From positions 96,001-160,000 of the IMG/VR virus record IMGVR_UViG_3300043411_001575: a stretch of 64,000 nucleotides of DNA; one strand, written 5' to 3'. Numbering within the stretch: position 1 is the stretch's first letter; the number at the start of each line of letters is the position of its first letter. Positions 1 to 64,000 of the stretch are shown here, piece by piece. Origin of the DNA: a virus. The notes beneath the pieces are model-generated. The model did not search any database, had not been told where the DNA came from, and worked only from the letters and a program-made list of their open reading frames with translations. Position numbers and translations under genes: made by a program.

Positions 1-84
1 TATATACGCTGTTATAGCCAGTAGGGATTTTTAGCACAAACGTTTAATCGAAGCACTAAAAGAAAAATTAAAAAAAGAGAAGGG

Positions 85-840
85 ATGGAAATAAATAAAA
101 TATACACAGGAGATAATTTGGAATTGCTTAAAACATTCCCTGATAACACTATTGATTTGATTGTTACCTCACCAAATTATAATAATTGGAGAAACAGAAG
201 AACACAAGCAAGTAGGAAAGATTTTTGGGAACGAACCAATATAACTTATGATAATTGCACAGACAAAGAAGATGATGAAACATATGAAGCAAGGCAAATA
301 GAAATAATAAATGAGATGGTAAGAGTTCTAAAACCAACTGGAACAATTTGCTACAACCACAAAGATAGAATATTTGAATTTGAAGTAAAATCACCTTTGG
401 AATGGATTTTAAAGACAAATGCAAAATACAGACAGAGAATTACATGGGATAGATGTGGTATGCAAGCGTATAATCCTGTTAGATTTTATAGGGTTGATGA
501 AGATATTTATATACTTGGAAAAGAAGCAAAGGGATTTACTTGGAATAAAGAAGCTGCAAAGTATTTAAGTATTTGGCGAATTGTTCCAAACAAAAATATT
601 TACGGACATAATGCTACATTTCCAGAAGAACTTGTAAAAAGATGTGTTGAAGCATTTACCAATGAAGGAGATTTGGTTTTAGACCCATACAACGGAACTG
701 GAACAACAACCAAAGTAGCTTATGAGATGAAAAGAAATTTTATCGGAATTGATAATTCTGAAAAATATAATGAAATAGCTGAAACTCGTATTAAAGAGTG
801 CGGTGGGTCTTTTTTTAATTTTTCTAACGAAAATGATTAA
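85..840 (+). CDS. DNA methyltransferase, beta class (N4C/N6A), cassette 1
   Basis: Motif IV TSPNY precedes motif I DPYNGTGTT; HNATFP. Confidence 0.9.
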   Translation: MEINKIYTGDNLELLKTFPDNTIDLIVTSPNYNNWRNRRTQASRKDFWERTNITYDNCTDKEDDETYEARQIEIINEMVRVLKPTGTICYNHKDRIFEFEVKSPLEWILKTNAKYRQRITWDRCGMQAYNPVRFYRVDEDIYILGKEAKGFTWNKEAAKYLSIWRIVPNKNIYGHNATFPEELVKRCVEAFTNEGDLVLDPYNGTGTTTKVAYEMKRNFIGIDNSEKYNEIAETRIKECGGSFFNFSNEND

Positions 841-866
841 TCGAAGCACTTCACCCCTATTGGCTA

Positions 867-957
867 TAACGGTGGCGATTGGCGAAGTAAAAGCATTTCA
901 CTGCTGCTGATGGTTATCACTATGCTCAATGGCTTTTATTTTGCCAATTGCGTGTTA
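867..957. repeat. attC-like hairpin H1
   Basis: TAACG..GCGATTGGCGAAGTAAAAGC / GCTTTTATTTTGCCAATTGC..TGTTA. Confidence 0.85.
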
Positions 958-1024
958 GCTGCTGTTTTTTTTCTCTTTGATTGTCAGTACTTTAGAAAAT
1001 AATTTAAAAATATCTTTGAAAATG

Positions 1025-1055
1025 TTTGCAGATTCAAAATAATGTTGTATCTTTG
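1025..1055 (+). promoter_or_regulatory. Bacteroidota-type primary sigma promoter in cassette 2
   Basis: TTTG-N19-TATCTTTG. Confidence 0.7.
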
Positions 1056-1079
1056 TTCTACAATTAAAAACAAAATAAA

Positions 1080-1277
1080 ATGACAAATTTGAATGAAATA
1101 GAAGTAACAGTAAAGGGTAACGATAGTATCACAGGTAGCGAAAGTTGGGTATCTAATTTAGAAAACTTAAAAAGTTGGGAACTCACAAATGATGAGATAA
1201 ACGAAATAATAGAGGGCAAAACAGTTAAATGTATATCTCCAAATGGTAGAAGAATTATATGGATAACAAAAAAGTAA
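1080..1277 (+). CDS. hypothetical protein, cassette 2
   Basis: ORF directly after promoter, A-rich leader. Confidence 0.7.
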   Translation: MTNLNEIEVTVKGNDSITGSESWVSNLENLKSWELTNDEINEIIEGKTVKCISPNGRRIIWITKK

Positions 1278-1423
1278 AAAGAGGTGGTAAACGCAAAAAT
1301 GCTGGTGCTAAACCTAAATACTCGGAGCTAACTAAAACGGTTGCCTTTCGCTGTCCATTGTCAAAGGTTGATGAACTGAAAATAGTTGTCAAGTCTAAAC
1401 TTTCGGAGTGGTCGGTAAAATAG
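1259..1423 (+). CDS. small ribbon-helix-helix-like DNA-binding protein (54 aa, not in ORF track)
   Basis: MDNKKVKRGGKRKNAGAKPKYSELTKTVAFRCPLSKVDELKIVVKSKLSEWSVK; paralogs in cassettes 5, 8, 12. Confidence 0.75.
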   Translation: MDNKKVKRGGKRKNAGAKPKYSELTKTVAFRCPLSKVDELKIVVKSKLSEWSVK

Positions 1424-1427
1424 CAGC

Positions 1428-1517
1428 TAACGGTTTGCAGCTAACAGAAGTGGCTGCTTGTAAGAACTTCTGAATTAAAAACAAATGCTTTGCAGCCATT
1501 TTTGTTAGGTGCTGTTA
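1428..1517. repeat. attC-like hairpin H2
   Basis: CTAACAGAAGTGGCTGC / GCAGCCATTTTTGTTAG arms between TAACG and TGTTA. Confidence 0.85.
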
Positions 1518-1542
1518 TAAGCTGTAAAATAAAATTTGAGCG

Positions 1543-1716
1543 ATGGACACATACTTAAAATATTTAGATACAGATGAAATGAGGCTCATTATGGATGTGC
1601 AAAAAACACTTCCACAAAAAGGCTTTACTTACATAAGAGATGAAAAGAAAATAGGCAGAAATGAGCCTTGTAAATGCGGAAGCAATAGGAAGTACAAAAA
1701 ATGCTGTGGTGCGTAG
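1543..1716 (+). CDS. SEC-C motif (zinc-binding) protein, 57 aa, cassette 3 (not in ORF track)
   Basis: C-terminus [22 protein letters not shown] matches the SEC-C consensus GRNxPCxCGSxxKYKxCC. Confidence 0.8.
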
Positions 1717-1737
1717 GCAATTTTATTTTATTGCTTA

Positions 1738-1827
1738 TAACGTAGCGGGGCTTTGCGTAGTAGCCCTTAGTAGAAACTTAAAATTAACCACGACACTTGA
1801 TAGGGCTATTACGCAAAACCCTTGTTA
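1738..1827. repeat. attC-like hairpin H3
   Basis: TTTGCGTAGTAGCCCT / AGGGCTATTACGCAAA. Confidence 0.85.
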
Positions 1828-1848
1828 TGTGCCGTTTTTATTCGGATT

Positions 1849-2403
1849 ATGAAAAAGTATCAAATAATATATTCAGACCCAGCGTGGCGATTTGGTAATT
1901 CTGTTTATCAAGACAACAATAGAGATAACAGACATTTGCAAGACCAATATCAAACAATGACCATAGAACAATTAAAAGAATTACCACTTGCAAATATTTC
2001 TGCTGATGATTGTGCTTTGTTTTTATGGACAACAGACTTTCATTTACCTTTTTGTTTTGAATTATTTAAAGCGTGGGGTTTCAAATATAGAACTATTGCT
2101 TTTGTATGGAAAAAAGTAACTAAAAACGGTAAAACTTGTGCAAACTTGGGAGCGTGGACTATGAAAAATACAGAAATATGTTTATTGGCTACAAAAGGAA
2201 ATATGTTTAATAAAAGGAAAGTGAAGAATATATTTCAATTAGTTGAAGCAGAAAGAACTAAGCATAGTAAAAAACCACAAGAGGTAAGGGATAGGATAGA
2301 AAAACTATTTGGAGAATGTGAAAGACTTGAAATGTTTGCTCGTGAAAAGCACGAAGGCTGGGATGTTTGGGGAAATGAAGTTGAGAGTAGTGTCACTCTT
2401 TAA
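1849..2403 (+). CDS. MT-A70 family adenine methyltransferase, cassette 4
   Basis: YQIIYSDPAW, LFLWTT, WGFKY, HSKKP, LEMFAR, GWDVWGNE; ATG at 1849 preferred over the track start. Confidence 0.9.
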   Translation: MKKYQIIYSDPAWRFGNSVYQDNNRDNRHLQDQYQTMTIEQLKELPLANISADDCALFLWTTDFHLPFCFELFKAWGFKYRTIAFVWKKVTKNGKTCANLGAWTMKNTEICLLATKGNMFNKRKVKNIFQLVEAERTKHSKKPQEVRDRIEKLFGECERLEMFAREKHEGWDVWGNEVESSVTL

Positions 2404-2412
2404 AATGGCACA

Positions 2413-2474
2413 TAACGGTTTGCAGCTAAACGCTGATTTTGTTCTTCACAAAATTTGCGATTTAGGTGCTGTTA
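2413..2474. repeat. attC-like hairpin H4 (short)
   Basis: TAACGGTTTGCAGCTAAA..TTTAGGTGCTGTTA. Confidence 0.8.
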
Positions 2475-2551
2475 TGTATCAGTTTATTTTTTACTTTTTT
2501 GCGTTGGCTTTCAATTAGTTACACAATTTAACAAAAATAATCTTGAAATTG

Positions 2552-2582
2552 TTTGCAGATTCAAAATATAGCCGTATATTTG
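2552..2582 (+). promoter_or_regulatory. Bacteroidota-type promoter in cassette 5
   Basis: TTTG-N19-TATATTTG. Confidence 0.7.
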
Positions 2583-2602
2583 TATCAACAAAACGAAACA
2601 AC

Positions 2603-3004
2603 ATGGAAACAATTGAAAAAAAAATATTAGGATTCACAGAAGAAATAACAGTTTGTGATTGCTGTGGTAAGGCTGATTTAAAAGGAACTTACGCTATTGA
2701 TTGGGAAGGTACAATTGCATATTACGGAAGCGTTTGTGCTTTTAAAGTGCATGGTGCTACTATTGAAGAGCAAAAGGAAGTGAAGAAAGCATACACTAAA
2801 AGAATGAAAGCGACTGAAAAATTAGCACAAATGGAAGCTGAATACAATGGAACACAATATGCTTTAGTAAAAATGTTTCGTTTTGTTGAAGAGAAGAAAT
2901 TGGATGTAATGGCTTTCATTAATAAATACGGAAAAAAATGTGATGAGAACGATTATTACATTGCTTACGAAATTGGACACGTTGTAAAATGTATAGACAA
3001 ATGA
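2603..3004 (+). CDS. hypothetical Cys-motif protein, cassette 5
   Basis: CDCCGK..YYGSVCA; ATG at 2603 follows the promoter. Confidence 0.7.
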   Translation: METIEKKILGFTEEITVCDCCGKADLKGTYAIDWEGTIAYYGSVCAFKVHGATIEEQKEVKKAYTKRMKATEKLAQMEAEYNGTQYALVKMFRFVEEKKLDVMAFINKYGKKCDENDYYIAYEIGHVVKCIDK

Positions 3005-3297
3005 AAGAATGTACAATGTGCGCTTTAAAAGAGCCTGAATTTAAAAAGTGCATTTTTAGCGATTGCCCTAATGGTGTAAATTTTGTAACCTGCGATTGTG
3101 GAGAGAAAATTTACAACACGGATGGCAAAAAAGCGAAGTGCAAAAAATGCAAACCACATGGAGGTAAAAGGCTAAATGCAGGACGAAAAAGCCAATACAA
3201 AGAAGAAACGCAAACAATTTCTTTCCGTGTACCAAAATCACTAATTGAACCGATTACAAAATACGTCAAACGTGCGCTGGCAAAAAGTAAAAAATAA
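3001..3297 (+). CDS. Cys-rich protein with C-terminal RHH-like domain, cassette 5
   Basis: HGGKRLNAGRK..TISFRVPKSLIEPI. Confidence 0.7.
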   Translation: MKECTMCALKEPEFKKCIFSDCPNGVNFVTCDCGEKIYNTDGKKAKCKKCKPHGGKRLNAGRKSQYKEETQTISFRVPKSLIEPITKYVKRALAKSKK

Positions 3298-3305
3298 ATT
3301 GTACA

Positions 3306-3393
3306 TAACGTTTTGCGTATATGAGAAGTGGCACTTGCACAAACTTGAAATTTAGCACAAATGTTTCTGTGCCATTTCTTATATACGCTGTTA
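3306..3393. repeat. attC-like hairpin H5 (identical to H9)
   Basis: GCGTATATGAGAAGTGGCAC / GTGCCATTTCTTATATACGC. Confidence 0.9.
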
Positions 3394-3495
3394 TGTGTAG
3401 TTGCGGTTTAATAGCAGGGAGTTCAATTTGAAATGAGATACTTTTTCTTTTCTTTTTTGAGCGATGGCAAAAATAAATTTGAAAAATTTAAAAAT

Positions 3496-4308
3496 ATGAT
3501 TGATATAAACAAGAATTACAATGAAAGTAATTTAGAAACAATGGCAAAGATGCCTGATTGCTTTGTAGATTTAACAGTAACATCTCCACCTTATGATGGA
3601 TTGCGAACTTATAATGGATATTCATTTCCATTTGAAGATATTGCAAAGGAGTTGTTTAGAATTACAAAAGATGGTGGCGTATTAGTTTGGGTTATTTCAG
3701 ATGCTACCGTTCAAGGAAATGAAAGCGGAACATCATTTAAACAAGCCTTATATTTCAAAGAGATTGGTTTTAATTTGCACGACACAATGATTTGGATTAA
3801 AGACGGTGGTGGTGCAGTAGGAAGCAATAAGTGTTACACACAAAACTTTGAATATATGTTTGTGTTTTCAAAAGGAAAAATAAATACTACAAATCTAATT
3901 TATGATAAACCAAACGCTTCTTTTGGTAAAGATAAAAGCGGAGTAGGTAGAAGATTGGTAACTGGTGAACACAAAATAGAAAAGCGTAAACCAAGTGCCG
4001 AATTTAGTAGAAGAAACAACTATTGGTATATCGCACCACAAAAAGGCGAACACCCTGCGGTATTCCCAGAAGCACTTGCAAATGACCATATTTTAAGTTG
4101 GAGTAATGAGAATGACTTAATTTATGACCCATTTATGGGAAGTGGTACAACCGCTAAAATGAGTATTCTAAATAACAGAAATTGGATAGGCAGTGAATTA
4201 TCCTCTGAATACTGTGATATGATTGTGCAACGAATTAAAAAAGCGTTGGAAGAAAAAAGAAAAGAAAAAGATTTAATAGCAAACTCTTTATTTGGAAACG
4301 ACTTTTAG
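3496..4308 (+). CDS. DNA methyltransferase, beta class, cassette 6
   Basis: TSPPY, HPAVFP, DPFMGSGTT. Confidence 0.92.
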   Translation: MIDINKNYNESNLETMAKMPDCFVDLTVTSPPYDGLRTYNGYSFPFEDIAKELFRITKDGGVLVWVISDATVQGNESGTSFKQALYFKEIGFNLHDTMIWIKDGGGAVGSNKCYTQNFEYMFVFSKGKINTTNLIYDKPNASFGKDKSGVGRRLVTGEHKIEKRKPSAEFSRRNNYWYIAPQKGEHPAVFPEALANDHILSWSNENDLIYDPFMGSGTTAKMSILNNRNWIGSELSSEYCDMIVQRIKKALEEKRKEKDLIANSLFGNDF

Positions 4309-4318
4309 CAATTACACA

Positions 4319-4415
4319 TAACGTTTTGCGGCTTTGCGTTCGGTTTTTTGCCTTATCCGAATGTCCAAATTTAGCACAATGTTTAAAGGCAAAAACTGAC
4401 GCAAAACCGATGTTA
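4319..4415. repeat. attC-like hairpin H6
   Basis: TTTGCGTTCGGTTTTTTGCCTT / AAGGCAAAAACTGACGCAAA. Confidence 0.85.
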
Positions 4416-4489
4416 TAAGCTGGCTGCGGTTTATTAAACGAAAAGCTAAATACGAAGCACTAAAGAAAAGAATTTAAAAAAAGGAAGGG

Positions 4490-5308
4490 ATGGAAATAAA
4501 TAAAATATACAACGAAAATTGCCTTGAAACGATGGCTAAAATGCCTGACAATTTCATTGACTTAACGGTTACTTCTCCGCCTTATGACGATTTAAGAACA
4601 TACAATGGATATTGTTTTGACTTTGAAAATGTAGCAAAAGAATTGTTTAGAGTAACAAAACAAGGTGGTGTAGTTGTTTGGATTGTAAACGATAGCACAA
4701 AAAACGGTAGTGAAAGTTTAACATCATTTAAACAGGCTATTTATTTTGTTGGTTGTGGGTTTAATTTGCACGATACTATGATTTACAAAAAGAAAAATCC
4801 GATACCACTAAACCATAATAGATATGAGCAAAGTTTTGAATATATGTTTGTTTTTAGCAAGGGGAAACCGAAAACATTTAACCCTATTATGGAAGATTGT
4901 GTATTTGCTGGGAAAGACATAGTTAAGAACAGAACATTTTACCAAACAGATGAAAGTAAAACAAGTAAAGGACATAAGAATAAACCTATAAAAGAGCAAA
5001 AAATAAAACAGAACATTTTTGAATATTCACTATACGGAGGCAAAAAGGATTTTATACAAGGTGCTGTTTTTCCTGAACAACTTGCAACCGACCAAATAAT
5101 AAGTTGGAGCAATGAAAATGATTTGGTTTATGACCCTTTTATGGGAAGTGGTACAACGGCTAAAATGGCAATTTTGAATAATAGAAAATATATTGGCAGT
5201 GAAATTTCAGAAGATTACTGTAAGATTATCGAAACTCGTATTAAAGAGTGCGGTGGGCTTTTTTTTAATTCTTTTCAAACGGAATTGTCAAACGAAGCAG
5301 GAACGTAG
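4490..5308 (+). CDS. DNA methyltransferase, beta class, cassette 7
   Basis: TSPPY, DPFMGSGTT; paralog of cassette 6. Confidence 0.92.
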   Translation: MEINKIYNENCLETMAKMPDNFIDLTVTSPPYDDLRTYNGYCFDFENVAKELFRVTKQGGVVVWIVNDSTKNGSESLTSFKQAIYFVGCGFNLHDTMIYKKKNPIPLNHNRYEQSFEYMFVFSKGKPKTFNPIMEDCVFAGKDIVKNRTFYQTDESKTSKGHKNKPIKEQKIKQNIFEYSLYGGKKDFIQGAVFPEQLATDQIISWSNENDLVYDPFMGSGTTAKMAILNNRKYIGSEISEDYCKIIETRIKECGGLFFNSFQTELSNEAGT

Positions 5309-5319
5309 CAGCTTGCTTA

Positions 5320-5445
5320 TAACGGTTTCGGGCTTGGCGAAGAAGCGGACTTATACCACTAAAGTTGATACGAAGAACCAATGTTGATGCTACTACAAAT
5401 GTTCATACGAAGCACTAAACCCGCTTTTTTGCCAATACTTTGTTA
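5320..5445. repeat. attC-like hairpin H7 (near-identical to H11)
   Basis: TTGGCGAAGAAGCGG / CCGCTTTTTTGCCAA. Confidence 0.85.
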
Positions 5446-5527
5446 TGCGTTCGCCTTATTTTTTCGTGTTGATTTTCAGCAAGTTAGAAACTATTTTAAA
5501 AATAAATCAAAAATACTTTGAAAAAAG

Positions 5528-5558
5528 TTTGCAGTTATCAAAATAGGTTGTATATTTG
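5528..5558 (+). promoter_or_regulatory. Bacteroidota-type promoter in cassette 8
   Basis: TTTG-N19-TATATTTG. Confidence 0.7.
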
Positions 5559-5587
5559 TACCAGATAACAATTAAAAAATAAACAAA

Positions 5588-5737
5588 ATGACAACAGCAA
5601 CAGTAAAATCAGAAGCAAAATGGAAAACACAATTTCAAATAATGTGGAATAACACACCAAAGAAATTAAGAAGAACCATCTCACAAGTAAACAACATTAA
5701 ATCACAAGCAAAATTATACGCAGCATTATGGATGTAA
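5588..5737 (+). CDS. small hypothetical protein (49 aa), cassette 8
   Basis: ATG at the position equivalent to 8218 in sister cassette 12. Confidence 0.6.
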   Translation: MTTATVKSEAKWKTQFQIMWNNTPKKLRRTISQVNNIKSQAKLYAALWM

Positions 5738-5949
5738 CAGCAAAAATGGAGCAGGGCAATATAAAAGCCCTGTTCCCCAACTTAGGAATGGAAGTAATTA
5801 CAAATGGCTGTGTTTGCCAAATTATTCAAATCTCATCTCAACAAATCAAAGTCGAAATAACCGAAGCAATAAACCCGATGTATAAAGTTGGAAATCAAAT
5901 TTGGGTTGATAGCTTTTTAATACCATCCGATGAAAAAGAAAAAAACTAA
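5728..5949 (+). CDS. hypothetical protein, cassette 8
   Basis: ORF overlapping both neighbours. Confidence 0.6.
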   Translation: MDVTAKMEQGNIKALFPNLGMEVITNGCVCQIIQISSQQIKVEITEAINPMYKVGNQIWVDSFLIPSDEKEKN

Positions 5950-6097
5950 TAGAGGTGGAGTTCGGGATGGGGCTGGTAGAAAAAAAGCAGACTACGAAAC
6001 AAAAACTATTTCCTTTCGTGTTCGTCTTGAATTTGTAGAACCGATTAAAAAGATGGTCAAGGATTATGTTTCGGAGCGTCTTAAAGGTGACGCATAA
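5930..6097 (+). CDS. small RHH-like DNA-binding protein (55 aa), cassette 8
   Basis: RGGVRDGAGRKKADYETKTISFRVRLEFVEPIKKMV; stop codon is the TAA of TAAC. Confidence 0.75.
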   Translation: MKKKKTNRGGVRDGAGRKKADYETKTISFRVRLEFVEPIKKMVKDYVSERLKGDA

Positions 6098-6214
6098 CGT
6101 TCGAGGGCTTGGCGAAGTGGCTGAACCTGAAGCTAAATAGAATTACTAAACTTAAAAATTAAGAACGAATGATTGATAGAATTACTGAACAGCCATTTTG
6201 CCAAACCCGTGTTA
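6095..6214. repeat. attC-like hairpin H8, contains the start codon of the next gene
   Basis: TTGGCGAAGTGGCTG / CAGCCATTTTGCCAA; same family as H17, H18, H25. Confidence 0.9.
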
Positions 6215-6939
6215 GTGGCAGTACTTTTGTGAATGCTGATTGCTTTGATGTTTTTCCTTTTATCGAGGATAAATCAATTGATGCTATTATTGCCGATTTG
6301 CCTTATGGAACTACTCAAAATAAATGGGATAGTATTTTGCCACTTAATAAACTTTGGAAAGAATACAAGCGGATTTTAAAAGATAGTGGTTGTGTTGTTC
6401 TTTTTGCTCAAACTCCATTTGACAAAGTACTTGGTTGTTCAAATTTAGATTGGTTAAAATACGAATGGATTTGGGATAAAAAACTTGGAAGTGGTTCTTT
6501 GAATGTAAAAAAAATGCCTTTAAAAAGACACGAAAATATATTAGTATTTAGCAAAGGGAAAACCACATATAATCCACAAATGACAAAAGGTAAATTTAGA
6601 AATAAAAGTACAAGTAAGCCATCATCTAATAAAGGTAATTACGGAGAAATAACACACCAAAAAGATAATTTTAATGATGATTATTATCCAACCACTATTT
6701 TAGAATTTACTAATGCAAATGTAAGAGCAAGGGTTCATCCAACTGAAAAACAATTATCTCTTATGGAATACCTTGTAAAAACATACACAAACGAAGGCGA
6801 TACAGTTTTAGATAATACAATGGGTTCAGGAACAACAAACTTGGCTTGTATCAAATTAAATCGCAAATCAATTGGAATTGAAAAGGAAAAACAATATTAC
6901 GATGTCGCTGTTCGGAGGGCTTCGGAGTATTGCCACTAA
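6169..6939 (+). CDS. DNA methyltransferase, beta class, cassette 9
   Basis: DLPY, HPTEK, DNTMGSGTT. Confidence 0.9.
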   Translation: MIDRITEQPFCQTRVSGSTFVNADCFDVFPFIEDKSIDAIIADLPYGTTQNKWDSILPLNKLWKEYKRILKDSGCVVLFAQTPFDKVLGCSNLDWLKYEWIWDKKLGSGSLNVKKMPLKRHENILVFSKGKTTYNPQMTKGKFRNKSTSKPSSNKGNYGEITHQKDNFNDDYYPTTILEFTNANVRARVHPTEKQLSLMEYLVKTYTNEGDTVLDNTMGSGTTNLACIKLNRKSIGIEKEKQYYDVAVRRASEYCH

Positions 6940-7024
6940 CGTTTTGCGTATATGAGAAGTGGCACTTGCACAAACTTGAAATTTAGCACAAATGTTTCTG
7001 TGCCATTTCTTATATACGCTGTTA
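6937..7024. repeat. attC-like hairpin H9
   Basis: identical to 3306-3393. Confidence 0.9.
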
Positions 7025-7121
7025 TGCCCTCGTTGCGGTAATTTTAGAACTAACTTCAATCGAAGCACTAAGGCATTTTTATTCTTTTTGTGGGAGGGTT
7101 GAAAACTTTTTTAAAATAACA

Positions 7122-7152
7122 CTTGCTAATTAGCAAAATATAGTTACTTTTG
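7122..7152 (+). promoter_or_regulatory. Bacteroidota-type promoter in cassette 10
   Basis: CTTG-N19-TACTTTTG. Confidence 0.6.
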
Positions 7153-7188
7153 TAACGCAATAATGCAGAAAACTAAAATTTAAAAACA

Positions 7189-7419
7189 ATGTCAAAAGCA
7201 GTTTATCAATTATTATTTGCTAATCAATCTGCCGATTCAAAGGTGCGATATGAATTAGTTAGAGAAACAAAAATGTATGTTTTTTTAAGAGAAATCACAA
7301 AAGAACCTCAATACATTTTTAGAGTTCACAAAAAAACATTAAGCGTTAAGGGTATCAAGGAAGGTAAAAATGGTTATCAATTTGACGTGGCTGACGCAAG
7401 AATTTTAAAAAAAGTATAA
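7189..7419 (+). CDS. hypothetical protein, cassette 10
   Basis: ORF after promoter. Confidence 0.7.
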   Translation: MSKAVYQLLFANQSADSKVRYELVRETKMYVFLREITKEPQYIFRVHKKTLSVKGIKEGKNGYQFDVADARILKKV

Positions 7420-7421
7420 CT

Positions 7422-7607
7422 ATGCGACTATCTGTAACAGAATACGCAAAACAGCTTGGTGTAACTCGTCAAGCTGTTTTGTTACAGATTAAAGAAAAAA
7501 GGTTGCCTAATAATGTTAAGTCTGAAAAAATTGGCAACACTTACTCTTTAACTGTGGGTGGGCAAAAAAAGAATAAAAATGCTTCCAATAAACTACAATC
7601 GAAGTAG
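7422..7607 (+). CDS. small HTH DNA-binding protein, cassette 10
   Basis: LSVTEYAKQLGVTRQAVLLQIK helix-turn-helix pattern. Confidence 0.75.
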   Translation: MRLSVTEYAKQLGVTRQAVLLQIKEKRLPNNVKSEKIGNTYSLTVGGQKKNKNASNKLQSK

Positions 7608-7625
7608 TATCGTAGCAATGGGGCA

Positions 7626-7715
7626 TAACGGTTGAGTGTATGAGTAGTGTGGCTTTGTACATACTCTCGACTTACAGATAAATTTATTTAGCCACATTAC
7701 TTATACACTTTGTTA
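7626..7715. repeat. attC-like hairpin H10
   Basis: AGTGTATGAGTAGTGTGGCT / AGCCACATTACTTATACACT. Confidence 0.88.
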
Positions 7716-7738
7716 TAGGTATGTAAAATTTACGGATT

Positions 7739-7933
7739 ATGAAACAGAAATATGTAAGATGCTTAGATAAGTTTGAAGTAGAATTAAAAGAAGGTGATAT
7801 TGTTGATGTTCAAATGGATGGTGAACATGAAATATATAAGAAAGAAGGTGGACAACTCTACTTCAAACCTTATGGAAAAGAAGATATGGTAAGTGCTTAC
7901 TTCTCAAATGATATGATTAAGGTAGAACGGTAG
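7739..7933 (+). CDS. small hypothetical protein with YopX-like motif, cassette 11
   Basis: LDKFEVELKEGDIV resembles the YopX D-K-x-G-x-E-I-Y-E-G-D-I motif. Confidence 0.6.
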   Translation: MKQKYVRCLDKFEVELKEGDIVDVQMDGEHEIYKKEGGQLYFKPYGKEDMVSAYFSNDMIKVER

Positions 7934-7949
7934 TAAATTTTATTACCTA

Positions 7950-8074
7950 TAACGGACGAGTATTGGCGAAGAAGCGGACTTTTACCACTAAAGTTGATAC
8001 GAAGAACTAATGTTGATGTTACTACAAACGTTCATACGAAGCACTAAAACCGCTTTTTTGCCAATACTTTGTTA
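7950..8074. repeat. attC-like hairpin H11
   Basis: AGTATTGGCGAAGAAGCGG / CCGCTTTTTTGCCAATACT. Confidence 0.88.
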
Positions 8075-8156
8075 TGCGTTCGCCTTATTTTTTCGTGTTG
8101 ATTTTCAGTAAGTTAGAAAATATTTTGAAAATAAATCCAAAATACTTTGAAAAAAG

Positions 8157-8187
8157 TTTGCAGTTATCAAAATAGGTTGTATATTTG
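8157..8187 (+). promoter_or_regulatory. Bacteroidota-type promoter in cassette 12
   Basis: TTTG-N19-TATATTTG, same as cassette 8. Confidence 0.7.
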
Positions 8188-8217
8188 TACTCAGATAACA
8201 ATTAAAAAATAAACAAA

Positions 8218-8463
8218 ATGAGAACATTGATTTTAGAAGCAAACGTAATTGAAACTAAAAACAGTTACACAATAGACACTACTATTGAAAAAGAATGGGG
8301 AATGAAAAAACCTATAATGAAAAAAATTCTTTACGGGATAGAAATTCAAAAGCCAACTGCATATAGAATTTATAATCATGGAAACGGTTCTTCAAGAACT
8401 TGGGTGTTTGGTGATTTGGAAATAAACCCAGATAGTAGAAGTGTTAAAAAATTGGCAAAGTGA
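8218..8463 (+). CDS. hypothetical protein, cassette 12
   Basis: ORF after promoter. Confidence 0.7.
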   Translation: MRTLILEANVIETKNSYTIDTTIEKEWGMKKPIMKKILYGIEIQKPTAYRIYNHGNGSSRTWVFGDLEINPDSRSVKKLAK

Positions 8464-8627
8464 AAAAGAAAAAAGAAACGAGAGGGGGCAAACGCTCCTT
8501 CTCTGGTCGCAGAAAAGCATCATACGAAACTAAAACTATTTCCTTTAGAGTTCGTATTGAATTTGTCGAACCGATTAAAAAGATGGTTAAGGATTATGTT
8601 TCGGAGCGTCTTAAAGGTGACGCATAA
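8460..8627 (+). CDS. small RHH-like DNA-binding protein (55 aa, GTG start), cassette 12
   Basis: C-terminal half nearly identical to 5930-6097; GTGA overlap with the upstream stop. Confidence 0.7.
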   Translation: MKKKKETRGGKRSFSGRRKASYETKTISFRVRIEFVEPIKKMVKDYVSERLKGDA

Positions 8628-8713
8628 CGTTTTGCGTGTATGAGCAGTGGCACTTATACAACGCTTGAATTTGACCACAAAACTTCCTGTGCCATTGCTT
8701 ATACACGCTGTTA
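8625..8713. repeat. attC-like hairpin H12
   Basis: GCGTGTATGAGCAGTGGCAC / GTGCCATTGCTTATACACGC. Confidence 0.9.
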
Positions 8714-8750
8714 GCAGTAGTACGGATTATTAACGAATAAATTAAATAGA

Positions 8751-9545
8751 ATGAGTAATAAAATAGATTTAGATAAATATTATACACCATTGGATAAAGC
8801 TAAATATTGTATTGACAAGGTGTATGAAATTATCGGAGAGAATAATATAAGCGAAGCTATTGAACCAAGCGCAGGTAACGGTAGTTTTAGCTTACAAGTG
8901 CCGACTACTTGTTGGGCTTATGATATTGAACCTGAACACGAAAGTATTATAAAGCAAGATTTCTTGACGTTGGATGTTGATTATCTTTATGGTAGGTTAA
9001 TAATTGGAAACCCACCATTCGGCAGTAGAATGAATTTAGCACAAAAATTTTTCAAAAAAAGTATTGAATTAGGTGACTATGTTGCATTTATATTACCAAT
9101 TAGTCAATTGTGGAATACTAACAGTTTATTTGAATTTGATTTGATTCATAGTGAAGATTTAGGTAAAGTAAAATATAGTGATAGAGATTTACATTGTTGC
9201 TTTAACATTTATAAAAGACCTGAAATTGGATTGAATAACAGACCAAAAAACAAACTAAACTCTGTTAGTATAACAAGACAGGATAGCAAAGGATATGATA
9301 CTATCAATGATTTTGATATAAGAATGTGTTATTGGGGAAATGGGAGTGCTGGAAAAATACTAAAAGAAGGTGAAACTTATAGTGCGGAATACAAGATAAA
9401 AGTAAATGATGAATTTAGAAAAGACGTAATAGATGTTCTTTCTAATATTAATTGGTTTGATGAACTGAATTGTATTGCTATGTTAAAAATTCAACAATTT
9501 CACATAATCAATGTACTGAAAAAGTATGTGCCAAACATTGATTAA
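8751..9545 (+). CDS. N6-adenine DNA methyltransferase, gamma class, cassette 13
   Basis: YYTP, motif I EPSAGNGSF before motif IV GNPPFG. Confidence 0.88.
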   Translation: MSNKIDLDKYYTPLDKAKYCIDKVYEIIGENNISEAIEPSAGNGSFSLQVPTTCWAYDIEPEHESIIKQDFLTLDVDYLYGRLIIGNPPFGSRMNLAQKFFKKSIELGDYVAFILPISQLWNTNSLFEFDLIHSEDLGKVKYSDRDLHCCFNIYKRPEIGLNNRPKNKLNSVSITRQDSKGYDTINDFDIRMCYWGNGSAGKILKEGETYSAEYKIKVNDEFRKDVIDVLSNINWFDELNCIAMLKIQQFHIINVLKKYVPNID

Positions 9546-9568
9546 TAGCACTAACGTAGTATTACTGC

Positions 9569-9693
9569 TAACGGTTACGGCTTTGTGCAGTGTGGGAAAT
9601 TGAAAAACAAAATTTGAATTATGCAGAAAAGTTTATTTGAAAACGAAATGTTGAATATAGTACAAAAGCCCACATTGCACAAAGCCGATGTTA
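9569..9693. repeat. attC-like hairpin H13, contains the start codon of the next gene
   Basis: CGGCTTTGTGCAGTGTGGG / CCCACATTGCACAAAGCCG. Confidence 0.9.
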
Positions 9694-10424
9694 GCCGCAG
9701 TACATTCTATCAGGGTGATTGTCTTGTGGAAATGGATAAGATTTCCGATAAAAGTGTGGATATGATTTTATGTGATTTGCCTTATGGAACAACAGCTTGC
9801 AAATGGGATAGTGTCATTCCTTTTGAGCCACTTTGGAAGCAATATGAAAGGATTATAAAAGATAACGGGGCAATAGTTTTGACAGCTTCGCAACCATTTA
9901 CAACAATATTAATAAGCAGCAATATAAAGTTATTCAGGTATGAATTAATTTGGCAAAAGGATAAGGCAAGTGGGTTTTTAAATGCTAATAAAATACCATT
10001 GAAAGCACACGAAAACGTTTTAGTATTTTACAAAAAGTTACCTACATATAATCCGCAAAAAACCATTGGTGGGCTGCAAAGGAAAAGGACAAGGAAAAAA
10101 CCAACGCATGAGGTTTTAGGTAAAACTGGTGTAAATGAAAAACACGTTATTTGGCAAGATAACACAAGATACCCTATAAGTGTTTTAGAATTTGATGTAG
10201 ATACTATTAACCACAGTTTGCACCCTACTCAAAAACCAATAGCATTAATGGAATATTTAATAAAAACCTACACCAACGAAGGAGAAACAGTTTTAGATAA
10301 CTGTATGGGTTCAGGAACAACTGGTGTGGCTTGTAAAAAAACAGGTAGGCACTTTATCGGAATAGAAAAGGATGAAAAGTATTTTGAAATTGCCGTTAGC
10401 AGGGTGTCTGCGTATTGCGGCTAA
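9621..10424 (+). CDS. DNA methyltransferase, beta class, cassette 14
   Basis: GDCL, DLPY, HPTQKP, DNCMGSGTT. Confidence 0.9.
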   Translation: MQKSLFENEMLNIVQKPTLHKADVSRSTFYQGDCLVEMDKISDKSVDMILCDLPYGTTACKWDSVIPFEPLWKQYERIIKDNGAIVLTASQPFTTILISSNIKLFRYELIWQKDKASGFLNANKIPLKAHENVLVFYKKLPTYNPQKTIGGLQRKRTRKKPTHEVLGKTGVNEKHVIWQDNTRYPISVLEFDVDTINHSLHPTQKPIALMEYLIKTYTNEGETVLDNCMGSGTTGVACKKTGRHFIGIEKDEKYFEIAVSRVSAYCG

Positions 10425-10536
10425 CGTTTTGCAGATAGGCGTTGTTGCCTCACAAATGATTGATTGAAACACTAAATTTAATAATATGGGAAATGATAAT
10501 TTAAAAACGGAAAGCAATAACGCCAATGTGCTGTTA
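10422..10536. repeat. attC-like hairpin H14, contains the start codon of the next gene
   Basis: GGCGTTGTTGC / GCAATAACGCC. Confidence 0.8.
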
Positions 10537-10827
10537 GGTGCTGGGTTTGTTTACTTGGTAGAATGTTCATCAGGAAGTTGGGATAGTTACCATTGGTGGG
10601 TTGGAGGAATATTTGAAAAGCAAGAAGATGCTGATAAATATGCACAAAGCTTGAATGATGAAAACAAACGATTAAAAGAGGTTGAATGCTCAATAAAAAC
10701 ACCATTTGAAGATATGACTGATGAAGAAGAAACGGAGTATTACAGGTGGTGGAATGGTAACAATGATGCTATGGAATGGAATGGTGCTAAAGTTAAGCAG
10801 TACCCCATAAACAAACCTTGCACCTAA
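10486..10827 (+). CDS. hypothetical protein, cassette 15
   Basis: ORF fills the cassette; stop codon in TAAC. Confidence 0.75.
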   Translation: MGNDNLKTESNNANVLLGAGFVYLVECSSGSWDSYHWWVGGIFEKQEDADKYAQSLNDENKRLKEVECSIKTPFEDMTDEEETEYYRWWNGNNDAMEWNGAKVKQYPINKPCT

Positions 10828-10912
10828 CGATTGGGTGTATGAGAAGGTTTGCTTAGATGAACTTTTAAATTTACACAGAATTTTATAGCAAACTTTCTTA
10901 TACACCTTGTTA
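10825..10912. repeat. attC-like hairpin H15
   Basis: GGTGTATGAGAAGGTTTGCT / AGCAAACTTTCTTATACACC. Confidence 0.88.
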
Positions 10913-10975
10913 TGTACAGGCACGGTAAATTACCGATGAACTTAATTAAATGAACGAAACTAATAATTTTTAAAA

Positions 10976-11716
10976 ATGTGGGATGGCAAATATGCTTTTG
11001 AAAAAAGCAAAATAATACAAGGAGATAGTTTGGATAAAATAAAATATATACCTAATGGCAGTATTGACTTAATTGTAACTGACCCACCGTATAAAATGAC
11101 GAAACAAGGTAATTCTTGCAGACCAAATTATATGAAAAGTGGAATGGGTGAAAACTTATTTGATGGTGAATTACCAAATACAAAAGAATGGATGAAACTT
11201 TGTTTTGATAAACTAAAAGACGATGCCCATTTCTATGTATTTACCAATATAAATAGTTTGCACGAATACCTTGATGTTGCAAAAGAATGTGGATTTAAAC
11301 TACATAATATTATAAGTATGATTAAAGATACCAAAATGCCTAATAGATGGTATTTAAAATACACTGAATTTGTATTGTTTTTTAGAAAAGGTAAAGCGTT
11401 TCCAATAAACGATATGACAAGTAGAGATTATGAATTTGTTGAAACACCAACATTAAAAAATGGCAAAATACATATATCACAAAAACCATTGAATTTTATT
11501 GAAAAACTAATAACAAATTCATCAAATGAAGGTGAAATATGTTTGGATTTATTTAGTGGAAGCGGAACACTTGCAGAAGCCTGTATAAATACAAATAGAG
11601 ATTTCATTATTATAGAGAAAAACCCAAATGACTTTGAAAAAGGCAAAGAAAGGGTGGGAAAAATTTTTAAAAATTATGGAATTAACATACAACCTTTAAT
11701 CGAAGCACAAATGTAG
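10976..11716 (+). CDS. DNA methyltransferase, beta class, cassette 16
   Basis: TDPPY, HISQKP, DLFSGSGT. Confidence 0.92.
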   Translation: MWDGKYAFEKSKIIQGDSLDKIKYIPNGSIDLIVTDPPYKMTKQGNSCRPNYMKSGMGENLFDGELPNTKEWMKLCFDKLKDDAHFYVFTNINSLHEYLDVAKECGFKLHNIISMIKDTKMPNRWYLKYTEFVLFFRKGKAFPINDMTSRDYEFVETPTLKNGKIHISQKPLNFIEKLITNSSNEGEICLDLFSGSGTLAEACINTNRDFIIIEKNPNDFEKGKERVGKIFKNYGINIQPLIEAQM

Positions 11717-11726
11717 TGCTTGTACA

Positions 11727-11813
11727 TAACGTTTTCGGGCTTGGCGAAGGTGGGCTTGTAGGATGCTCAATTTTAGCACAATGTGTCTGCCCACTTTTGC
11801 CAAACCCGTGTTA
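11727..11813. repeat. attC-like hairpin H16
   Basis: TTGGCGAAGGTGGGC / GCCCACTTTTGCCAA. Confidence 0.88.
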
Positions 11814-11910
11814 TATGAAGTGCCGACTTATTAAGCAGAATTTTAAATTGAAACTATAAACAGAAAAACAAAAAAGAAAAAAAGCGTAGGGAATTTTAAA
11901 AACAAACAAT

Positions 11911-12177
11911 ATGGAAAAGAATTTTATTGAAAAAGCAGAAAAAGAAATTGGTAGAAAATTTGGTTTTTTCATCAGATGTGATGATAAAAACAAACCAACA
12001 GAAGTATTAACCGATATGTACTTTGAACTATGGGAAACAGAAAAGATGAACGAGATTTTATCTTTATGCGAAACACATAATCTTAAATACGATTTTGGTT
12101 TAGAAAGTTTTGATACCAAAATAGATGCTATTGAACAAGAAATATGTATTGTTTCAACTAATTGCGAAAATTCATAA
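11911..12177 (+). CDS. hypothetical protein, cassette 17
   Basis: ORF 1 nt upstream of the MTase ATG. Confidence 0.65.
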   Translation: MEKNFIEKAEKEIGRKFGFFIRCDDKNKPTEVLTDMYFELWETEKMNEILSLCETHNLKYDFGLESFDTKIDAIEQEICIVSTNCENS

Positions 12178-12178
12178 A

Positions 12179-12922
12179 ATGGAAGCAAATACGATTTACA
12201 AAGGCGATTGCTTTGAACTTATAAAGCAAATAACAAAAGCAGATAACGTCAAACTTATTATTACAGACCCACCATATTTACATAATAAAGGAGGTGGGAA
12301 AACATCGGGAACAGAGGGTAAAAGTTCAATAGCTAATAGCCCTATGTATAAATTCGATTCATTTATGATGGAAGATATGAGTTCTTTTTTAGAGGAAGAT
12401 GTTTATAATCTATTAGATGAATATAAAAGAATAATGACAAAATTAAACTGCTTTATATTTACTAATGACACTTTGATACCGTATTATACAATGTGGGCAG
12501 TTAAAAACAATAAAAAGTTTACAATTTTAACTTGGGAAAAACCATTGTCGATTTTAAACAGAAATAGATTTAGTCAGAATTTAGAATATGTTGTGAGGAT
12601 TTACGACAATGGAACTGCACTTAATTTAATAGATTTAGAAGCATATCCCGAAAAGAAAAACTACTACTCAAAAAACAGAAGGTTAAATTCGCCTACAAAT
12701 AAGATACACCCAACCCAAAAACCATTAGAATATCTACTTGGATTGATTGAGTTAAATACAAATGAAGGCGATTTAGTATTAGATACGTTTTTTGGTAGTG
12801 GACAAACAGGTAAGGCTTGTCAGATTTTAAATAGAAATTATATCGGTTTTGAAAGAGAAGAAAAGTATGTTGAATTATCAAATAAATATTTACAACAAGG
12901 ATTTGAAAAAACACTATTTTAA
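12179..12922 (+). CDS. DNA methyltransferase, beta class, cassette 17
   Basis: TDPPY, HPTQKP, DTFFGSG. Confidence 0.92.
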   Translation: MEANTIYKGDCFELIKQITKADNVKLIITDPPYLHNKGGGKTSGTEGKSSIANSPMYKFDSFMMEDMSSFLEEDVYNLLDEYKRIMTKLNCFIFTNDTLIPYYTMWAVKNNKKFTILTWEKPLSILNRNRFSQNLEYVVRIYDNGTALNLIDLEAYPEKKNYYSKNRRLNSPTNKIHPTQKPLEYLLGLIELNTNEGDLVLDTFFGSGQTGKACQILNRNYIGFEREEKYVELSNKYLQQGFEKTLF

Positions 12923-12997
12923 AAGTGTGGTGGCTTTTTTCTTTTTGTTTTTCATTAACGGAACTTCAATTGGAAACGGTCAGCAAGGCATTTCATA

Positions 12998-13117
12998 TAA
13001 CGTTCGAGGGCTTGGCGAAGTGGCTGAACCTGAAGCTAAATAGAATTACTAAACTTAAAAATTAAGAACGAATGATTGATATAATTACTGAACAGCCATT
13101 TTGCCAAACCCGTGTTA
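12998..13117. repeat. attC-like hairpin H17, contains start codon
   Basis: near-identical to H8. Confidence 0.9.
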
Positions 13118-13881
13118 GTGGCAGTACTTTTGTGAATGCTGATTGCTTTGATGTTTTTCCTTTTATCGAGGATAAATCAATTGATGCTATTATTTGCGAT
13201 TTGCCCTATGGAACAACTCAATGTAAATGGGATAGCATTATTAATTTAGATTTGATGTGGACGCAATACAACAGAATAATAAAAGATAACGGCATTTTTA
13301 TATTATTTGCAGATGAGCCTTTTACAAGCATATTAATAAATAGTAACATTAAAAATTTTAAGCAAAGAATAACTTGGGATAAACAAATAGCAGGAGGTCA
13401 TTTAAACGCTAAAAAAATGCTATTGAAAAGAACTGAGGATATATGCTTATTTTCAAATGTTAAAAATGGAAAATATACATACAATCCTATTTTAAAAGAT
13501 AAGGATTTTAAAAACATAAGAGATAGAAACGGAGAAAACAGAAAAGAGTTTAAAGGCGGTTATGTAGGGAAACACAATAGTACGTTGAGTAAAGAGCATA
13601 ACAATAAAAAAAGTTACCCAGATAATTTAATTTCCTTTTCAGCAAGAAAAGGCGATTGTAACCCTATAAATAGATTACACCCAACACAAAAACCACTTGA
13701 ATTGATGGAATATCTTATAAAAACCTATACTAATGAGGGCGATTTGGTTTTAGATAACACAATGGGTTCTGGAACAACAATTTTAGCTGCTATAAAAAAT
13801 AATAGAATTGGTATAGGAATTGAAAAGGAAAAACAATATTATGATGTCGCTGTTCGTAGGGCTTCGGAGTATTGCCACTAA
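13072..13881 (+). CDS. DNA methyltransferase, beta class, cassette 18
   Basis: DLPY, HPTQKP, DNTMGSGTT. Confidence 0.9.
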   Translation: MIDIITEQPFCQTRVSGSTFVNADCFDVFPFIEDKSIDAIICDLPYGTTQCKWDSIINLDLMWTQYNRIIKDNGIFILFADEPFTSILINSNIKNFKQRITWDKQIAGGHLNAKKMLLKRTEDICLFSNVKNGKYTYNPILKDKDFKNIRDRNGENRKEFKGGYVGKHNSTLSKEHNNKKSYPDNLISFSARKGDCNPINRLHPTQKPLELMEYLIKTYTNEGDLVLDNTMGSGTTILAAIKNNRIGIGIEKEKQYYDVAVRRASEYCH

Positions 13882-13998
13882 CGTTATCGGGCTTGGCGAA
13901 GTGGCTGAACCCGAAGCTAAATAGAATTACTAAACTTAAAAATTAAAAACGAATGTCAAATAGAATTACAGAACAGCCATTTTGCCAAACCAGTGTTA
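13879..13998. repeat. attC-like hairpin H18, contains start codon
   Basis: H8 family. Confidence 0.9.
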
Positions 13999-14711
13999 GT
14001 GGCAGTACTTTTGTAAATGCTGATTGCTTTGATGTTTTTCCTTTTATTGAGGACAAATCAATTGATGCTATTATTTGCGATTTGCCTTATGGAACTACTG
14101 CTTGTAAGTGGGATACAATTATACCATTTGAGCCGCTATGGGAGCAGTACAAGCGAGTGATTAAACCTAATGGTGCGATAGTGCTGTTTAGCAAAGAGCC
14201 ATTTACGTGCATATTGAGAACAAGTGAAATTAAAATTTTTAAGCAACCTCTTATTTGGGATAAGGTTAATTCAGATAACCCTATGCAGGCAAAAAGAAGA
14301 CATCTAAACACTACGGAGGATATTTCTATCTTTTACAAATCTCAATGTACTTATAACCCACAAGGTCTTATAAAGTCAAATATAAAAAAGGGAGGGAAGC
14401 AAGGGATAATGATTGATAGTAGTGGTAAGGAAAAAGAACAATATATTCAAGAGAATACCAATTATCCGAAAAATATATTAGTGTACCCGATAGAAAGAAA
14501 GGCGGTTCATCCAACTCAAAAACCCGAAGCACTCCTGCAATACTTAGTCAAAACCTACACTAACGAAGGCGATATAGTCTTAGATAACTGTATGGGTTCA
14601 GGTACAACAAATCTTGCTTGTTTAAAATTAAATCGCAAATCAATTGGAATAGAAAAGGAAAAACAATATTACGATGTCGCTGTTCGTAGGGCTTCTGAGT
14701 ATTGCCACTAA
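13953..14711 (+). CDS. DNA methyltransferase, beta class, cassette 19
   Basis: DLPY, HPTQKP, DNCMGSGTT. Confidence 0.9.
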   Translation: MSNRITEQPFCQTSVSGSTFVNADCFDVFPFIEDKSIDAIICDLPYGTTACKWDTIIPFEPLWEQYKRVIKPNGAIVLFSKEPFTCILRTSEIKIFKQPLIWDKVNSDNPMQAKRRHLNTTEDISIFYKSQCTYNPQGLIKSNIKKGGKQGIMIDSSGKEKEQYIQENTNYPKNILVYPIERKAVHPTQKPEALLQYLVKTYTNEGDIVLDNCMGSGTTNLACLKLNRKSIGIEKEKQYYDVAVRRASEYCH

Positions 14712-14765
14712 CGGTATCCGTATAAGGGAAGTGCGAGGAACGAGCATTTACTTTATACGGTGTTA
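14709..14765. repeat. attC-like hairpin H19 (shortest, 57 bp)
   Basis: CCGTATAAGG / CTTTATACGG. Confidence 0.85.
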
Positions 14766-14856
14766 GCAAAGTGCGTTGGGATTGTGTGTCGGCTCGTTCC
14801 AAAACCATTTATTTTCTTTTTTTTGGGGAGGTTTTGAAAACTTTTTTACTAAAATA

Positions 14857-14887
14857 CTTGCTAAATGACAATTTATATTTATCTTTG
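14857..14887 (+). promoter_or_regulatory. Bacteroidota-type promoter in cassette 20
   Basis: CTTG-N19-TATCTTTG. Confidence 0.6.
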
Positions 14888-14918
14888 AACCATATTAATA
14901 ATCTAAAAACAAAACAAA

Positions 14919-15230
14919 ATGATTTACAAAAAAACACACTATGATAAAAAGGCTTTAAACAGCCACGTTTCAAAAATAAAAGATGCAGGAGGAAATGCAA
15001 TAGTAGATGGATTATCGGTTAGATATTTCTATCCATCCAATACCATTGGTGAAATTAGATTAAAGCATAAGAGTTGGAAGAAAACAGAAAGACAAGAAGT
15101 TTTGTTTATTGTTTTAGTTTCTGAAAAAGATAAAACGCCATACTATTCAGCAATGTATTTCCCGAAATGGGTTGAAATAGGAGGTGTTTATGGAAACAAA
15201 AATGACATAACAATAATCGAAAAGTTTTAA
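14919..15230 (+). CDS. hypothetical protein, cassette 20
   Basis: ORF after promoter. Confidence 0.7.
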   Translation: MIYKKTHYDKKALNSHVSKIKDAGGNAIVDGLSVRYFYPSNTIGEIRLKHKSWKKTERQEVLFIVLVSEKDKTPYYSAMYFPKWVEIGGVYGNKNDITIIEKF

Positions 15231-15232
15231 CT

Positions 15233-15388
15233 ATGAAACTGTCTGTAACAGAATATGCAAAACAGCTTGGCGTAACTCGTCAAGCCGTTTTGTTACAAAT
15301 TAAAGAAAAAAGGTTGCCTAAAAATGTGAAGGTTGAAAAAATCGGAAATACTTATTCTTTAACTGTGGGTGGGCAAAAAAGAAAATAA
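15233..15388 (+). CDS. small HTH DNA-binding protein (51 aa, not in ORF track), cassette 20
   Basis: MKLSVTEYAKQLGVTRQAVLLQIKEKRLP, paralog of 7422-7607. Confidence 0.75.
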   Translation: MKLSVTEYAKQLGVTRQAVLLQIKEKRLPKNVKVEKIGNTYSLTVGGQKRK

Positions 15389-15407
15389 ATGGTTTTGGAA
15401 TGTTTGC

Positions 15408-15497
15408 TAACGTATGGTGCTATGAGCAGGTTTGCCTTGCAGAAATGTTCAAATTTAGCACTAATGTTATTGGCAAACTTGCTTATAGCACGTGTTA
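15408..15497. repeat. attC-like hairpin H20
   Basis: GTGCTATGAGCAGGTTTGCC / GGCAAACTTGCTTATAGCAC. Confidence 0.88.
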
Positions 15498-15533
15498 GCG
15501 GTAGTTTATTTTTCAAAAATTAAAATTAAAAAT

Positions 15534-15992
15534 ATGGGAACACAAGTAGTAGGAGAAAGTAACAGCGTTGAGTATAGCACTCCGTTGAAAATAGTACAGC
15601 CATTGATAAACGAATTTGGCTTAACAAGAGATGTTTGTGCAAGTGAATTAAACCACAAACTACCCGATTATTGGACAAAAGAAGATAATTCACTTGCTAT
15701 GAATTGGAAAGGTAATTGTTGGATGAACCCACCATTTAGCAGAGATTTGAATAAGTGGGTAAAGAAAGCGTGTAATGATGCTGAAAGGTTTGGAGGAACG
15801 AAAGTTTGTTTAATACCTGTAAGAAGCAATACAAAATGGTGGGCGGAAGTTTGTGTAAAAGCAGAAATTCGTTTTATCAATGGCGAAGTAAATTTTAATG
15901 ATGAAGAACGTGGACTTTGGTTGCCGATGTGTATTATCATTTTCGGTGAGAAGGCAAAGGTTGGCACGTTCTCTGTCTTAAATTACCGCTAA
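15534..15992 (+). CDS. phage Dam-like N6-adenine methyltransferase, cassette 21
   Basis: YSTP, DVCAS, WMNPPFS, LIPVRSNTKWW, EIRFI. Confidence 0.88.
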   Translation: MGTQVVGESNSVEYSTPLKIVQPLINEFGLTRDVCASELNHKLPDYWTKEDNSLAMNWKGNCWMNPPFSRDLNKWVKKACNDAERFGGTKVCLIPVRSNTKWWAEVCVKAEIRFINGEVNFNDEERGLWLPMCIIIFGEKAKVGTFSVLNYR

Positions 15993-16062
15993 CGTTTTGC
16001 AGCTAACAGAAGGCGGCTTTTTAGCAAACTTAGTACTTGCCGCTTTTTGTTAGCTGCTGTTA
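15990..16062. repeat. attC-like hairpin H21
   Basis: GCAGCTAACAGAAGGCGGC / GCCGCTTTTTGTTAGCTGC. Confidence 0.88.
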
Positions 16063-16120
16063 GTGGACTGTTAAATTATTAAAAAAGAAAAAAGGAGGGG
16101 TGCGAGGGCATCTAAACATA

Positions 16121-16957
16121 ATGGACAAGAAGAAACTTTTAATTGCTTTTAGTGGTGGAGAAACATCTGCATTTATGGCTCAATGGTTATGGAAACATAA
16201 ACAAGGTGAATACGAAATGTTATTTGCTTTTGCTAATACTGGGGTTGAGAATGAAGAAACTTTAAACTTTGTGCATAAATGCGAAGTTGAATTTGGTATA
16301 AATGTTAATTGGTTGGAAGCAGTAATAGACCAAGAGAAAGGGAAAGGCACAAGGCATAAGATTGTTGATTACAAAACAGCAAGTAGAAACGGACAACCAT
16401 TTGAGGAACTGATAAAGAAATACGGTTTACCAAACCAACAGCGATTTCACTGCACAAGGGAGTTAAAAAATAATACATTGATTTCATTTGCAAAAAGTAT
16501 TTGGGGAAAGGAAAAGTATTATTTAGCAATAGGAATTAGAGTAGATGAATTTGATAGGATGAATGATAAATTTAAAGAGTTGAGAATTGTTTATCCGTTA
16601 ATTTCAGAAATTCCAATGACAAAGCCAAAGATTAATTTTTGGTGGAAACAACAACCGTTTAGATTAGAATTAAAAGGTTATCAAGGGAATTGTGTTACTT
16701 GCTACAAAAAAAGTGATAAAAAATTGTTTCAGATAGCTAAAGAAAATCCAAGTGCATTTGATTTCTTTGATAGAATGGAAGAACAATATGGAGAAGGTAA
16801 GTATCAATTTTTTAGGCAGAACCGAACAGCTAAACAAATTATGGAACAAGCTAAAGAATGGAATGGCAATGTAACCGATGACGCACAAAATGTTACAATA
16901 CAAACAGATTTATTTAGCGAAAGTTGTGAAGCATTTACAAGCGATTGCGGTGTTTAA
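16121..16957 (+). CDS. PAPS reductase-like (adenine nucleotide alpha hydrolase fold) protein, cassette 22
   Basis: PP-loop FSGGETSA, FANTG, CTRELK, IGIRVDE, YPL, NCVTC. Confidence 0.85.
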   Translation: MDKKKLLIAFSGGETSAFMAQWLWKHKQGEYEMLFAFANTGVENEETLNFVHKCEVEFGINVNWLEAVIDQEKGKGTRHKIVDYKTASRNGQPFEELIKKYGLPNQQRFHCTRELKNNTLISFAKSIWGKEKYYLAIGIRVDEFDRMNDKFKELRIVYPLISEIPMTKPKINFWWKQQPFRLELKGYQGNCVTCYKKSDKKLFQIAKENPSAFDFFDRMEEQYGEGKYQFFRQNRTAKQIMEQAKEWNGNVTDDAQNVTIQTDLFSESCEAFTSDCGV

Positions 16958-17026
16958 CCTTTTCACAGTTTTGAAAAAACTGAAAGAGTGCGTGGGCTTT
17001 TTCTTTTTTAATAATTTAATTGCCAC

Positions 17027-17152
17027 TAACGGTTCGCAGGTATATTTAGTTGCGGACTTAGTAACACAAAACTTTAAATTTAGAAGAAATGAAGAAAGAA
17101 GAACAAAACTCGAATGAACCACAAAAACCGCAATTGAATATACCTGCTGTTA
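17027..17152. repeat. attC-like hairpin H22, contains start codon
   Basis: GCAGGTATATTTAGTTGCGG / CCGCAATTGAATATACCTGC. Confidence 0.9.
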
Positions 17153-17445
17153 GTTGCAGTGTTGTTCATTGCAAGAAAGCACCTTATGATGTTTATATTG
17201 GAAGACCAAGCAAATGGGGTAATCCATTCACACACATAAAAGACGGTAAAACACTTGCAAAACATATTGTAGGTAGTAGAGATGAAGCAGTCGAAGCATA
17301 TCTTGAATGGATTACCAACGGAGAAGGTAAACATTTGATGAGTGATTTACACGAATTGAAAGATAAGGTGCTTGGTTGTTGGTGTCATCCACAATCTTGT
17401 CACGGAGATGTACTTTCGGAGTTGGTTGCTAAACATTGCAACTAA
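17089..17445 (+). CDS. DUF4326-like protein, cassette 23
   Basis: VYIGRPSKWGNPF..LGCWCHPQSCHGDVL. Confidence 0.85.
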   Translation: MKKEEQNSNEPQKPQLNIPAVSCSVVHCKKAPYDVYIGRPSKWGNPFTHIKDGKTLAKHIVGSRDEAVEAYLEWITNGEGKHLMSDLHELKDKVLGCWCHPQSCHGDVLSELVAKHCN

Positions 17446-17567
17446 CGTTTTGCAGGTATATTTAGTGCCGAATTTAAAAACGAAAAATATGAATTTTATA
17501 CAAAAGTTATTTAAAAGCAGAAAGGTTAATGAACCGATGAACTCGGCATTGAATATACCTGTTGTTA
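17443..17567. repeat. attC-like hairpin H23, contains start codon
   Basis: CAGGTATATTTAGTGCCGA / TCGGCATTGAATATACCTG. Confidence 0.9.
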
Positions 17568-17791
17568 TACCTCGTTTATCTTCTGATTGGATAAAATTTG
17601 AGGATGAAAAACCACCACACGAAGTAGTATTAGCTGCTTGCGATACTTATGATTGTGGATGGACTATGGATACTGTTTGGTGGTATGAAGATAAGCAATG
17701 TTGGATGGTTACTGGTGCAGTTAAAAGTACAGAAGCACATTTACCATACACACATTGGCGTAAATTACCACCATTTCCAAATGAGGTATAA
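17489..17791 (+). CDS. DUF551-like protein, cassette 24
   Basis: WIKFEDEKPP..VLA..THWRKLPPFP. Confidence 0.75.
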   Translation: MNFIQKLFKSRKVNEPMNSALNIPVVIPRLSSDWIKFEDEKPPHEVVLAACDTYDCGWTMDTVWWYEDKQCWMVTGAVKSTEAHLPYTHWRKLPPFPNEV

Positions 17792-17914
17792 CGTATTGGT
17801 GCTATACGAAGGAGGCGATTATTAGCACTAAATTTGATGCGGAGTACAAATGTTTGTTTAACCACAAATGTTTCTGCGGAGTACCAAACCGCCTCTTTTG
17901 TATAGCACGTGTTA
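17789..17914. repeat. attC-like hairpin H24
   Basis: GTGCTATACGAAGGAGGCG / CGCCTCTTTTGTATAGCAC. Confidence 0.88.
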
Positions 17915-17978
17915 TACGCTGGCACGGTTGATTAAACGAGAAACTTAAATTGAAACACAAAACAAAATTTTTATTAAA

Positions 17979-18764
17979 ATGAGCGAGGGCAAAAAAGAAA
18001 TATTATTAGGAGATTGTTTGGAACTTATGAAGGATATACCAAACGGAAGTATTGATATGATACTTTGTGATTTACCATACGGAACAACTGCTTGTAAATG
18101 GGATAGTGTAATACCTTTTGAACCACTTTGGAAAGAATATGAAAGGATTATAAAGACCAATGGTGCTATTTTATTGTTTGGAACACAACCATTCACAACA
18201 GAACTAATATTGAGCAATAGAAAATTGTTTAAGTATGATATGGTTTGGTGCAAAGACAAACCTGCTGACTTCGGAAATGGCAATATAAAACCATTAAGAT
18301 ACCACGAAACAATTTGTGTATTTTATACCAAAACGCCAACATACAATAAGCAATTTGAAAGCAGAAAAGGAACTGGCTATTCAAGGGCTAAATATCCTGT
18401 AAATTACATAAACAATTCAGAGCATAAATTTGGAATGAAAGATGGTTCTTTTGATTATGCAAATAAAGACAGAATGATTGGAACTGTAATAGATATTACA
18501 ACTGGTGCAAGAGGTAGCATAAAACACCCAACAGTAAAGCCCGTTCCTTTATTTGAACATTTAATCAAAACATATACCAACGAAGGTGAATTGGTTTTAG
18601 ATAATACAGCAGGAAGCGGAACAACTGCAATTGCTTGTTTGAATACTAAAAGGCAATTTATAGTAATGGAAAAAGAACAAAAGTATTACGATATGATTTT
18701 AAAAAGGGTGGGAGATTTTAATAAAAATTTTGAACCGCAAACTCTCTTTGGAAACGAAATGTAG
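17979..18764 (+). CDS. DNA methyltransferase, beta class, cassette 25
   Basis: GDCL, DLPY, HPTVKP, DNTAGSGTT. Confidence 0.9.
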   Translation: MSEGKKEILLGDCLELMKDIPNGSIDMILCDLPYGTTACKWDSVIPFEPLWKEYERIIKTNGAILLFGTQPFTTELILSNRKLFKYDMVWCKDKPADFGNGNIKPLRYHETICVFYTKTPTYNKQFESRKGTGYSRAKYPVNYINNSEHKFGMKDGSFDYANKDRMIGTVIDITTGARGSIKHPTVKPVPLFEHLIKTYTNEGELVLDNTAGSGTTAIACLNTKRQFIVMEKEQKYYDMILKRVGDFNKNFEPQTLFGNEM

Positions 18765-18774
18765 TGCTTGCGTA

Positions 18775-18894
18775 TAACGGTATCGGGCTTGGCGAAGTGG
18801 CTGAACCGAATGTTTGATAGAAGCACAAAACTTAATAATTAAAAACGAATGATTGATAGAATTACTGAACAGCCATTTTGCCAAACCCGTGTTA
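18775..18894. repeat. attC-like hairpin H25, contains start codon
   Basis: H8 family stems. Confidence 0.9.
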
Positions 18895-19643
18895 TGTGCA
18901 GGGCGGTTGATAACCTTGAACTCCTTTTGTCGCAACCTGATGAAAGTGTAGATTTGATTTACTGTGATATTCTTTATGGAACGGGTAGGAATTTCGGTGA
19001 TTACCAAGACTTAAAACCAATTAGAAGCGAAATAGAAAGCCACTACCTACCAAGACTTATTGAAATGAAACGAGTTTTAAAAAGTACAGGTAGTATTTAT
19101 TTGCAAATGGATACACGAATAAACCATTGGATGCGCATTTTGATGGATGATGTTTTTGGGTATGAAAATTTCCGCAATGAAATAGTATTTGGATATAATG
19201 GGGGTGGTGTTTCAAAGAATTGTTATCCTAAAAAACACGACATAATCTTGTTTTATTCTGTTAGTGATAAATACTATTTTAATAACGAAAAGAAACCATA
19301 CTCCGCTTTAAGTTCACAAAACTTATTGTGGAAACATAGGAATAAAAAAAGACTTGATGAACTTAATGATGGCACACCTGTAACCGATGTATGGACTGAT
19401 TTGAAGTTTAAAATAAATTACCAAGAGGAAGAATATACAGGATATGCTACCCAAAAAACAAAAGAATTATTGAGCCGTATTGTTTTAGCTTCCACAAATG
19501 AAGGCGATACAGTTGCAGATTATTATTTAGGTAGTGGCACAACGGCAGTAGTTTGTAAGGAACTGAACCGAAATTTTATAGGTTGCGATATTAATCCAAA
19601 AGCTATTGAAATAACAAATGCTCGTTTAGATGCACTTTCGTAG
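18849..19643 (+). CDS. DNA methyltransferase, beta class, cassette 26
   Basis: DLIYCDILY (variant motif IV), FRNEIV, YATQK, DYYLGSGTT. Confidence 0.85.
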   Translation: MIDRITEQPFCQTRVMCRAVDNLELLLSQPDESVDLIYCDILYGTGRNFGDYQDLKPIRSEIESHYLPRLIEMKRVLKSTGSIYLQMDTRINHWMRILMDDVFGYENFRNEIVFGYNGGGVSKNCYPKKHDIILFYSVSDKYYFNNEKKPYSALSSQNLLWKHRNKKRLDELNDGTPVTDVWTDLKFKINYQEEEYTGYATQKTKELLSRIVLASTNEGDTVADYYLGSGTTAVVCKELNRNFIGCDINPKAIEITNARLDALS

Positions 19644-19702
19644 CTTTGCACATAACGTGTATTTAATGGAATGGAGTGTCAAAATCAATTAGTTACATAA
19701 TA
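19640..19702. other. putative attI-like primary recombination site
   Basis: Last TAACG (19653-19657) is followed by the integrase gene instead of a hairpin and TGTTA. Confidence 0.55.
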
Positions 19703-20572
19703 ATGGAAGATAAAATTAACAAATTAAGGAGGGAGTTATCCATAAGGAAATATGCTCCTAATACAGTTGAAACATATTGTTCATGTCTTAAAGTTATTTT
19801 TAGTAAATGTGGAATTAATCCAAGTATTGATTCTTTAAAGTCATATTTATTAACTATTGAAAATAGAAACTACCATAAACAAATAGTCGCTACATTCAGA
19901 AACTACTCTGAATTTGTATTAGGTATTAAATTATCTTTAAACGATGTTCCTTATCCTAGAAAACAAGAAAGTTTGCCTGAAATATATTCAGTTGAAGAGG
20001 TTTCTAAATTAATTAATATTCCTAAAAATTTAAAACATCAATCTATAATTTTTTTATTGTATGGATGTGGACTTAGAGTTAGTGAATTAATTAATTTAAA
20101 ATTAACTGATATAGATAGTGATAGAATGGTTGTTAACATCCGAAAAGCAAAAGGAAATAAGGACAGGCAAATAATGTTGGATGAATCTTTACTTAAATTA
20201 CTTCGTGATTATTACACTGAATATAAACCAATAAATTATTTATTCAATGGTCAAAAAAAAGACCAATATAGTGACAGGTCTGTAAATGAACTTCTTAAAT
20301 ATTGGTCTAAAAAAGCAGGTATAAAAAAACATATTCATGCTCATTTATTAAGGCATTCATTCGCTACCCATCTTTTAGATGCAGGAATAGACATGGCTAT
20401 AATTCAAAAGTTATTAGGTCATTCAAACATAAAAACAACGCAAATTTATGCAAAAATTTCAACCAAATTAATATCTCAAATTAAATCTCCATTATCAAAC
20501 ATTAAAATCAATTCAAATGAAAAATCTAGTAATATTATTCCTTTGTGGAATTCTGATAGGTTTCCAAACTAA
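19703..20572 (+). CDS. tyrosine recombinase (integron-integrase-like, no IntI insertion)
   Basis: N-terminal SAM-like RKYAPNTVETY; catalytic GLRVSE, KGNKDR, HLLRHSFATH, LGHSNIKTTQIY; alternative GTG start at 19676. Confidence 0.93.
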   Translation: MEDKINKLRRELSIRKYAPNTVETYCSCLKVIFSKCGINPSIDSLKSYLLTIENRNYHKQIVATFRNYSEFVLGIKLSLNDVPYPRKQESLPEIYSVEEVSKLINIPKNLKHQSIIFLLYGCGLRVSELINLKLTDIDSDRMVVNIRKAKGNKDRQIMLDESLLKLLRDYYTEYKPINYLFNGQKKDQYSDRSVNELLKYWSKKAGIKKHIHAHLLRHSFATHLLDAGIDMAIIQKLLGHSNIKTTQIYAKISTKLISQIKSPLSNIKINSNEKSSNIIPLWNSDRFPN

Positions 20573-20633
20573 GACCAAAAAGCAATTTAACTTTAAATCT
20601 CATTCAAAATTAACTAAAGCTGATTCCTAAAAC

Positions 20634-21395
20634 GTGCTAAAATTAGAAGATAAAGATTTCAATGACTATGTTACCCATCTTAGTGAATCAGGGTCAAGAT
20701 TTATTGTAGACGAAAAAAGGAACACTAAAAGTATAATTATTAGTGGAAAATATTTTGCATTTACAAAAAACAAAAACCATTTAGCTAAAGGTGAAGAAAA
20801 AAAAGAAATGTTATCTCTATTTAGTCAGGTAGGAAAATCTGTTTCAAACTACATAAAACTAAATGAGTTTGATGTAGAAAAAATAAAGCAGATTCATCCG
20901 CAAACTCAAGTTGACAGAAAAAAATATGAGAAGATGAAAGTAGGAGCTGAGTTCTTCTATGTTGATATTTCCCATTGTTTTTGGAGAATTGGTTTTTTAA
21001 AAGGATACATTAATCCAAAGCTATACAACAAAGTATTAAAGAACCCAAGTTTAAAGCAATTCAGGAACATGTCCCTTGCCATAATTAAAGCAGCTCGCTC
21101 TAGGTACTATTTTGATAATGGCAAACTAATAAATAAAGTTACTGAAGAAAGAACCCTGTGGGAGAATGTATATGATAACATCAGGTTCACCTGCTATAAC
21201 TTTTTAGGAGAAACAAAGAGTGTTGCAGGAAATAAATTCGTCGCTTACAAAACAGATGGTATAATGGTCACTAGACCCGCTTTAAAGAAGATTAAAGATG
21301 CTTTCACTGCGGCAGGATTCGAATACAAGGTTATCACCTGCTTTAAAGTTGATGATAAAAACTACTCTTATGGAGGTCTAATTAAGAAGATTTAG
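20634..21395 (+). CDS. hypothetical protein with family-B DNA polymerase-like palm motifs
   Basis: YVDISHCF, KQFRNMSL, YKTDGI in motif A/B/C order. Confidence 0.45.
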   Translation: MLKLEDKDFNDYVTHLSESGSRFIVDEKRNTKSIIISGKYFAFTKNKNHLAKGEEKKEMLSLFSQVGKSVSNYIKLNEFDVEKIKQIHPQTQVDRKKYEKMKVGAEFFYVDISHCFWRIGFLKGYINPKLYNKVLKNPSLKQFRNMSLAIIKAARSRYYFDNGKLINKVTEERTLWENVYDNIRFTCYNFLGETKSVAGNKFVAYKTDGIMVTRPALKKIKDAFTAAGFEYKVITCFKVDDKNYSYGGLIKKI

Positions 21396-21596
21396 AATCA
21401 ATATCATTGTGCAAAAACTCCAAACAAGGGTATTTTTACCCCTGAAAACAAATTATTTTTACAAGTTATTAACAAATTATGTTAAAATGGTATTTTTACC
21501 ATATTTATCAATAGTTTCATCACCAAATGAAATACTAAAAACACATTAAAAACAGGTAACTTTACCCCTAATTGTTAATATCTTTTAACTCACAAT

Positions 21597-21627
21597 TTTG
21601 GCACTTATCACAAAATACCTACATTTG
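21597..21627 (+). promoter_or_regulatory. Bacteroidota-type promoter heading the early gene cluster
   Basis: TTTG-N19-TACATTTG. Confidence 0.65.
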
Positions 21628-21784
21628 TATTGTAATTAACGGTCAAAATAAAACATAAGCCACCATGAAAATAACTATTCAACTCTCAGATATGGTAACT
21701 ACCATAGAAAAGATACTAAACTTTGAAGATGTTATGGCAATGGCTCTAATGTACAATCCTAATTAAACAAATAAAAACAATAAT

Positions 21785-22180
21785 ATGGAAATCAAATTAA
21801 CACCCCAAGAGAGCGAAAGCTATTTTTATAACGCTTTATGCAACGGAATTGATTATGTATCGGGATATGGACTAGAGTTCAATTATAAATCAGAAGACTA
21901 CCAAAAAGCTAAAAAAGTTTGGGCTAAGGCTAATCCTGATAGTTCACCATGTAGAGAAGATATATGGCTGCAAATATTAAGAAATGGTGGCGAATTAACG
22001 CTTATTGACCATGAGTGTGAAGGTGAGTACACTAAGTCAATAAACATTAAACATGTACACGAAAGAGTTCAATTAACGGAGGTTCAACATTTATTAGATA
22101 TGCGAAATGAAAATGATGATGCTACTACGGCTGATTGCATACTTCAAACTTGCTTTTACGAAGAGATAATTTTCGGATAA
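21785..22180 (+). CDS. hypothetical phage protein
   Basis: ORF in co-oriented cluster. Confidence 0.7.
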   Translation: MEIKLTPQESESYFYNALCNGIDYVSGYGLEFNYKSEDYQKAKKVWAKANPDSSPCREDIWLQILRNGGELTLIDHECEGEYTKSINIKHVHERVQLTEVQHLLDMRNENDDATTADCILQTCFYEEIIFG

Positions 22181-22199
22181 AATAATCAAATACAAAAAC

Positions 22200-22484
22200 A
22201 TGGAAACCATAATAAATAAATTCGGGGAACAACAGACGAGTTGGACAAGTCACAAGCACCCAAATAATCCTGATTTCATGCAGGTTGTTAAGTACACTCA
22301 TATTGTTAAATCAGATGGCAAAACTTCTTTACATTGGAGCTTATTTAACGCTTCATCTAATGATAATCATGTTATACCAAATATAACATTAGAAGAAGCA
22401 AAAAGTAGATTTACAGATGTAAATGAAAAAGAAATTACTGAGGAGAATTTTCAAAAATGGTTAAATGAAAAAAAACACCAATAA
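22200..22484 (+). CDS. hypothetical protein
   Basis: ORF in co-oriented cluster. Confidence 0.65.
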   Translation: METIINKFGEQQTSWTSHKHPNNPDFMQVVKYTHIVKSDGKTSLHWSLFNASSNDNHVIPNITLEEAKSRFTDVNEKEITEENFQKWLNEKKHQ

Positions 22485-22495
22485 AACAAGAAATC

Positions 22496-22807
22496 ATGGA
22501 TACAGAAAACGAAATACAAGAAGACATAAAGCATATTTTAATCTTCGATAGCAAAGGTGATTATTATTGTGAAACGAATGGAGTAACAAATGCAGGTAAA
22601 ATAACAGGTGCTAATCCATCAAATATTTTTAGAGTAGCTAATAATGGAGACATAATCAGCACAAGTGATTATTACTTCATTAGCAGGTCAACTACTAGAC
22701 AAACAATTGCAGACTTAGAACTCGCTATAAAACTAATCATTATCTGTAAAGATACAAGGGGGCTTTCAAATAGAATTAGAGAAATTTTAAAAACAATTAA
22801 AAAGTAA
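22496..22807 (+). CDS. hypothetical protein, possible NUMOD1-like HTH
   Basis: GVTNAGKITGANPSNIFRV pattern. Confidence 0.55.
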   Translation: MDTENEIQEDIKHILIFDSKGDYYCETNGVTNAGKITGANPSNIFRVANNGDIISTSDYYFISRSTTRQTIADLELAIKLIIICKDTRGLSNRIREILKTIKK

Positions 22808-22814
22808 AACAGCC

Positions 22815-23300
22815 ATGAAAAAAGAATTAAGCTTAGGTAAAGTAGCCTACGACGGAAAAACAAAGTCAAACGAGGTAAGTCTTGAATTGAGAATAGAAAC
22901 TAAAAAAGAGTGCATCGATTGGGATACATTGAAGCCAATTAAGAATGTAACCGAATTAGCAATCAGTGGGAATATTTGGAACAGCAAAAAAACTGATGTT
23001 TATTGTGGCGGTCAGTGCTTAGATACTATCTCTGAATTCATTAAAACAAAAGAGTTTAATCGTATTAAAGCTATTTGGGAAGAATACCACCTAAACGATA
23101 TGAATGCAGGAACTAAAGCTCAAACTGAGGCTATCAGAAAATGGGAAGCTAAGGGTAACAAATATGATTACACTAATGCTTGTAACCACCTTAAAAAAAT
23201 TGGACTTCTTCACGATAGAGGATACCAATATGGAACAGGATGGTTGTGTCAACAAATACCATCTGAAGTAATTAAGGAAATAGAAACTCTTTTTAGTTAA
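22815..23300 (+). CDS. hypothetical phage protein
   Basis: GGQCLD, WEEYHLNDM, YQYGTGW. Confidence 0.7.
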   Translation: MKKELSLGKVAYDGKTKSNEVSLELRIETKKECIDWDTLKPIKNVTELAISGNIWNSKKTDVYCGGQCLDTISEFIKTKEFNRIKAIWEEYHLNDMNAGTKAQTEAIRKWEAKGNKYDYTNACNHLKKIGLLHDRGYQYGTGWLCQQIPSEVIKEIETLFS

Positions 23301-23325
23301 TTTTAATCATAAAAAAAATAAAGTT

Positions 23326-23778
23326 ATGAAAGAATTAATAACTAACTCGCTAAATGATGCTTTTATTCTTTTAGAAAAGCAAGTACCGCAAACAAAAAGG
23401 AAAACTGAGAGCATAAGCATTCAAGGTGTAAAGCCATTAGAACTTTCATCATTCATGAAAGATAATAGTGTACCAAATGATGCTTATTTTAGTGGAAGAG
23501 ATAACGGATATGATGCTTGGGACGATATTATTTTAGCTTGGGAAGTAGACGTACCTACAACAGATAAAGATAAATTATTATTCAAAAGAAAAAGATTCTC
23601 AGATATTGCTTTCAGACTCGTATATGATTTGTTAACAAAATGTGGGTACAAAAGAGTTGGATATAACACAGGTTTATTAAAAGAATTTAAAGATACAACA
23701 GTGTACGACATGTATGTTAATAAAGAATTTGATAGACTAGTTAAATACTACTCATTACCATTTATTAAAGAATCATAA
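23326..23778 (+). CDS. hypothetical protein
   Basis: ORF in cluster. Confidence 0.7.
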   Translation: MKELITNSLNDAFILLEKQVPQTKRKTESISIQGVKPLELSSFMKDNSVPNDAYFSGRDNGYDAWDDIILAWEVDVPTTDKDKLLFKRKRFSDIAFRLVYDLLTKCGYKRVGYNTGLLKEFKDTTVYDMYVNKEFDRLVKYYSLPFIKES

Positions 23779-23827
23779 GTAAACCTATACGTATAATTAA
23801 AAGTTAAACAACTAAAAAACAATAACT

Positions 23828-24154
23828 ATGCAACATTTATTTGTAACATACGAAATAGCTAAGAAGCTAAAAGAATTAGGATTTGATAGACTTTGTTTCA
23901 CATATTTTTTTGCAGGTACTAATGATTTATATAATGGTACTGTAAGAATGTACAACTTTAATAAAGGATTAGAAACTTCTGCTCCACTATGGCAACAAGC
24001 TATTGATTGGTTTTACGATAACCACGAGATTTTAATAGTTCAGATTCCATCTTACAGTATGAAAGTTTGGGAAGTAAGTAAAAAAGGGAATAAAGATGTA
24101 ATTTCAGGGCTATCAATTAACAAGGCAATCGAGGAAGCAATTAAATTAATTTAA
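23828..24154 (+). CDS. hypothetical phage protein
   Basis: FVTYEIAKKLKELGF..SAPLWQQAIDWF. Confidence 0.7.
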   Translation: MQHLFVTYEIAKKLKELGFDRLCFTYFFAGTNDLYNGTVRMYNFNKGLETSAPLWQQAIDWFYDNHEILIVQIPSYSMKVWEVSKKGNKDVISGLSINKAIEEAIKLI

Positions 24155-24166
24155 AAAAAACAAATC

Positions 24167-24394
24167 GTGGAAAATTCAAACATAAATTCAGGTTCAGAAG
24201 TATTTCGCCCAAAGACAAGAGGTGAGCTATATGATAAAATTAAAGAAGGTGTTAAATGTGAAGTAGTAGCTTCAAACAAAGCGTTTACATCACTTGCACT
24301 ACAATCACTAGCAATCATTAAAAAAGAAGGGCTTAAATTCAAAACTAGTCCTTCAAAAAACATAGGGTGGGTAATTTTCGAAAAGTCAGTTTAA
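24167..24394 (+). CDS. hypothetical protein
   Basis: ORF in cluster. Confidence 0.55.
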   Translation: MENSNINSGSEVFRPKTRGELYDKIKEGVKCEVVASNKAFTSLALQSLAIIKKEGLKFKTSPSKNIGWVIFEKSV

Positions 24395-24415
24395 CTAATT
24401 TTAAAAAAAACGATT

Positions 24416-24631
24416 ATGGACGACATAAAAATCGGGGACTTTGTAAAAGGTTCTTATAAGTTCGGGTGTATCTGTGGAGTTGTTGTTGATGTTAAAAAAT
24501 CAATTGTAATAATTAAAAAATGTAATCAACATTACAATGAATATACTCTCACAGAAAAATTAGTAAATGTAACAAAAAGCAGAATTAGAGAAGTAGGTTT
24601 AAATGAAAACGAAACATTAAAATTAAGTTAA
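24416..24631 (+). CDS. hypothetical protein
   Basis: ORF in cluster. Confidence 0.6.
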   Translation: MDDIKIGDFVKGSYKFGCICGVVVDVKKSIVIIKKCNQHYNEYTLTEKLVNVTKSRIREVGLNENETLKLS

Positions 24632-24632
24632 A

Positions 24633-25064
24633 ATGAAAACTAAAGAAGTTGAAACTAAAAACAGATTAATTCTAAGAATAAACCTGTACGTTGATTATAC
24701 AAACGATACTCAACCATTAACTGAAAACCATAAGTTGTTTGAAGTAATAAAAGAAACAGAACACCGATTATACTTCAAGGGTGGCGGCTATACAAACAAA
24801 GAAAATATTGGTGATGTAAAAGGAACAATGAGTGTTATTGAAACAGCAGATAACAACTACAAAACAATATTCAATTCTTCAATCTATTGTAATCCTGAAG
24901 ACGAACAAGAGTACCAAGCATTACTAAGAGCTGACTTCATTAATCAAGTTACAAAGATGAAAAACCAAGTATCTAAGTTCCACAGCCTTTACGCTCATGA
25001 TGATATTCTCCCATCAGATTCAGATTATGTTGTCGTAACTAAAAAATCGGAAGTAGTAATTTAA
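24633..25064 (+). CDS. hypothetical protein
   Basis: ORF in cluster. Confidence 0.65.
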   Translation: MKTKEVETKNRLILRINLYVDYTNDTQPLTENHKLFEVIKETEHRLYFKGGGYTNKENIGDVKGTMSVIETADNNYKTIFNSSIYCNPEDEQEYQALLRADFINQVTKMKNQVSKFHSLYAHDDILPSDSDYVVVTKKSEVVI

Positions 25065-25178
25065 AAAAAACAAAAGCCATGATTTACCTTACAATTTTTA
25101 ATACAATAGCAATCATCGTAATTTTCTTTTTACTAGGTATACACAAAAAGTTTAGCATCGAGGTAAAAACAACTTTTT

Positions 25179-25451
25179 TTGATAAAACAAAAGTTGGCAT
25201 TCAATTTTAACAATAGAGGGTTCATGTATATTCCTTTAAGAAATAGAAGAAAGATTGAACTACACGAAGAAGTTTGTAGATTAATAGCAGGAAGTGAGCA
25301 GAATAGAATATATACTCTAAACGCTAAATTTTCTTGGGTAAAAACAGATAGGGAATTATATGAATTCGAGAAAGAATATTCTACTGTAGATAGAAAGATT
25401 GTTGAAACGCTAGTATCTAATTTCAAAAACAAAAATCATGGAACTCAATAA
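25179..25451 (+). CDS. hypothetical protein
   Basis: ORF in cluster; start uncertain. Confidence 0.5.
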   Translation: MIKQKLAFNFNNRGFMYIPLRNRRKIELHEEVCRLIAGSEQNRIYTLNAKFSWVKTDRELYEFEKEYSTVDRKIVETLVSNFKNKNHGTQ

Positions 25452-25698
25452 AATTTTAGAAAACCTTTGTTACTATGACAAGCGCAATCCTAACTGCACA
25501 ATGGATGATAAGGAATTAAAAGAGCATCGTGAAAGCAGAAAACGTAATAATTTAATCGCTTTGAAAAATCTACGAGCAAAAGGTGTGAAAATAACTGAAT
25601 ACGAATCAGGTTGCTCATGTGACAACTGCTTCTACGGGAGAACAGAATTAGCAGAGGAAATTTTAAAACTTAAAAATATTCAAAATGAAACAGTATAA
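25438..25698 (+). CDS. hypothetical protein
   Basis: LCYYDKRNP..CSCDNCFYG. Confidence 0.65.
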   Translation: MELNKILENLCYYDKRNPNCTMDDKELKEHRESRKRNNLIALKNLRAKGVKITEYESGCSCDNCFYGRTELAEEILKLKNIQNETV

Positions 25699-25885
25699 AT
25701 ACAAGGTAATATACCTTAACGGAAACGAAGAAACATTCACCTGTAATGGTTTCAATTCTGCAATTATTTTAGGCATGGCTCATGCTATCCATAAAGCTTG
25801 GGATATGAGAATAAAATACATCACCGATGAAAAAGGTGTACAAATTAAGGATATTGAATCACCTACTTACAATTATTCACATTAA
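25685..25885 (+). CDS. hypothetical protein
   Basis: ORF in cluster. Confidence 0.6.
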   Translation: MKQYKYKVIYLNGNEETFTCNGFNSAIILGMAHAIHKAWDMRIKYITDEKGVQIKDIESPTYNYSH

Positions 25886-25897
25886 AAGCCAAGCTCA

Positions 25898-26293
25898 ATG
25901 AAAAATAAACCTATAAAAATATCAATCCCATTTGGCTTATCTGCAAAAGATGAAGTTAATGCAATATCAGAAATGCTTATTCAAAAAAAATTAAGCGGAA
26001 AAGGGGTAAATGAAAATAAAAAGCAGATTGGCGATAGAGTTGATGTTCATTACTTAGAACAAACAATTATTGTAAAACGTGTTCCAAAAGAAAAAATTAT
26101 CGAACACGTTAAATGTTCTGCGTGTAATTGTGATTATCAGAGTGACTTATTTTTTCCTGTATTTGTTAACTATGGTGGCAAAAACAAAAAATTAAAATTT
26201 TGTTCTGTTATCTGCCAAGAAAATGTAATTGATTTATGTGGAGAAGGCAGAGCGTCAAAGAAAAATAATTTAAAACCACTTTTTAAACACTAA
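25898..26293 (+). CDS. hypothetical zinc-finger protein
   Basis: CSAC..FCSVIC. Confidence 0.6.
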   Translation: MKNKPIKISIPFGLSAKDEVNAISEMLIQKKLSGKGVNENKKQIGDRVDVHYLEQTIIVKRVPKEKIIEHVKCSACNCDYQSDLFFPVFVNYGGKNKKLKFCSVICQENVIDLCGEGRASKKNNLKPLFKH

Positions 26294-26430
26294 AAACAAA
26301 ATGAAAACAACAGCAACAGGTTATCGAATTTCTAAAAATGGTAGCATTATACCATCAATAGAAAAAGAAGCAATTAAGAAAACTTCATACGAAGGTAATT
26401 GCATTAAAGAAGAAGGTATTTATTACTTCT

Positions 26431-26832
26431 TTGACAGAAAACAAGGAAATATTTTCATTTATTTACCCTAACAAAAAAATCATGGAACTAAGTAAAGAAC
26501 AAATCATTGATGATTATAAAAGAAGATTAGAAAATATTTCTGAATTAATCAAAAGTCAAACACATAATGGAAGTGTTTACGACATACAAAAAAGAGAAAG
26601 ACTTGTCACTAAGCAATCTGAATATAGAACTTTTATATCAGATTTATCAAAATTAGCTCCTGCTAAAAATAATACTCAATCTAAAATTGACGAGTATACT
26701 GAAATGTTGAATAACATGAAGGAAAATCAATCTAAAGAAATTGACCATCTAAATGATGAGCAAATTCATTCTTACGAAGAATGTATCAGATTAACAGCAG
26801 GTTTCATTAAAACACTAAAAGAATTACTTTAA
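26431..26832 (+). CDS. hypothetical protein
   Basis: ORF; real start may be the internal ATG (MELSKEQ). Confidence 0.6.
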   Translation: MTENKEIFSFIYPNKKIMELSKEQIIDDYKRRLENISELIKSQTHNGSVYDIQKRERLVTKQSEYRTFISDLSKLAPAKNNTQSKIDEYTEMLNNMKENQSKEIDHLNDEQIHSYEECIRLTAGFIKTLKELL

Positions 26833-26893
26833 AAAAATAATCGTTCTTTATAAAAAATCAACCCAATTTAAAAACAAAAAAACAAAAACAGTT

Positions 26894-27589
26894 ATGCAAA
26901 CACAAGCAAACGAAGTTACTTCAAAAAAACAAAACACAGGTAACACAGAAAAAAAAGTAAACAATGGAGAAGGAGTTAAATTAGCATTTGAAAATGCTAT
27001 GAATAAACTACCTGAAAAATTAGATGGTCTTTGGGAAAAAGAAGGCGGAAAAAAATTCCTCAGCCATTTAATGTTCTCCTTCTTGCCAATCAACAGAAAA
27101 GAAGTATTTCAAATCGGAAATTTTGATTTACACAAAAAGTACAATGATGTACCTAAGATTTGTGCGCTTACAGGATTCGCTGTTGCTGATGTTACTTTTT
27201 CAATGGATGAAGTTACAAAAAATCATTTCCAAGAAAAAGGATTGAAAGTTAATAAATTGGTTTTCAACATCCCTTGTGTTGGTAGTACTGAATCAACAAA
27301 AATGGTTTCTACTTTTGCACTAAACATATTTAATGATTGGGTTCTTAAGGCTCTTGGAGAAGGAGAAACTAAAAAGTCCAATGAGATTAATAAAATCATA
27401 ACTGCTGCACGAAGAAAAGCAGACGGAACATTCAAGGTTAAAACAGAAGAAGCTCCTAAGAAGAAAAAAGTAGTATCTGAAAACACTAAGAATTTAGTAG
27501 TAGATAATCAAATTGTTGGTGAGCAAAAACCTCAAACCTATACTATGGGTGACAAATTTGATTTCAGTAAACTAAAATTTAACGATTAA
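26894..27589 (+). CDS. hypothetical protein
   Basis: 231 aa ORF followed by a hairpin. Confidence 0.7.
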   Translation: MQTQANEVTSKKQNTGNTEKKVNNGEGVKLAFENAMNKLPEKLDGLWEKEGGKKFLSHLMFSFLPINRKEVFQIGNFDLHKKYNDVPKICALTGFAVADVTFSMDEVTKNHFQEKGLKVNKLVFNIPCVGSTESTKMVSTFALNIFNDWVLKALGEGETKKSNEINKIITAARRKADGTFKVKTEEAPKKKKVVSENTKNLVVDNQIVGEQKPQTYTMGDKFDFSKLKFND

Positions 27590-27600
27590 AAAAAACAATA

Positions 27601-27630
27601 ATCCCCATTTACAAAAGTAGATGGGGATTT
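27601..27630 (+). terminator. putative intrinsic terminator
   Basis: ATCCCCATTTAC-AAAA-GTAGATGGGGAT then short T run. Confidence 0.55.
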
Positions 27631-27668
27631 AATTAAAAAAAGTTGGTAAATAATTTAATATAAATACC

Positions 27669-28325
27669 ATGAAAGAATTTACATTGTTTTGGTTGAATGG
27701 AAAATCCGAATTGATTTCCGCAACTACAATTGAAGAAGCTGTAACATCAATTACTAAAAAAGGAAGAGTTGTTTATTATCATGAAGGTAATTGCCTAGAT
27801 GATTATGAGTTTGATAGAAATGATAAATTTTGGTCTCCAAAAGCTAATGTAGAATTTAATTTAGAATTTTTTCCATTAGAAATGCAGGAAGGAGCAACCG
27901 ATAAAAAAGGAAATACAATCCGCTCATTCTTCATTGATGATACAGGAAAGAATAAGCTTATTGTTAAGCAAAACAATAAACTAATAACACTTACTCTTAA
28001 ATTAGGAGAAACTAAACCACGCCATATAGGTACTGCTACAAAAAGTACAAGAACTATTGCTATGGTAAGAACAAGGGATAAACATTTGTTTCGTAAAGGG
28101 AATGCTTATGGATTCGGATACTACGTACTAAAAAATCAATCTCTTATTGATTGGGTTAGATTATCCGACGACTTAGGTAATCATTGGAAAATACCTGTTA
28201 GATACATAGTTGAAAAAGGTAAGTTTCTATACTTTAAAAATCAAGGTTTCGAGTTGCAACGTTTTGTTTCACTTGAAGCACTTGAACAATTCAGAATTAC
28301 AGAACGAGAAAATAGAAGATTTTAA
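27669..28325 (+). CDS. hypothetical protein
   Basis: 218 aa ORF. Confidence 0.7.
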   Translation: MKEFTLFWLNGKSELISATTIEEAVTSITKKGRVVYYHEGNCLDDYEFDRNDKFWSPKANVEFNLEFFPLEMQEGATDKKGNTIRSFFIDDTGKNKLIVKQNNKLITLTLKLGETKPRHIGTATKSTRTIAMVRTRDKHLFRKGNAYGFGYYVLKNQSLIDWVRLSDDLGNHWKIPVRYIVEKGKFLYFKNQGFELQRFVSLEALEQFRITERENRRF

Positions 28326-28337
28326 AATCATAATAAA

Positions 28338-28544
28338 ATGGAAAAGACAAACTACGAAGTACTTTGGAGAAACGGAATTGAAAATGATATTTTCGAAACT
28401 GATGAACCTGTAGATAACGAAACTGTTTTCAAAACGTTTGCTCAAGCTAAGAAAAAATTACTCGCTCTACTAAAAAATGAAATCACTGAAGTGAAATTCA
28501 GGATTGAAGAGGTAAAGAAAAAAACTAAGGAAAATAACTTTTAA
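28338..28544 (+). CDS. hypothetical protein
   Basis: ORF in cluster. Confidence 0.6.
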   Translation: MEKTNYEVLWRNGIENDIFETDEPVDNETVFKTFAQAKKKLLALLKNEITEVKFRIEEVKKKTKENNF

Positions 28545-28556
28545 AAAACGGAAATA

Positions 28557-28784
28557 ATGGAAGTAGAATTCACAAAAGAAGAAAACAAAATCATGGCTCT
28601 CATGTGTAAAGAGCTTTCTGATAGAGAAATTGGAATTAAGTTAAAATTAAAAACAAAGCTAGTAAACAAAAGAACTGCTGCTTTGATTATTAAGACTAAT
28701 TCAAAAACACGAGTAGGAGTAGCGTTATATTACTTCAAATCAAAACTTAAAAAAGAAAATCCAAAACCAATTATTAATTTATGA
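28557..28784 (+). CDS. LuxR-type HTH protein
   Basis: FTKEENKIMALMCKELSDREIGIKL..TNSKTRVGVALY pattern. Confidence 0.6.
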   Translation: MEVEFTKEENKIMALMCKELSDREIGIKLKLKTKLVNKRTAALIIKTNSKTRVGVALYYFKSKLKKENPKPIINL

Positions 28785-29572
28785 TAATCAAAAATAAAAA
28801 TCAGGCAGGATTAAACTTCACTGAGTTTCAAAAACAAAGGTTAATAAAAGAAAGATTTGGTTCTATTGATTCTTTAAATATTGATGAGAATTTAAAAAGA
28901 ACCTCTAAGGATAGACTAATGAAAACAATAGAAGCAGATGGAAGTAAATTCTACCTGCTAACTAAAACTGTTTTAGATTTAGCCTCAAGAGTTAAGATTG
29001 ATTTGAATAATTTTGATTATAAATTTTTGGACACAATCACTGAGAACAAAATAACTTTCCTTTTGGGAGATAGATTCTATCGTTGGACAAAAACGGAAGG
29101 TAAAATAAATGTTCTTTGTGTTGAGCAACAAGAAATACCTGATTACATGAAGGGTGCATATCCAATAGGTACGACTCATGATATTTCTTACGTGTTTTTT
29201 TCTTTTGATACACATTATGGAGCATTATCTTTTCCTAATAATGCAGTAAAACCATTCAGTGAAGAAACAGCACTTGAATTCCTTCAGCTTTTAGTTTTCA
29301 CTGAACTTTCTCCGATTGAAACAAAGTCTATTTTTCCTAATCAAAGTACAGGAACTAGAAGAGCAGGAAAATACACAAATGATAGCAACTCAAAAGTTAT
29401 TATTGTTGATTCCACTTGGAATTTAAACATTGTGATAACAGGAGCATTTATTGTAAGTGGTTTTTTCCGCATGCAGCCATTTGGTGAAAATAATTCAAAA
29501 AGAAAATTAATTTGGATTTCTTCATTTAAAAAGAATGGATACACAAGAGGAGCAAAGAAAATTAATCATTAA
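28781..29572 (+). CDS. hypothetical phage protein
   Basis: C-terminal VSGFFRMQPFG..KLIWI motif. Confidence 0.7.
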   Translation: MIIKNKNQAGLNFTEFQKQRLIKERFGSIDSLNIDENLKRTSKDRLMKTIEADGSKFYLLTKTVLDLASRVKIDLNNFDYKFLDTITENKITFLLGDRFYRWTKTEGKINVLCVEQQEIPDYMKGAYPIGTTHDISYVFFSFDTHYGALSFPNNAVKPFSEETALEFLQLLVFTELSPIETKSIFPNQSTGTRRAGKYTNDSNSKVIIVDSTWNLNIVITGAFIVSGFFRMQPFGENNSKRKLIWISSFKKNGYTRGAKKINH

Positions 29573-29756
29573 AAAAAATGTTCATGGATGTTTTTTTTTA
29601 TTAAAAAAAAATTGTATATTTGCAATGCGCAATTAATTTTAGTCCATGAAAACCACAAAAAAATAAATATTTAAAATAAACCTTCAAGCAAGTAGGAATC
29701 TTCTCTATCATGGAGTTTTGATTGCGCAAACCTACTTGTAAGAAGGCTCTTTTGCA

Positions 29757-30926
29757 ATGTTAACCTATAAAAGAAAACTAAAAATAACTAAGGCTCAGGA
29801 GGAAAGAATTTCTTCATGGATTGGTGCGTGTCGTTTGGTTTACAATATGGGCTTAGAAATTAAAAAAGAAACGTGGAAAAATAAACAGCAAAATGTTTCT
29901 GCTTATGATTTATCGAAACAACTTCCCTCAATAAAAGACGTAGAATGGGTAGCTGATGTTCCTGCTCAATGCCTTCAGAATTCATTGGAACGACTTGATA
30001 GGTCATATAAAAACTTCTTCCGTAATTTTAAATCAGGAGGCGGATTTCCAAAATTTAAATCAAAAAGAGATTATAAGTCTATGTTGTTTAAACAAGGTGA
30101 TTTAAATGCAAAGACACCTTTAATAACTCTTAGTAAAAACAAAATAAAACTTCCTAAGCTTGGTGAGGTATCATTTTTCAAAGATAAATCACCGATTATA
30201 GGTAAAATAAAAACAGTAACAATAAAGATAGAACCAACAGGATTTTTCTTGTACATTGTCTGTGACGGAGTTAGTAAAAGCATCTCAAACCCTGACGAAA
30301 GCCAAGTCATAGGGATTGACATGGGAGTAGCTAACTTCTGTTCAGACAGCAACGGAAACTTCATCGAAAACCCAAGACACTTCAATAAATATGAAGATAG
30401 GCTTCGTATTGAAAATAGGAGTTTAGCTAGAAAAAAAAGAGGAAGTAACCGTTGGAAAAAACAAGCGAAAAAGCTATCACTTTTGCATCACAAAATATCT
30501 AATATTAGGAAGGATTTTTTGCATAAAGAATCCACCAAAATGGCTAAAAATTTCCATACTATTTATTTGGAAGATTTGAATATTTCGAATATGTCGAAAC
30601 GTCCAAAACCAAAGCAGGATGAGAATGGTAAGTTTATTCTAAATGGTTCTTCTGCAAAATCAGGATTAAACAAATCAATCCTAGATGCAGGTTGGGGAAT
30701 GTTTAGGGATATGCTCGAATACAAAACAAATGTAGTTCGAGTAGACCCAAAATACACCTCTCAAAAGTGCAACGAATGTGGCGAAAAAGATTCAAAGAAT
30801 AGGTTATCACAAAGCGAATTTGTTTGTTTAAGCTGCGGTCACATCAGTCATGCTGATACAAATGCAGCGAAAAATATTTTGAGCAAGGGCATTGCTCTCA
30901 ATCGTGAACGTAAGGCACTAGTCTAA
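29757..30926 (+). CDS. tnpB: TnpB (IS200/IS605 family RNA-guided endonuclease)
   Basis: CRLVYN, GFPKFK, RuvC residues in GIDMG, EDL and HADTNAAKNI; zinc finger CNEC/CLSC. Confidence 0.93.
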   Translation: MLTYKRKLKITKAQEERISSWIGACRLVYNMGLEIKKETWKNKQQNVSAYDLSKQLPSIKDVEWVADVPAQCLQNSLERLDRSYKNFFRNFKSGGGFPKFKSKRDYKSMLFKQGDLNAKTPLITLSKNKIKLPKLGEVSFFKDKSPIIGKIKTVTIKIEPTGFFLYIVCDGVSKSISNPDESQVIGIDMGVANFCSDSNGNFIENPRHFNKYEDRLRIENRSLARKKRGSNRWKKQAKKLSLLHHKISNIRKDFLHKESTKMAKNFHTIYLEDLNISNMSKRPKPKQDENGKFILNGSSAKSGLNKSILDAGWGMFRDMLEYKTNVVRVDPKYTSQKCNECGEKDSKNRLSQSEFVCLSCGHISHADTNAAKNILSKGIALNRERKALV

Positions 30927-30972
30927 GCGTTGGTTGAATAACCTCGTTTCCTTTAGGTTCGAGGTAGTTCAC
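30880..30972 (+). ncRNA. putative 3' part of TnpB omegaRNA / IS right end
   Basis: Hairpin ACCTCG..CGAGGT followed by TCAC at 30969-30972; 5' boundary unknown. Confidence 0.5.
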
Positions 30973-31149
30973 AGCCTGTATCCAAGTTGAAATAGGCTCT
31001 GATTTAGTTGTAATGACCAAAGAAGAGCTTGAAAAAAACAGGATGGATTTTCATCTTTCTATGGAAGGAACAGGTGATTGGAATTCTTGGCAATAGCCAA
31101 GCCAATCGCATGAAAAGTTTTAAACAAAATTCTATAATAATAAAATTAG

Positions 31150-31911
31150 TTGTATTTTTACAACTCATGGTCAAATACTAAAAAAATGGAAAAAGAAAAC
31201 GTAATTATCCCTCAGTTGGATATGCAAAAGCTTCAGGACGAGGCTAACAAATTCGCAATGCAAGGTGCTGTTAAAAGCATAGAAGAGTTCTATAGCGGAT
31301 ATAATTCACCCTACAGAAAAGCATTGGAAGAAAAATTAATCAAAACAGAAATCGGAGCTAATTTTGATTTGCCAAATATTATCGCTGCAATAAATGATTC
31401 TCTTTCAAAAGAAATTGATGCAATTGCAAACACAGCCATCTCGAAAACTTTTATTCCATTAGTACATAAGTTTCTAACTCGTGAGAAAAAAGAAATTAAT
31501 TTTTCTGATGTTCTTAAGGAGTTTATTGAAGCTACTGACTCTAAAGATATGGATGATTGTTCAGTTGAAATCGTAAAAAATGATAGACACGATTGGCTAG
31601 ATTTAACTCTATATGGATGTAAAGAAAAACAGTACCGATTAACATTACACTCTGACTATCGTAGCCGACAAGAGCAAGTTAAAAAATATCAATTTCTTTC
31701 CCTTCCAAATAACTACAATGACTACAAACAAACTATGAAGTTATCAATAGAAGGTGGAACTTTAGAACTTCCTTTCACAAGAGATATTTTGCACGATGAT
31801 TTTGTTTCTTATATAGCTAGATTAATCATGGCAGGCTCATTGATTACTATGGATTGCACTGATTTTAATGAGGATATGTTCCCTAGAGAAGATGAGTGTC
31901 ATTGTAATTAA
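31150..31911 (+). CDS. hypothetical protein
   Basis: long ORF; real start probably MEKENV. Confidence 0.7.
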   Translation: MYFYNSWSNTKKMEKENVIIPQLDMQKLQDEANKFAMQGAVKSIEEFYSGYNSPYRKALEEKLIKTEIGANFDLPNIIAAINDSLSKEIDAIANTAISKTFIPLVHKFLTREKKEINFSDVLKEFIEATDSKDMDDCSVEIVKNDRHDWLDLTLYGCKEKQYRLTLHSDYRSRQEQVKKYQFLSLPNNYNDYKQTMKLSIEGGTLELPFTRDILHDDFVSYIARLIMAGSLITMDCTDFNEDMFPREDECHCN

Positions 31912-31922
31912 AGAAAACAAAC

Positions 31923-32243
31923 ATGTATTCACAAAAAACAGTTAAAACATTAAAGCCTGAATGGTACTTGAAACTTTCACAAAAAGAAAAAATGGAAAGC
32001 CAAAAGTTATTAATAGAAACAAGAAATGTAATGTGGAATAATAAACCTCCTATTATTAAAAGTGGAACTTTCTTGACATCTAAAAAAGGTGGAAACTCAG
32101 TAACTAAAGGAAAAAAATATGCTATTCAAAACCATTTTTGTACATTAGTTACAACCATATATGATTCAAATTGGAATCAGTTCGTAACTATTAAAAATGA
32201 TGTTGGATTTACTGTAAAAATGAACTTAAATAATTTCGAATAA
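31923..32243 (+). CDS. hypothetical protein
   Basis: ORF in cluster. Confidence 0.65.
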   Translation: MYSQKTVKTLKPEWYLKLSQKEKMESQKLLIETRNVMWNNKPPIIKSGTFLTSKKGGNSVTKGKKYAIQNHFCTLVTTIYDSNWNQFVTIKNDVGFTVKMNLNNFE

Positions 32244-32244
32244 A

Positions 32245-32505
32245 ATGAGCATGAAAAGTAAATTCGGAGCGTTAGGCATGTTAGCGGCTATGGTAGCTAT
32301 GGGTAGTGATACACCCTACGATTACAGCGAACCAATTAAACATAAAGAAACAGAAGAAGAGCGCAAAAAGAGATTATCCGAAGCGGAAATTAAAACAAAA
32401 AAAGCTAATGGATTGAAGGAATTTTTTTATGGCGAAAATAGCTTGTTTGCACTGAATCAAAAGTCTGCTGATAAAAAAGCAAGAAAGCTAAATTGGATAA
32501 AATAA
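32245..32505 (+). CDS. hypothetical protein
   Basis: ORF in cluster. Confidence 0.65.
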   Translation: MSMKSKFGALGMLAAMVAMGSDTPYDYSEPIKHKETEEERKKRLSEAEIKTKKANGLKEFFYGENSLFALNQKSADKKARKLNWIK

Positions 32506-32508
32506 AAA

Positions 32509-32536
32509 GGGTGTGACCGAAACCACACCCAATTTT
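32509..32536 (+). terminator. putative intrinsic terminator
   Basis: GGGTGTG..CACACCC then AATTTT just after a stop. Confidence 0.5.
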
Positions 32537-32703
32537 AAATACATCTTAAAACAGCAAAAAGACGCATTCGTAACAGCGAGATAAAGGTAATTAGTTGTAT
32601 TGGTTTTTCATTGAAAAATAAATAGATAATAATCCTAGATTGCAACACTTTTTTTTGTTAACTTAGTGCCTTCGTAAAATCGGTCAAATTTTAAATTAAA
32701 ATT

Positions 32704-33645
32704 ATGGAACAGAAAGTTATTATTACACAGTCAATGATGAAAGAATACCAAGAGTATCATCTTGGAAATGCTTGTGGATTAGTATTTGTAGAAAAATACA
32801 TTAACAAAAGATATGATTTATTTCCACCATCTGATTCAATGCAGGTGGGAAATTGGTTTGAATATCAGTGCTTGGGAGCAACAACAAAAAGTGATTTAAT
32901 TCCTCAACCTGAGAAAACAAAATCAGGTGAGTTAACAGCTCCTTACAAGCGTATGCAATCCCATATAAACAATTTCAAACTTTTCATGACTCAGTATGGA
33001 ATTGAAATCGTAAGTGTTCAAGAAAAACTAAAGGTAGGTGAAACCATAATTGAAATAGAAGATAAAAATACAGGGGAAATAGTTCCATTTAACATTGATG
33101 GTCTTGAAGGCACTACAGATGCTATTTGCAGAGCAACAAAAGATATTTATGGGTTTTATGACACCAAAGATGAAGGTAACAAAAGAGTAATTAAAACTGA
33201 TGAATCTGTTATTATAAAAGCAGGAGAAAAGTTCATCATGGACGTAAAAACGAGTGGGCTACTTTCGGATAAATTTTCGGACTTTGGATGGCATTTAGAC
33301 TATCTTTCAGGTAAAGAGAAAATAATCAGGCAACCAATCCATTACAAGTATGTGAGTGAATTAATTTATGGAAAGCAATATCCTTTTTTATTCTTACTAT
33401 TCAGCCAAACAAACGAGTACGACTTCCGTTCTATTCTATTTAATATTGATGAAGACCAACATATTAAAGAACACAAAGAAAGAATTGTATGGACTAATAA
33501 ATGGATTAAATACCATCTTAAAAAAGGATTCAAAGCTAATCCTGATGTTGTAAGATGTCATGATTGCCCATTAAAAGTAGGATGTAAACATTTTGCAGCA
33601 GTCCCGAAGATTCAGATATTTTATTATCAGCCACAGACCACCTAA
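32704..33645 (+). CDS. PD-(D/E)XK exonuclease (RecB/Cas4-like)
   Basis: EGTTDAI, IMDVKTS, C-terminal CxxC-x4-C plus an N-terminal Cys. Confidence 0.7.
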   Translation: MEQKVIITQSMMKEYQEYHLGNACGLVFVEKYINKRYDLFPPSDSMQVGNWFEYQCLGATTKSDLIPQPEKTKSGELTAPYKRMQSHINNFKLFMTQYGIEIVSVQEKLKVGETIIEIEDKNTGEIVPFNIDGLEGTTDAICRATKDIYGFYDTKDEGNKRVIKTDESVIIKAGEKFIMDVKTSGLLSDKFSDFGWHLDYLSGKEKIIRQPIHYKYVSELIYGKQYPFLFLLFSQTNEYDFRSILFNIDEDQHIKEHKERIVWTNKWIKYHLKKGFKANPDVVRCHDCPLKVGCKHFAAVPKIQIFYYQPQTT

Positions 33646-33665
33646 TTTAACGTGTTAATAACTTT

Positions 33666-33699
33666 TTTGCGTGTAATATCAAAAATGTTATTATATTTG
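33666..33699 (+). promoter_or_regulatory. Bacteroidota-type promoter
   Basis: TTTG..TATATTTG. Confidence 0.5.
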
Positions 33700-33740
33700 C
33701 AATGGTCAAATACTAAAATTCAATTTTAAAATTCAAATAG

Positions 33741-34076
33741 ATGAAAAAATTTAACGAGAAAATACAAGCGCAATTTTCAAAAATGTGCGCAACAGGAAAA
33801 TTATTTAGAGTTGACTTAAGTGGTCAACAAGTATGGGATTTGTACTTAAAATCATTTGATAATGACCCAACATTCCGTGACCCTAATAGCTCTACGCATG
33901 CATGTAACACCTGTAATAACTTCATCAGAAGATACGGGAATATCGTATCTATTGATGAGAATTACAAAACAATGACAATATTTGATGTAGATGCAGAAGA
34001 TGAATTCATCCCTGTAGCAAAAGCATTGTCAGAAGCACTTAAAAAATCTACTCACCATAAGGGTTTAAATAATTAA
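33741..34076 (+). CDS. hypothetical phage protein, possibly truncated
   Basis: HACNTCNNFIRRYG motif. Confidence 0.6.
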   Translation: MKKFNEKIQAQFSKMCATGKLFRVDLSGQQVWDLYLKSFDNDPTFRDPNSSTHACNTCNNFIRRYGNIVSIDENYKTMTIFDVDAEDEFIPVAKALSEALKKSTHHKGLNN

Positions 34077-34086
34077 AATTAAAAAA

Positions 34087-35550
34087 ATGGCAAAGAATAA
34101 CAGCAAACAAGAAGCAGACCTTTTTGAAAACACAGCATTTGGTACTTTCGAAACAGAAGGAGAAAACAAACCGCAGGATAATGAAATATTGAAAGCGGAA
34201 GATATTTTCGGTTCAGAAGAACAACCAAATGCATTCATGTCAAATGACACAAGCATATTTGATTCAGAGCCTCCTGAAATTGAAGAAACAGAAGAATTCG
34301 TTGGAAACGAAGATGAAAAAAAGGAAAATATTACTGAAGAAGTAAAAATAGAGTCTTCAAATAAATCTACCGCTGCTCCTATCATTCAGTCATCTGAACA
34401 AGTTACATCTGCACTAAAAAAAGATTCTATTCAAATTTTCGAGCTACAGAGTAAACCTCTAATTGAAAAAGCTGCGAAAATAATTTCCATAAGTACTGAC
34501 GAAGACAATACATCCGCACGTACAATAGGAAAAGAACTTGCTGACCTTAAAACAAAAGTTAATGCAGAAAAATTAGCTAGAAACAAACCTCTTAAAATAG
34601 AGATGGATTCTAATATTGAGAAAGCAAAAAAAATAATAGAACCTATTGAATCACAAATTGACAGAGTTAAAATATTAATCACAAATTACGAGCTTGAAAA
34701 AGAACGTAAAAGAAAAGATGAAATCGCTAAGATAGAAGCAGAGAAGAAAGAGCGAGAAGAAAAAGAAAGATTAAACAATGAGCGTATTGCAAAGATACGT
34801 TTAGAGATTCAAAAATTAAGAGAATTATCTTCTAAAAGCATTGGAGATACAAAAACACTTGCTGACTTATTGAAGATTGAAACTAATATGGCTACTTGGA
34901 AGCCAAAACAAGAGTATTTCATGGAGTTTTTTGATGAAGTTGATATTACACTAAGAAACGAAATAAAATCTCTTATTGAAGCTAAAAAACCTATTCTTAT
35001 CGAATTAGATGAGCAAAGAGATAAAGCTGCCAAATTAGAAGAAAAAAACAAAGATGCTGCCGATAGAGAGAGAAAATTAATTGAAGAAAAACTAGAGGCG
35101 GAAAAAAAGAAAAAAGAACAGGAAGACGCTATAAAAAAGGCTCAGGAAGAAACTGAGGAAATGAATGCTAAAAATGAAATTACAGTTCTTGTAGCATCAT
35201 TAGGCATTAAGGATTTTGAGCCTTACATCGAAAATATTTTAAAGAAGTATGGAAACTACCGAACTGCATCTGAATCTCGTGAAAAAATAATTGAATCATT
35301 CCAAGAGGAGCAAGAAGAGAAAAGAAAAAAAGCTATTCTTGATGCTCAAAAAATGAAGAATCAACGTGTAGATTATGACTTTGAAATAATTGATGCATCT
35401 AAAGTCCCACTTCAATATTGGAGCGTAGATGAATCAAAAATTAAAAAAGCAATCCAAGAAGCTAGGGTTTTACTTGAAAAAGATGTAAATTCGTTCAAAA
35501 TTGATGGTATTGAAATTACTTCAACAACAAAAACAGTTTTAAAAAAGTAA
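34087..35550 (+). CDS. coiled-coil protein in recombination module
   Basis: long charged coiled coil; C-terminal FEIIDASKVP..VDESKIKKAI..IDGIEI. Confidence 0.7.
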   Translation: MAKNNSKQEADLFENTAFGTFETEGENKPQDNEILKAEDIFGSEEQPNAFMSNDTSIFDSEPPEIEETEEFVGNEDEKKENITEEVKIESSNKSTAAPIIQSSEQVTSALKKDSIQIFELQSKPLIEKAAKIISISTDEDNTSARTIGKELADLKTKVNAEKLARNKPLKIEMDSNIEKAKKIIEPIESQIDRVKILITNYELEKERKRKDEIAKIEAEKKEREEKERLNNERIAKIRLEIQKLRELSSKSIGDTKTLADLLKIETNMATWKPKQEYFMEFFDEVDITLRNEIKSLIEAKKPILIELDEQRDKAAKLEEKNKDAADRERKLIEEKLEAEKKKKEQEDAIKKAQEETEEMNAKNEITVLVASLGIKDFEPYIENILKKYGNYRTASESREKIIESFQEEQEEKRKKAILDAQKMKNQRVDYDFEIIDASKVPLQYWSVDESKIKKAIQEARVLLEKDVNSFKIDGIEITSTTKTVLKK

Positions 35551-35808
35551 ATGCTACCTGTACTTCTTAAAGATAAGATAAGAGAAAAGTTAGTTAAAGA
35601 TGCTGTTAAAGATTTACAAAGATGGATGTTTCCTAAAGTAAATAATATAAACATCTTTACTGATATAACATATGCTTATTTTTTCGAAAGAATTTTAGAG
35701 AAACAAATAGGAAAAAACGACCAAATTGATTTGGTAATAACAGGAATAAGGTATGAGCTATTTGATTTACATAACTCAAACAAACAAGTAAAAATTAAAA
35801 GAAGATGA
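35551..35808 (+). CDS. hypothetical protein
   Basis: abuts upstream stop. Confidence 0.6.
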   Translation: MLPVLLKDKIREKLVKDAVKDLQRWMFPKVNNINIFTDITYAYFFERILEKQIGKNDQIDLVITGIRYELFDLHNSNKQVKIKRR

Positions 35809-36047
35809 AGGCAGAGGAATTTAATAATAAGTGGAAGGACTACATCGAAGAAGGATTCGGAGGTTCTGAAACTGATAACGAAGATGTAAACAGTTATTTA
35901 GATTCTCAATTCACAAAAGAAATTGCAGTTAATCCTGATTTCAAATTTAATCAGATTAAATGGAAGTTTGGCTCAATTAGAATCTATGCAAATAGCGACA
36001 AAACTTCTGATTGGGAAAATAATATTAATGCTAATTTAAAGATTTAA
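35805..36047 (+). CDS. hypothetical protein
   Basis: QIKWKFGSIRIY motif; ATGA overlap. Confidence 0.65.
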   Translation: MKAEEFNNKWKDYIEEGFGGSETDNEDVNSYLDSQFTKEIAVNPDFKFNQIKWKFGSIRIYANSDKTSDWENNINANLKI

Positions 36048-36052
36048 ATAAA

Positions 36053-36748
36053 ATGACAAACGAAAACAATAAGTTATCAGTAAGAAAAACTCAAAGTTTA
36101 AAACCTGAAATAAAGCAATTAACAACTGAAGAGTTAAAAGAAGAGTCGAAAATTTATTTTAATTCAGGGTTAGCTCCTTCCCATTTGAAAAATTGGGAAG
36201 CTGTTTTTGTCGCTAAAAGTTGGGCGCAAGGATTAGGAATGCATACTACATTAGGTCTTAGGGATATTTTTGTTATTGATAACATTCCATCATTAAGAAC
36301 AGAAGCGGCAATGGCTCTTGTTGAAATAAGTGGCTTTTGTGAAAACTTTGAACAAGAATTCATAGGCAAACCATATGATGATAATTTTACTGCTGTGTGT
36401 AAAGTTAAAAGAAAAGGTAGAAAAGAACATATTTCTACATTTTCAGTTAAGGATGCAAAAATAGCTCTGCTTTGGGGAAAGAAAACTAACACAGGTAAAC
36501 CAACAGCATGGGTTACATATCCTCAGAGAATGTTGATGTATCGAGCCGTTGGATTTGCCATAAGGGACATATTTAGTGATGTTTTACGTGGAAGCCGCTT
36601 ATACGAAGAAATTGTCGATTATCCACAATATGAAATAATTGATGATAAATCTAATTCAACTGAAGTTAATGTTGTAGTTGGAAATAAAAAAACATTTAAC
36701 GGAGGTAACAAACCAATTAACCTACTTAATGATGAACCGCCTGAATAA
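36053..36748 (+). CDS. RecT-like single-strand annealing recombinase
   Basis: FSVKDAKIALLW..WVTYPQRMLMYRA..RDIFSDVL; exonuclease gene nearby. Confidence 0.7.
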   Translation: MTNENNKLSVRKTQSLKPEIKQLTTEELKEESKIYFNSGLAPSHLKNWEAVFVAKSWAQGLGMHTTLGLRDIFVIDNIPSLRTEAAMALVEISGFCENFEQEFIGKPYDDNFTAVCKVKRKGRKEHISTFSVKDAKIALLWGKKTNTGKPTAWVTYPQRMLMYRAVGFAIRDIFSDVLRGSRLYEEIVDYPQYEIIDDKSNSTEVNVVVGNKKTFNGGNKPINLLNDEPPE

Positions 36749-37019
36749 ACCAAAAATTTTAAATACAAAGGCTGAACTAGCTAAGTTAATTAAAGAAAAA
36801 GTTAATCCATTATTATTTAATAAATCACCAATGCATAATTACTATTGGTCAGGTAGTTATGAAATAAATGGAATTAAATATCATATTTTCTTTCAATTAT
36901 ATTGCAACTCAATTAAAAGAGGAACAGTTCATTATGTTGATATACGATTTTTACAAAATCATAAATCATTAACTGTTACTGAAATTAAAAAATTATTAGA
37001 AGAAGTAAAAAAATTGTGA
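36678..37019 (+). CDS. hypothetical protein
   Basis: ORF; real start probably MMNRL. Confidence 0.5.
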   Translation: MEIKKHLTEVTNQLTYLMMNRLNKPKILNTKAELAKLIKEKVNPLLFNKSPMHNYYWSGSYEINGIKYHIFFQLYCNSIKRGTVHYVDIRFLQNHKSLTVTEIKKLLEEVKKL

Positions 37020-37597
37020 TGAGACTTAAGAAAAAAGATTTATCAAAAATAGGATTAAAAATTGAAGGTGGAGTCGTTATAAAAAAGACTATCAAAATAG
37101 ACAAGGTTATTCGTGTAAAAGAGTCTCTAGGTAGCTTTAAATTCAACAATGGAACTCCTACCTCAGTTGATAGTTCAAAATACGTTTTAGATAAATCTAG
37201 GAGGTTTTATGCATTTGATGTTGTTCCTATGGGTAAACCAAGAATGACTCAATCAGATAAATGGAAAACAGACCCAAATCATCCTGACCCACTTAAAAGA
37301 AAAAGAGAAGTTGTTCATCGTTATCATCAATTACAAAATAGAGTTAGAGAGCAAGCGGAAAAAATGAAATTCGTTTTAGGAAAAACTTTTGAAGCAGTTT
37401 TTTTTGTTCCCCTACCAAATTCATGGAGTGATAAAAAGAAAAGTGAATTAGTTGGAATGCCATGTGAAGAGAAGCCCGATATTGACAATTACACGAAATT
37501 TTTTTTGGATACGATGGCAAAAGAAGATAAATCAGTTTGGAATATAAAAGCCGAAAAAAGATGGGCTTATTACGGAAGTATAATAATTTTTCAATAA
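37016..37597 (+). CDS. RusA-like Holliday junction resolvase
   Basis: PMGKPRMT, KPDIDNYTKFFLD, ED. Confidence 0.78.
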   Translation: MMRLKKKDLSKIGLKIEGGVVIKKTIKIDKVIRVKESLGSFKFNNGTPTSVDSSKYVLDKSRRFYAFDVVPMGKPRMTQSDKWKTDPNHPDPLKRKREVVHRYHQLQNRVREQAEKMKFVLGKTFEAVFFVPLPNSWSDKKKSELVGMPCEEKPDIDNYTKFFLDTMAKEDKSVWNIKAEKRWAYYGSIIIFQ

Positions 37598-37604
37598 TAA
37601 AAAT

Positions 37605-38345
37605 ATGAAGCGACTTGTCGAGACAGACAGATGGAAAGACTCTTTTTTCGTTGAACTACATCCCAATGCAAAGCTATTGCTTTCATATATGTATGATAAT
37701 TGTAATGAGGCAGGATTCATAGATTTAAATTGGGTTATATGGTCTAGTCAATTAAACATGCAACAAGAATTCATTAAAACTAGCTTAATAGCACTATCAA
37801 GTTTATTAGTTAGCGATAAGAAAAAGAAATTATTTATTAAGGATTTCCTGAAGCATCAAAGAAAATTACCTCTTATTAAAGGAAATGAAGAGTCAGATTT
37901 AATTATAGAAAAACTTCAATCTAATCTAAAAAAATTCAATGATGCGCCTGAGATACTTGAATTACTTAATTCAGTTAAGGTTAAAGTTGAATTTGAAGAA
38001 GAAAAAGTAAAGAGTGTAAAAAAAAATAGAACTCAAAGCGTAAAATTCACTCCTCCTTCTTATGAAGATTTTGAAGCTTATTACTTATCAGAAAGTCCTG
38101 ATACAGGAACAGAGAATATTAAAGAACTTTTCGACCACTACGTAGGTGTTGGATGGGTAACAAAAGGAGGAACACCTGTAAAGGATTATCAAGCAACTAT
38201 TAGAAACGCAATAAGAAGAGCTGAGAAAAATGAGATAAGTAAAGCAAAACAAGAATATGTTTCTAAATCATTCGGAAAAGAAAAAAAACAATCTAGGACT
38301 GATATAACTTTTTCTTTGGCTGATTCTATGAAAAAAGAAAATTAA
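37605..38345 (+). CDS. putative replication initiator / replisome organizer
   Basis: N-terminal KRLVETDRWKDSFFVELHPNAKLLLSY; C-terminal FTPPS..FDHYVGVGW. Confidence 0.6.
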   Translation: MKRLVETDRWKDSFFVELHPNAKLLLSYMYDNCNEAGFIDLNWVIWSSQLNMQQEFIKTSLIALSSLLVSDKKKKLFIKDFLKHQRKLPLIKGNEESDLIIEKLQSNLKKFNDAPEILELLNSVKVKVEFEEEKVKSVKKNRTQSVKFTPPSYEDFEAYYLSESPDTGTENIKELFDHYVGVGWVTKGGTPVKDYQATIRNAIRRAEKNEISKAKQEYVSKSFGKEKKQSRTDITFSLADSMKKEN

Positions 38346-38353
38346 TAATAATT

Positions 38354-39229
38354 ATGGAACAAGAAAAAAATAACAATTTAATTGTGAGTGAAAAGTTAAT
38401 GAATCATCCTACACTAACAATTAGTGATATTCAAAAATCAACTATTCCCGAACTAACTAAGCAAGTGATAATTGCATCTCAAAATTTCCCTAAAATAAGA
38501 ACATTAGATGAAAAAGTAGTAAAGCATAGTCTTATTGATTTAATACTTGCTATAATTTGGGAATCAGGTCACAATTTAGATGAAAAAGAGCAGACTGTTT
38601 TAGTTACCTATATGATTGAGGAGATTAAAAATGATTTCTCTAACCTAACATTAGAAGAGGTTAAAATAGCGTTAAAAAAAGGATTAAGAGGTTATTATGG
38701 TCAAGTATTTGGGATGAATGTCAAAATGATGTATTCATGGCTAGAAGGATACGTTTCAGAAACAAAAGCCGAATCATTAAAATACCTTACTATAATTGAG
38801 AAAAAAGAACCTGAAGAAAAATCAGATGACCATAAAAGGTATTTACATTTCGAATGGCTGAAATTATGTATTAATGCTTATGAAGAATACAAAGAAACAG
38901 GTAAAACAAGTTTTGTTGATGCTAAAAATAATCTCTATGATTACATCAGGTACAAGCTAAAATTAGCTGACCTAACAAAAGAAGAAGTTGATAATATTTG
39001 GCAATATGCAGTACTTGAATATAAATCAAATCACTCAATTGAAAAATCTAAAAACAAATATGAATTAGTAGATTTTAGGATAGCAATAAAAAAATTTCAA
39101 GATGGCGATTCTACTGAACAAGAAAAAGTAAAATTTATAGCAAGGAAAATCGCCCTCAATAAACTTTTTGAAAAGATTAAAGGGGCGAATATTGATTTTA
39201 GAGCGAAAATAATTGAATTCGAAAAATAA
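38354..39229 (+). CDS. hypothetical replication-associated protein
   Basis: LTLEEVKIALKKG..GYYG; follows the initiator. Confidence 0.6.
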   Translation: MEQEKNNNLIVSEKLMNHPTLTISDIQKSTIPELTKQVIIASQNFPKIRTLDEKVVKHSLIDLILAIIWESGHNLDEKEQTVLVTYMIEEIKNDFSNLTLEEVKIALKKGLRGYYGQVFGMNVKMMYSWLEGYVSETKAESLKYLTIIEKKEPEEKSDDHKRYLHFEWLKLCINAYEEYKETGKTSFVDAKNNLYDYIRYKLKLADLTKEEVDNIWQYAVLEYKSNHSIEKSKNKYELVDFRIAIKKFQDGDSTEQEKVKFIARKIALNKLFEKIKGANIDFRAKIIEFEK

Positions 39230-39505
39230 TTATTCTTTTACAATACTTGGAGATTTAACATTTCTCCATTTAGTACATTTACCCTTAGTATCTTCTGCCT
39301 CACATACTTTTGTATATCCTGCAACATTTGATTTTTCTTCTGATTTAGAACTAATCAAATACCCAACTACTGCACCTACTGCGAGACCTATTCCTGCAAA
39401 CATTAACATTCCTTTAGTAGGCTTTTTCATTAAGAATGCTACACCTGCTAATCCTGCTGCACCGATGCCCGCACCGATTGCCATTGGTTTTATTTTTTCT
39501 TTCAT
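39230..39505 (-). CDS. small membrane protein
   Basis: two Gly/Ala-rich hydrophobic segments. Confidence 0.65.
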   Translation of the reverse strand: MKEKIKPMAIGAGIGAAGLAGVAFLMKKPTKGMLMFAGIGLAVGAVVGYLISSKSEEKSNVAGYTKVCEAEDTKGKCTKWRNVKSPSIVKE

Positions 39506-39530
39506 TTTTTTGGTTTTTGTTATTTTTTAT

Positions 39531-40238
39531 TTAATGATTCAATTTTTTATCTACATACTTACTAGTTGAAGCACCTATTACAGCTCCCGCTAATAAATTA
39601 ACCCAAGTACGCTCATACCATTTCTTTTTAGGCTCATATACGAACCCACTAATATTAGATGTCTTGATATATGGATTACTATTATTAACCTCTACAACTA
39701 AACTAGATTTCATTTTAAGAAAACCTGTTCTTTTATCTCCAATAATTATTTTAGCTTCATTAGGTATTTTTAAACTATCAATCGTTAAACCTGTATTAGC
39801 AATAGTAGTATAGAATAAAAAATCTTTTGTTTCCTTCTTGGCTTGAAATGGCTTGAAATCACAAGGTATAACTTTATCAAAAGGAACAGGTACTTCTCTA
39901 ACTATTGTTGTTTCTCTTACTATTACACCACCTTTAACTTCTTTAAATTTAGAAATCCATTCTCTCATTGTATCATCTGATGCAAGAAGAGATTTCATTT
40001 GGTCTTGTGTTTCTAAAGCTAAAGCTCTATTAGTATTAATTTCTAAACCAAGTTTTGTTTTATATACAGATGATTCAGTTTTATAATTAGCAATATCACT
40101 AACTAATTTATCTGTTTTATTTTGATTAGAACATTCACGAAATAAAAAAATAGCTACAATAATAATTATTGCAATTATATAATTCCTGTGAGTTTTTGAT
40201 TCAGGATTAAATTGAGGTATATTAAATCTACTTACCAT
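39531..40238 (-). CDS. membrane-anchored lysis-module protein (spanin-like)
   Basis: N-terminal TM, C-terminal KKWY plus hydrophobic tail; next to amidase. Confidence 0.55.
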   Translation of the reverse strand: MVSRFNIPQFNPESKTHRNYIIAIIIIVAIFLFRECSNQNKTDKLVSDIANYKTESSVYKTKLGLEINTNRALALETQDQMKSLLASDDTMREWISKFKEVKGGVIVRETTIVREVPVPFDKVIPCDFKPFQAKKETKDFLFYTTIANTGLTIDSLKIPNEAKIIIGDKRTGFLKMKSSLVVEVNNSNPYIKTSNISGFVYEPKKKWYERTWVNLLAGAVIGASTSKYVDKKLNH

Positions 40239-40242
40239 TTTT

Positions 40243-40704
40243 CTATCCTAAGTCTTCTATTTTATTTTTTTCTTCATTTGACTTATCATCTACCTTAGCA
40301 TCTTTCTTTTCATCTACAGGTGCTTCATTTGATTTATCAGGAGTAGTATTGTTTTCTGTTTTAGGAGCAGCTTCATTAGCTCCAAAGTATTTGGATGCCA
40401 TTCTAATTCCATATAATCCACAAACAAAAGTAAGTATAGATATAAAATAATATTCAGGAAGCAAATGTGATGGAGCATATATTACAGCAACAATGGTTGC
40501 AAATGCTAATATCTTAGCAAAGATAAACGCAGTTAGAGATTTACCACTAGCCTTACCATTTTCAGAAAATGATGCAAGAAACCAAACTTTCAATTCCTTA
40601 TCTTTAAATACATATCTACTAACAATCCAAACAGAAATAAGGTATACTAATAATATTATTAGTACATAAATTTGTTTTGAATATTGTTGTAGTATCTGTT
40701 GCAT
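40243..40704 (-). CDS. putative holin
   Basis: three TM segments, charged tail, adjacent to endolysin. Confidence 0.55.
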   Translation of the reverse strand: MQQILQQYSKQIYVLIILLVYLISVWIVSRYVFKDKELKVWFLASFSENGKASGKSLTAFIFAKILAFATIVAVIYAPSHLLPEYYFISILTFVCGLYGIRMASKYFGANEAAPKTENNTTPDKSNEAPVDEKKDAKVDDKSNEEKNKIEDLG

Positions 40705-40705
40705 T

Positions 40706-41407
40706 TTAAATTCCTTGTTCTATTTCTTGAAGCATTTTAATAACCTTTGGAAGTGGTGCTAAATCGAACTTATCACTTCTGTAACTCACATGACTGAATA
40801 TACCATTTTCTCCATCCAATGCTCTTGTACAAATATCCCACATATCAGCATTATATTTTTTTGATATTTTATACTTATCGCATAAATAAATTACAAGTTC
40901 TTTTAATGATGCTATTTGAGAGTCAGTCAAGTCTTGGTAGTATAAATATCCACGATGCGGTTTATCTAAAGTGACAACTTCATTAGCAGGAACTATTCCA
41001 TTTACATAATTTTTGAAGTTACCATCTTTATCTTTAATTAAACATCCCCAATTGCATATCTCTACTGCTACAGACTCTTTAGCTCTTTGAGTTTCTAAAG
41101 TAAAATTATGGTACTTTGAAGGCACTTTGTTTGTATTTTTGCTAAACGCAATATGGTAAGCCCAATATTTAGAACCAAAAGCTTGGAAAATTTCACCGTC
41201 TTTTTCTGTTTTACTACCACGAGAAATGACAAAAGCAGTACCAACTCTTTCAGGATTAAACTGCCATCCATGAATAGTATTAGCCGCACTTGGCGCACCT
41301 GCCGTGAAATGCAATAAGATTTGTTTTTTTACAGCAGAACAATCTTCTTTGAAGTATTGATTCGGAGTAAGTTCTTCCTGATTAATTTTCGTTACATCTA
41401 AAGGCAT
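40706..41407 (-). CDS. N-acetylmuramoyl-L-alanine amidase (endolysin)
   Basis: ILLHFTAG, WAYH, VEICN, SHVSYRSDKFD zinc amidase motifs. Confidence 0.85.
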   Translation of the reverse strand: MPLDVTKINQEELTPNQYFKEDCSAVKKQILLHFTAGAPSAANTIHGWQFNPERVGTAFVISRGSKTEKDGEIFQAFGSKYWAYHIAFSKNTNKVPSKYHNFTLETQRAKESVAVEICNWGCLIKDKDGNFKNYVNGIVPANEVVTLDKPHRGYLYYQDLTDSQIASLKELVIYLCDKYKISKKYNADMWDICTRALDGENGIFSHVSYRSDKFDLAPLPKVIKMLQEIEQGI

Positions 41408-41427
41408 GGCTGTTATTTTTTTTAATA

Positions 41428-41682
41428 TTATTTGCTGTAAAAAAGTTCAACTAAAAATTTAGCTAACCAAAGTATTCCACCGCCAAGAAATCCATATATT
41501 CCTATCTGAGCCTTCTTTACAGCTTGATTTTTTTCATATTCAACTTTGAATTCAGTAAGTTCTCGTTTTAAATCATTAACTTTAGCTATAAGACCCTTCT
41601 CTCCCGTACCCTCATCATTGTGAAGATAGTTTATCACCTTGTCAATTTTCCTAGTTAAAATTGCAACTTCTTCGTCAGACAT
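41428..41682 (-). CDS. coiled-coil protein with C-terminal TM (lysis-associated)
   Basis: hydrophobic C-terminus; position. Confidence 0.55.
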   Translation of the reverse strand: MSDEEVAILTRKIDKVINYLHNDEGTGEKGLIAKVNDLKRELTEFKVEYEKNQAVKKAQIGIYGFLGGGILWLAKFLVELFYSK

Positions 41683-41769
41683 AATTATTGTATATTTTTT
41701 GTAAAAATAATGAATAATATTATTTCTTAAAGAATAATATTTGTAACAAAAAAATCATAAAATGTTGCG

Positions 41770-42336
41770 TTAGTACTTTCCTTCAAAAAGTAGCTCTGTA
41801 GTGAACTCATTCCTGAATCTAATGTAGTCCTGTGGGAAGGCAATAGAAAGTAAAGTAAATTGAAGAGTACCCATGTTTAAAGCTTCAAAGCTTTTTCTTA
41901 CAGATTGACTGCAAATATTATATTTGCCTCTTAATTTAATTTTTAATTTAAAACCGAAAGCTCGGTTCAGTAATTCCTTTATTCCATTTCTGAAATCATA
42001 TTTTGTTCTAGCCTCATCACTCTCATTTATGAAATCAACAACGTTAGATTGAATAATATCTTCGTCTACACTGCTTCTTATAACAATGAAGTCTGAGTTC
42101 TTGTAATAACTCTCAATTCTTGTTGATAGCCATTCAGGTTTATTACCTCTTGCATTACTATCTACAATTAAAAATCTATTTTTTAATTTTACAACTCTTC
42201 CAATATGGGAGGCAAATGAATCACTATCTGCCTCCCTTATTACTGAAGCTACTACTCCTGTTCCACTAAAAAGAATAAAATCGCCATCTTTTATTTGACC
42301 ACGAACTCTTTTGTATTTTTCAGAAATAGTTTCCAT
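41770..42336 (-). CDS. permuted papain-like (NlpC/P60, YiiX-like) enzyme
   Basis: GDFILF, SHIG, YD, ICS in His-before-Cys order. Confidence 0.65.
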   Translation of the reverse strand: METISEKYKRVRGQIKDGDFILFSGTGVVASVIREADSDSFASHIGRVVKLKNRFLIVDSNARGNKPEWLSTRIESYYKNSDFIVIRSSVDEDIIQSNVVDFINESDEARTKYDFRNGIKELLNRAFGFKLKIKLRGKYNICSQSVRKSFEALNMGTLQFTLLSIAFPQDYIRFRNEFTTELLFEGKY

Positions 42337-42343
42337 TTAAATT

Positions 42344-42766
42344 TTAATCTTTCGTTTCATCATGCTCAATAAGTTCATACAACTTTGCCATAGTTGTTCC
42401 TTTCAATCCTTTTATTTTTTTAAGTTCAGATTCTTTTATCGTAAAAATTTTAGTGTCAACAGTAGCATCTTGAATTTTTTCAATCTCAGAAATATAATTA
42501 TCTTTATCTTCTTTTGATTTGAAAACATAAGAATTATTTTCTACCTTGTAATTACCATCTTCACCCAAGCTGATATGTTTTTTCTTGAAAGATTCAATAG
42601 TTTTATTAATGGCTTTTTCTACCATACCTAAATTATTTATTGTCTTTGCTATTTGATAGTTAGTTTTAAAATCTTCAATATCAAGATTACCTAATTCTGT
42701 CAATCCAATAATAATACGTGTAACTTCACTGTTTAAAATAACACCTGTTTTTTTTTCTTTTTCCAT
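42344..42766 (-). CDS. hypothetical protein
   Basis: ORF in late cluster. Confidence 0.65.
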   Translation of the reverse strand: MEKEKKTGVILNSEVTRIIIGLTELGNLDIEDFKTNYQIAKTINNLGMVEKAINKTIESFKKKHISLGEDGNYKVENNSYVFKSKEDKDNYISEIEKIQDATVDTKIFTIKESELKKIKGLKGTTMAKLYELIEHDETKD

Positions 42767-42803
42767 TTTTATTTATTTTTAATACAAATATAAATAATAT
42801 TTT

Positions 42804-44297
42804 TTAAAATTTAGTTATTGGGTCATTAACAAACCCGTCATCTATACCATAACAAGGTGGATAAGAAACACCAAGACCCTTACTTATTCCATTAGGAATA
42901 TTATTAATATATCTTATACCTAAATTAGAGCCTGCATTACTCAAATCAGTAATTATTAACAGTTGATTTCTATTTGTTATGGTACAATTACTTATTTTTA
43001 TGAATTTAGATATTTTTTCAAAATTATCAGTAAAAGAAATAATATAATTAGATGTAGATGTAGATGTTATTCTAGTTTTTATTTCAGCAGACCCACTAAA
43101 AAATTCATTCATTGTTAAAGCTCCACCTCCTGATACAAAAACTCTCTTAAATACAATTCTATTTATATTTATAAGAGTAGCTGTATTAACAGTAAAATCT
43201 ACATTTTTACCACTTACAGCTGCAAGCCTTTTTACTTCCATTGTGGCATTACTGAAAATAGTATTACTTGTTAATGTTGTATTACAGCCATTTTCAAAAA
43301 TAACATTACATCTTAGTTGTCCACCACCTGACCAAGTTCCTCTATCATAAAAAACAATAGTACCTGTACTTATATTTAATATGTTAGGTGCAACCAAATT
43401 TTTAGTATAAAAATAACCTGTTCCAGCATTTATTGCACCATTTGTTGAAAGTTGTATAGTATCTCTAACAATAACGTCACCATTTGGAATAAGAGTTACA
43501 CTCCCAGCAACTGCTCTAATACCATGTATTACAAGTCCATTTAATTCAAAAGTTGTTGTTCCAGTTCCTAAACGGAAAAAACTCCAGTCCATATTAACAA
43601 AACCACTTAAATATTTAAATGTTCTACCTGAATAATTGTAGAATTTTTCAGTAGTAACAAAAGTTCCATGTAGTAAAGTACAAGTTCCTGTTCCACAATC
43701 AATTGTAGTATCTAAACAAATACCTGCATTTTGTCCTGAACTTGCACCAATTGAGGTATTATCTCCTGTTATAATTACACCTGAAGTTCCTGTTGTTAAT
43801 ACATTAGTTCCATTATTTATAAATGTTGAATTATCTTCAATGTAAAAATTATTACCATTAATAACAGAAAGAGAACTTCTAACAATTCCGTTATTAATAT
43901 AAAAATCATCTCCTAGTGTACAGGTTGTGCTTGAACCAAATGCAATTGGAAAATTAATAACAAGTGCATTACTTGTTATTGTCATATTAGCATTAAAAAC
44001 AAAAGTATTTGATGTAGTACTAACAACACTCATTGTATTTGAAAAAATACAACTAGTTCCATTAATCTGTAAATTGAGAGTGGTGAATGTAAAAGTATTT
44101 GAATAACCTGTACAATCTAAATTTGCACAAACTTTGTTTGAAGTATCAATTGTACAATTACCACTATTAGTTGTAAAGAAAGCATTATCAGCAGTTGTTG
44201 GAACAGCACCATCAGCACCTCCACCATCTGTTAAACTCCAATTACTTGCAGTTCCCCAATTAACATTTCCTGTATTTCTAAAGTAATAATCAGCCAT
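42804..44297 (-). CDS. putative virion fibre / beta-helix protein
   Basis: NWGTASNWS..GAVPT N-terminus; T/N/G-rich. Confidence 0.6.
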   Translation of the reverse strand: MADYYFRNTGNVNWGTASNWSLTDGGGADGAVPTTADNAFFTTNSGNCTIDTSNKVCANLDCTGYSNTFTFTTLNLQINGTSCIFSNTMSVVSTTSNTFVFNANMTITSNALVINFPIAFGSSTTCTLGDDFYINNGIVRSSLSVINGNNFYIEDNSTFINNGTNVLTTGTSGVIITGDNTSIGASSGQNAGICLDTTIDCGTGTCTLLHGTFVTTEKFYNYSGRTFKYLSGFVNMDWSFFRLGTGTTTFELNGLVIHGIRAVAGSVTLIPNGDVIVRDTIQLSTNGAINAGTGYFYTKNLVAPNILNISTGTIVFYDRGTWSGGGQLRCNVIFENGCNTTLTSNTIFSNATMEVKRLAAVSGKNVDFTVNTATLININRIVFKRVFVSGGGALTMNEFFSGSAEIKTRITSTSTSNYIISFTDNFEKISKFIKISNCTITNRNQLLIITDLSNAGSNLGIRYINNIPNGISKGLGVSYPPCYGIDDGFVNDPITKF

Positions 44298-44719
44298 TAA
44301 TAATCATTCGCAAAAGCAATTCCATGATTTAAGTCTTGCGCCCCAGCGTAAACAGATTGACATATCCCGATTAATTGTCCTGACCTCATAATGATAGGTT
44401 GAGCAAAAGTAATAGTAACAGAAGAGCCAAGAACCGTGTTGCTCCTTGTTGCTGATGCCATTACACCTTGCCCAATTAACCTAAAGTTAGCCCCCGCAAC
44501 ATCAGACAAGAAAATATTTATCCTCATGGCAGAAGAGGCGGCAGGGGATGCTTGTGCATTGGTTATAGTTACTCCGTCAACTCTAGTTCCATCTGCGTTT
44601 GCCGTTACTAAAGTTACAATAGTTCCTGAGCCATCAGACGCTGTGTTTGCTGTTGTTCCAAGTGAAACAGGAAGCATGTTTCCTGAATCACAAAATATAG
44701 GTATAGTATTAGCTGCCAT
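44297..44719 (-). CDS. putative virion structural protein
   Basis: beta-rich, A/T/G-rich composition. Confidence 0.6.
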   Translation of the reverse strand: MAANTIPIFCDSGNMLPVSLGTTANTASDGSGTIVTLVTANADGTRVDGVTITNAQASPAASSAMRINIFLSDVAGANFRLIGQGVMASATRSNTVLGSSVTITFAQPIIMRSGQLIGICQSVYAGAQDLNHGIAFANDY

Positions 44720-44988
44720 TAGTTTTCAGAATTAGATAATTTTTCTATATAATCATTTAACATCGTAATTTCTTCCTCTATTTTAGGTACTAAAGAATCA
44801 ATAAAATCAGAAACTACTTTTTCATAAATAGGATTTTCGACCAATGTATTGAAAGTTACTGACTCTGTATTAGTTCTTATACTAATCCCTTTTACTTGTT
44901 TACCTTTTTGTAAAAGATAAGATTCCTTTGTCATTTTTAACTGAGAAATTTTATCAGTTAAAACTTCTATTTGTTCTTGTTTTGTCAT
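44719..44988 (-). CDS. hypothetical protein
   Basis: translationally coupled ORF. Confidence 0.6.
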   Translation of the reverse strand: MTKQEQIEVLTDKISQLKMTKESYLLQKGKQVKGISIRTNTESVTFNTLVENPIYEKVVSDFIDSLVPKIEEEITMLNDYIEKLSNSEN

Positions 44989-44990
44989 GG

Positions 44991-45617
44991 TTATATGAAT
45001 TGATAATAATTAAATAATCTATTTGAAACGGCTGTATTGTTTGATATTGCTTGTGAAACAAAAGCTGTTGTTGCTAACTTTGTTGAGTTATCATTTACTG
45101 CCTGAGTAGGAGCGGTTGGTGTACCTATAAAAGCAGGTGAATTTAACACCGCATAATTTGATATTATATAGTTTATTTGCCCTTGTGCCTTTTCCGACAC
45201 TTCTTGAAAATCATCCCCAACTACAATAGCTGTATTTGATGGGGCAAAAGGAGTTTTTATAACCGTACCACTAAATTCAATCCAAGTTAATCCATTATAA
45301 TAATTAAAAGATAATGTTGTTGTATTATAAATTAAAAGAGCATTTACGGGAGTAATAATAGCATCCCTTTGAATAGTTGTCATTCGTGGACTTAAAAAAC
45401 CTTGTGTAGTAGAGGTTAAGTCTAGTAAAGCAGAAGCATCAGGAGTAATAGTTCCTAAACCTGCTGAAATACCATTATCGAAAAACATACTGTTTCCAAT
45501 ATTTAATCCATCAGGAGTGAATTTACACAAATAATTTAGTGTACCACCACCTCCGATAGTACCTCCGCCACCACCTCCGCCTGCGCCACTAAATCCAAAT
45601 GGAGAATTTCCGAACAT
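44991..45617 (-). CDS. short fibre-like protein
   Basis: SPAFIGTPTAPT..NSTKLATTAFV phage fibre repeat; N-terminus shared with 45921-48521. Confidence 0.7.
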   Translation of the reverse strand: MFGNSPFGFSGAGGGGGGGTIGGGGTLNYLCKFTPDGLNIGNSMFFDNGISAGLGTITPDASALLDLTSTTQGFLSPRMTTIQRDAIITPVNALLIYNTTTLSFNYYNGLTWIEFSGTVIKTPFAPSNTAIVVGDDFQEVSEKAQGQINYIISNYAVLNSPAFIGTPTAPTQAVNDNSTKLATTAFVSQAISNNTAVSNRLFNYYQFI

Positions 45618-45628
45618 TGATTATTATT
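45375..45628. repeat. about 250 bp direct repeat, copy 1 (copy 2 at about 48279-48529)
   Basis: near-identical DNA encoding the shared N-terminus. Confidence 0.85.
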
Positions 45629-45659
45629 TTAAATTACTACTAAAAATATATTCCTAAAA

Positions 45660-45905
45660 TTAAGCAACAGGTGGATAAGTCGCTAAAATATAAGCATCAA
45701 CTTGTGTTTGTGTAACAGCCATAATGTTTGCTACATCCGCAACAGGACAAACTAAATTAAATATTGTTTGAGGTGTAACTAAATCCAAATATGTATTCCC
45801 CTCCACATAAAGTTCTGTATTTGCTTGATAAGTTACTGCTGTATTATCTTCGTTAAATCTTAATGAAGATTCTAATACTACTGTGTTTCTTGATTTTATT
45901 GTCAT
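45660..45905 (-). CDS. hypothetical protein
   Basis: ORF in late cluster. Confidence 0.6.
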   Translation of the reverse strand: MTIKSRNTVVLESSLRFNEDNTAVTYQANTELYVEGNTYLDLVTPQTIFNLVCPVADVANIMAVTQTQVDAYILATYPPVA

Positions 45906-45920
45906 GACTTTTTTATTATA

Positions 45921-48521
45921 TTAAACTTTTCTGCCTACTACTAAATCTCCATTTGCTAAAATATTGGCTGCGGTATCTACATATAAATCGCCACTAGATA
46001 ATCCAGCATTTCCTGTTTGTAAAGACATGTTTATAATTCCACCTGATTTAATAGACATTCTTTCAGAACCCGTTGTAACAAAAGCTAAATCATGCGCTGA
46101 TGTCGTTCCAAATAATGCTCTTTGACCTATTACTGCTTGAACTAAATTGGTTACGTTGTCAGAAACTAATGTGCCTATTTCACCATTTAGTATTTGAACG
46201 TGAAATTTATAAGCAGGTAAAGCAACTCCTACTCCAACAAACCCATCATTCCTTACATAAAGCAAAGGAGAGGGTGCAGAGTTATCTACTTTTAATGCGT
46301 AGTTTGATGATGTTTCATCAACTCCTTTAACTTGTAATTTAGCTGATGCAGAATCAACCCCTATACCAACAGTATTATTTACCATTGATAAAATAGAGGT
46401 TGCAGTATCTATTGTTCCATTATAAAACCTCCAATATCCTAAATCAGCGTTTATAAATTGAAACCCTGCTACTCCTGTACCTAAATATAGACTTCCTGTA
46501 TTATTAGCTCCATAAGCAGTAAAGGCATTTACCGCAGAACCTTTAACCCCCATTGTAATACCCGTATTTCCTCCCGATAACCATTCGGTATGAACCATAG
46601 CATTAGTGGCATTTGATTCAACTCTTGATAATACTTGATAAGCCCCACCCGTTGTGTAAACGTGTAGTTTATTTTGTGGAGTACTTGTTCCTATACCTAC
46701 ATTTCCACCATTTGCTTGTAATGATAAATTAAGTATAGTAGCATTAGTTGATAATGCTTGAATGTTAGGCACATTAGTTCCTCCTAATTGAAATGCTAAA
46801 GTAGAATTTGTTGCATTTGGCGTTAATGCTTCACTATCAGCAATCCATAATTGTCTGTTATTACCTGTGTTTACGCCAAGAAGCATAGATATACCACCTG
46901 TACTTGAAGCAATACCTAAAAAATCAGCACCACTAAGTTTAAGGTGTTCTTGTGTAAAAGAGCTTTCCTCAAGTTGTAGTTTAGCTGTTGGAGATGTTGT
47001 TCCAATGCCGACATTGCCAAACTCGTTAATAACCATTTTTTCAGTTGGTGTTCCTGCGGTAGTTGTAAAGAACTTCAAAAAACCATCTTCACTTCCATTA
47101 GTGTTATCAACAATTCCACCACTTATAACCGCATACGTTTTTTGAGAGCCAACTGAATTATTTAAGTCAAAATTAATTGCATAACCATAAGTTAAATTTG
47201 GCTCATTTCTATGTAGAGTAAAAGTATTTGGGCTTAATCTTGCAAGTGTAGAACTACCATGATACCAAGTAAAATCATAAGCATTACTATCTGCTCTAAA
47301 GAATAATTCTGTTTGACCTGCTCCATTATAAGAAACACCCAATCCACTTCTTCCTATTCCATTATTATAAATAACTAATTTAGGATTAGCCCCATTTACA
47401 TTTGAATATTGCCCCCCTAAGTCTAATGATATTGGTGATACAACAGAAACAAAAGTATTGTTACCCATATAAGCATTACCATCATTTCTAACATAGAATA
47501 AAGGAGAAGAAGCAGAGTTATCTACCTTTAATGCGTAGTTAGAATTTGTTGCATCCTCTCCTCTAATTTGTAATGTAGAAGAAGCTGCAAAATATGTTGC
47601 TCCAATACCAAAGTATTTATTCGGCTGCAAGAACATATTGAAATTATCACCAAAAAATGTTCCACTCGTAACAGCTCCATTATTTATTTTAAAAGAAATT
47701 GATGGATTTGAACCTCCATTACTTATCATATTTAGAGCAGCATTTCCTGCTCTCATAGTGAAATTATTGCCATTATATGTAGCAAAACTATTATCGTCAA
47801 TAGAAAATACTTCTCCAATAGTATTAAAATTAACAGATAGTCCTTTTGCTCCTGTACTAACAGTATTTTGAAGTATATCTAATTTAGCAGAAGGAGTTTT
47901 ACCAACACCTAAATTACCTGCTGTACTAAGAGTCATGGTAGTCGAAGTACCATTATAGAATGTCAAATCATTGGCATAATCAAAAACAGAAGCCATAAAA
48001 ATAGTTCCTATTCTGTGAGTTGCATCTCCAATATTTGAGCCTGTTGTAACAGGAAGATAATCATTAGTTGAGTAATACCAAGTAGCATCTCCAATTACGC
48101 TGTTACCACCATCAGTCCAAAGAACAGCACGATTAGTCGTTCCACTTCCTGAAACATCACCGCCTGTTGAAGTGTCAATTTGAATCCAAGTTGAACCATT
48201 CCAATAATTGAAAAATGATGATGAGGTATTATAAATAAACAATCCATTAACGGGAGCTACAATTGCATCACGCTCCACAGTTGTCATTCGTGGACTTAAA
48301 AAACCTTGTGTAGTAGAGGTTAAGTCTAGTAAAGCAGAAGCATCAGGAGTAATAGTTCCTAAACCTGCTGAAATACCATTATCGAAAAACATACTGTTTC
48401 CAATATTTAATCCATCAGGAGTGAATTTACACAAATAATTTAGTGTACCACCACCTCCGATAGTACCTCCGCCTCCACCTCCGCCTGCGCCACTAAATCC
48501 AAATGATGTATTTCCAAACAT
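45921..48521 (-). CDS. long fibre / receptor-binding-like protein
   Basis: repeated GNVGIGTTSP-type motifs; duplicated NYALKVDNSAxSPLxYVRNDG. Confidence 0.72.
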   Translation of the reverse strand: MFGNTSFGFSGAGGGGGGGTIGGGGTLNYLCKFTPDGLNIGNSMFFDNGISAGLGTITPDASALLDLTSTTQGFLSPRMTTVERDAIVAPVNGLFIYNTSSSFFNYWNGSTWIQIDTSTGGDVSGSGTTNRAVLWTDGGNSVIGDATWYYSTNDYLPVTTGSNIGDATHRIGTIFMASVFDYANDLTFYNGTSTTMTLSTAGNLGVGKTPSAKLDILQNTVSTGAKGLSVNFNTIGEVFSIDDNSFATYNGNNFTMRAGNAALNMISNGGSNPSISFKINNGAVTSGTFFGDNFNMFLQPNKYFGIGATYFAASSTLQIRGEDATNSNYALKVDNSASSPLFYVRNDGNAYMGNNTFVSVVSPISLDLGGQYSNVNGANPKLVIYNNGIGRSGLGVSYNGAGQTELFFRADSNAYDFTWYHGSSTLARLSPNTFTLHRNEPNLTYGYAINFDLNNSVGSQKTYAVISGGIVDNTNGSEDGFLKFFTTTAGTPTEKMVINEFGNVGIGTTSPTAKLQLEESSFTQEHLKLSGADFLGIASSTGGISMLLGVNTGNNRQLWIADSEALTPNATNSTLAFQLGGTNVPNIQALSTNATILNLSLQANGGNVGIGTSTPQNKLHVYTTGGAYQVLSRVESNATNAMVHTEWLSGGNTGITMGVKGSAVNAFTAYGANNTGSLYLGTGVAGFQFINADLGYWRFYNGTIDTATSILSMVNNTVGIGVDSASAKLQVKGVDETSSNYALKVDNSAPSPLLYVRNDGFVGVGVALPAYKFHVQILNGEIGTLVSDNVTNLVQAVIGQRALFGTTSAHDLAFVTTGSERMSIKSGGIINMSLQTGNAGLSSGDLYVDTAANILANGDLVVGRKV

Positions 48522-48538
48522 TGATTATTGTTTTATAA

Positions 48539-48802
48539 TTATCTACCAACTATAATTAAAGCCTCACCTGCTGATGCATCAATAACATATCCATCAATAG
48601 GAAATTGAAATGATACATTAAGAGGAGTGCCACTAGATAGAGTTATAGGGTCACTTGTTCTCGCTCCTAAACTTAAACTACCACTAACAGTTACAGTTCC
48701 GCTAACTAGTAAAACAGATACACTAGTAACACCCATACTTGCTACTATTGTCAAAGTATCTGCTGATAATACGTATGTACCTACGTTTTCTGTGAATGCC
48801 AT
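48539..48802 (-). CDS. hypothetical structural protein
   Basis: beta-rich ORF. Confidence 0.6.
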   Translation of the reverse strand: MAFTENVGTYVLSADTLTIVASMGVTSVSVLLVSGTVTVSGSLSLGARTSDPITLSSGTPLNVSFQFPIDGYVIDASAGEALIIVGR

Positions 48803-48813
48803 TTTATTTTATT

Positions 48814-49203
48814 TTAACTAATTAATTCTTCTATTTTAACCTCTCTAATTGGAGTGTCATTATTATACAAATATAATCTTGGATTAAAATCATCGCTTGT
48901 AGTATAAAACCTTCCATTCACAGTGTTTTCATCAATATTCTCTTTTTTAGCAAAATTAGCTAACGCATTACCTAAATACGTATTAACTAAAGGTGCTTGA
49001 ATTGGATTAAGACCAAGTAAATCTTTTAAACTCACTTCACTAACCGAATCCATTTTTTGCATTACATCACATTTTACTGTGCTTGCAATAAATCCTTTTT
49101 TTCGAGATATACGAACACGAACTTCTTTTGTTGGTATTCCATTACTCTCAGCGCAACTTTTTAAAGCTGACTGAATTTTACTTACAATTTCTGCTGTTTC
49201 CAT
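48814..49203 (-). CDS. hypothetical protein
   Basis: ORF. Confidence 0.65.
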   Translation of the reverse strand: METAEIVSKIQSALKSCAESNGIPTKEVRVRISRKKGFIASTVKCDVMQKMDSVSEVSLKDLLGLNPIQAPLVNTYLGNALANFAKKENIDENTVNGRFYTTSDDFNPRLYLYNNDTPIREVKIEELIS

Positions 49204-49279
49204 TGTGTTTTTATTTTTTTGCTGTTAAGGTTCAAAAATAATAAAAATAATGGTTACTTATAAAAAAAAGACACTCAAC

Positions 49280-49810
49280 TTATGTAACATTTTCAACATC
49301 TTTATTTGTGCTACTAGTTACATCAGCTAAAGTAAAAGGAAGTTCAAATGGATATTTTTTCATATTTACAATTCCTGCCTTTATGTTCAATTTTCCTTTT
49401 ATAAGGATTTTAACATTTTTCTGATTATTAAGTAAATCTGAAATATTAGCTATACCTGCTTTTACTACATCTTTTGGGTCTAAATTAACATAGAATGGTA
49501 TTTTAGAAACTGAGTTAGACTTAATCTTAACATCCTCATCGTTTGTTATTTTAGAAACAAATTTTCCATTTACAAATACATCATAATTTTGTCCTGATAT
49601 AATTACACTTAAATCACCTTTATTATCTACATTATAGAATAAAGTAAAGCTAATTTTATCTAAAGCTACCTTTAGATTTTTAACTCCACCCATTGCCCAT
49701 TTAGCATTATAAATGTAGTCGAATTGTTTTTTTAGATAAAGTCCTACTACTCCTAAAACAAGTGTAACTCCACCTGCTATTCCCCATTTTTGTCCTTTTG
49801 TTAGTGTCAT
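49280..49810 (-). CDS. membrane-anchored LEA_2-like protein
   Basis: N-terminal TM; VDN..YDVFVNGKFV..IKSNSVSKIPF pattern. Confidence 0.6.
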   Translation of the reverse strand: MTLTKGQKWGIAGGVTLVLGVVGLYLKKQFDYIYNAKWAMGGVKNLKVALDKISFTLFYNVDNKGDLSVIISGQNYDVFVNGKFVSKITNDEDVKIKSNSVSKIPFYVNLDPKDVVKAGIANISDLLNNQKNVKILIKGKLNIKAGIVNMKKYPFELPFTLADVTSSTNKDVENVT

Positions 49811-49839
49811 TTTGTTATTATTTTTAATACTTATTTATT

Positions 49840-50505
49840 TTAAATCAAGATGTCTAGTATCGAATTAACTCCAATTAGCTTCTTTATATAGTTTGCTGTT
49901 TCAGTTGGAACTAACTTGATTAATTCATTTGTTGAACCTTTGAATGGAATTATTTTCTTTGATGATTTACTAAATCTACCACCGTTATAAACAGCAATCA
50001 CCTTATCTAATCTAACCTTACCATTTTCAACAAATTCATCACATAATTGCTTCAGCAATATGCTCCCCACCAAAATGCTAAAACTTGGATTTAAAAGGTC
50101 TGATTTCGTTATAAATGTCTTACCTAATGATTTCTGTTTAGGCTTAACTTTTTCAATTATTGAATACCTATTACCTAAATATTTTTTCAGTAAGTCTTGC
50201 TCAGGTTTATCTAATCTACCTGCACCTTTTTCGAAAATAAGAGCATCCGAAGCCGTTGCGGGTGAAAGTTGCATGATTCCTATTGCGTATGGTGATTGAG
50301 CGTCCCACTTACCTGCCGACTCCACGAACATAACACCTTCAATTAATTCTGAAGGTAAGCCAACTATACTTCCAATATAATTAATTGTTTTCCCATACTT
50401 AGGTCTAATGAAATTTACTATTTTTTCTTCATTAGCTTTAGCGGAATCATCATCATAAAATGATTGTGATATAGCAGGTATTTTTATATTAAGCGTAGAA
50501 GCCAT
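49840..50505 (-). CDS. lytic transglycosylase (SLT family)
   Basis: VESAG, AIGIMQL, YNGG, ETANYI. Confidence 0.85.
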   Translation of the reverse strand: MASTLNIKIPAISQSFYDDDSAKANEEKIVNFIRPKYGKTINYIGSIVGLPSELIEGVMFVESAGKWDAQSPYAIGIMQLSPATASDALIFEKGAGRLDKPEQDLLKKYLGNRYSIIEKVKPKQKSLGKTFITKSDLLNPSFSILVGSILLKQLCDEFVENGKVRLDKVIAVYNGGRFSKSSKKIIPFKGSTNELIKLVPTETANYIKKLIGVNSILDILI

Positions 50506-50519
50506 TTTGTTTTATTTTT

Positions 50520-50756
50520 TTAATCTTCTCTTGTAAAAACTATTTTATTTTTTTTTGAATCAGCGTCAACTTTACCTTCTCCAACTAAATCATCTTCTAC
50601 TGCAAAATACCCTAATGCTGCTCCTGCTATTAAACCAATAACTGAAGAAACAATATTGTTTGCGGAAGGTCTCCTAAAAATAAATTTAGAAATAGAGTAT
50701 CCAACAAGAGTTCCTGTTGCTCCAAATCCTAATGCGTATTTAACTTTTTTATTCAT
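50520..50756 (-). CDS. small membrane protein
   Basis: two Gly-rich hydrophobic segments. Confidence 0.6.
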   Translation of the reverse strand: MNKKVKYALGFGATGTLVGYSISKFIFRRPSANNIVSSVIGLIAGAALGYFAVEDDLVGEGKVDADSKKNKIVFTRED

Positions 50757-50758
50757 GA

Positions 50759-51193
50759 TTAGCTTAATTTTTTATTTAATAATAAAATTGAGGCTGAAAT
50801 TAACACTACTCCTAATGAAGCTATAGCTATGTATTTACCTAGTTTGTTTTCTTTTTTAATAACTCTTTTCGAAACAATTGGTACATCAGCTAATATAGTT
50901 TGAGCATCTTCTTTTAGAGTTTTTTTAATGGCTCTTATAGGCATACCCATACCTGTTAAATCAATAGGAACTACAGATTTCGCAGGGAAAATATTTTTAT
51001 TATATCCAACCATAGTGATGGTTATATAATCAGAATCTTGAACTCCATCAAGAATCCATTTTCCTTTTTCATCTGACTGAGTATTTTTAGAACCTGATAA
51101 TGGCTTTCCATTTGCATCAGATGTGTAGATGGTAGCAAACTCAATTGGCTTGTTACTTGAATCTACTAATTGACCCATTACTTTATATCCCAT
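50759..51193 (-). CDS. carboxypeptidase-regulatory-like domain protein with C-terminal TM
   Basis: GQLVDS..PIEFATI..TQSDEKG..VGY. Confidence 0.65.
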   Translation of the reverse strand: MGYKVMGQLVDSSNKPIEFATIYTSDANGKPLSGSKNTQSDEKGKWILDGVQDSDYITITMVGYNKNIFPAKSVVPIDLTGMGMPIRAIKKTLKEDAQTILADVPIVSKRVIKKENKLGKYIAIASLGVVLISASILLLNKKLS

Positions 51194-51513
51194 TATTTTA
51201 ATTTATTAAGAAATTCTCTTACTTTTATTTTCTCTGATGCAGTTAGAGACTTTTCTGAACTTTCGCCTTTGCTAAGCATCGACATAAATTCATTATGACT
51301 TTTTCTGTTGAATTTATCTAAATATTTTTTCTTAACTAAAGCTAGTCTATCAACAGAAATATCAAAAATATCCTGTCCTTTATTTTTAGACAAACTTACA
51401 AGCGCATCAAAATCTGAATCAGAAAGTTTATTATCTTTTTTATAGATGTATATTCCAACACCTATACCTAATGCAGCTAATACAGTAACCCCTAATAATA
51501 ATCCTTTTTTCAT
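51193..51513 (-). CDS. small membrane-anchored protein
   Basis: N-terminal TM. Confidence 0.65.
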   Translation of the reverse strand: MKKGLLLGVTVLAALGIGVGIYIYKKDNKLSDSDFDALVSLSKNKGQDIFDISVDRLALVKKKYLDKFNRKSHNEFMSMLSKGESSEKSLTASEKIKVREFLNKLK

Positions 51514-51543
51514 TTTATTTTTTTTTAATTTCTTATGAAATTT

Positions 51544-51993
51544 TTATTTTGTAAAAAAACCATCAAATCCACTATCAAGATTTTCCATATTTGATAAATC
51601 ACTTCCATCAAATGCAGTTATAGTTTGAACTTTGTTTTTATTATTTGAAACTTCACGAACAGGTAAAACATCAAATCCAATACTAAGGGCATCAATATAT
51701 TTTCTATCTCCACTTAAAGGATTAACTAAAACCCAATATTCACGTTCAATAGTTTGAACACCTCCTGTTCTATCAGGACGTATTACATTAATTTTAGATG
51801 TATTATCTTTAATAATAAAAGAATTACCTATGTTTACAGGAACATTTATTCCGTTTAATTCGTCTAAATAGCCATCTGATTTAACCGAAAAAACATATGT
51901 TTGTTGCGGTAAAACTTGTTGACCTGTACGTGGGTCAACTCTCGGTCTATTGAACACTAATCTTTTCATATGTTTATTTTTTAGGTGGAACAA
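51544..51993 (-). CDS. hypothetical protein
   Basis: ORF in late cluster. Confidence 0.6.
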   Translation of the reverse strand: MFHLKNKHMKRLVFNRPRVDPRTGQQVLPQQTYVFSVKSDGYLDELNGINVPVNIGNSFIIKDNTSKINVIRPDRTGGVQTIEREYWVLVNPLSGDRKYIDALSIGFDVLPVREVSNNKNKVQTITAFDGSDLSNMENLDSGFDGFFTK

Positions 51994-52528
51994 TTTTTAC
52001 AGATGCAGCAGCTACCAATGTACCTATAAATGAGAATAACAATGCGTATCCAATATAACCTTTAACACTTGATTTTTTATAGTGAGCAAATCCTAAACCT
52101 GCTACAAAACCAATAGGAGATAATACTTTTGCTCTATCTGAAAAAGATTTCAATTTACCCATTGCGCTTTCTAATGATTTAGGCAGTTCTATTGTTGCAT
52201 TTGTATTTACATCAGATTGTTTTATAGCATCAGAAGGAGCGATAAGCATCTGTGGTTTACCTCCAATAAATCCTTTTGGAATCCAATTCATGTACATTCC
52301 GTTGTCTGCAATTAACTTATTATTTTCTTTACTAACAATATTAATAGAACGATAATCCTTACCATCATTTCTGTTAGTAACTTTATCACGTAAATTAACT
52401 CCATAATTAGGCGCAAAAATAATTGTTGAAGGAACAATGAAGTCCTCTATTTTATCAGGAAATAAATACCCTTTTATTTCTTTACCTTCAGCTTGTGCCG
52501 TACCTTTTATAGTAATTAATTCTGCCAT
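51974..52528 (-). CDS. membrane protein
   Basis: two C-terminal TM segments. Confidence 0.65.
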   Translation of the reverse strand: MAELITIKGTAQAEGKEIKGYLFPDKIEDFIVPSTIIFAPNYGVNLRDKVTNRNDGKDYRSINIVSKENNKLIADNGMYMNWIPKGFIGGKPQMLIAPSDAIKQSDVNTNATIELPKSLESAMGKLKSFSDRAKVLSPIGFVAGLGFAHYKKSSVKGYIGYALLFSFIGTLVAAASVKIVPPKK

Positions 52529-52548
52529 TTTTTTTTAAATTATATTAT

Positions 52549-53136
52549 TTATTTTTTTGATTTACTTAAATTACCTGAAACACTTACTCTATCATAATCT
52601 ATGATAATCGTAACTGTTGTTTTTGGTTGAATAACGTAATCTAAAAAGCAAGTACCATCTAATATTAAATTATTCGGTCTAATCTCGGTCATTTTAGATT
52701 GAAACTGCATAGTTGACATCATTGGTATATACTCTTCAGTAGCAGAATTTCCTGATGCATCCTTACAAGTCTTTACAAACATTTGATTTGTTTGAGACAC
52801 TGCGTTTACTCCATTAGCTATTACTTTTATTGTTTTAACTTTCTTAGGTTCTCTAGGAAGAGTTTGATTAAAGTAAGGTAAGTTTGTATTTGATAAACTA
52901 GAATAATTACCTCCACCATAAGTATCAAACAATCTTATTTGAACAGCATTTGATGAATTATTTTTAAATGCAAATTGGGTTAAAGAAGCCTTGCCAAAAT
53001 TATCCAACATGTCTTCAACAAAGTTAGACTTATCTTCTTGCTCTTTATTTTTTCTGTATTTTTTTACACCAATAACAACTAATGTAGCTGCTAAAACAAC
53101 ACCACATGCTAATAATATTTTATTGTTTTTTGTCAT
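52549..53136 (-). CDS. membrane-anchored beta-rich protein
   Basis: N-terminal TM, then predicted beta-strand-rich domain. Confidence 0.6.
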   Translation of the reverse strand: MTKNNKILLACGVVLAATLVVIGVKKYRKNKEQEDKSNFVEDMLDNFGKASLTQFAFKNNSSNAVQIRLFDTYGGGNYSSLSNTNLPYFNQTLPREPKKVKTIKVIANGVNAVSQTNQMFVKTCKDASGNSATEEYIPMMSTMQFQSKMTEIRPNNLILDGTCFLDYVIQPKTTVTIIIDYDRVSVSGNLSKSKK

Positions 53137-53142
53137 TTCTTA

Positions 53143-53865
53143 TTATGCTAATTTAAATTTTGTGTTTTTATTAATAAATCCGAAATAAACTATCCCTGCA
53201 ATTCCTAAACTAATTAATAGAATCGGAATAACATGGCTATCTTTCACTCCTTGTTCCACTTCATTAGCAGTAATTTCAGCAGCGTTTTTTAATTGGTCTA
53301 TAATTCCTGCGATTTTATTTCCGCCTTGTCTTACTAAACTACTATCACTTTTTATTCTACTATCTAAAGCAACTCTAACTAGTTCGTTTTTATTAGCAAT
53401 ACCTTTTGAAACAGCTTCATTAAAATCATTTGCAAATCTTTGAAACCATCCTGAACCATTCCATGTAGCATAAATAAAATTAAATAAAAGCCTATCATCA
53501 GATTCAATTATTTTTCTTGATTCAGAAGACAGGTATCTATTTGCTAATTTATCATATTGTTCATACATAACATCAGCAGCACCTAATTTTAATTTATCTT
53601 CATATTGCCCACCTTTGTAATTCCACTTCCAATTTTTTCTAGCTCCAACCAAATCTATGGCTTTCCAAAATCTAATTCCTGAAGGAGATGTGTTCAAGCT
53701 ACCACCATTTTTTCTATCAATACCAAACATGGTTTCACCGCTACTTGCATATCGATTATCTTTAACTCTTCCATCTTTCAACATATCAGGATGGTAGTAT
53801 CCACCCTCAATATTATCTATAATGAAATTAGTTATCTTTATATATCTTTCCTTATTTATTGACAT
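53143..53865 (-). CDS. GH108-like lysozyme with C-terminal TM
   Basis: IEGGYY..GETMFGID. Confidence 0.6.
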   Translation of the reverse strand: MSINKERYIKITNFIIDNIEGGYYHPDMLKDGRVKDNRYASSGETMFGIDRKNGGSLNTSPSGIRFWKAIDLVGARKNWKWNYKGGQYEDKLKLGAADVMYEQYDKLANRYLSSESRKIIESDDRLLFNFIYATWNGSGWFQRFANDFNEAVSKGIANKNELVRVALDSRIKSDSSLVRQGGNKIAGIIDQLKNAAEITANEVEQGVKDSHVIPILLISLGIAGIVYFGFINKNTKFKLA

Positions 53866-54254
53866 TATTTATTATCAAAAATATTATGCATCAATTTTAG
53901 AAAATTAGTATTTTTCTCTTCGTTATTTTTAGCTAAACCATTTTTAGCTGTTTCGTAAACAATCTTTAGTTCATCAAGCGTTATTAATTCAGAAAGATTT
54001 TCAATCTGTTTTAAAAGTCTTAAATCATATCCAAAAGGTGTTGGATATTCAACATATTTAACACCTTCATGAAATTCATCGAAATTATTAATTTCCTTAT
54101 ATTTTTCACGCATTGAGTTTATGAATTTCTGATTCTCACTTAATGCTTCTTCTTCTTTTTTCTTTAACCTATAGGAAGAGACAGCGGCATTTGTAGCAAG
54201 TGAAAGTCCTAATCCAACAATTAAAAAAAATACTATTTTAGTTCCCTTTGTCAT
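53865..54254 (-). CDS. membrane-anchored protein
   Basis: N-terminal TM. Confidence 0.65.
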   Translation of the reverse strand: MTKGTKIVFFLIVGLGLSLATNAAVSSYRLKKKEEEALSENQKFINSMREKYKEINNFDEFHEGVKYVEYPTPFGYDLRLLKQIENLSELITLDELKIVYETAKNGLAKNNEEKNTNFLKLMHNIFDNK

Positions 54255-54625
54255 TAAATCTTTTTTAAATCTTCAAATAATTTTTCAATTTCTTTTTCCT
54301 TAATCGCTTTCAAACCTTTTTCTGAAATAACAGAAATATTAATTTCATTCTTTTTTTCATTTGGAATAGTAGCCATAAAGTAGTCGTAAAATGGATTAAA
54401 ATCATCAGTTTTCATTGATGATAAAGTTTTTTTCCAATTGCTAATTAACTCTTCGTTTCCACCTTCTAATTTTGTTTTATCAGATAATATTTTTTTAGTT
54501 ACTTCATCTAAAATTTTCTTTTCTTTATTTTTTCGTAATAGATAAATAGTACCAAAGTACCCAACGGATATTACTGATGGAACTAAAACGGCAATCAATA
54601 TGTTTTTAACTAAAGTCTTATTCAC
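54254..54625 (-). CDS. membrane-anchored protein
   Basis: N-terminal TM. Confidence 0.65.
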   Translation of the reverse strand: MNKTLVKNILIAVLVPSVISVGYFGTIYLLRKNKEKKILDEVTKKILSDKTKLEGGNEELISNWKKTLSSMKTDDFNPFYDYFMATIPNEKKNEINISVISEKGLKAIKEKEIEKLFEDLKKI

Positions 54626-54635
54626 TATTTATATA

Positions 54636-55187
54636 TTATTTGAAACGGTATTGAGGCATTGTTTTTAAAATATTAGCTAGTCTATCTACTAATAGAATAG
54701 AACCTCCTTGACTTGTAGTTAAAATTCCAATAGAGCCTTTTCTAAAAGCAGATTCTTCAAATATATCCTGCATTAAATTTCTTGTTGTTAATTTAACATA
54801 AGCTAAGTTGACCATTTGCCACTCTAAAACACTCCCTATTTTATTAAGAGTATTATAAAAAGAATCTGTATCTGTTCCTACTCTTTCAATTGCCTTTCTA
54901 AAATCACTTGCTAACTGAACGGTTATTTTACCCCAATCTTCTTTTTTATTATTAAAAATTTTAACTCCTTTTGGAAGTGGATTTGTTTTAGTATCTAATA
55001 AGTTTTTTTTGTATAAATTTTCTATAATATTTACATCTCCACTATTTTCAGTTTTAAATTCTTCTATTTTCTCAAGAATAAAATCAACCTCTGCGCTCTT
55101 TTTAGCTCTATTATATAGAATAAAAATAGTTGTACCTGTAACAATAATACCACCAATTATTAATAATTTATTATCTTTTAAGTTCAT
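54636..55187 (-). CDS. membrane-anchored protein with annexin-like motif
   Basis: N-terminal TM; AIERVGTDTD..Y..NLMQDI resembles the annexin repeat GxGTDE. Confidence 0.55.
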   Translation of the reverse strand: MNLKDNKLLIIGGIIVTGTTIFILYNRAKKSAEVDFILEKIEEFKTENSGDVNIIENLYKKNLLDTKTNPLPKGVKIFNNKKEDWGKITVQLASDFRKAIERVGTDTDSFYNTLNKIGSVLEWQMVNLAYVKLTTRNLMQDIFEESAFRKGSIGILTTSQGGSILLVDRLANILKTMPQYRFK

Positions 55188-55588
55188 TTTTTTATCCCTC
55201 CCCCGACTAAAGCATTTGGATTTTTCGCTACATTATAAACAAGAAGTCCTAAGCCTAAAATTAATATTCCTCCAACTGCAAAAGCAGCATATTTTCCAAT
55301 TTTCATGATATTACCAAAAGAATCTGAAATACCTCCACCTAAGTCAGCTATTTCATTTAGAACACCTTCTGATATATTAATACCATCTTCAGAAAGAACC
55401 TTTCTTAATTGATAAGTATTAGCATCTTTACTTCCACGTTTTCTCCATGCAGCCATGAATATACGAGCAGAATCTTGTCTTCCATATCTGCCATTTATTT
55501 TGTCGTACCAATTAATCCACTCAAAATCTTTTGATTTGAAATTTGGCATTGACAAAAGAAGCTTAACATTTTTTTCTTTAATGTTCAT
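55184..55588 (-). CDS. membrane protein
   Basis: C-terminal TM. Confidence 0.65.
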   Translation of the reverse strand: MNIKEKNVKLLLSMPNFKSKDFEWINWYDKINGRYGRQDSARIFMAAWRKRGSKDANTYQLRKVLSEDGINISEGVLNEIADLGGGISDSFGNIMKIGKYAAFAVGGILILGLGLLVYNVAKNPNALVGGGIKK

Positions 55589-55589
55589 C

Positions 55590-56381
55590 TTAAATAATTT
55601 TATAGTAAGGCTTTAAAAAACACTTACGTAATTTTAGAGTTCCGACAACTTCTTCGTACTTGGCTTTTCTTTGAAGTATTTGCTCAAAGTGCGATTCATG
55701 AATTTCGTTGCCGACTAAATGTTGTCTTAAAATACTTTCCTGATTATTACTATTATCATAGTCAGGTAAAATCAAATCTCCTGATGGATTAGGCTCTTCA
55801 GTTTTAACTTGTTCAGTTGATTGAACCTGAGTATTAACTAAATTTTCCTGACCAACAGAAGGTACATCTTGAGTAGAAGGAACAGTTCTAATTGGAGCTG
55901 TTGTTTTAAAATACTCTTGACTTAAAAGTTCGCTTCCTTGCAGGCTGCCTCCATCTGATTTCTTCTCATAATTTTCAATATTTTGAAGTTCAAAAAGAGG
56001 CATACCTTTATTGGAATCGGTAAAGAATAAAGTATAATCTTGAGACCCTTCAATTTTTATATTTTCGGGACTAGCTTTATCTGTTAGAATTCCTTGTTGC
56101 TTAAGAACATCAATGATTTTATCATTTTTAGTTCCAAAAGGAAATTCAATAAGTTTTTCAGAAGAAAAAATTTGATTTACATAAAATCCACTATCATTGC
56201 TTCCATGAATGTCATAAGTTACTAACCTACAACTTACATTTTCAACAACATTACCTCCATCAGCAAGTTTTTTACTACCACTAACTTCTTTTTTTGAATT
56301 TTTCATAAATCGATTACCTGCGGGTTTAACAACCTGCTTGTCATTTATTTTTTTCTTCTTACTATCCTTATTTTCAGACAT
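55590..56381 (-). CDS. modular protein with DGG linkers
   Basis: LADGG, KSDGG; C-terminus similar to that of 56729-61699. Confidence 0.7.
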   Translation of the reverse strand: MSENKDSKKKKINDKQVVKPAGNRFMKNSKKEVSGSKKLADGGNVVENVSCRLVTYDIHGSNDSGFYVNQIFSSEKLIEFPFGTKNDKIIDVLKQQGILTDKASPENIKIEGSQDYTLFFTDSNKGMPLFELQNIENYEKKSDGGSLQGSELLSQEYFKTTAPIRTVPSTQDVPSVGQENLVNTQVQSTEQVKTEEPNPSGDLILPDYDNSNNQESILRQHLVGNEIHESHFEQILQRKAKYEEVVGTLKLRKCFLKPYYKII

Positions 56382-56384
56382 AGA

Positions 56385-56684
56385 TTACTTACCTGCCTCT
56401 ACGTTAGCAACTGTTTTAACTGCTTCTGCTGCTGCTTTAACTGCATCTGCGGTTTTAGCTGTAGCTTCTGCTGCCTTAACTTCAGGGTTAACTTGTTTAA
56501 GTGTAGTGTCAGCTTTTTTACCTCCTAAGAAGTAACCCGCTAAAGCACCTGCAACTAATCCTGCACCTGCAAAAATTAACATGTTTTTCATGTCTTTTTT
56601 CTTCATAAAATAAGCGATTGCTGCTCCTGAAGCTGTACCGATACCTCCCCCGATAAGCATTGTTTTCATGTCCATTTTTTTCAT
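56385..56684 (-). CDS. small membrane protein
   Basis: two glycine-zipper-like segments; similar to 39230-39505. Confidence 0.65.
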   Translation of the reverse strand: MKKMDMKTMLIGGGIGTASGAAIAYFMKKKDMKNMLIFAGAGLVAGALAGYFLGGKKADTTLKQVNPEVKAAEATAKTADAVKAAAEAVKTVANVEAGK

Positions 56685-56728
56685 TTTTCTTTTTTTTTTA
56701 AATTATTAATTTGATTTATATACAGGGT

Positions 56729-59700
56729 TTAATCTGCCACTTTAAAGTATGGTCTTAAAAAGCACTTGCGCACCTTAAATCCAACCACGTTTTCTTCAAA
56801 CTTAGGTTTACGACCTAAGTAAGAAGTCAATTTATCTACGCTCACTTCTTTTCCTGAAGAAAGAGATTTAAGTATTGAACCTTCGATTCCTACTAAATCA
56901 AATTCTCCAACAGAACCTCCATCTTCAAACTCTTTTACATCTTTAATATCAAGACCTTTTTCTTTAGCTACACTCTTTAATTTACTTTGTATTTTAGAAG
57001 TAGTTGGAGAAAACTTTTTATCTAATATTTTAACAACATCTCCTTTACGAGTTGCTATTAATGTATAGTAGTTTCTAAGTAAAATTTCTTTATCATATTC
57101 ATTGTAATGAGTAGATAAGTTTTTAGTTGATACTTCTTCGGTTGAAGTAAGGAAACTTTCGATTACATCTTCATTTTTACCAACTCGTCCACCTTTAGCA
57201 AATTTATAAGTAGCAGCCTGATTGAACATACTTAAAAATTCACTTGCTGCGGATGTTTTACCTCCACTATTTCTTTTTCCACCAAAAGAGTTTTTAAATT
57301 CATTTTTATATTTTGAATCTAAAACCTTATCCAAATGGTTTATGATGTTTTTCTTTAGTTCAGGTTTTGGGCATTCACAGTCTTCCAATATACTTTTGAA
57401 TTTCTCAATGTTTTCTTTTGATGCTTCTTTATCAGAAATAGAAAGTAACTTATCCATTTTTTCATTTCCTTTCATATCACTTGATAATTCGGATAAACCA
57501 TCAAACCAAGAGTCGGTATCCTCATTGAATGAAGAAGATATTTTACCACCTTTAGCATAAGTACCTGCTCTATCAAAAATAACATAACCCTGTTCAAGCA
57601 TAGTATCAATAAATGAATCAATCATGTACCTTTCATGGTAATACAATTCAGAATCATCATGACCTTCATCAGTTAAATCTCCGTTATCATCATAATAGAA
57701 TCCATCAGTAATAGCAGGAGCTTCAGTTAATCCAAAACCTTGTGCGCCAATATCATCAAAATACATAAGTTCAGAATTCCCTCTTACATCATCAAATAAT
57801 TCTGACATGATATAATCATCATTTCTGTCATCATCACGCATTTCTAAAACTTCTGCTCTTCCATCTTCATCTAATGTAATTTTCAAATTACCATTAGGTG
57901 TAATATCAAGGCTAATGTATCTTCCTGAATGTAAATGTTTAGACAAATCTAATTTACCACCTTCTTTAAGAATAGGATTTTTAGTTGTTCTAACTTCAAA
58001 CCAACCTTCTTGATTCTTTAAAGCTTCAGCATTTTTATTTATAGCCTCATTCATTTCTTTAGTATCTCTACCATTCATAGTTAATGATGATTTTTTAAAT
58101 ACTCTACTTGATGGACTTTCTTTATATTCAATACCAAAAATAAATCTTTCACTAATACCACCGCCATTTTTCATTTCTTTATTTCCTTTAACTATTTCTT
58201 GTAATAATTTTAAAATATTATCATAAGTTTTAGGCATCTCGTACCCATTCATTTCATCCCATATTTTTACTCTTACTTTATAATCAAAATTATTATCTTT
58301 TTCAAAATAGTAAATTAAATCTTTTAAATCCCATCGGTGTTTTTTAACTGCTTTAGTCATATACTCAGCAATTTTTTCTAAATCTTCAGAACTTGTAATT
58401 TTTAAATTAGATTCTTCTCCAACTCCACCGCCTTTAGCAAAGTTTTCATTTACCATAACACTAGCACTATCAAACGTACTAGCAAAATCTTCTGCTTCTA
58501 TTTCATTATCAAAATATTTTTCAATGTTTTGAGTTTTATAATTATAAACATAGTAAGGCTTTTCTGATTCAACATCACCGCCATTTTTCATTTCGTTATT
58601 TAAAAGCTTATCGTAATCAACATACTCTTTGTATTTCAAAGTATCAATATTTTCTTTGAGTGTCTTTTTATAGTTCTCAGCAAACTTCTCAATCGCTTTT
58701 AACACAGCACCTTCTTCTTTAGTAGGGGTTCTAAAAGGAATCTTAACTGATTTCATAGCTAAGTATTGTTCCTTTGGGTCATTCATATTTGGATTTCTAT
58801 AAATAGATTGACCACCATTACCTCCAAATATTTGAGGATGTAATTCAAGTGAAGATAAGTCTAAAGTAAGACTAACAGCTTGTGGGTATTGACCTCTTAC
58901 ATTATTAATAGCGTAATCAGAAGCGGCAATAACGATACCTAAATTTTTACCTTCTGAGAAGAAGTTTTTATATGTCCAAATGTTATGATAAAAATTAGGA
59001 ACTACTTTATTTAAAATAGCTTCAATTTTTGATTTTAATTCTTGTTCTTTTTCAGTAAGTTCTCCGCCTTCTGCAAACTTCTTTGTTCTATTAACATCAG
59101 AACGATTTTCTCTGTTTTCATAGTAAACATTACCTTCAGCAGAAACACGTTTTCCACCATGTAAAGCTTTCACTGATTTATCTCTTGAAATTGCTAACTT
59201 AGAACGTTTTAAACTTCCACCTTTTTTATATTGTCCACTATTAACATGTGCTTCTAAAACTCGTTTTGTGTGGTCAGTTAAATCAGAATAATTTTTATCT
59301 TTTTGAACAATCCTAGAATAACCTAAATTATTTTCTAATCTATCATCATCTAAAAGTTCACTATGGTCTAATAAAAAGTGACTTCTTTGAGCCTCACTCC
59401 AATTATTCCAAATATCTTCAGAACTATGACCATCATATTTATTTTTTAAACTAATTTTTCCACCTTTTTTGAAAACACCTAATTGATGAATCATTCCATC
59501 ATCTCCAACTTCAAGGTCAACACTTTTCATTTCACGAGCAGCGTTTTCTAATTTTTCTTCAACATCTTTATCGTAACCTCTATCAAAGAATCCTGCACCA
59601 TGACCATTACGTGTAAGCCATATATCATGACCTAGTTGCTCATCAGATGAACCACTTGCTTCAATAGCATCGTAGTTATCTTCAATGAACATTTTAACGT

Positions 59701-61699
59701 CCTTGTACATTCTTTCTCTTGTAGCAGGAGCAATATCAGAAACAGAGTAATTAGCATCTAATGGCTCATCAGTATCCATATCAGTAGAAGACCATAAAGC
59801 GGCAATCATGTAGTTATCTAAAACTTCATTTATTCTATCTTCAGAAATCTCTCCACCTTTAGCGTATTCTTTTTTACTTTCAAAGTCAATAAAATCAAAA
59901 TCAACATACATAGTTCTGCCATTAGAAGAAGTTACTTCATATCCATATGATAATACTTCTTCAATTTTAGCACTCATTCCTGATGGCTTTATCTTTATAG
60001 TATCTCCAACTTTTTTATCACCAACCCCACCGCCATTAGCGTATATCAACCTATCAACCCTATCTTTTAGGGGTAAATCTATACCGTATTTTTCCACCTT
60101 TGACTTTATAGTTGGATTTTCACCTAACGGCTCGTAATAAGCTGACCATTCAGTATCCAATCCCATTTCAAGTATATGAAGTGCTAATCTCTTAACCTCA
60201 TCCGACTTTCTTGTAGATATAATTTTGAATAACCTATACTTACCTGAACTTCTATCTAAAAGAGATTCTTCTTTTGCTTGAAAATCAAATCCGTTTTTAT
60301 TTAAAAAATTCACTATTGCTGAATCTGTATATTCACCTTTTGAAGAAATATTAATACCTCTAAAATTATGAACACCTCCATTAAAACGAATTGCTTTTAC
60401 AAGTTCATTCCAATTTGATATAGTTCTAATTTTACCAACTCCACCACCTTTAGCGTATGTTTTTTTGCCATCTTCAGTATTTATATTATGTCCTCTTCTT
60501 TGTTTTGCTCTTAAATAAAATCCTCTATCATCTTGAAGATAACCCTTAAATCCGTTCCAAATATTTTGACCTACACCAACAGGTTCAAAAACTCCAAATA
60601 AACCATCTTGAGGAGTTGAATCATAACCATTATAACCATCTACAATAGATGCCTCCCCAACATATTTATTTCCCTTAAGAAAAACATTTTCAGGTAATGT
60701 TATTTTATTATAATTATCAATAACATCTTTATATTTAATGTTTTTAATTTTACCAACTCCACCACCTTTAGCGTAATCCTCATCTTCTTCATCTATAACG
60801 TATCCATTTTCTAAAGCATCTGAATAAAAATGAGGGTATTCTAAATATTCTTTGTAATAGAAATCCATTACTTCTCCAATATTTTTTAATTTAAGAATTT
60901 CTTTTTTTATTTTTTTAGCATCTTTTTCCCATAAATCATCATAAGTTTTATCAAAAGAATGTTTGTAGTCAGCTTGATTAAATCTCCAAGCTTTATTACC
61001 TCCACTTAGCCAATAAACAATTGTTTTTTCATCAGATTTTTTTAATTGTTTTGGAGTAATAGCTATCTCACGAATTTTAGGATTTTTTTTGTATTTACTA
61101 TTTATCATTATAGCTACTGCTTCACCAATATCATCAGTACTATATCTCCAACCTGTCGAATTATTAGAGTCAAAATCAACATCTAAAGTACCATCACTAC
61201 GTCTTTCAATTAATAATGGATGTTCAAGAAACTCTTGCTTAATAGAACCACCTTTAGCGAACTCTTCTTCTTCATTTAATTCACGTTCTTGCCAAAAATT
61301 ATCGTATTGTTTTTCAGAAACATTTGGAACATTATAACTTGAATCAGAACTAATAATTGTCATATCACCATTAGTAGACCAAGTAGCTGAAATCAAATCT
61401 TTACCTACTGATTTAGATTCAGTATTTAAGTATTTTTGAATTCTTTTTGTTGGTGCTTCGTAATTCCAATATTTATAAGGGATAGAAACGCAATATGAAT
61501 CTTCAAACTTTTCTTTAGCTTCTTCAAGAGTTAATTCATCTGTAGAACCACCTTTAGCGAATCTCTTTGTTCTGTTGACATCAGAACGATTTTCACGATA
61601 TTCATAATAAGTATTACCATCAGCAGATGTACGTTTACCTGCGTGTTGAGCCTTAATATTTTTGTCTCTTGCTAAAGCTAATTTTGTTCTTCTGTTCAT
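56729..61699 (-). CDS. large modular protein (1656 aa) with repeated phi-x-x-GG linkers
   Basis: about 16 FAKGG/YAKGG/MKNGG-type motifs separating unrelated modules. Confidence 0.85.
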   Translation of the reverse strand: MNRRTKLALARDKNIKAQHAGKRTSADGNTYYEYRENRSDVNRTKRFAKGGSTDELTLEEAKEKFEDSYCVSIPYKYWNYEAPTKRIQKYLNTESKSVGKDLISATWSTNGDMTIISSDSSYNVPNVSEKQYDNFWQERELNEEEEFAKGGSIKQEFLEHPLLIERRSDGTLDVDFDSNNSTGWRYSTDDIGEAVAIMINSKYKKNPKIREIAITPKQLKKSDEKTIVYWLSGGNKAWRFNQADYKHSFDKTYDDLWEKDAKKIKKEILKLKNIGEVMDFYYKEYLEYPHFYSDALENGYVIDEEDEDYAKGGGVGKIKNIKYKDVIDNYNKITLPENVFLKGNKYVGEASIVDGYNGYDSTPQDGLFGVFEPVGVGQNIWNGFKGYLQDDRGFYLRAKQRRGHNINTEDGKKTYAKGGGVGKIRTISNWNELVKAIRFNGGVHNFRGINISSKGEYTDSAIVNFLNKNGFDFQAKEESLLDRSSGKYRLFKIISTRKSDEVKRLALHILEMGLDTEWSAYYEPLGENPTIKSKVEKYGIDLPLKDRVDRLIYANGGGVGDKKVGDTIKIKPSGMSAKIEEVLSYGYEVTSSNGRTMYVDFDFIDFESKKEYAKGGEISEDRINEVLDNYMIAALWSSTDMDTDEPLDANYSVSDIAPATRERMYKDVKMFIEDNYDAIEASGSSDEQLGHDIWLTRNGHGAGFFDRGYDKDVEEKLENAAREMKSVDLEVGDDGMIHQLGVFKKGGKISLKNKYDGHSSEDIWNNWSEAQRSHFLLDHSELLDDDRLENNLGYSRIVQKDKNYSDLTDHTKRVLEAHVNSGQYKKGGSLKRSKLAISRDKSVKALHGGKRVSAEGNVYYENRENRSDVNRTKKFAEGGELTEKEQELKSKIEAILNKVVPNFYHNIWTYKNFFSEGKNLGIVIAASDYAINNVRGQYPQAVSLTLDLSSLELHPQIFGGNGGQSIYRNPNMNDPKEQYLAMKSVKIPFRTPTKEEGAVLKAIEKFAENYKKTLKENIDTLKYKEYVDYDKLLNNEMKNGGDVESEKPYYVYNYKTQNIEKYFDNEIEAEDFASTFDSASVMVNENFAKGGGVGEESNLKITSSEDLEKIAEYMTKAVKKHRWDLKDLIYYFEKDNNFDYKVRVKIWDEMNGYEMPKTYDNILKLLQEIVKGNKEMKNGGGISERFIFGIEYKESPSSRVFKKSSLTMNGRDTKEMNEAINKNAEALKNQEGWFEVRTTKNPILKEGGKLDLSKHLHSGRYISLDITPNGNLKITLDEDGRAEVLEMRDDDRNDDYIMSELFDDVRGNSELMYFDDIGAQGFGLTEAPAITDGFYYDDNGDLTDEGHDDSELYYHERYMIDSFIDTMLEQGYVIFDRAGTYAKGGKISSSFNEDTDSWFDGLSELSSDMKGNEKMDKLLSISDKEASKENIEKFKSILEDCECPKPELKKNIINHLDKVLDSKYKNEFKNSFGGKRNSGGKTSAASEFLSMFNQAATYKFAKGGRVGKNEDVIESFLTSTEEVSTKNLSTHYNEYDKEILLRNYYTLIATRKGDVVKILDKKFSPTTSKIQSKLKSVAKEKGLDIKDVKEFEDGGSVGEFDLVGIEGSILKSLSSGKEVSVDKLTSYLGRKPKFEENVVGFKVRKCFLRPYFKVAD

Positions 61700-61722
61700 C
61701 TTGAGTGTCTTTTTTTATTTAA

Positions 61723-62226
61723 TTAAATAGCTACGTTTAAACCTACTGATGGCATTTTATAATCTACACCATTAGCTCCGCCTTTGAAGTAAATCATAAT
61801 AGTACCTTTGCTATCTTTAGTTGCTTTTGTTATTCTACCTAAGAATTTATCTTTTGTAGTTTTGAATGCTTCTTTACCTGCTAAATCATACACTTTTAAA
61901 CCATCTATTTTAGCGGAAATACTTTTTCCATTTGCGCCATCAGTATTCTCTGATAAATAATCAATCAAAGTAACTAATTTAGTTGGCTTGTAAGCAACTC
62001 CTAAATTACCTGAACCTGTAGATGTTCGAGATGGTTTTACGTTAGAACTTGGACTAATATCACTAGGAATATCAGAGCCACTTTCAGGATTACTTTCCTT
62101 ACTTGAATCACCTCCTGTATCAGTATTATCAGGCTTGTTCTTTCTGTAAGAATAAATTGCTATACCTGCTGCAATAGCTAATAAGCTTCCGCCTATCAAT
62201 AATACTTTTTTTAATTGAGGTGTCAT
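61723..62226 (-). CDS. membrane-anchored protein
   Basis: N-terminal TM, S/P-rich linker. Confidence 0.65.
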   Translation of the reverse strand: MTPQLKKVLLIGGSLLAIAAGIAIYSYRKNKPDNTDTGGDSSKESNPESGSDIPSDISPSSNVKPSRTSTGSGNLGVAYKPTKLVTLIDYLSENTDGANGKSISAKIDGLKVYDLAGKEAFKTTKDKFLGRITKATKDSKGTIMIYFKGGANGVDYKMPSVGLNVAI

Positions 62227-62288
62227 TTGAAAATTTGCTTTAAAAAATATTTGTAAAATTAATGAATATTAATCTTTTATTTTAAACA

Positions 62289-62330
62289 ATATCTGTAACA
62301 CCTTTTGAGAATGTTACAGATATTTTTTTT
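62289..62330. terminator. putative terminator hairpin
   Basis: ATATCTGTAACA..TGTTACAGATAT beside a T run, at a gene end. Confidence 0.55.
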
Positions 62331-64000
62331 TAGTATGCTCTTTTATTTTTAGGGTTTTTATCTGAATGGTCACGACGATTCTCCTGATAAATCATTTTTC
62401 TCGCTTTCACATCTCCTTCTTCATATGCTTTAATATCTTTTTGGGTCACAGGTTTGTAATATTCTTTATCTGTTTTTTTAATTTTACGCATCATTCCTGT
62501 AGACTTATCTAAAATCTTACGATAACGGTATCCAACAAGTCGGGATTGTACTGACGTGTCTCTTGAACCATAAGGAACATCTCTTTCATATTGTGCGCCT
62601 CTTTGTTTGATAGCTCCACCTTTTTTGTAGTCATCCTCACCTGCCCAATCTGAATAACCAACGTTAAAGGCAATAGGGTCATTCTTTCTTAACCAAAGTC
62701 CATAAGTATTTAAATGCTTATAAGGAACTCTTCCTCCGTATTCAGGATGGTCATGTTCAGGAACTCCTATTTCGTTTAGAAGCTCAACGTATTTTGCTTT
62801 TGTTTTTTTTAAGCTTCCACCTTTAGCAAATTCTTCATCATCGAATTCAGGAACTCCTGCTGCTTCTAATAATTCAACATCACCTTTATCAATATATTTT
62901 GATAATGATTGAAGTTCAATCAATTCACCTTGACTAATTCGTTCTTCACGAAGTTCTCCTCTCAAATATTCTAATCGTTCTTTAATTTCTTCCGTATTAT
63001 CAAGTCCACCACCATCAGCGTATTCATTAAAATATTTTATCAATTCGTTTTCTTCTTCATCCGTTAAAGAAAGTTGTCCACTTGAATAAAGATTATTTAA
63101 TTCTTGTTTTGATGGCTTATAGCCATACTTTTTTTCATATTTTCCAATAATATTTTTAATTAAAATACTTTCACCAACTCCACCACCATCAGCGTATTCA
63201 TCATTTATTTTTAATTTTTCTCCTATAAAATACTCTTTACCATTATACACTACAACAAAATTACCTTTTTTTAATTCTTTTCGTATAAATGGCTTTGTTC
63301 TTTTTATAAATTCTTCTACTTCTTCTCCCGTTTCAAATGTCATTCCACCCTGCGAACTATAAATATCTTTATATCTAAATTTTTCTTCTTCCACTTCATC
63401 ATCATCTTCAAATTCAGGAACTCCTGCTGCTTCTAATAATTCCACATCACCTTTATCAATATATTTTGATAATGATTGAAGTTCAATCAATTCACCTTGA
63501 CTAATTCGCTCTGCACGAAGTTCTTTTCTAAGATACTCTAATCTTTTTTTAATTTTTTTCGTATCACTAACTCCTCCACCTTTAGCAAATTCTTCATCAT
63601 TTTCGTATTCCCAAAAACCAAAGTCAGAACCATTTCCTTCGTGTGAACCAAAAGAAGTTCCTTCAGGAGCAATGTTATTTAATAAATCGAAAATATCTTC
63701 ATTTAAAATGTATGTAGCGGTTTCTTCAGACTCACCAACGAAATCACCATCTTCATCTTTTTCTAAAGCATTAACTTCTTCCTGAAGATTATTTACTTTT
63801 TCTTCAATACCAAGTTCTACTTTTACAGATTGTAAAAAATCCATGAAAGACTCTATAAGATGTTCTGACTTCAATGTACCACTTGATAGAGATTTGCCTA
63901 TCATACTTGATGACAATTCACCGCCATTAGCCATTTTACCTTTACTACTTCTTGCTTCATATTCTTCTTGGTATCTAGGCAAGTTATGTGGTTCATTAGG
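62330..64000 (-). CDS. modular protein with phi-x-x-GG linkers (5' end beyond window)
   Basis: Frame is open to the window edge; MANGG, FAKGG, YADGG, YKKGG linkers; about 45 aa internal duplication (about 62844-62974 and 63411-63543). Confidence 0.8.
   Translation of the reverse strand, partial: PNEPHNLPRYQEEYEARSSKGKMANGGELSSSMIGKSLSSGTLKSEHLIESFMDFLQSVKVELGIEEKVNNLQEEVNALEKDEDGDFVGESEETATYILNEDIFDLLNNIAPEGTSFGSHEGNGSDFGFWEYENDEEFAKGGGVSDTKKIKKRLEYLRKELRAERISQGELIELQSLSKYIDKGDVELLEAAGVPEFEDDDEVEEEKFRYKDIYSSQGGMTFETGEEVEEFIKRTKPFIRKELKKGNFVVVYNGKEYFIGEKLKINDEYADGGGVGESILIKNIIGKYEKKYGYKPSKQELNNLYSSGQLSLTDEEENELIKYFNEYADGGGLDNTEEIKERLEYLRGELREERISQGELIELQSLSKYIDKGDVELLEAAGVPEFDDEEFAKGGSLKKTKAKYVELLNEIGVPEHDHPEYGGRVPYKHLNTYGLWLRKNDPIAFNVGYSDWAGEDDYKKGGAIKQRGAQYERDVPYGSRDTSVQSRLVGYRYRKILDKSTGMMRKIKKTDKEYYKPVTQKDIKAYEEGDVKARKMIYQENRRDHSDKNPKNKRAY

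Follow-up and report, generated by a model that had tools for sequence, protein, structure and literature searches.

A probable integron-like array of DNA methyltransferase cassettes beside an Xer/IntI-like recombinase in a large virus genome

The window, a stretch of 64,000 nucleotides, opens within an array of cassettes separated by imperfect hairpins and read on the + strand. The initial annotation described 26 consecutive units and 25 hairpins of 57-126 nt, every one reading TAACG...TGTTA, with the array stopping at a tyrosine recombinase. Within the window these counts hold: cassettes C22 to C47 could be delimited, 25 of 25 hairpins have this form, the last 14 nt of another lie at position 1, and the gene at the end of the array matches PF00589 with an E-value of 1.9e-43. 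As an account of the complete array the description falls short, since the array is about twice as long and runs upstream; the window edge cuts it, and it starts 18.6 kb upstream of the window at genome 77,359. The whole array occupies genome 77,359-115,656 (window -18,641 to 19,656) on the + strand, and with 38.3 kb makes up 23% of the 170-kb IMG/VR virus record; it holds 46 hairpins and at least 47 cassettes. The rows for h22 to h46 below rest on fold analysis together with a covariance-model match.

1..19656, +, array section inside the window, cassettes C22 to C47
1..14, +, 3' end of hairpin h21 (start 73 nt before the window)
867..957, +, attC-like hairpin h22
1428..1517, +, attC-like hairpin h23
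1738..1827, +, attC-like hairpin h24
2413..2474, +, attC-like hairpin h25
3306..3393, +, attC-like hairpin h26
4319..4415, +, attC-like hairpin h27
5320..5445, +, attC-like hairpin h28
6095..6214, +, attC-like hairpin h29, loop holds the start of the downstream methyltransferase frame
6937..7024, +, attC-like hairpin h30
7626..7715, +, attC-like hairpin h31
7950..8074, +, attC-like hairpin h32
8625..8713, +, attC-like hairpin h33
9569..9693, +, attC-like hairpin h34
10422..10536, +, attC-like hairpin h35
10825..10912, +, attC-like hairpin h36
11727..11813, +, attC-like hairpin h37
12998..13117, +, attC-like hairpin h38
13879..13998, +, attC-like hairpin h39
14709..14765, +, attC-like hairpin h40, shortest at 57 nt
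15408..15497, +, attC-like hairpin h41
15990..16062, +, attC-like hairpin h42
17027..17152, +, attC-like hairpin h43
17443..17567, +, attC-like hairpin h44
17789..17914, +, attC-like hairpin h45
18775..18894, +, attC-like hairpin h46, last of the array

The record is a linear IMG/VR entry with a CheckV completeness of 82%, and its virus-type content includes tail-fibre and lysin matches and 24 tRNAs. The carrier is read as a large tailed phage with a Bacteroidota host, probably a flavobacterial one. Its array has a cargo that appears, from the predicted proteins, to consist mostly of orphan DNA methyltransferases, drawn from five or more families, with approximately 21 predicted methyltransferase cassettes in the whole array. 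The count of 14 given for the window by the initial annotation is borne out (11 N6_N4_Mtase, 1 MT-A70, 1 Dam of PF05869 and 1 phrog_799-like), as is its failure to recognise a restriction endonuclease: the scanned cassettes yielded no such domain.

85..840, +, N6_N4 DNA methyltransferase, C22 (PF01555, E 7e-39)
1025..1055, +, Bacteroidota-type promoter-like motif TTTG-N19-TAnnTTTG, in a small-ORF cassette
1849..2403, +, MT-A70 family methyltransferase, C25 (PF05063, E 1.5e-28)
3433..4308, +, N6_N4 methyltransferase, C27
4490..5308, +, N6_N4 methyltransferase, C28
6169..6939, +, N6_N4 methyltransferase, C30
8751..9545, +, probable methyltransferase, C34 (phrog_799 E 9e-15, phrog_5172 E 9e-33; no Pfam match)
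9621..10424, +, N6_N4 methyltransferase, C35
10976..11716, +, N6_N4 methyltransferase, C37
12125..12922, +, N6_N4 methyltransferase, C38
13072..13881, +, N6_N4 methyltransferase, C39
13953..14711, +, N6_N4 methyltransferase, C40
15492..15992, +, Dam-type N6-adenine methyltransferase, C42 (PF05869, E 2e-22)
16100..16957, +, PAPS-reductase-like protein, C43 (phrog_424, E 9e-43)
17979..18764, +, N6_N4 methyltransferase, C46
18849..19643, +, N6_N4-family methyltransferase, C47, adjoining the recombinase (BLAST cluster with the N6_N4 cassettes)

The PAPS-reductase-like protein of C43 is possibly another DNA-modification enzyme. Motifs similar to that at 1025 are found at 2552, 5528 and 8157, so that four cassettes in all have a promoter-like motif of their own.

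TAAC and TGTTA are invariant in all 46 hairpins, which range from 57 to 130 nt, and the fold is conserved while the sequence varies: RNAalifold identified 20 conserved pairs, 14 of them with compensatory double changes. Read along the + strand, a cassette consists of C-G, a 4-nt bulge, a stem of ~20 bp with G.T wobbles, a loop of 5-85 nt, TGTTA, the ORF and TAA; the bulge, which follows TAACG, is conserved. The marks of attC-type sites, namely imperfect palindromes of ~57-141 nt with AAC/GTT cores whose structure is kept and whose sequence is variable, are all found in the array hairpins, and no single bulged G or T, the classical extrahelical bases, was seen in them, a point against a gene-capture array. 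A covariance model, which the initial annotation had proposed, was built from the hairpins and its matches are confined to the array region of the 170-kb record, all on the + strand except for a single weak match on the reverse strand, the echo of a near-palindromic site. The bulge and the wobbles make the + strand the better-folding one in 44 of the 46 phage sites. For bacterial sites the figure is 33 of 37, even with their ORFs on the opposite strand. The strand asymmetry tracks site polarity rather than transcription.

Positions 1-5 after GTTA are complementary to positions 1-5 before the cassette's own TAAC in 40-43 of the 47 cassettes at each position, whereas the flanks of one hairpin pair with each other in only 9-26 of 46. 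Judged from the sequences, this complementarity is the footprint of an integron-type crossover. The rule is broken in 7 of the 47 cassettes, where sites were missed or have decayed or some other rearrangement took place, and this weighs against a gene-capture array. In a BLAST of the array against itself, homology blocks begin at -1/0 of TAAC or stop at +4 to +7 of TAAC, and no block stops at GTTA. Two viral loci, L012 and L014, have a hairpin and methyltransferase in common and diverge directly 5' of CCTAAC, and several methyltransferase frames begin within the loop of the preceding hairpin. Each hairpin thus appears to belong to the ORF downstream of it, unlike in classical integrons, and since the hairpin would travel with the downstream ORF, the genes face the recombinase and the polarity is mirrored. 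The cassette ORFs do read toward the recombinase and the half-site beside it, not in the classical orientation away from attI. Ten window cassettes, the number initially reported, have a reading frame of 40 or more codons whose stop codon is the TAA of TAAC.

The array ends at a junction that has no hairpin and is followed by the recombinase gene.

19650..19702, +, attI-like junction: ACATAAC half-site, no hairpin, then spacer AAAATCAATTAGTTACA
19703..20572, +, tyrosine recombinase, Xer/IntI-like, IntI insertion absent (PF00589)

The last unit, C47, terminates at ACATAACG (19650-19657), just 5' of the recombinase, and the hairpin-less TAAC half-site lies 46 nt ahead of the recombinase start. 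The spacer that follows it is conserved among relatives, and a TAAC half-site without a hairpin is found in six phage loci, 40-46 nt before the start codon. The recombinase frame is open from a GTG at 19676; relatives begin at the ATG at 19703. It is the sole PF00589 gene in the record, but given that the record is linear and ~82% complete, a second recombinase could lie off-contig.

Alignment of the recombinase to VchIntIA (2a3v) pairs residues 80-178 with 81-179 and 204-275 with 248-319, leaving 25 residues between the blocks in the recombinase and 68 in IntIA; the IntI-specific insertion is absent. Consistent with this, the TIGR02249 match falls into two parts and its 155 bits stay below the cut-off of 265, the predicted structure has a short loop alone at 175-190, and the protein is collinear with archaeal XerA. 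Curated Xer models score highest (NF040815 XerA_Arch 206 bits, cut-off 220; XerD 171, cut-off 330; XerC 163, cut-off 335), yet none reaches its family cut-off, and the predicted fold is nearest to IntI4 and XerA. Across the aligned recombinase clade, the catalytic residues R, K, H, R, H and Y do not vary. An Xer/IntI-like recombinase that lacks the IntI insertion sets the system apart from the classical integron. The insertion is held by the field to be essential for attC recombination, and its absence weighs against a gene-capture array. When XerCD integrates CTX-phi at dif, the substrate is a hairpin formed by one DNA strand and the Xer-type enzyme likewise has no IntI insertion; unlike the present case, an entire phage genome integrates once and there is no cassette array. 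No dif-like 28-bp site was identified here.

Of the 45 viral loci that combine a recombinase of 37% identity or more with 1 kb or more of sequence upstream, 41 have a same-strand array upstream of the recombinase, and the ORFs of those arrays are co-directional in 86 of 89 cases. The initial annotation had also called for a comparison of cassettes among relatives. Three of these (L009, L111, L112), whose recombinase genes match at ~76% of nucleotides, share homology with the record solely from window 19640-19653 onward, and their cassettes are unrelated: turnover is complete and the breakpoint is at TAAC. Two observations weigh against the gene-capture reading: in L017 and L084 several kb of ordinary genes separate the array from the recombinase, and phage P12002L has sites of this type and no recombinase. 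The covariance model matches the P12002L sites, which flank a methyltransferase with 49% identity to that of C47. In support of the gene-capture reading, IntI1 was able in E. coli to recombine a P12002L site of this type with attI1 (PMC9892861).

Many chromosomes of bacteria in the Flavobacterium class have a mirrored form of the recombinase and array; the site type is common there and is not virus-specific. A recombinase homologue lies within 10 kb of the TAAC end of the array in at least 16 sampled bacterial genomes, the cassette ends are complementary in 36 of 36 cases, and the recombinase gene and cassette ORFs are co-directional, with nearly all ORFs opposite to the phage polarity. In this co-direction the bacterial relatives resemble the 'inverted' integrons of the Treponema denticola type; those, however, have a true IntI with the insertion, and the phage recombinase lies downstream of its cassettes, not upstream.

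Taken together, the array is read, with a probability of about 0.8, as an integron-like gene-capture array with a neighbouring recombinase, stocking exchangeable anti-restriction methyltransferases in a large tailed phage. The initial annotation had already proposed a recombinase-driven platform of methyltransferase cassettes. That proposal is supported by the conserved fold with variable sequence, the end complementarity and the homology blocks ending at TAAC, and further by the half-site beside the recombinase, the cassette turnover at TAAC and the presence of the recombinase clade beside arrays in dozens of viral contigs. What is read from sequence comprises site structure, cassette boundaries, cargo, recombinase linkage and turnover among relatives; we infer catalysis by the adjacent recombinase, the strand used and the anti-restriction benefit. 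The recombinase would excise cassettes by hairpin x hairpin recombination and insert them 46 nt 5' of its start codon, at the TAAC half-site that has no hairpin, the crossover falling within the TAAC box of folded attC-like sites (GTTA on the other strand), and the better-folding + strand would be the counterpart of the recombinogenic 'bottom' strand of a classical attC.

With integrons such as the Vibrio cholerae superintegron the array shares tandem single-gene cassettes, imperfect palindromes of 57-130 nt with AAC/GTT cores, a site fold conserved over variable sequence with one strand folding better, R-box complementarity split across each cassette, a hairpin-less putative insertion site beside a tyrosine recombinase gene, and cassette content that changes between relatives. 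It differs in that the recombinase lacks the IntI-specific insertion, the sites have a 4-nt bulge and G.T wobbles in place of the classical extrahelical bases, the element is virus-borne with a methyltransferase-dominated cargo, and the ORFs run opposite to site polarity. Since these ORFs read toward the recombinase, their expression cannot come from a Pc-type promoter at attI; they may be transcribed from upstream phage promoters or from promoters within cassettes, inverted as they are relative to classical and bacterial cassettes.

It is possible that the array is a passive CALIN, a fossil or captured piece of a host array moved, if at all, by host enzymes, and that the recombinase serves lysogeny or dimer resolution. 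IntegronFinder would probably call part of the array a CALIN, and published phage CALINs, including that of Polaribacter phage P12002L (Qi 2023, PMC9892861), are of the same site family, with methyltransferase cargo and a Bacteroidota host; they have 2-3 sites and no recombinase and were taken as stray integron components. The sites without a recombinase in P12002L, the same site type in bacterial genomes of the class, the Xer-leaning scores of the recombinase and the gaps in L017 and L084 all speak for a passive origin. However, this is improbable for several reasons. First, the ORF polarity is opposite, 86 of 89 in phages against nearly all reversed in bacteria, so the phage arrays are not simply copied host arrays. 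Second, the array lies directly upstream of the recombinase clade in 41 of the 45 viral loci, and homology among relatives begins exactly at the TAAC beside the recombinase gene. Finally, no methyltransferase cassette matches the sampled bacterial arrays.

The hairpins could also be punctuation at the level of the transcript (terminator, processing or 5'-UTR elements), the genes being shuffled by homologous recombination as at the PeSL terminator-promoter cassettes of T4-type phages, where repeated stem-loops between small early genes likewise mark the places of gene swaps. The position of the hairpins on the coding strand just 5' of each ORF, the G.T wobbles, which are stable G.U pairs in RNA, and the promoter-like motifs inside some cassettes fit such a role. 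It is nevertheless very unlikely, as the stems have no T-run after them, no Rfam family matches the hairpins, the strand asymmetry is the same in bacterial arrays with ORFs on the other strand, and the 5-nt complementarity of cassette ends has no explanation in RNA or homologous recombination. PeSL exchange is homologous recombination at near-identical regulatory repeats, whereas the stems here are too divergent for homologous exchange and yet co-vary, the cassette ends are complementary and a recombinase is linked; identity with the PeSL type was rejected on the missing T-run and on stems that diverge and co-vary.

That a bacterial chromosomal array was wrongly joined to phage contigs is scarcely credible, even for a metagenomic linear contig whose repeated hairpins can confuse assemblers and with many related contigs breaking at the array, given the phage-type genes on both flanks, a GC content that is level across the junctions, independent assemblies in which phage backbones enclose an array of the same layout (among them L012, which has backbone genes in common with the record) and the viral-type ORF polarity.

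For the gene-capture reading, no published precedent was found beyond the small phage CALINs (Qi 2023, PMC9892861). In contrast to these, the present element is a long array in which a dedicated recombinase and an attI-like junction accompany at least 47 cassettes, a layout that recurs in dozens of viral contigs. Its orphan methyltransferases may methylate phage DNA in advance and thereby shield it from many restriction systems of the host, the array acting as an exchangeable anti-restriction library, and given that the site type is common to phage and host arrays, cassette exchange between both is possible. The evidence leans towards an IntI-independent integron lineage in Bacteroidota and their phages, in which a plain Xer-like recombinase would act on folded hairpins and of which the mirror-image phage version would serve as a library, open to rapid exchange, for anti-restriction methyltransferases as well as other early genes.

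The source contig, a linear IMG/VR virus record of 169,658 bp with a CheckV completeness of 82% (the window being bases 96,001-160,000), carries an integron-like array of 46 hairpins and at least 47 cassettes that spans 38.3 kb or about 23% of the contig. The initial annotation had counted 25 imperfect hairpins of 57-126 nt that read TAACG...TGTTA, and this count was confirmed: the plus strand of window 1-19,000 has 25 such hairpins, each complete. The array was as described within the window but does not begin there, since the window starts inside one more hairpin and the upstream end of the array lies at genome position 77,359. Alignment of 44 hairpins identified TAAC and TGTTA as invariant and, by RNAalifold, 20 conserved pairs, 14 of which are retained through changes on both sides. 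In each site TAAC-G pairs with T-GTTA, with a G.T pair in 43 of 44 sites, followed by four unpaired bases on the 5' side only, then by a stem of approximately 20 bp with recurrent G.T wobbles and a loop of 5-85 nt. These wobbles make the plus strand the better-folding one of the two in 44 of 46 phage sites. A covariance model built from the array hairpins found no further site elsewhere in the 170-kb record, its matches all lying on the plus strand except for one weak reverse-strand echo, and Rfam holds no family for the hairpins. REP- or MITE-like repeats were rejected as an explanation, given that the sites are restricted to the array, occur one per gene and share a single orientation.

The first five bases past GTTA can pair with the last five ahead of the TAAC that ends the same cassette in 43, 41, 40, 41 and 42 of 47 cases (positions 1-5), in comparison to just 26, 13 and 9 matches in 46 for the two flanks of a single hairpin. 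As read from sequence, this complementarity is the putative trace of integron-type recombination, the R box of each cassette being split between its two ends because the crossover falls inside the core. Beyond position 5, complementarity drops to 25/47 at position 6 and 2/47 at position 7 and is back at 32/47 at position 8; given the gap at position 7, a circularised cassette would carry a conserved mismatch in the extended R stem. Seven of the 47 cassettes, mostly long ones with several ORFs, violate the rule and probably contain missed or decayed sites. When the array was compared with itself, homology blocks started at -1/0 of TAAC or stopped at +4 to +7 of TAAC, and none ended at GTTA, which identifies the repeated unit as TAA|C-hairpin-ORF-TAA; each hairpin thus goes with the ORF downstream of it. 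In agreement with this unit, several methyltransferase frames open within the loop of the upstream hairpin, and two contigs from one related phage sampled twice, with identical recombinases (L012 and L014), have a hairpin and methyltransferase in common and unrelated DNA before them, the break being located exactly 5' of CCTAAC. The use of the TAA of TAAC as a stop codon, noted earlier, holds for the frame of 10 window cassettes. Recombination at these sites would presumably use the plus strand, with the cut probably at TAA|C.

The array ends, as had been proposed, at a tyrosine recombinase, the only one in the record.

Window 19650-19656: ACATAAC closing the last cassette, with no hairpin after it
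Window 19703-20572 (+): Xer/IntI-like tyrosine recombinase, starting 46 nt later

The recombinase scores best as archaeal XerA, then as XerD and XerC and then as IntI, below every curated cut-off. Its alignment with P. abyssi XerA is collinear, and at the position of the IntI-specific domain it has 25 residues, against 68 in the integron integrase VchIntIA; an AlphaFold model (pLDDT 86) predicts a mere loop at this position, and the solved folds closest to the model are IntI4 and XerA, nearly tied. The catalytic residues are invariant across the clade. Six phage loci have a TAAC half-site 40-46 nt ahead of the start codon, with a partly conserved spacer after it; this half-site presumably acts as attI. 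A scan of the viral contigs with a degenerate attI pattern gave zero matches, and a plain 17-mer gave mostly chance matches along with three real arrays.

A profile search of IMG/VR for the recombinase returned 80 loci, in which the hairpin model identified 213 sites, nearly all of them upstream of the recombinase gene and on its strand. Such arrays are present in 41 of the 45 viral loci whose recombinase reaches 37% identity and whose upstream sequence extends over 1 kb or more. ORFs and hairpins point the same way in 86 of 89 cases, and methyltransferase cassettes recur in these arrays. Consistent with the shuffling suggested by the initial annotation, three relatives with about 76% nucleotide identity in the recombinase gene (L009, L111 and L112) show homology to the present genome only from window 19640-19653 onward, and everything upstream differs. 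Neither of the Polaribacter phages Freya and Leef, the best GenBank tblastn matches for the recombinase, has an array; Leef has one isolated similar hairpin and Freya_10 a single borderline model match (E 0.055). Backbone genes of the present phage (window 32704-33645 and 37605-39229) recur in L012, a 118-kb contig with a recombinase of only 53% identity, and contigs with 76-80% identical recombinases do not share neighbouring genes; the recombinase and its junction may move as a unit among phage backbones. Related phages with a recombinase of this clade encode an Acb2/Tad1-like anti-CBASS protein, a GroES-like Cpn10 and NinG downstream (L015:4983-5321 and a sister contig).

Outside the array, the record has matches to tail-fibre, endolysin and amidase, RtcB ligase and HNH genes, and the following RNA genes.

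Genome 44,892-62,318 (segments L005 and L001), minus strand: clusters of 24 tRNA genes
L001:4716-5002: tmRNA-like call

No close relative was found among GenBank phages, megablast with the structural region giving zero matches. A 389-aa ORF within the phage genome (window 29757-30926, plus strand) strongly matches the PHROG transposase family phrog_506 (E 6e-108); IS copies flanking the array were rejected, since this ORF and the 389-aa ORF just upstream of the array are mutually unrelated.

Bacterial counterparts were sought in a sample of 151 genomes, drawn from the class to which a Flavobacterium sp. genome belongs, with thresholds of E <= 1e-4 for the hairpin model and E <= 1e-40 for recombinase homologues; these tallies include one unpublished genome (G095), on which no specific claim depends. 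Hairpins were matched in 98 genomes and the recombinase in 76. Both are present in 65 genomes, 11 have the recombinase only and 33 hairpins only, and 42 have neither. In at least 16 genomes no more than 10 kb separates the recombinase homologue from the TAAC end of an array. In three arrays read in detail, all 36 cassettes satisfy the complementarity rule, and the ORFs and recombinase lie on the strand opposite TAACG...TGTTA; the phage cassettes are thus mirror images of the bacterial ones and not borrowed host arrays. Nevertheless, the TAACG...TGTTA strand is still the better folder in 33 of 37 bacterial sites, so that the asymmetry tracks site polarity and not transcription, which argues for a function of the sites at the DNA level. 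One bacterial genome, G129, has a more distantly related tyrosine recombinase (36% identical to the query) in five copies with identical match scores; these may represent an IS-like element or a cassette-borne recombinase.

G129, C1 4,305,279; 4,338,658; 4,372,764; 13,137; 3,517,470: recombinase copies, four inside or beside giant cassette arrays

The methyltransferase-rich cargo first noticed in the window was borne out by Pfam and PHROG scans, with about 21 such genes in the array and 14 in the window, and no restriction nuclease was recognised among the cassettes. The scans gave 17 N6_N4_Mtase genes (11 in the window; mutual identity 20-65%), one D12-class, one MT-A70, one Dam (PF05869) and two phrog_799-type methyltransferases; a PAPS-reductase-like protein is also present. 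We infer an anti-restriction benefit. The small cassette ORFs have no family match in these scans, and cassette C34 has no relative by sequence in the PDB. Four cassettes with small unknown ORFs have a Bacteroidota-type promoter-like motif and most methyltransferase cassettes do not, a distribution that suggests two expression classes inside the array. A 61-aa ORF with a 50-nt palindrome (CTGTAAC...GTTACAG), up to 97% identical, is repeated in several small-ORF cassettes; it has no family match, and a weak match to Rfam STnc390 is probably due to chance.

Window 1025-1055, 2552-2582, 5528-5558 and 8157-8187: promoter-like motif TTTGCAG...TAT(A/C)TTTG
Window 7422-7607 and L002:8036-8221 (another segment of this genome): 61-aa palindrome ORF
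Genome about 80,931, 89,206, 93,915, 94,749 and 111,246: similar copies

In a related phage, L112:2094-2770 is a hairpin-bounded cassette gene with ends GTTATAACC / GGTTATAAC, and its 76% identical homologue at genome 8,848-9,375 (segment L003) lacks hairpins and lies 68 kb away from the array as an ordinary gene; this pair may be relevant to the birth or fixation of cassettes.

Integrons in phages have been known only as fragments of 2-3 sites (PMC9892861): 17 phage CALINs, clusters of attC sites lacking an integron integrase, with at least two predicted attC sites were reported (Qi et al. 2023, PMC9892861) and viewed as integron fragments without integrase. One of these, in Polaribacter phage P12002L, bears methyltransferases, and IntI1 in E. 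coli recombined one of its sites with attI1 (PMC9892861). Our covariance model matches exactly the sites of this P12002L CALIN, which also satisfy the complementarity rule; the P12002L CALIN has the same site type and methyltransferase cargo as the present array but differs in having no integrase. Integrons are defined by IntI, and almost none are reported in Bacteroidetes/Bacteroidota (IntegronFinder 2.0 preprint). A search of mainly open-access full texts found none that describes Xer-type arrays, whether in Bacteroidota or in phages of these bacteria. Standard integron searches probably miss such arrays or call them CALIN. The IntI insertion is described in the cited literature as defining and essential for integron integrases; an array of 47 cassettes beside an insertion-less recombinase of its own, recurring in many viral contigs, would, if the reading is true, mean that genes can be captured through folded DNA without need for the IntI domain, would bear on how integrons arose from Xer-like enzymes and would give engineering a new structure-specific recombination system. 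It would further mean that viruses themselves operate gene-capture platforms, and the array offers a concrete route to the broad anti-restriction repertoires, and perhaps also the broad host range, of large phages.

Follow-up and report, generated by a model that had tools for sequence, protein, structure and literature searches.

Cassette ends that pair with each other may form one arm of a strand-specific recombination site in a phage gene-cassette array

The cassettes of this array begin with bases complementary to those with which they end, although the sequence differs from one cassette to the next, and the question is what such pairing serves. The window (the whole 64-kb stretch of DNA that was analysed) belongs to a 170-kb virus record with a 38-kb cassette array, whose 3' end is marked by a gene for a 289-aa Xer-like tyrosine recombinase. 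All 26 units at 11-19656 carry GTTA at the start and TAAC at the end. The cargo of this phage-carried array consists mostly of DNA methylases. The features, all on the + strand, are as follows.

11-870, +, cassette 1 (N6/N4 DNA methylase, Pfam PF01555); arms 11-25 / 856-870, 15/15 paired, G11.T
867-957, +, hairpin site TAAC..GTTA, 91 nt; inner stem, G.T at B(-15)
954-1431, +, cassette 2, self-pairing ends; 15/15, G11.T
1428-1517, +, hairpin site, 90 nt
1514-1741, +, cassette 3, self-pairing ends of 23 nt; T.T at 10, G.T at 11, pairing on to position 23
1738-1827, +, hairpin site, 90 nt
1824-2416, +, cassette 4 (MT-A70 methylase, PF05063); 15/15, G11.T
2413-2474, +, hairpin site, 62 nt, short form
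2471-3309, +, cassette 5; 12/15, G at +12
3306-3393, +, hairpin site, 88 nt; fold of + strand -20.8 vs - strand -15.9 kcal/mol
3390-4322, +, cassette 6 (methylase-like ORF 3433-4308); 15/15, G11.T; folded as circle
4319-4415, +, hairpin site, 97 nt; the sole site with C.T at B(-15)
4412-5323, +, cassette 7; 14/15, T.T at 10, G.T at 11
5320-5445, +, hairpin site, 126 nt, two hairpin families hybridised (direct reading of the sequence)
5442-6098, +, cassette 8 (small ORFs, own promoter-like region); G at +12, one bulged base
6095-6214, +, hairpin site, 120 nt, contains the next ORF's ATG (6169)
6211-6940, +, cassette 9 (methylase); 15/15, G11.T; TAA of TAAC is the stop codon
6937-7024, +, hairpin site, 88 nt, family of 3306-3393
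7021-7629, +, cassette 10; G at +12
7626-7715, +, hairpin site, 90 nt
7712-7953, +, cassette 11; 12/15, G at +12
7950-8074, +, hairpin site, 125 nt
8071-8628, +, cassette 12, paralogue of cassette 8
8625-8713, +, hairpin site, 89 nt
8710-9572, +, cassette 13; 14/15, G11.T
9569-9693, +, hairpin site, 125 nt, contains the next ORF's ATG (9621)
9690-10425, +, cassette 14 (methylase-like), stop codon within TAAC
10422-10536, +, hairpin site, 115 nt
10533-10828, +, cassette 15, self-pairing ends of 21 nt
10825-10912, +, hairpin site, 88 nt
10909-11730, +, cassette 16; 15/15, G11.T
11727-11813, +, hairpin site, 87 nt
11810-13001, +, cassette 17; 15/15, G11.T
12998-13117, +, hairpin site, 120 nt
13114-13882, +, cassette 18; 15/15, G11.T
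13879-13998, +, hairpin site, 120 nt
13995-14712, +, cassette 19; 15/15, G11.T
14709-14765, +, hairpin site, 57 nt, short form
14762-15411, +, cassette 20, weakest stem (9 bp, poor pairing beyond); 10/15, G at +12
15408-15497, +, hairpin site, 90 nt
15494-15993, +, cassette 21; 15/15, G11.T
15990-16062, +, hairpin site, 73 nt
16059-17030, +, cassette 22, weak stem (8 bp contiguous); 10/15, G at +12
17027-17152, +, hairpin site, 126 nt
17149-17446, +, cassette 23; 15/15, G11.T
17443-17567, +, hairpin site, 125 nt
17564-17792, +, cassette 24; 14/15, G11.T
17789-17914, +, hairpin site, 126 nt
17911-18778, +, cassette 25; 14/15
18775-18894, +, hairpin site, 120 nt, the final complete hairpin
18891-19656, +, cassette 26, the last; TAAC end, no hairpin after it
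19653-19702, +, attI-like junction: variable cassette end, terminal TAAC, then ~47 nt ahead of the recombinase start that are conserved in related contigs
19703-20572, +, Xer-like tyrosine recombinase, 289 aa from ATG 19703

The original prediction held that every cassette start pairs with its own end. This is borne out in all 26 cassettes, with 10-15 of the first 15 positions paired (Watson-Crick or G.T), and the three example pairs quoted there are exact. Among 186 non-redundant cassettes, own start and own end form on average 7.9 Watson-Crick pairs out of 10 (positions 5-15 without position 11), against 3.5 for the start and end on either side of one hairpin in the array and 3.6 for random pairs. 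The pairing is beyond chance and specific to each cassette. Its profile is the same in three non-redundant sets (42, 174 and 136 cassettes), which include 310 cassettes of other phage contigs in IMG/VR. Watson-Crick frequency is 0.8-0.93 at positions 5-9, 0.5-0.6 at position 10 and 0.64-0.81 at positions 12-15; at position 11 it drops to 0.04-0.05, while G.T accounts for 0.67-0.79. From position 16 on, pairing is at background (0.25), so that the typical stem is 15 bp and, as had been proposed, longer than the 7-bp R box of attC. Stems of 20-26 nt are exceptions, and upstream of the window there are a few cassettes (e.g. contig 83679-84243) whose starts do not pair with their own ends.

All 26 ends read T-N6-TAAC, with the T at -11, and this T faces a G in all 26 starts (19 at +11; 7 at +12, with one bulged base). 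When a one-bulge start arm is allowed, T(-11) is opposite G in 36 of the 38 stemmed cassettes of this array and in 133/137 and 111/113 of those in the other two sets. The pair is thus kept in homologous arrays: conservation of the T in the other phage contigs is 98-100%, and in 97-98% of their stemmed cassettes it lies opposite G. 'Empty cassettes' of a minimal 29 nt consist of just the arm closed by G.T.

This G.T, which had been suggested as a recognition feature, is not the only one. The inner stem has an equal G.T at B(-15) (96%), along with A at B(-7) (99%), G after TAAC (98%) and T before GTTA (99%), and the wobbles are strand-biased throughout, with 566 on the sense strand vs 217 on the other; by site, the balance favours the sense strand in 251 cases vs 8. 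Because G.T wobbles are A.C mismatches on the antisense strand, that strand folds worse. When reconstituted sites were folded in silico on both strands, the sense strand was the more stable in 208/213, by a mean of 4.6 kcal/mol. Genes lie on the folding strand in 191/236 cassettes and on the opposite strand in 1/236. Judging from these patterns, the wobbles probably settle which strand can form the site, rather than a single pair acting as a tag.

The covariation of start and end within each cassette is what would be expected if a circularised cassette folded one continuous stem across the TAAC/GTTA core, as originally predicted. The circle form is calculated to gain 7.3 kcal/mol over the array context. 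Within the array, the outer arm is unable to form past TAACG/TGTTA, which makes excision hard to account for and counts against a folded site. When the end-arm motif is slid along the inner 3' arm there is a single best register (offset 4, score 8.8; next 3.2), which suggests two arms 6 bp apart in an 11-6-11, dif-like layout. Points against this layout are the degeneracy of the motif in the inner arm and the dependence of the 11-6-11 spacing on a single motif alignment.

The recombinase matches Pfam Phage_integrase (1.9e-43), its top NCBIfam match is XerA (206 bits) and its best solved relative is Pyrococcus abyssi XerA (4a8e); it is closest to XerA/XerD/XerC. The IntI model matches in two pieces, skipping model positions 181-239, and scores 154.8 bits against a cut-off of 265. 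Identity as an integron integrase was rejected, the enzyme being Xer-like and without the IntI insert. At 80 loci picked by recombinase homology alone (36-79% identity), hairpins occur upstream only and in the same orientation.

The array end consists of TAAC followed by a conserved flank at 28 non-redundant junctions. In this attI-like flank position +15 is a conserved A, in agreement with the arm T that the model places there on the opposite strand. Beside the predicted inner cut these flanks have ATA instead of TAA, and the left array end (contig ~77,240-77,361) is without an intact TAAC; both count against the folded-site reading. A hairpin is common to the downstream gene 37 times vs 2 for the upstream gene, and a cassette-centred test gives 6 vs 0, all of these counts being small and phylogenetically non-independent. 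This linkage is a bias and not a rule, since 35 site pairs show the same downstream cassette start after a different hairpin and similarity breakpoints fall at both GTTA and TAAC. Taken together, sense-strand folding, the TAAC end and the linkage to the downstream gene indicate that the mobile unit is probably hairpin plus gene, and not GTTA..TAAC alone. Polarity as in classical integrons is disfavoured, as the sense strand folds better, the array ends in TAAC beside the recombinase and hairpins tend to travel with the downstream gene.

These observations bear directly on the foremost alternative, in which the sites are of classical integron type: the antisense strand folds, crossover is at G^TTA, the gene moves with its downstream hairpin, and the outer stem is a longer R box. 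All studied integrons work in this way (PMC12614218, PMC8618304), and the GTTA breakpoints and the 35 site pairs would fit. It is nevertheless unlikely here, as the antisense strand is the worse folder at nearly every site, with A.C at fixed positions, the recombinase-proximal end is a bare TAAC without a hairpin, few hairpins go with the upstream gene, and the IntI domain by which extrahelical bases of the bottom strand are recognised is missing from the enzyme.

Slightly less likely still is a role in RNA, in which intercistronic hairpins and long-range pairing between the 5' and 3' gene ends in the transcript would act in its processing or stability or in the control of translation. In RNA, G.U wobbles are ordinary, all wobbles lie on the transcribed strand, and the hairpins are intergenic, some containing the next start codon. 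That a sense-strand RNA hairpin would also be expected to show G.T wobble counts against the folded-DNA reading. However, this explanation leaves the invariance of the TAAC/GTTA core and the arms 6 bp apart unaccounted for. The arrays are also strictly linked and co-oriented with a tyrosine recombinase family, with a TAAC junction beside its gene, and reshuffling of hairpin-plus-gene modules has left breakpoints at the core. An additional RNA role may exist besides recombination.

Two further alternatives are improbable. Ordinary double-stranded sites, in which the duplex at GTTA (inner 3' arm, 6 bp, cassette start) would be an 11-6-11 site with folding needless, have the right spacing by construction and suit Xer enzymes, which normally use duplex dif, but they leave the end-start covariation unexplained and the start arm would read C where all other arms have T. 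The pairing could equally improbably be a relic of cassette birth, a gene having dropped into the loop of a small pre-existing hairpin, without a present role in recombination; empty 29-nt and 72-nt hairpin 'cassettes' and genes inside hairpin loops are in keeping with this, but ~350 diverged cassettes from many phages share a stem length fixed at 15 bp with a sharp stop, a fixed wobble and compensatory changes, which argues for continuing selection.

Based on these observations, it seems reasonably likely that the two complementary ends of a cassette together make up the outer arm of a recombination site, and that this site comes into being only through the folding of one DNA strand. We infer a circular single-stranded cassette that folds in vivo, its end (..A-T-N6-TAAC) pairing with its start (GTTA-N6-G..) over ~15 bp. 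This outer stem would stack on a 21-bp inner stem, and the long stem so formed would be interrupted right after TAAC by a bulge of 3-4 nt (G-K-T-T). Protein would bind two dyad-related arms of the same motif, 6 bp apart: one, T-N6-TAAC, lies on the strand of the cassette end, the other, T-N6-WAWC, on the inner stem's 3' strand. Such an 11-6-11 layout, as in Xer/dif sites, fits the Xer-like recombinase at the array end. The outermost T of both arms is opposite G, a wobble tolerated on the sense strand; the complementary strand has an A.C mismatch there and C where the motif needs T, so that only the sense strand would make a proper site. Cleavage would be at TAA^C on the sense strand, a polarity opposite to that of classical integrons, and the TAAC junction beside the recombinase gene would be where circles are inserted.

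No paper describing this cassette system was found in the literature. Clusters of attC have been reported in phages (PMC9892861). The proposed site layout, with paired ends and a fixed G.T, is a design not known to have been described for bacterial integrons. The array is unlike integrons in being phage-borne with mainly DNA methylase cargo. Integron attC sites are R''/L''/L'/R' hairpins recombined by IntI, with strand choice made through extrahelical bases read by an IntI-specific domain. Shared with them are imperfect hairpins with basal AAC/GTT between gene cassettes, first cassette bases that belong with the inverse core at the cassette's far end, an unpaired central element, a variable loop, an apparent preference for one strand, and a tyrosine recombinase gene with an attI-like junction at one array end. 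In contrast to attC, the outer arm has 15 bp, one of them a fixed G.T, and a 3-4 nt bulge and fixed wobbles take the place of single extrahelical bases. It is the sense strand that folds rather than the bottom one, the genes are directed towards attI and the recombinase, and the enzyme is without the IntI-specific insert and below the IntI cut-off.

Compared with Xer/dif systems (XerA, XerH, XerCD; the E. coli dif layout was used), the putative two ~11-bp arms ending in ..TAA at a 6-bp central region are alike, as is the recombinase. Here, however, there are dozens of sites per genome rather than one, folded from one strand, with arms variable in sequence yet paired, and they appear to serve gene-cassette capture, not dimer resolution. 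In CTX-phi, a folded single-stranded attP hairpin is recombined at dif by host XerCD. Common to both would be a folded single strand that imitates a duplex Xer site whose central region is imperfect, and a single strand exchange that replication would presumably resolve; here the phage encodes its own recombinase, and the sites bound many small cassettes rather than serving whole-phage integration. The pdif modules of Acinetobacter plasmids are gene modules bounded by XerC/D sites, and like this array consist of small modules between Xer-type sites that are reshuffled among replicons. Unlike this array, they have 28-bp duplex sites in alternating orientation that are used by host XerCD, and are without hairpins, start-end covariation or a dedicated recombinase.

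The window covers bases 96,001–160,000 of a single IMG/VR virus record of 169,658 bp, whose G+C content is 31% and which CheckV rates as 82% complete. The record carries an array of ~38 kb that begins near contig position 77,300, whose genes stand in a row and are all on the + strand. DNA methylases (PF01555, MT-A70) are numerous among them. Between the genes lie ~50 hairpin elements of 57–130 nt, and in every one TAAC comes first and GTTA last; the units between hairpins, here called cassettes, run from GTTA to TAAC. Among 236 non-redundant cassettes, 191 have their gene on the folding strand and one has it on the opposite strand.

Main features of the array
Window 11–19656, + strand: right-hand half of the array, 26 cassettes
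Window 19703–20572, + strand: tyrosine recombinase gene, adjoining the last cassette and the only one in the contig
Contig 77240–77361 (L004:17240–17361, L004 being another piece of the same contig): left edge of the array, with the 3' arm of a hairpin and GTTA present, a weak 5' arm and TAAC absent

The left edge is thus without an intact TAAC, and this far boundary appears degenerate.

The window holds 26 units, each counted from a GTTA up to the TAAC at the following cassette end. The original prediction held that the ends of each cassette are self-complementary, that all ends read T-N6-TAAC, and that this T faces a G. Each of these statements is borne out. The T lies at –11, counted from the cassette end, in 26/26 units. 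A G is found at +11 in 19 of the 26 starts and at +11 or +12 in all of them; the seven starts with G at +12 carry one extra base in the start arm, so that the G faces the T again. Starts pair with their own ends at 10–15 of the first 15 positions in all 26 units. As a chance test, three kinds of start–end pair were compared over positions 5–15, counting Watson–Crick pairs out of 10. Pairing with the own end is far above both that in array context and that of random pairs, so that it is specific to each cassette and does not stem from a common consensus.

Pairing of cassette starts with cassette ends
Own start and own end: mean 7.9/10 Watson–Crick pairs; 67% with at least 8
Start and end around one hairpin in the array: mean 3.5/10 Watson–Crick pairs
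Random start and end: mean 3.6/10 Watson–Crick pairs
Positions 5–9: Watson–Crick 0.8–0.93
Position 10: Watson–Crick 0.5–0.6; T.T frequent
Position 11: G.T 0.67–0.79; Watson–Crick 0.04–0.05
Positions 12–15: Watson–Crick 0.64–0.81
Position 16 onward: background, 0.25

By this position profile the stem is 15 bp long, within the range of 9–20 nt given originally; stems of 20–26 nt are exceptions. Coding constraint was weighed as an explanation for the constancy of T and G and rejected, since many arms are non-coding and the genes end at varying distances from TAAC. Within the array, pairing of the outer arm (the cassette start and end arms together) stops at TAACG/TGTTA. The outer arm is therefore blocked there, and would be complete only in a circle or by long-range pairing across the gene.

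The pairing profile is not confined to this array. A 17-nt piece of one hairpin is present in >116 other IMG/VR contigs, and a structure-only search finds 1–10 hairpins in most loci that share it, with consistent orientation throughout. Another 174 non-redundant cassettes came from these contigs, and their profile is unchanged: 98% have T at –11, and position 11 is G.T in 79% and A.T in 3%. A second set, picked purely by recombinase homology, consists of 80 loci (36–79% identity) out of 499 relatives; it yielded 136 additional cassettes, again with the same profile and with T at –11 in 100%. In stemmed cassettes the T faces G in 36/38, 133/137 and 111/113 cases for this array and the two other sets, allowing for the one-base-bulge variant. 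The original prediction had been staked in part on conservation in homologous arrays, and the profile is kept in both further sets. Throughout the 80 homology-chosen loci the hairpins lie only upstream of the recombinase gene and all point the same way, apart from two isolated reverse matches.

Outside these contigs, one scan of bacterial genomes for close relatives of the recombinase gave a single match, which was unrelated (30%, in a Christensenellales MAG), and in isolated phages the best tblastn matches are <38% identical. Polaribacter phage Freya_10 was rejected as a member of the system, since upstream of its integrase there is no clear array of TAAC..GTTA hairpins. The integrase of the Freya phages is 31% identical, and its position relative to the record start differs by up to 4 kb among ten isolates. 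In Freya_10 (MT732472.1, L130 4080–4150) the motif attgttgcTAAC occurs ~50 nt upstream of the integrase start codon.

Several units of the array depart from the usual layout, or share their arms with coding sequence.

Unusual cassettes and coding overlaps
Contig 87999–88027, 95902–95930, 92293–92364 and 93300–93371 (L005:7999–8027, 15902–15930, 12293–12364 and 13300–13371, L005 being a further piece of the contig): empty cassettes, 29 or 72 nt long, with self-pairing arms and a short loop only
Contig 83679–84243 (L005:3679–4243): cassette whose start (GTTAGCAAAG..) and end (..TGGGGCATAAC) are not complementary
Window 6937–6939, 10422–10424, 13879–13881 and 14709–14711: stop codon of the cassette gene is the TAA within the invariant TAAC
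Window 6169, 9621, 13072, 13953 and 18849: ATG of methylase ORFs that start within the preceding hairpin of 120–126 nt

Each of the four empty cassettes is preceded by an overlong hairpin (324–386 nt) with a small gene in its loop, which suggests that either loop of the folded circle can house a gene. The halves of the cassette with non-complementary ends match two different cassettes of the array, so that it looks like a fusion or the result of a lost hairpin. Where the stop codon falls in TAAC, the end arm codes for the C-terminal residues, and the start arm overlaps the N-terminal part of the protein or lies immediately ahead of it. The methylase ORFs take their start codon and their first ~14–23 codons from the hairpin, which fits a hairpin that travels with its downstream gene.

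The hairpin between cassettes has a fixed design of its own. TAAC...GTTA with an inner stem of 21 bp is found in 25/25 sites of the window and in ~325 unique sites elsewhere. In an alignment of ~255 unique sites on the 3' arm, TAAC is directly followed by G in 98%, then by a bulge of 3–4 nt (K-T-T) and the 21-bp inner stem, and a T stands just before GTTA in 99%. Recurrent single-base bulges are absent from the aligned sites.

Positions of the hairpin 3' arm, counted back from GTTA
–15: G.T 96%, Watson–Crick 4%
–12: G.T 61%
–7: A, invariant
–6: C.A mismatch 47%

The G.T pair at –15 is present in 24/25 hairpins of the window. The original prediction knew only the wobble at +11 of the outer arm; the wobble at –15 of the hairpin is just as fixed, on the other strand of the stem. 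When the motif of the cassette-end arm is slid along the 3' arm of the inner stem, there is one best register, at offset 4 (score 8.8; next 3.2). In this register T(–15) lies under T(–11), the invariant A(–7) under the A of TAAC, and C(–5) under its final C. The folded stem would thus have T-N6-TAAC as one arm and T-N6-WAWC as its dyad-related partner, with 6 bp between the corresponding positions next to ..AA^C, the putative cut positions. A 6-bp centre flanked by arms of ~11 bp is the layout of Xer/dif sites, which the proposed two-arm folded stem would match.

Two further elements were found along with the hairpins. The hairpin at window 5320–5445 is a hybrid of two families, 'gggcttggcgaag' in the 5' arm and 'gccaatacttt' in the 3' arm. 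These two arms therefore pair poorly with each other, and the arrangement suggests an exchange inside a hairpin. Matches of the hairpin finder to a 50-nt ctgTAAC..GTTAcag palindrome (window 7435–7484) were dropped as false positives, since they are without the arm features. Several cassettes share a small helix-turn-helix-like gene, and the palindrome lies within it; there are five similar places upstream (e.g. contig 84049–84098). A pattern search for TAAC and GTTA spaced by 9 nt gave no match.

The wobbles make the two strands unequal. Inner stems contain 566 wobbles of the + strand where the – strand would mismatch, and 217 the other way; by this count 251 sites favour the + strand and eight the – strand. 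Folding on both strands, proposed with the original prediction as a check, was carried out with DNA parameters on reconstituted sites (own end, hairpin and own start): the + strand is more stable in 208/213 sites, by a mean of 4.6 kcal/mol, and a hairpin in array context is less stable by 7.3 kcal/mol than in the circle form. Folding of window 3296–3403 gives –20.8 vs –15.9 kcal/mol. In both arms of the hairpin this T hardly varies. An A opposite this T would make a perfect palindrome there, with the same arm on both strands. With G opposite T, the sense strand forms a wobble and reads T, and the complementary strand has an A.C mismatch and reads C. From these patterns we infer that the wobbles set the choice of strand. 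As an alternative, the same stems may act in RNA.

The polarity of the array can be read at its recombinase end. In every case examined, the terminal cassette has a normal arm and TAAC, and no hairpin follows. The boundary between variable and conserved sequence lies at this TAAC, and the flank conserved among relatives spans the 45–100 nt from there to the recombinase start. Its consensus over 28 non-redundant junctions is TAYTA-TATRTA, with TAYTA-TATGTAAA in most lineages (e.g. the related recombinase loci L179, L182 and L192), and it may resemble the XerD arm of E. coli dif (TTATGTTAAAT). The flank has A at +15 in 86% of the 28 junctions, the position at which, given the putative cut positions, a model with a 6-bp centre would place the arm T of the opposite strand.

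Hairpins and genes are reshuffled as modules, with breakpoints at the core, an indirect sign of cassette excision and insertion. BLAST breakpoints at identities of at least 93% are too few to place the crossover, and those of lower stringency fall at TAAC and GTTA alike. Because of this ambiguity, linkage counts were used instead; they are small and not independent. Hairpin and downstream gene are shared by 37 site pairs, hairpin and upstream gene by two. Cassettes shared across different contexts kept their upstream hairpin six times and their downstream hairpin in no case. It is likely, judging from these sequence comparisons, that the sense strand is the substrate and that crossover occurs at TAA^C. 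New units would then enter beside the recombinase, each consisting of a hairpin and the gene that follows it.

The recombinase has 289 aa and a clear Phage_integrase domain, and the catalytic motifs LRVSE, KGNKDR, HLLRH, GHS and TQIY are seen in it. Its best NCBIfam match is XerA (XerA_Arch), at 206 bits vs a cut-off of 220, followed by XerD and XerC far below their cut-offs. The integron-integrase model TIGR02249 reaches 154.8 bits vs a cut-off of 265, in two pieces that skip model positions 181–239, where the IntI-specific domain lies. Pyrococcus XerA (4a8e) is the best match among solved structures, and IntI4 (2a3v) is again matched in two separate pieces.

Taken together, these features allow a tentative reading, to which we give slightly less than even credence: phages of Bacteroidota-like hosts may possess an independent equivalent of the integron that relies on a plain Xer-type recombinase. 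Strand choice in it would be achieved by fixed G.T wobbles at both outer arm ends of a folded dif-like site and not by extrahelical bases and a special domain; the sense strand would be exchanged, with the genes facing the recombinase. If so, structure-specific gene capture evolved from Xer a second way, and the site would be a minimal and designable one for single-strand recombination. Across hundreds of phage contigs, the simpler Xer-like enzyme is tied to long cassette-specific arms and one-strand G.T wobbles. Confirmation would show a phage keeping and swapping a library of DNA methylases, probably as protection against host restriction enzymes, and would bear on the possible origin of integrons from Xer systems. 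It would also leave a compact set of rules (T-N6-TAAC, G facing T, a 6-bp centre and a 4-nt bulge) testable with synthetic hairpins.

The textbook example of a recombinase that reads the shape of DNA more than its sequence is the integron site, with strand choice by extrahelical bases and a domain found only in IntI. As in integrons, cassettes here are bounded by hairpins with AAC...GTT core boxes. However, the recombinase falls outside the IntI clade with its specific domain, and in place of extrahelical bases directing the bottom strand there are a 3–4 nt bulge and fixed G.T wobbles. Instead of an attI beside the integrase with genes reading away from it, there is a conserved junction on the TAAC side, towards which the cassette genes read in 191 cassettes vs one. 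Xer/dif systems have one dimer-resolution site per replicon, whereas ~50 sites occur here in 38 kb of a single phage contig. Classical integrons fold their bottom strand, and their genes point away from attI (PMC12614218, PMC8618304); the array is the reverse in both respects, the sense strand being the putative substrate. Small attC clusters, some with methylase genes, occur in phages (PMC9892861), and these were all that literature searches returned for this site design, for the recombinase family beside such arrays and for the reversed polarity. The system would be integron-like in its working, yet it is without the IntI, strand and orientation features that define integrons.

Follow-up and report, generated by a model that had tools for sequence, protein, structure and literature searches.

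An integron-like array of 40 hairpin sites in a Flavobacteriia-type phage, with each hairpin ahead of its gene

A 170-kb phage of Flavobacterium/Flavobacteriia type carries about 40 swappable cassettes in an array of integron-like build, the cargo being mostly DNA methyltransferases. We think it probable that its 40 hairpin sites, one hairpin-less site and an Xer-like tyrosine recombinase together form an integron-like cassette platform, which would work through folding of the coding strand and insertion at the terminal site.

Results

The window, i.e. the whole stretch of 64,000 nucleotides that was analysed (positions 96,001 to 160,000 of the phage record IMGVR_UViG_3300043411_001575), covers the final part, 24 of 40 co-oriented hairpin sites, of an array that starts at genome position 77,777, 18,223 bases ahead of the window. 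Every site runs from TAACG through a 4-nt bulge, a stem of ~20 bp, a loop and the returning stem to a T and GTTA. These 40 imperfect inverted repeats, TAAC(G)...(T)GTTA, with stems of 17-25 bp and lengths of 57-127 nt, satisfy the core-box criterion of integrons, and their stems are preserved over 11 sequence families of hairpins. At a single threshold, 37 hairpin sites were found within the 38-kb array as compared to 1 in the remaining 130 kb of the genome, a clustering far above chance.

Hairpin sites and cargo occupy positions 1-4415 (+ strand), upstream of the region treated here, with sites at (-73)-14, 867-957, 1428-1517, 1738-1827, 3306-3393 and 4319-4415. There follow, likewise on the + strand, H22 (5320-5445), behind which lie a promoter region of Bacteroidota type and small genes, H23 (6095-6214), H24 (6937-7024), H25 (7626-7715), H26 (7950-8074), H27 (8625-8713), H28 (9569-9693), H29 (10422-10536), H30 (10825-10912), H31 (11727-11813), H32 (12998-13117), H33 (13879-13998), the short 57-nt form H34 (14709-14765), H35 (15408-15497), H36 (15990-16062), H37 (17027-17152), H38 (17443-17567), H39 (17789-17914) and, as the last of the array, H40 (18775-18894). 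The loop of H23 contains a ribosome site and the ATG (6169) of a methyltransferase gene (6169-6939), and the loops of H28, H37 and H40 contain the ATG of a methyltransferase (9621-10424), a DUF4326 gene (17089-17445) and a further methyltransferase (18849-19643), respectively. At H24, the TAA of the TAAC box serves as stop codon of the preceding gene.

A preliminary description of this DNA had proposed that the hairpins travel with the downstream gene, and cassette differences, homology block ends and paralogue pairs all agree with it. Within the genome, its paralogous cassettes 9, 18 and 19 (C23, C32 and C33 in our numbering) indeed share one family of upstream hairpins (at 6095, 12998 and 13879; identity 0.90-0.99, with 0.99 between H32 and H23), while their downstream hairpins (at 6937, 13879 and 14709) belong to three different families; cassettes 8 and 12 behave alike, as their upstream hairpins H22 and H26 are 0.92 identical and the downstream ones 0.54. 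Overall, 12 of 23 pairs had cargo homology that carried on into the upstream hairpin, and none of 16 showed such a continuation into the downstream one. For 5'-homologous cargo pairs the upstream hairpins had a mean identity of 0.77 versus a background of 0.58 (0 of 10,000 permutations as high), and for the 16 3'-homologous pairs the mean identity of the downstream hairpins was 0.545; these pairs are not independent, having been drawn from few paralogue families. Furthermore, the two ends of a cassette are complementary: when the 8 nt preceding the downstream TAAC are set against the 8 nt that follow the cassette's own GTTA, 5.5 of 8 positions pair (in-array neighbour, 2.8/8; shuffles, 2.76 +/- 0.21), and position 7 of this pairing is a conserved T.G wobble which forms in the circle form only. 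The array thereby meets a second integron criterion, namely core-box pairing completed by a cassette's own two ends, but not that of the classical gene-then-attC unit, as here the hairpin comes first, then the gene, and the crossover falls on the box at the hairpin's 5' side.

The same boundaries were observed across ~80 viral loci and in cultured phages. The right ends of homology blocks fell on a TAAC box 84 times and on a GTTA box in 0 of 645 cases; block starts fell on a TAAC box 113 times and on a GTTA box 27 times, the chance expectation being ~0.4% of block ends per box. Exact junctions were found where L086 and L088 have two units in common, where L091 has one unit more than L090, and where L052 has four more than L050. 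Flavobacterium phage isolates that are 99.8-100% identical nevertheless differ by whole cassettes (mumin6-1/6-4, sniff9-1/9-2, snork6-1/6-2 and tooticki/mumin/filifjonk), each time with the bounds TAAC|G…TAAC. Every resolved cassette difference between related phages has TAAC at both ends and a single hairpin, which is located 5'. The base following TAAC is always G in hairpin sites and G, A or T at the terminal site, so the crossover must lie within or just after TAAC, in line with the position near TAA/C inferred earlier. On the 5' side of the cargo, homology can break at the GTTA box as well (11 of 23 pairs, besides the 27 block starts), which is unexplained by a single crossover point.

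The two strands of the sites are not equivalent. As claimed in the preliminary description, stem mismatches are mostly G.T on the plus strand, where the minus strand has C.A, and the coding strand folds better: a strand-neutral scorer counted 85 G.T/T.G mismatches on the + strand (77 with G on the 5' arm) versus 24 C.A/A.C, and with DNA parameters the + strand folds more stably at 38 of the 40 sites (mean fold energy -15.1 versus -12.8 kcal/mol for the - strand; Wilcoxon 5e-8). Conserved positions outside Watson-Crick pairing are without exception wobbles on one strand, and the extra unpaired bases sit on the side of the cleaved box (5' arm). Hairpin orientation always matches that of its gene, and in the few inverted sites of other loci the asymmetry reverses along with the gene. 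Wobble bias, bulge position and fold energies all favour the coding strand. An identical strand bias would be yielded by G.U pairing in mRNA.

No hairpin is present 3' of the last gene of the array. An attI-like terminal site (19653-19702, +) follows, consisting of TAACG (19653-19657) and 45 nt up to the ATG of the recombinase, with TAAC placed 46 nt ahead of that ATG; that it is devoid of a hairpin, as stated previously, was borne out, since the segment 19645-19705 folds no better than shuffles on the two strands (z +1.2 and +0.9). In relatives L001-L003 the sequence after this TAAC is conserved and that before it differs. The preliminary description had suggested asking whether integrase-proximal cassettes vary most. 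Of 6 resolved cassette differences, 3 lie exactly at TAAC|TACAAT, the terminal hairpin-less site of Muminvirus/Lillamyvirus, and the other 3 are internal; none of the 6 can be polarised as gain or loss. A count over 46 records gave 46 with the distal cassettes c1-c4, 16 with c8-c9 and 37 with c10. We observe variability at the terminal site, from which growth of the array there, as opposed to mere variation, is an inference.

Directly after the array, on the strand common to all cargo genes, lies a gene for an Xer/IntI-like tyrosine recombinase without the IntI-specific insertion (19703-20572, +). Its match to TIGR02249 is split in two pieces and scores 154.8 bits against a cut-off of 265, i.e. 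the IntI-domain criterion is not met, and 26 of its residues stand opposite 69 residues of VchIntIA (2a3v). In sequence it is matched best by XerA of Pyrococcus abyssi (4a8e, 1.4e-44) and by the NCBIfam model recomb_XerA_Arch (206 bits), and its nearest solved relatives are Xer recombinases; the Xer cut-offs are likewise not reached (XerA_Arch, 206 vs 220 bits; XerD, 171 vs 330; XerC, 163 vs 335). The order of array, lone TAAC, ~45-65 nt and same-strand recombinase recurs in L003, L045, L055, L058, L060 and L083 (36-79% identity) and in L128-L131. While the linkage of array and recombinase gene is thus a matter of observation, catalysis by the adjoining enzyme is inferred, as there are no activity data. 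Muminvirus arrays vary although the Muminvirus genomes encode no recombinase, and the same absence applies to Lillamyvirus.

Discussion

Judging from the junctions, a cassette begins at the C of a TAAC box, continues with the G, the 4-nt bulge and the hairpin and, after the cargo gene(s), closes on the TAA of the following TAAC; with these bounds the hairpin precedes its gene. Strand exchange is placed inside TAAC, probably at TAA|C. The coding (+) strand would act as the ‘bottom’ strand in integron terms, carrying the cleaved AAC in its 5' arm and folding with G.T wobbles where the - strand has C.A mismatches; use of this strand in folded, single-stranded form is, like the direction of growth, inferred. 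Excision would proceed by recombination between two hairpin sites, and insertion or exchange presumably takes place mainly at the terminal site adjoining the recombinase, i.e. at the 3' end of the gene array. The proposal made from the sequence alone, that the minus strand reads as an integrase-attI-attC order in which every gene is inverted, is backed by our comparative data.

Could the array nevertheless follow classical polarity, with each gene travelling with the hairpin behind it, crossover at GTTA and folding of the minus strand? On the + strand, TAAC...GTTA does look like an attC top strand with its R''...R' order, it was in that sense that HattCI called one such site of phage P12002L (PMC9892861), and the bulge would then fall on the arm which carries the extrahelical bases in classical attC sites. 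However, no block ended at a GTTA box, no cargo homology ran 3' into a downstream hairpin, every resolved difference comprised a hairpin with its downstream gene, and the last gene lacks a following hairpin; we can see hardly any room for this arrangement, which the junction data contradict. Alternatively, the hairpins might mainly act at the RNA level for the downstream gene (as a 5' leader, in processing or in translation control), the genes moving by other means and the recombinase being unrelated. The sense-strand G.U bias, the ribosome sites and start codons within several loops and the constant common direction of hairpin and gene, even when inverted, would be consistent with such a role, but it leaves unaccounted for why the junctions of cassette differences are exact and inside a 4-base box, why cassette ends are complementary in a manner sensible only for an excised circle, and why synteny with the recombinase is conserved over 36-79% identity. 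Moreover, the sites of bacterial genome G002 follow their genes, with the wobble strand antisense. As a full explanation we hold it to be very improbable; an additional RNA-level role of the hairpins is not excluded.

A more serious objection is that the recombinase might use duplex or cruciform DNA and not a folded single coding strand, in which case cassettes and break point would remain as described and the wobble bias would have a different origin, e.g. mRNA structure. The IntI insertion is tied to the handling of folded attC and Xer recombinases act on duplex sites, and our enzyme lacks the former and finds its nearest solved relatives among the latter. In addition, the bottom strand of classical attC reportedly has its extrahelical bases on the other arm from the one that bears the bulge here (VchIntIA-VCR structure and Bouvier et al. 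2009), so that the analogy to IntI is inexact. On the other hand, the DNA 5' of TAAC is cargo-specific and hence no conserved inverted repeat surrounds the break in duplex form, the stems were kept through 11 sequence families, and the conserved non-Watson-Crick positions, including the circle-only T.G, are all wobbles on one strand. We consider duplex use unlikely and retain folding of the coding strand as the preferred reading.

More speculatively, and with much more doubt than confidence, we envisage that the phage lineage flipped the site system as a whole relative to its genes, with the recombinogenic hairpin placed on the coding (non-template) strand before the gene, so that transcription or replication drives its folding and the hairpin doubles as a start module. 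If true, folding and exchange would be driven by transcription displacing the non-template strand or, alternatively, by the G-rich + strand lying exposed when it serves as lagging-strand template, and the hairpin element would also provide the gene with its ribosome site, ATG and first residues. Such a gene-capture device would be unlike integrons in both its activity and its expression logic.

These arrays bring integron logic to virulent and large phages of Flavobacteriia, with a simpler recombinase, opposite gene polarity and a methyltransferase-rich cargo, which plausibly serves as counter-measure to host restriction. The authors of the Flavobacterium isolates tied methyltransferase content to plating efficiency (PMC7077304); with near-identical isolates differing by single cassettes, the system can be tested in the laboratory with existing strains. 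Integron-finding software that relies on the IntI domain and on classical orientation will overlook such arrays or assign them the wrong direction.

Comparison with known systems

Integrons are the textbook gene-capture system and are defined by the extra domain of IntI, gene-then-attC cassettes and a promoter at attI. Our array shares with them, and especially with sedentary chromosomal ones such as the Vibrio cholerae superintegron, a long, co-oriented and promoter-poor cassette array with imperfect hairpin sites and AAC/GTT cores, a single break point in the core, a site completed by the cassette ends only in the circle, a hairpin-less, presumably primary site adjoining the start of a tyrosine recombinase gene, and homogeneous site families within one array. 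It differs in that it resides in a phage, that its recombinase lacks the IntI-specific insertion and falls below the cut-offs of IntI models, and that the hairpin precedes the gene, which makes the coding strand the ‘bottom’ strand. Its asymmetry, too, is of a different kind, consisting of a 4-nt bulge beside the cleaved box and fixed G.T wobbles and not of extrahelical bases on the other arm. Finally, the criterion of an attI-end promoter reading into the cassettes is not met: all cargo genes face the terminal site and the recombinase, and thus lie out of reach of any Pc-type promoter at attI.

CALINs, clusters of at least 2 attC-like sites without an integrase, do not match the window either, since in it the recombinase directly follows the array; the related Muminvirus arrays would suit the definition. 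For arrays of this kind, the literature searched noted only attC-like clusters in Polaribacter phage P12002L. There, P12002L_attC1, located between two methyltransferase genes, is exactly this site type, and P12002L_attC2 is the hairpin-less terminal site of the P12002L array. Qi et al. 2023 regarded the two as divergently pointing classical attC sites and used IntI1 alone in their tests, where attC1 gave no verified recombinants and attC2 did (PMC9892861); they describe no cognate recombinase, no unit of hairpin and downstream gene and no reversed polarity. Xer systems (XerC/D and archaeal XerA) provide the best sequence matches, a similar protein size and the same lack of an extra domain, but in place of a dif-like 28-bp duplex site, none of which was noticed here without a dedicated search, we find hairpins of 57-127 nt in arrays.

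The closest bacterial counterpart, in a comparison that rests on one genome, is G002, in which three loci with a recombinase (P0118) 46-47% identical to ours likewise have TAAC/GTTA as cores, one of them flanked by a 4-5-nt bulge, together with a stem of ~21-24 bp, a break at G|TT adjoining the recombinase gene and, as judged by eye, complementarity of a cassette's own ends. In contrast to the phage array, their recombinase is found upstream of the array and points into it, the cargo consists of restriction-modification and other defence genes, and the gene comes before the hairpin, with the wobble-rich strand antisense, i.e. in classical polarity. As the same site type thus occurs in classical order, the polarity of the phage array is a real inversion.

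The array and its hairpin sites

The window covers bases 96,001-160,000 of a single virus record of 169,658 bp with about 31% G+C, and almost all genes from the window start to 19.6 kb lie on the + strand. This region contains N6_N4_Mtase genes at 3433, 4490, 6169, 9621, 10976, 12125, 13072, 13953, 17979 and 18849 and, within the array, a Dam-like methyltransferase at 15492; a PAPS-reductase-like gene and a DUF4326 gene are interspersed among the array methyltransferases, and a tyrosine recombinase gene (19703-20572), on the same + strand as the array genes, follows directly after the array. A tail-fibre-like gene and many small co-oriented genes are also encoded in the window, as is a 389-aa protein (29757-30926, +) matching PHROG transposase families (phrog_506, 6e-108), which looks like an insertion-sequence gene within the phage genome. 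A megablast search of cultured phages gave no match to 21 kb of the window.

Sites were located with a strand-neutral detector for TAAC...GTTA around an ungapped stem, with G.T and C.A given the same score, which replaced an energy-only TAAC...GTTA scan that was too noisy. It returned 40 sites in a single orientation (H1-H40, each followed by the cargo of the same number, C1-C40) between genome positions 77,777 and 114,894, 24 of them in the window and 19 within 5320-19702. At a single threshold, 37 sites fell into the 38-kb array versus 1 in the other 130 kb of the genome. Each site opens with TAACG and roughly 4 unpaired bases, continues with a 17-25-bp stem that encloses a 10-85-nt loop, and closes with GTTA, mostly preceded by a T, with a possible wobble between the G after TAAC and the T before GTTA. 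The spacer measures 4-6 nt on the TAAC side and 0-3 nt on the GTTA side at every site, and a T stands 7 bases before TAAC in 40 of 40. Stem mismatches on the + strand amount to 85 G.T/T.G versus 24 C.A/A.C over the 40 sites; in 77 of the 85 the 5' arm carries the G, and they cluster at stem positions 8-14. The + strand fold is the more stable at 38 of the 40 sites (DNA parameters), and in example folds the TAACG/TGTTA box is closed with a 4-nt bulge on the + strand, not on the - strand. The preliminary description had stated that stem mismatches are mostly G.T on the plus strand and that the coding strand folds better, and both points are borne out.

Some features of the array and window stand apart. 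The cargo C13 (genome 89,924-94,116; window -6076 to -1884) extends over 4.2 kb with no hairpin detected and includes internal segments with homology to end sequences of several other cassettes, so that degenerate or undetected sites are probable within it. The 150 nt after H22 and H26 (5446-5590 and 8075-8217) are 96% identical and contain the TTTG...TAnnTTTG motif typical of Bacteroidota promoters, so that a promoter is part of some cassettes. Regions of + strand genes have positive GC skew, and both the skew and the gene direction change at about 39 kb (1-39000 versus 39000-64000); the G-rich strand is the hairpin-folding strand of the array, and replication and transcription effects are inseparable in these data.

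The mobile unit

Two sets of paralogous cassettes within the genome have similar upstream hairpins. The cargoes C23, C32 and C33 have upstream hairpins 0.90-0.99 identical and downstream hairpins of three different families, and C22 and C26 have upstream hairpins 0.92 identical versus 0.54 downstream, which is the pattern that had been claimed for them from inspection alone (as cassettes 9, 18 and 19, and 8 and 12). Among all array pairs in which homology touches a cargo end, the upstream hairpins were likewise similar in 12 of the 23 with 5'-end homology, the mean upstream identity being 0.77 versus a background of 0.58 (0 of 10,000 permutations reached 0.77), whereas 3'-end homology went with a similar downstream hairpin in none of 16 (mean 0.545). 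These pairs come from few paralogue families and are not independent; the asymmetry is nonetheless complete.

The methyltransferase at 6169-6939, used as query, retrieved 80 viral loci. Most of them have sites of this kind, in which the bulge lies 5' on the sense strand and G.T exceeds C.A; the few oppositely oriented sites (L041, L076) have a neighbour gene that is likewise on the other strand, and their wobble bias is reversed with it. We classified all ends of homology blocks between different loci (at least 200 bp and at least 85% identity), each box zone representing 0.36% of positions. The 634 left (start) ends comprised 113 at the TAAC box, 27 at the GTTA box, 42 inside a hairpin and 452 elsewhere, and the 645 right (end) ends 84, 0, 48 and 513, respectively; shared blocks therefore begin with a hairpin and end just before the next one. 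Individual loci behave likewise: two units common to L086 and L088 have different surroundings and are identical from the TAACG before the hairpin to the next TAACG, and one additional unit in L091 relative to L090 is bounded in the same way. Elsewhere in L091 (4978-10010), a 2,453-bp unit between hairpin sites is present in three tandem copies with 100% identity, a cassette amplification inside the array.

Closely related isolates of the cultured Flavobacterium phages Muminvirus and Lillamyvirus, compared over flanks 99.8-100% identical, differ by whole cassettes. One internal cassette is additional in mumin6-1 relative to mumin6-4 (gp008) and in sniff9-1 relative to sniff9-2, one terminal cassette in snork6-1 relative to snork6-2, and three internal and one terminal in filifjonk (L052) relative to mumin (L050), while tooticki has a different terminal cassette, a C5 methyltransferase. 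All of these differences have TAAC at both bounds and one hairpin, at the 5' end. Cargo-only transposon-like units with flanking 12-bp inverted repeats, which we had considered, were rejected because every cassette difference contains exactly one hairpin. The isolate differences, the right block ends and the lack of any downstream-hairpin homology show that the cassette is a hairpin plus its downstream cargo, and the proposal of the preliminary description that hairpins travel with the downstream gene is upheld.

Break point and implied circular intermediates

At the Muminvirus/Lillamyvirus terminal site, TAAC is followed by TACAAT and cassettes start with G directly after TAAC, which assigns the G to the hairpin side; the base preceding TAAC goes with the upstream cargo. 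Exchange thus takes place within TAAC or at its 3' edge. A crossover near TAA/C had been inferred earlier: the break in TAAC stands and TAA/C is compatible with it, but these data do not resolve that exact position.

Between the 8 nt that precede a cassette's closing TAAC and the 8 nt that follow the GTTA of the same cassette, 5.5 of 8 positions form Watson-Crick pairs, versus 2.8 for the array-adjoining cargo end and 2.76 +/- 0.21 for shuffles, and position 7 of this pairing is a T.G wobble in 29 of 40 cassettes. Such own-end complementarity, likewise shown for integron cassettes, implies that cassettes pass through a circle whose core box is lengthened to about 12 bp. The T.G wobble of this pairing lies on the + strand and is present in no form but the circle, which favours a function in DNA. 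We discarded it as a discriminator of polarity, since both polarity models predict it; it supports site-specific recombination and circles only.

Terminal site, recombinase and proposed array growth

The last TAACG (19653-19657) is without a partner, and neither strand of 19645-19705 folds better than shuffled sequence, in line with the earlier remark that the integrase-proximal TAACG has no hairpin. From this TAAC to the ATG, the sequence is conserved between the window and the relatives L001-L003 (recombinases 76-79% identical), in which the preceding cargo differs. When an 18-mer of this attI-like region was compared with viral contigs, 27 loci were returned, one contig being relevant and the rest chance matches. 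The recombinase gene is demonstrably syntenic with the array: the order of array, lone TAAC, 45-65 nt and same-strand recombinase recurs in five viral loci with recombinases only 36-42% identical (L045, L055, L058, L060, L083), and in four further metagenomic contigs (L128-L131). The enzyme has a Phage_integrase domain and XerA-type proteins as best matches, and reaches the cut-off of no curated family. Its alignment to VchIntIA is split in two, 26 residues standing against 69 in IntI; the IntI insertion is therefore absent.

Growth at the 3' end, as proposed initially, should make the integrase-proximal cassettes the most variable. The six resolved isolate differences are evenly split, with three precisely at the terminal site and three internal ones. 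Counted across 46 Muminvirus/Lillamyvirus records, the distal mumin6-1 cassettes c1-c4 are present in all 46 at 99% identity or more, c5-c7 are fully covered in 8, c8-c9 are found in 16 and the terminal c10 in 37. Most of the variation thus lies toward the terminal end. These data show that the terminal site is recombinationally active and takes part in exchange, although gains and losses are indistinguishable and these phages have no recombinase of their own.

Proposed mechanism

The break in TAAC, the asymmetry of the sites and the better folding of the coding strand are demonstrated here; the enzymatic steps are inferred. The recombinase would recognise the + strand in folded form, binding the core box and the stem with its wobbles, and might cleave the 5' arm at TAA/C in the way that IntI cleaves its bottom strand. 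Circles would then be excised through recombination of one hairpin site with another, and the recombinase may insert them at the terminal site. Breaks of homology at the GTTA box before the cargo (11 of 23 pairs, 27 block starts), from which it follows that the hairpin is replaceable while the cargo stays, are left unexplained by this mechanism.

Comparison with related systems

Our literature searches found no description of this system. An attC cluster without integrase, containing methyltransferase genes, was reported in Polaribacter phage P12002L (Qi et al. 2023, PMC9892861), and from the primer table of that study P12002L_attC1 is a site of the present type, for which no verified recombination with IntI1 was obtained (PMC9892861). 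P12002L_attC2 is the array's hairpin-less terminal sequence, occurring twice in the P12002L genome; it gave recombinants with attI1, none of them for the strand that the authors called top (PMC9892861). The bottom strand in their orientation is the gene-sense strand, and the result agrees with our reading, albeit with a foreign enzyme. In the P12002L record (L118), the same hairpin-less sequence of about 65 nt follows TAAC at 29150-29270 and 37180-37330, behind gp35 and gp53, and there are therefore seemingly two short arrays, each ending in that site. Among Muminvirus isolates, methyltransferase content varies and correlates with plating efficiency, hairpins not being mentioned (Nilsson et al. 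2020, PMC7077304).

Homologues of the recombinase numbered 4,201 at E <=1e-30 among the candidates scored, and as a single-protein query against bacterial genome contigs it gave one distant match only. Two groups of bacterial loci were set aside. Homologues with 36-49% identity occur in 39 of 81 genomes of one bacterial family (that of G001), with open frames mostly of about 380 aa, and the nine chromosomal loci inspected for these longer homologues had no clear site array within 10 kb and one weak site; they are probably another recombinase group and were excluded as evidence. A Flavobacterium sp. chromosome (L124) has three phage-orientation sites (1413-5262) and a recombinase 48% identical (10001-10828); it was not used either, as transporter genes separate the recombinase from the sites 5-9 kb upstream of it and the layout is unclear.

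One bacterial genome, G002, encodes three identical recombinase copies, 46-47% identical to the phage enzyme, each with restriction-modification and further defence genes behind it on the same strand; downstream of two copies, sequence identity runs to a GTT and is lost after it. Its hairpins have the same architecture but stand behind the genes, and at 4 of 4 sites both the bulge and the wobble-rich strand are antisense. Relative to G002, and as yet to this one genome only, the sites of the phage array are flipped with respect to all genes. At the three G002 loci (L126, L127, L153), a short recombinase heads each array, and the cargo includes type IIG and type III enzymes, GmrSD and orphan methylases. 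These defence-gene arrays mirror the methyltransferase stock of the phage arrays.
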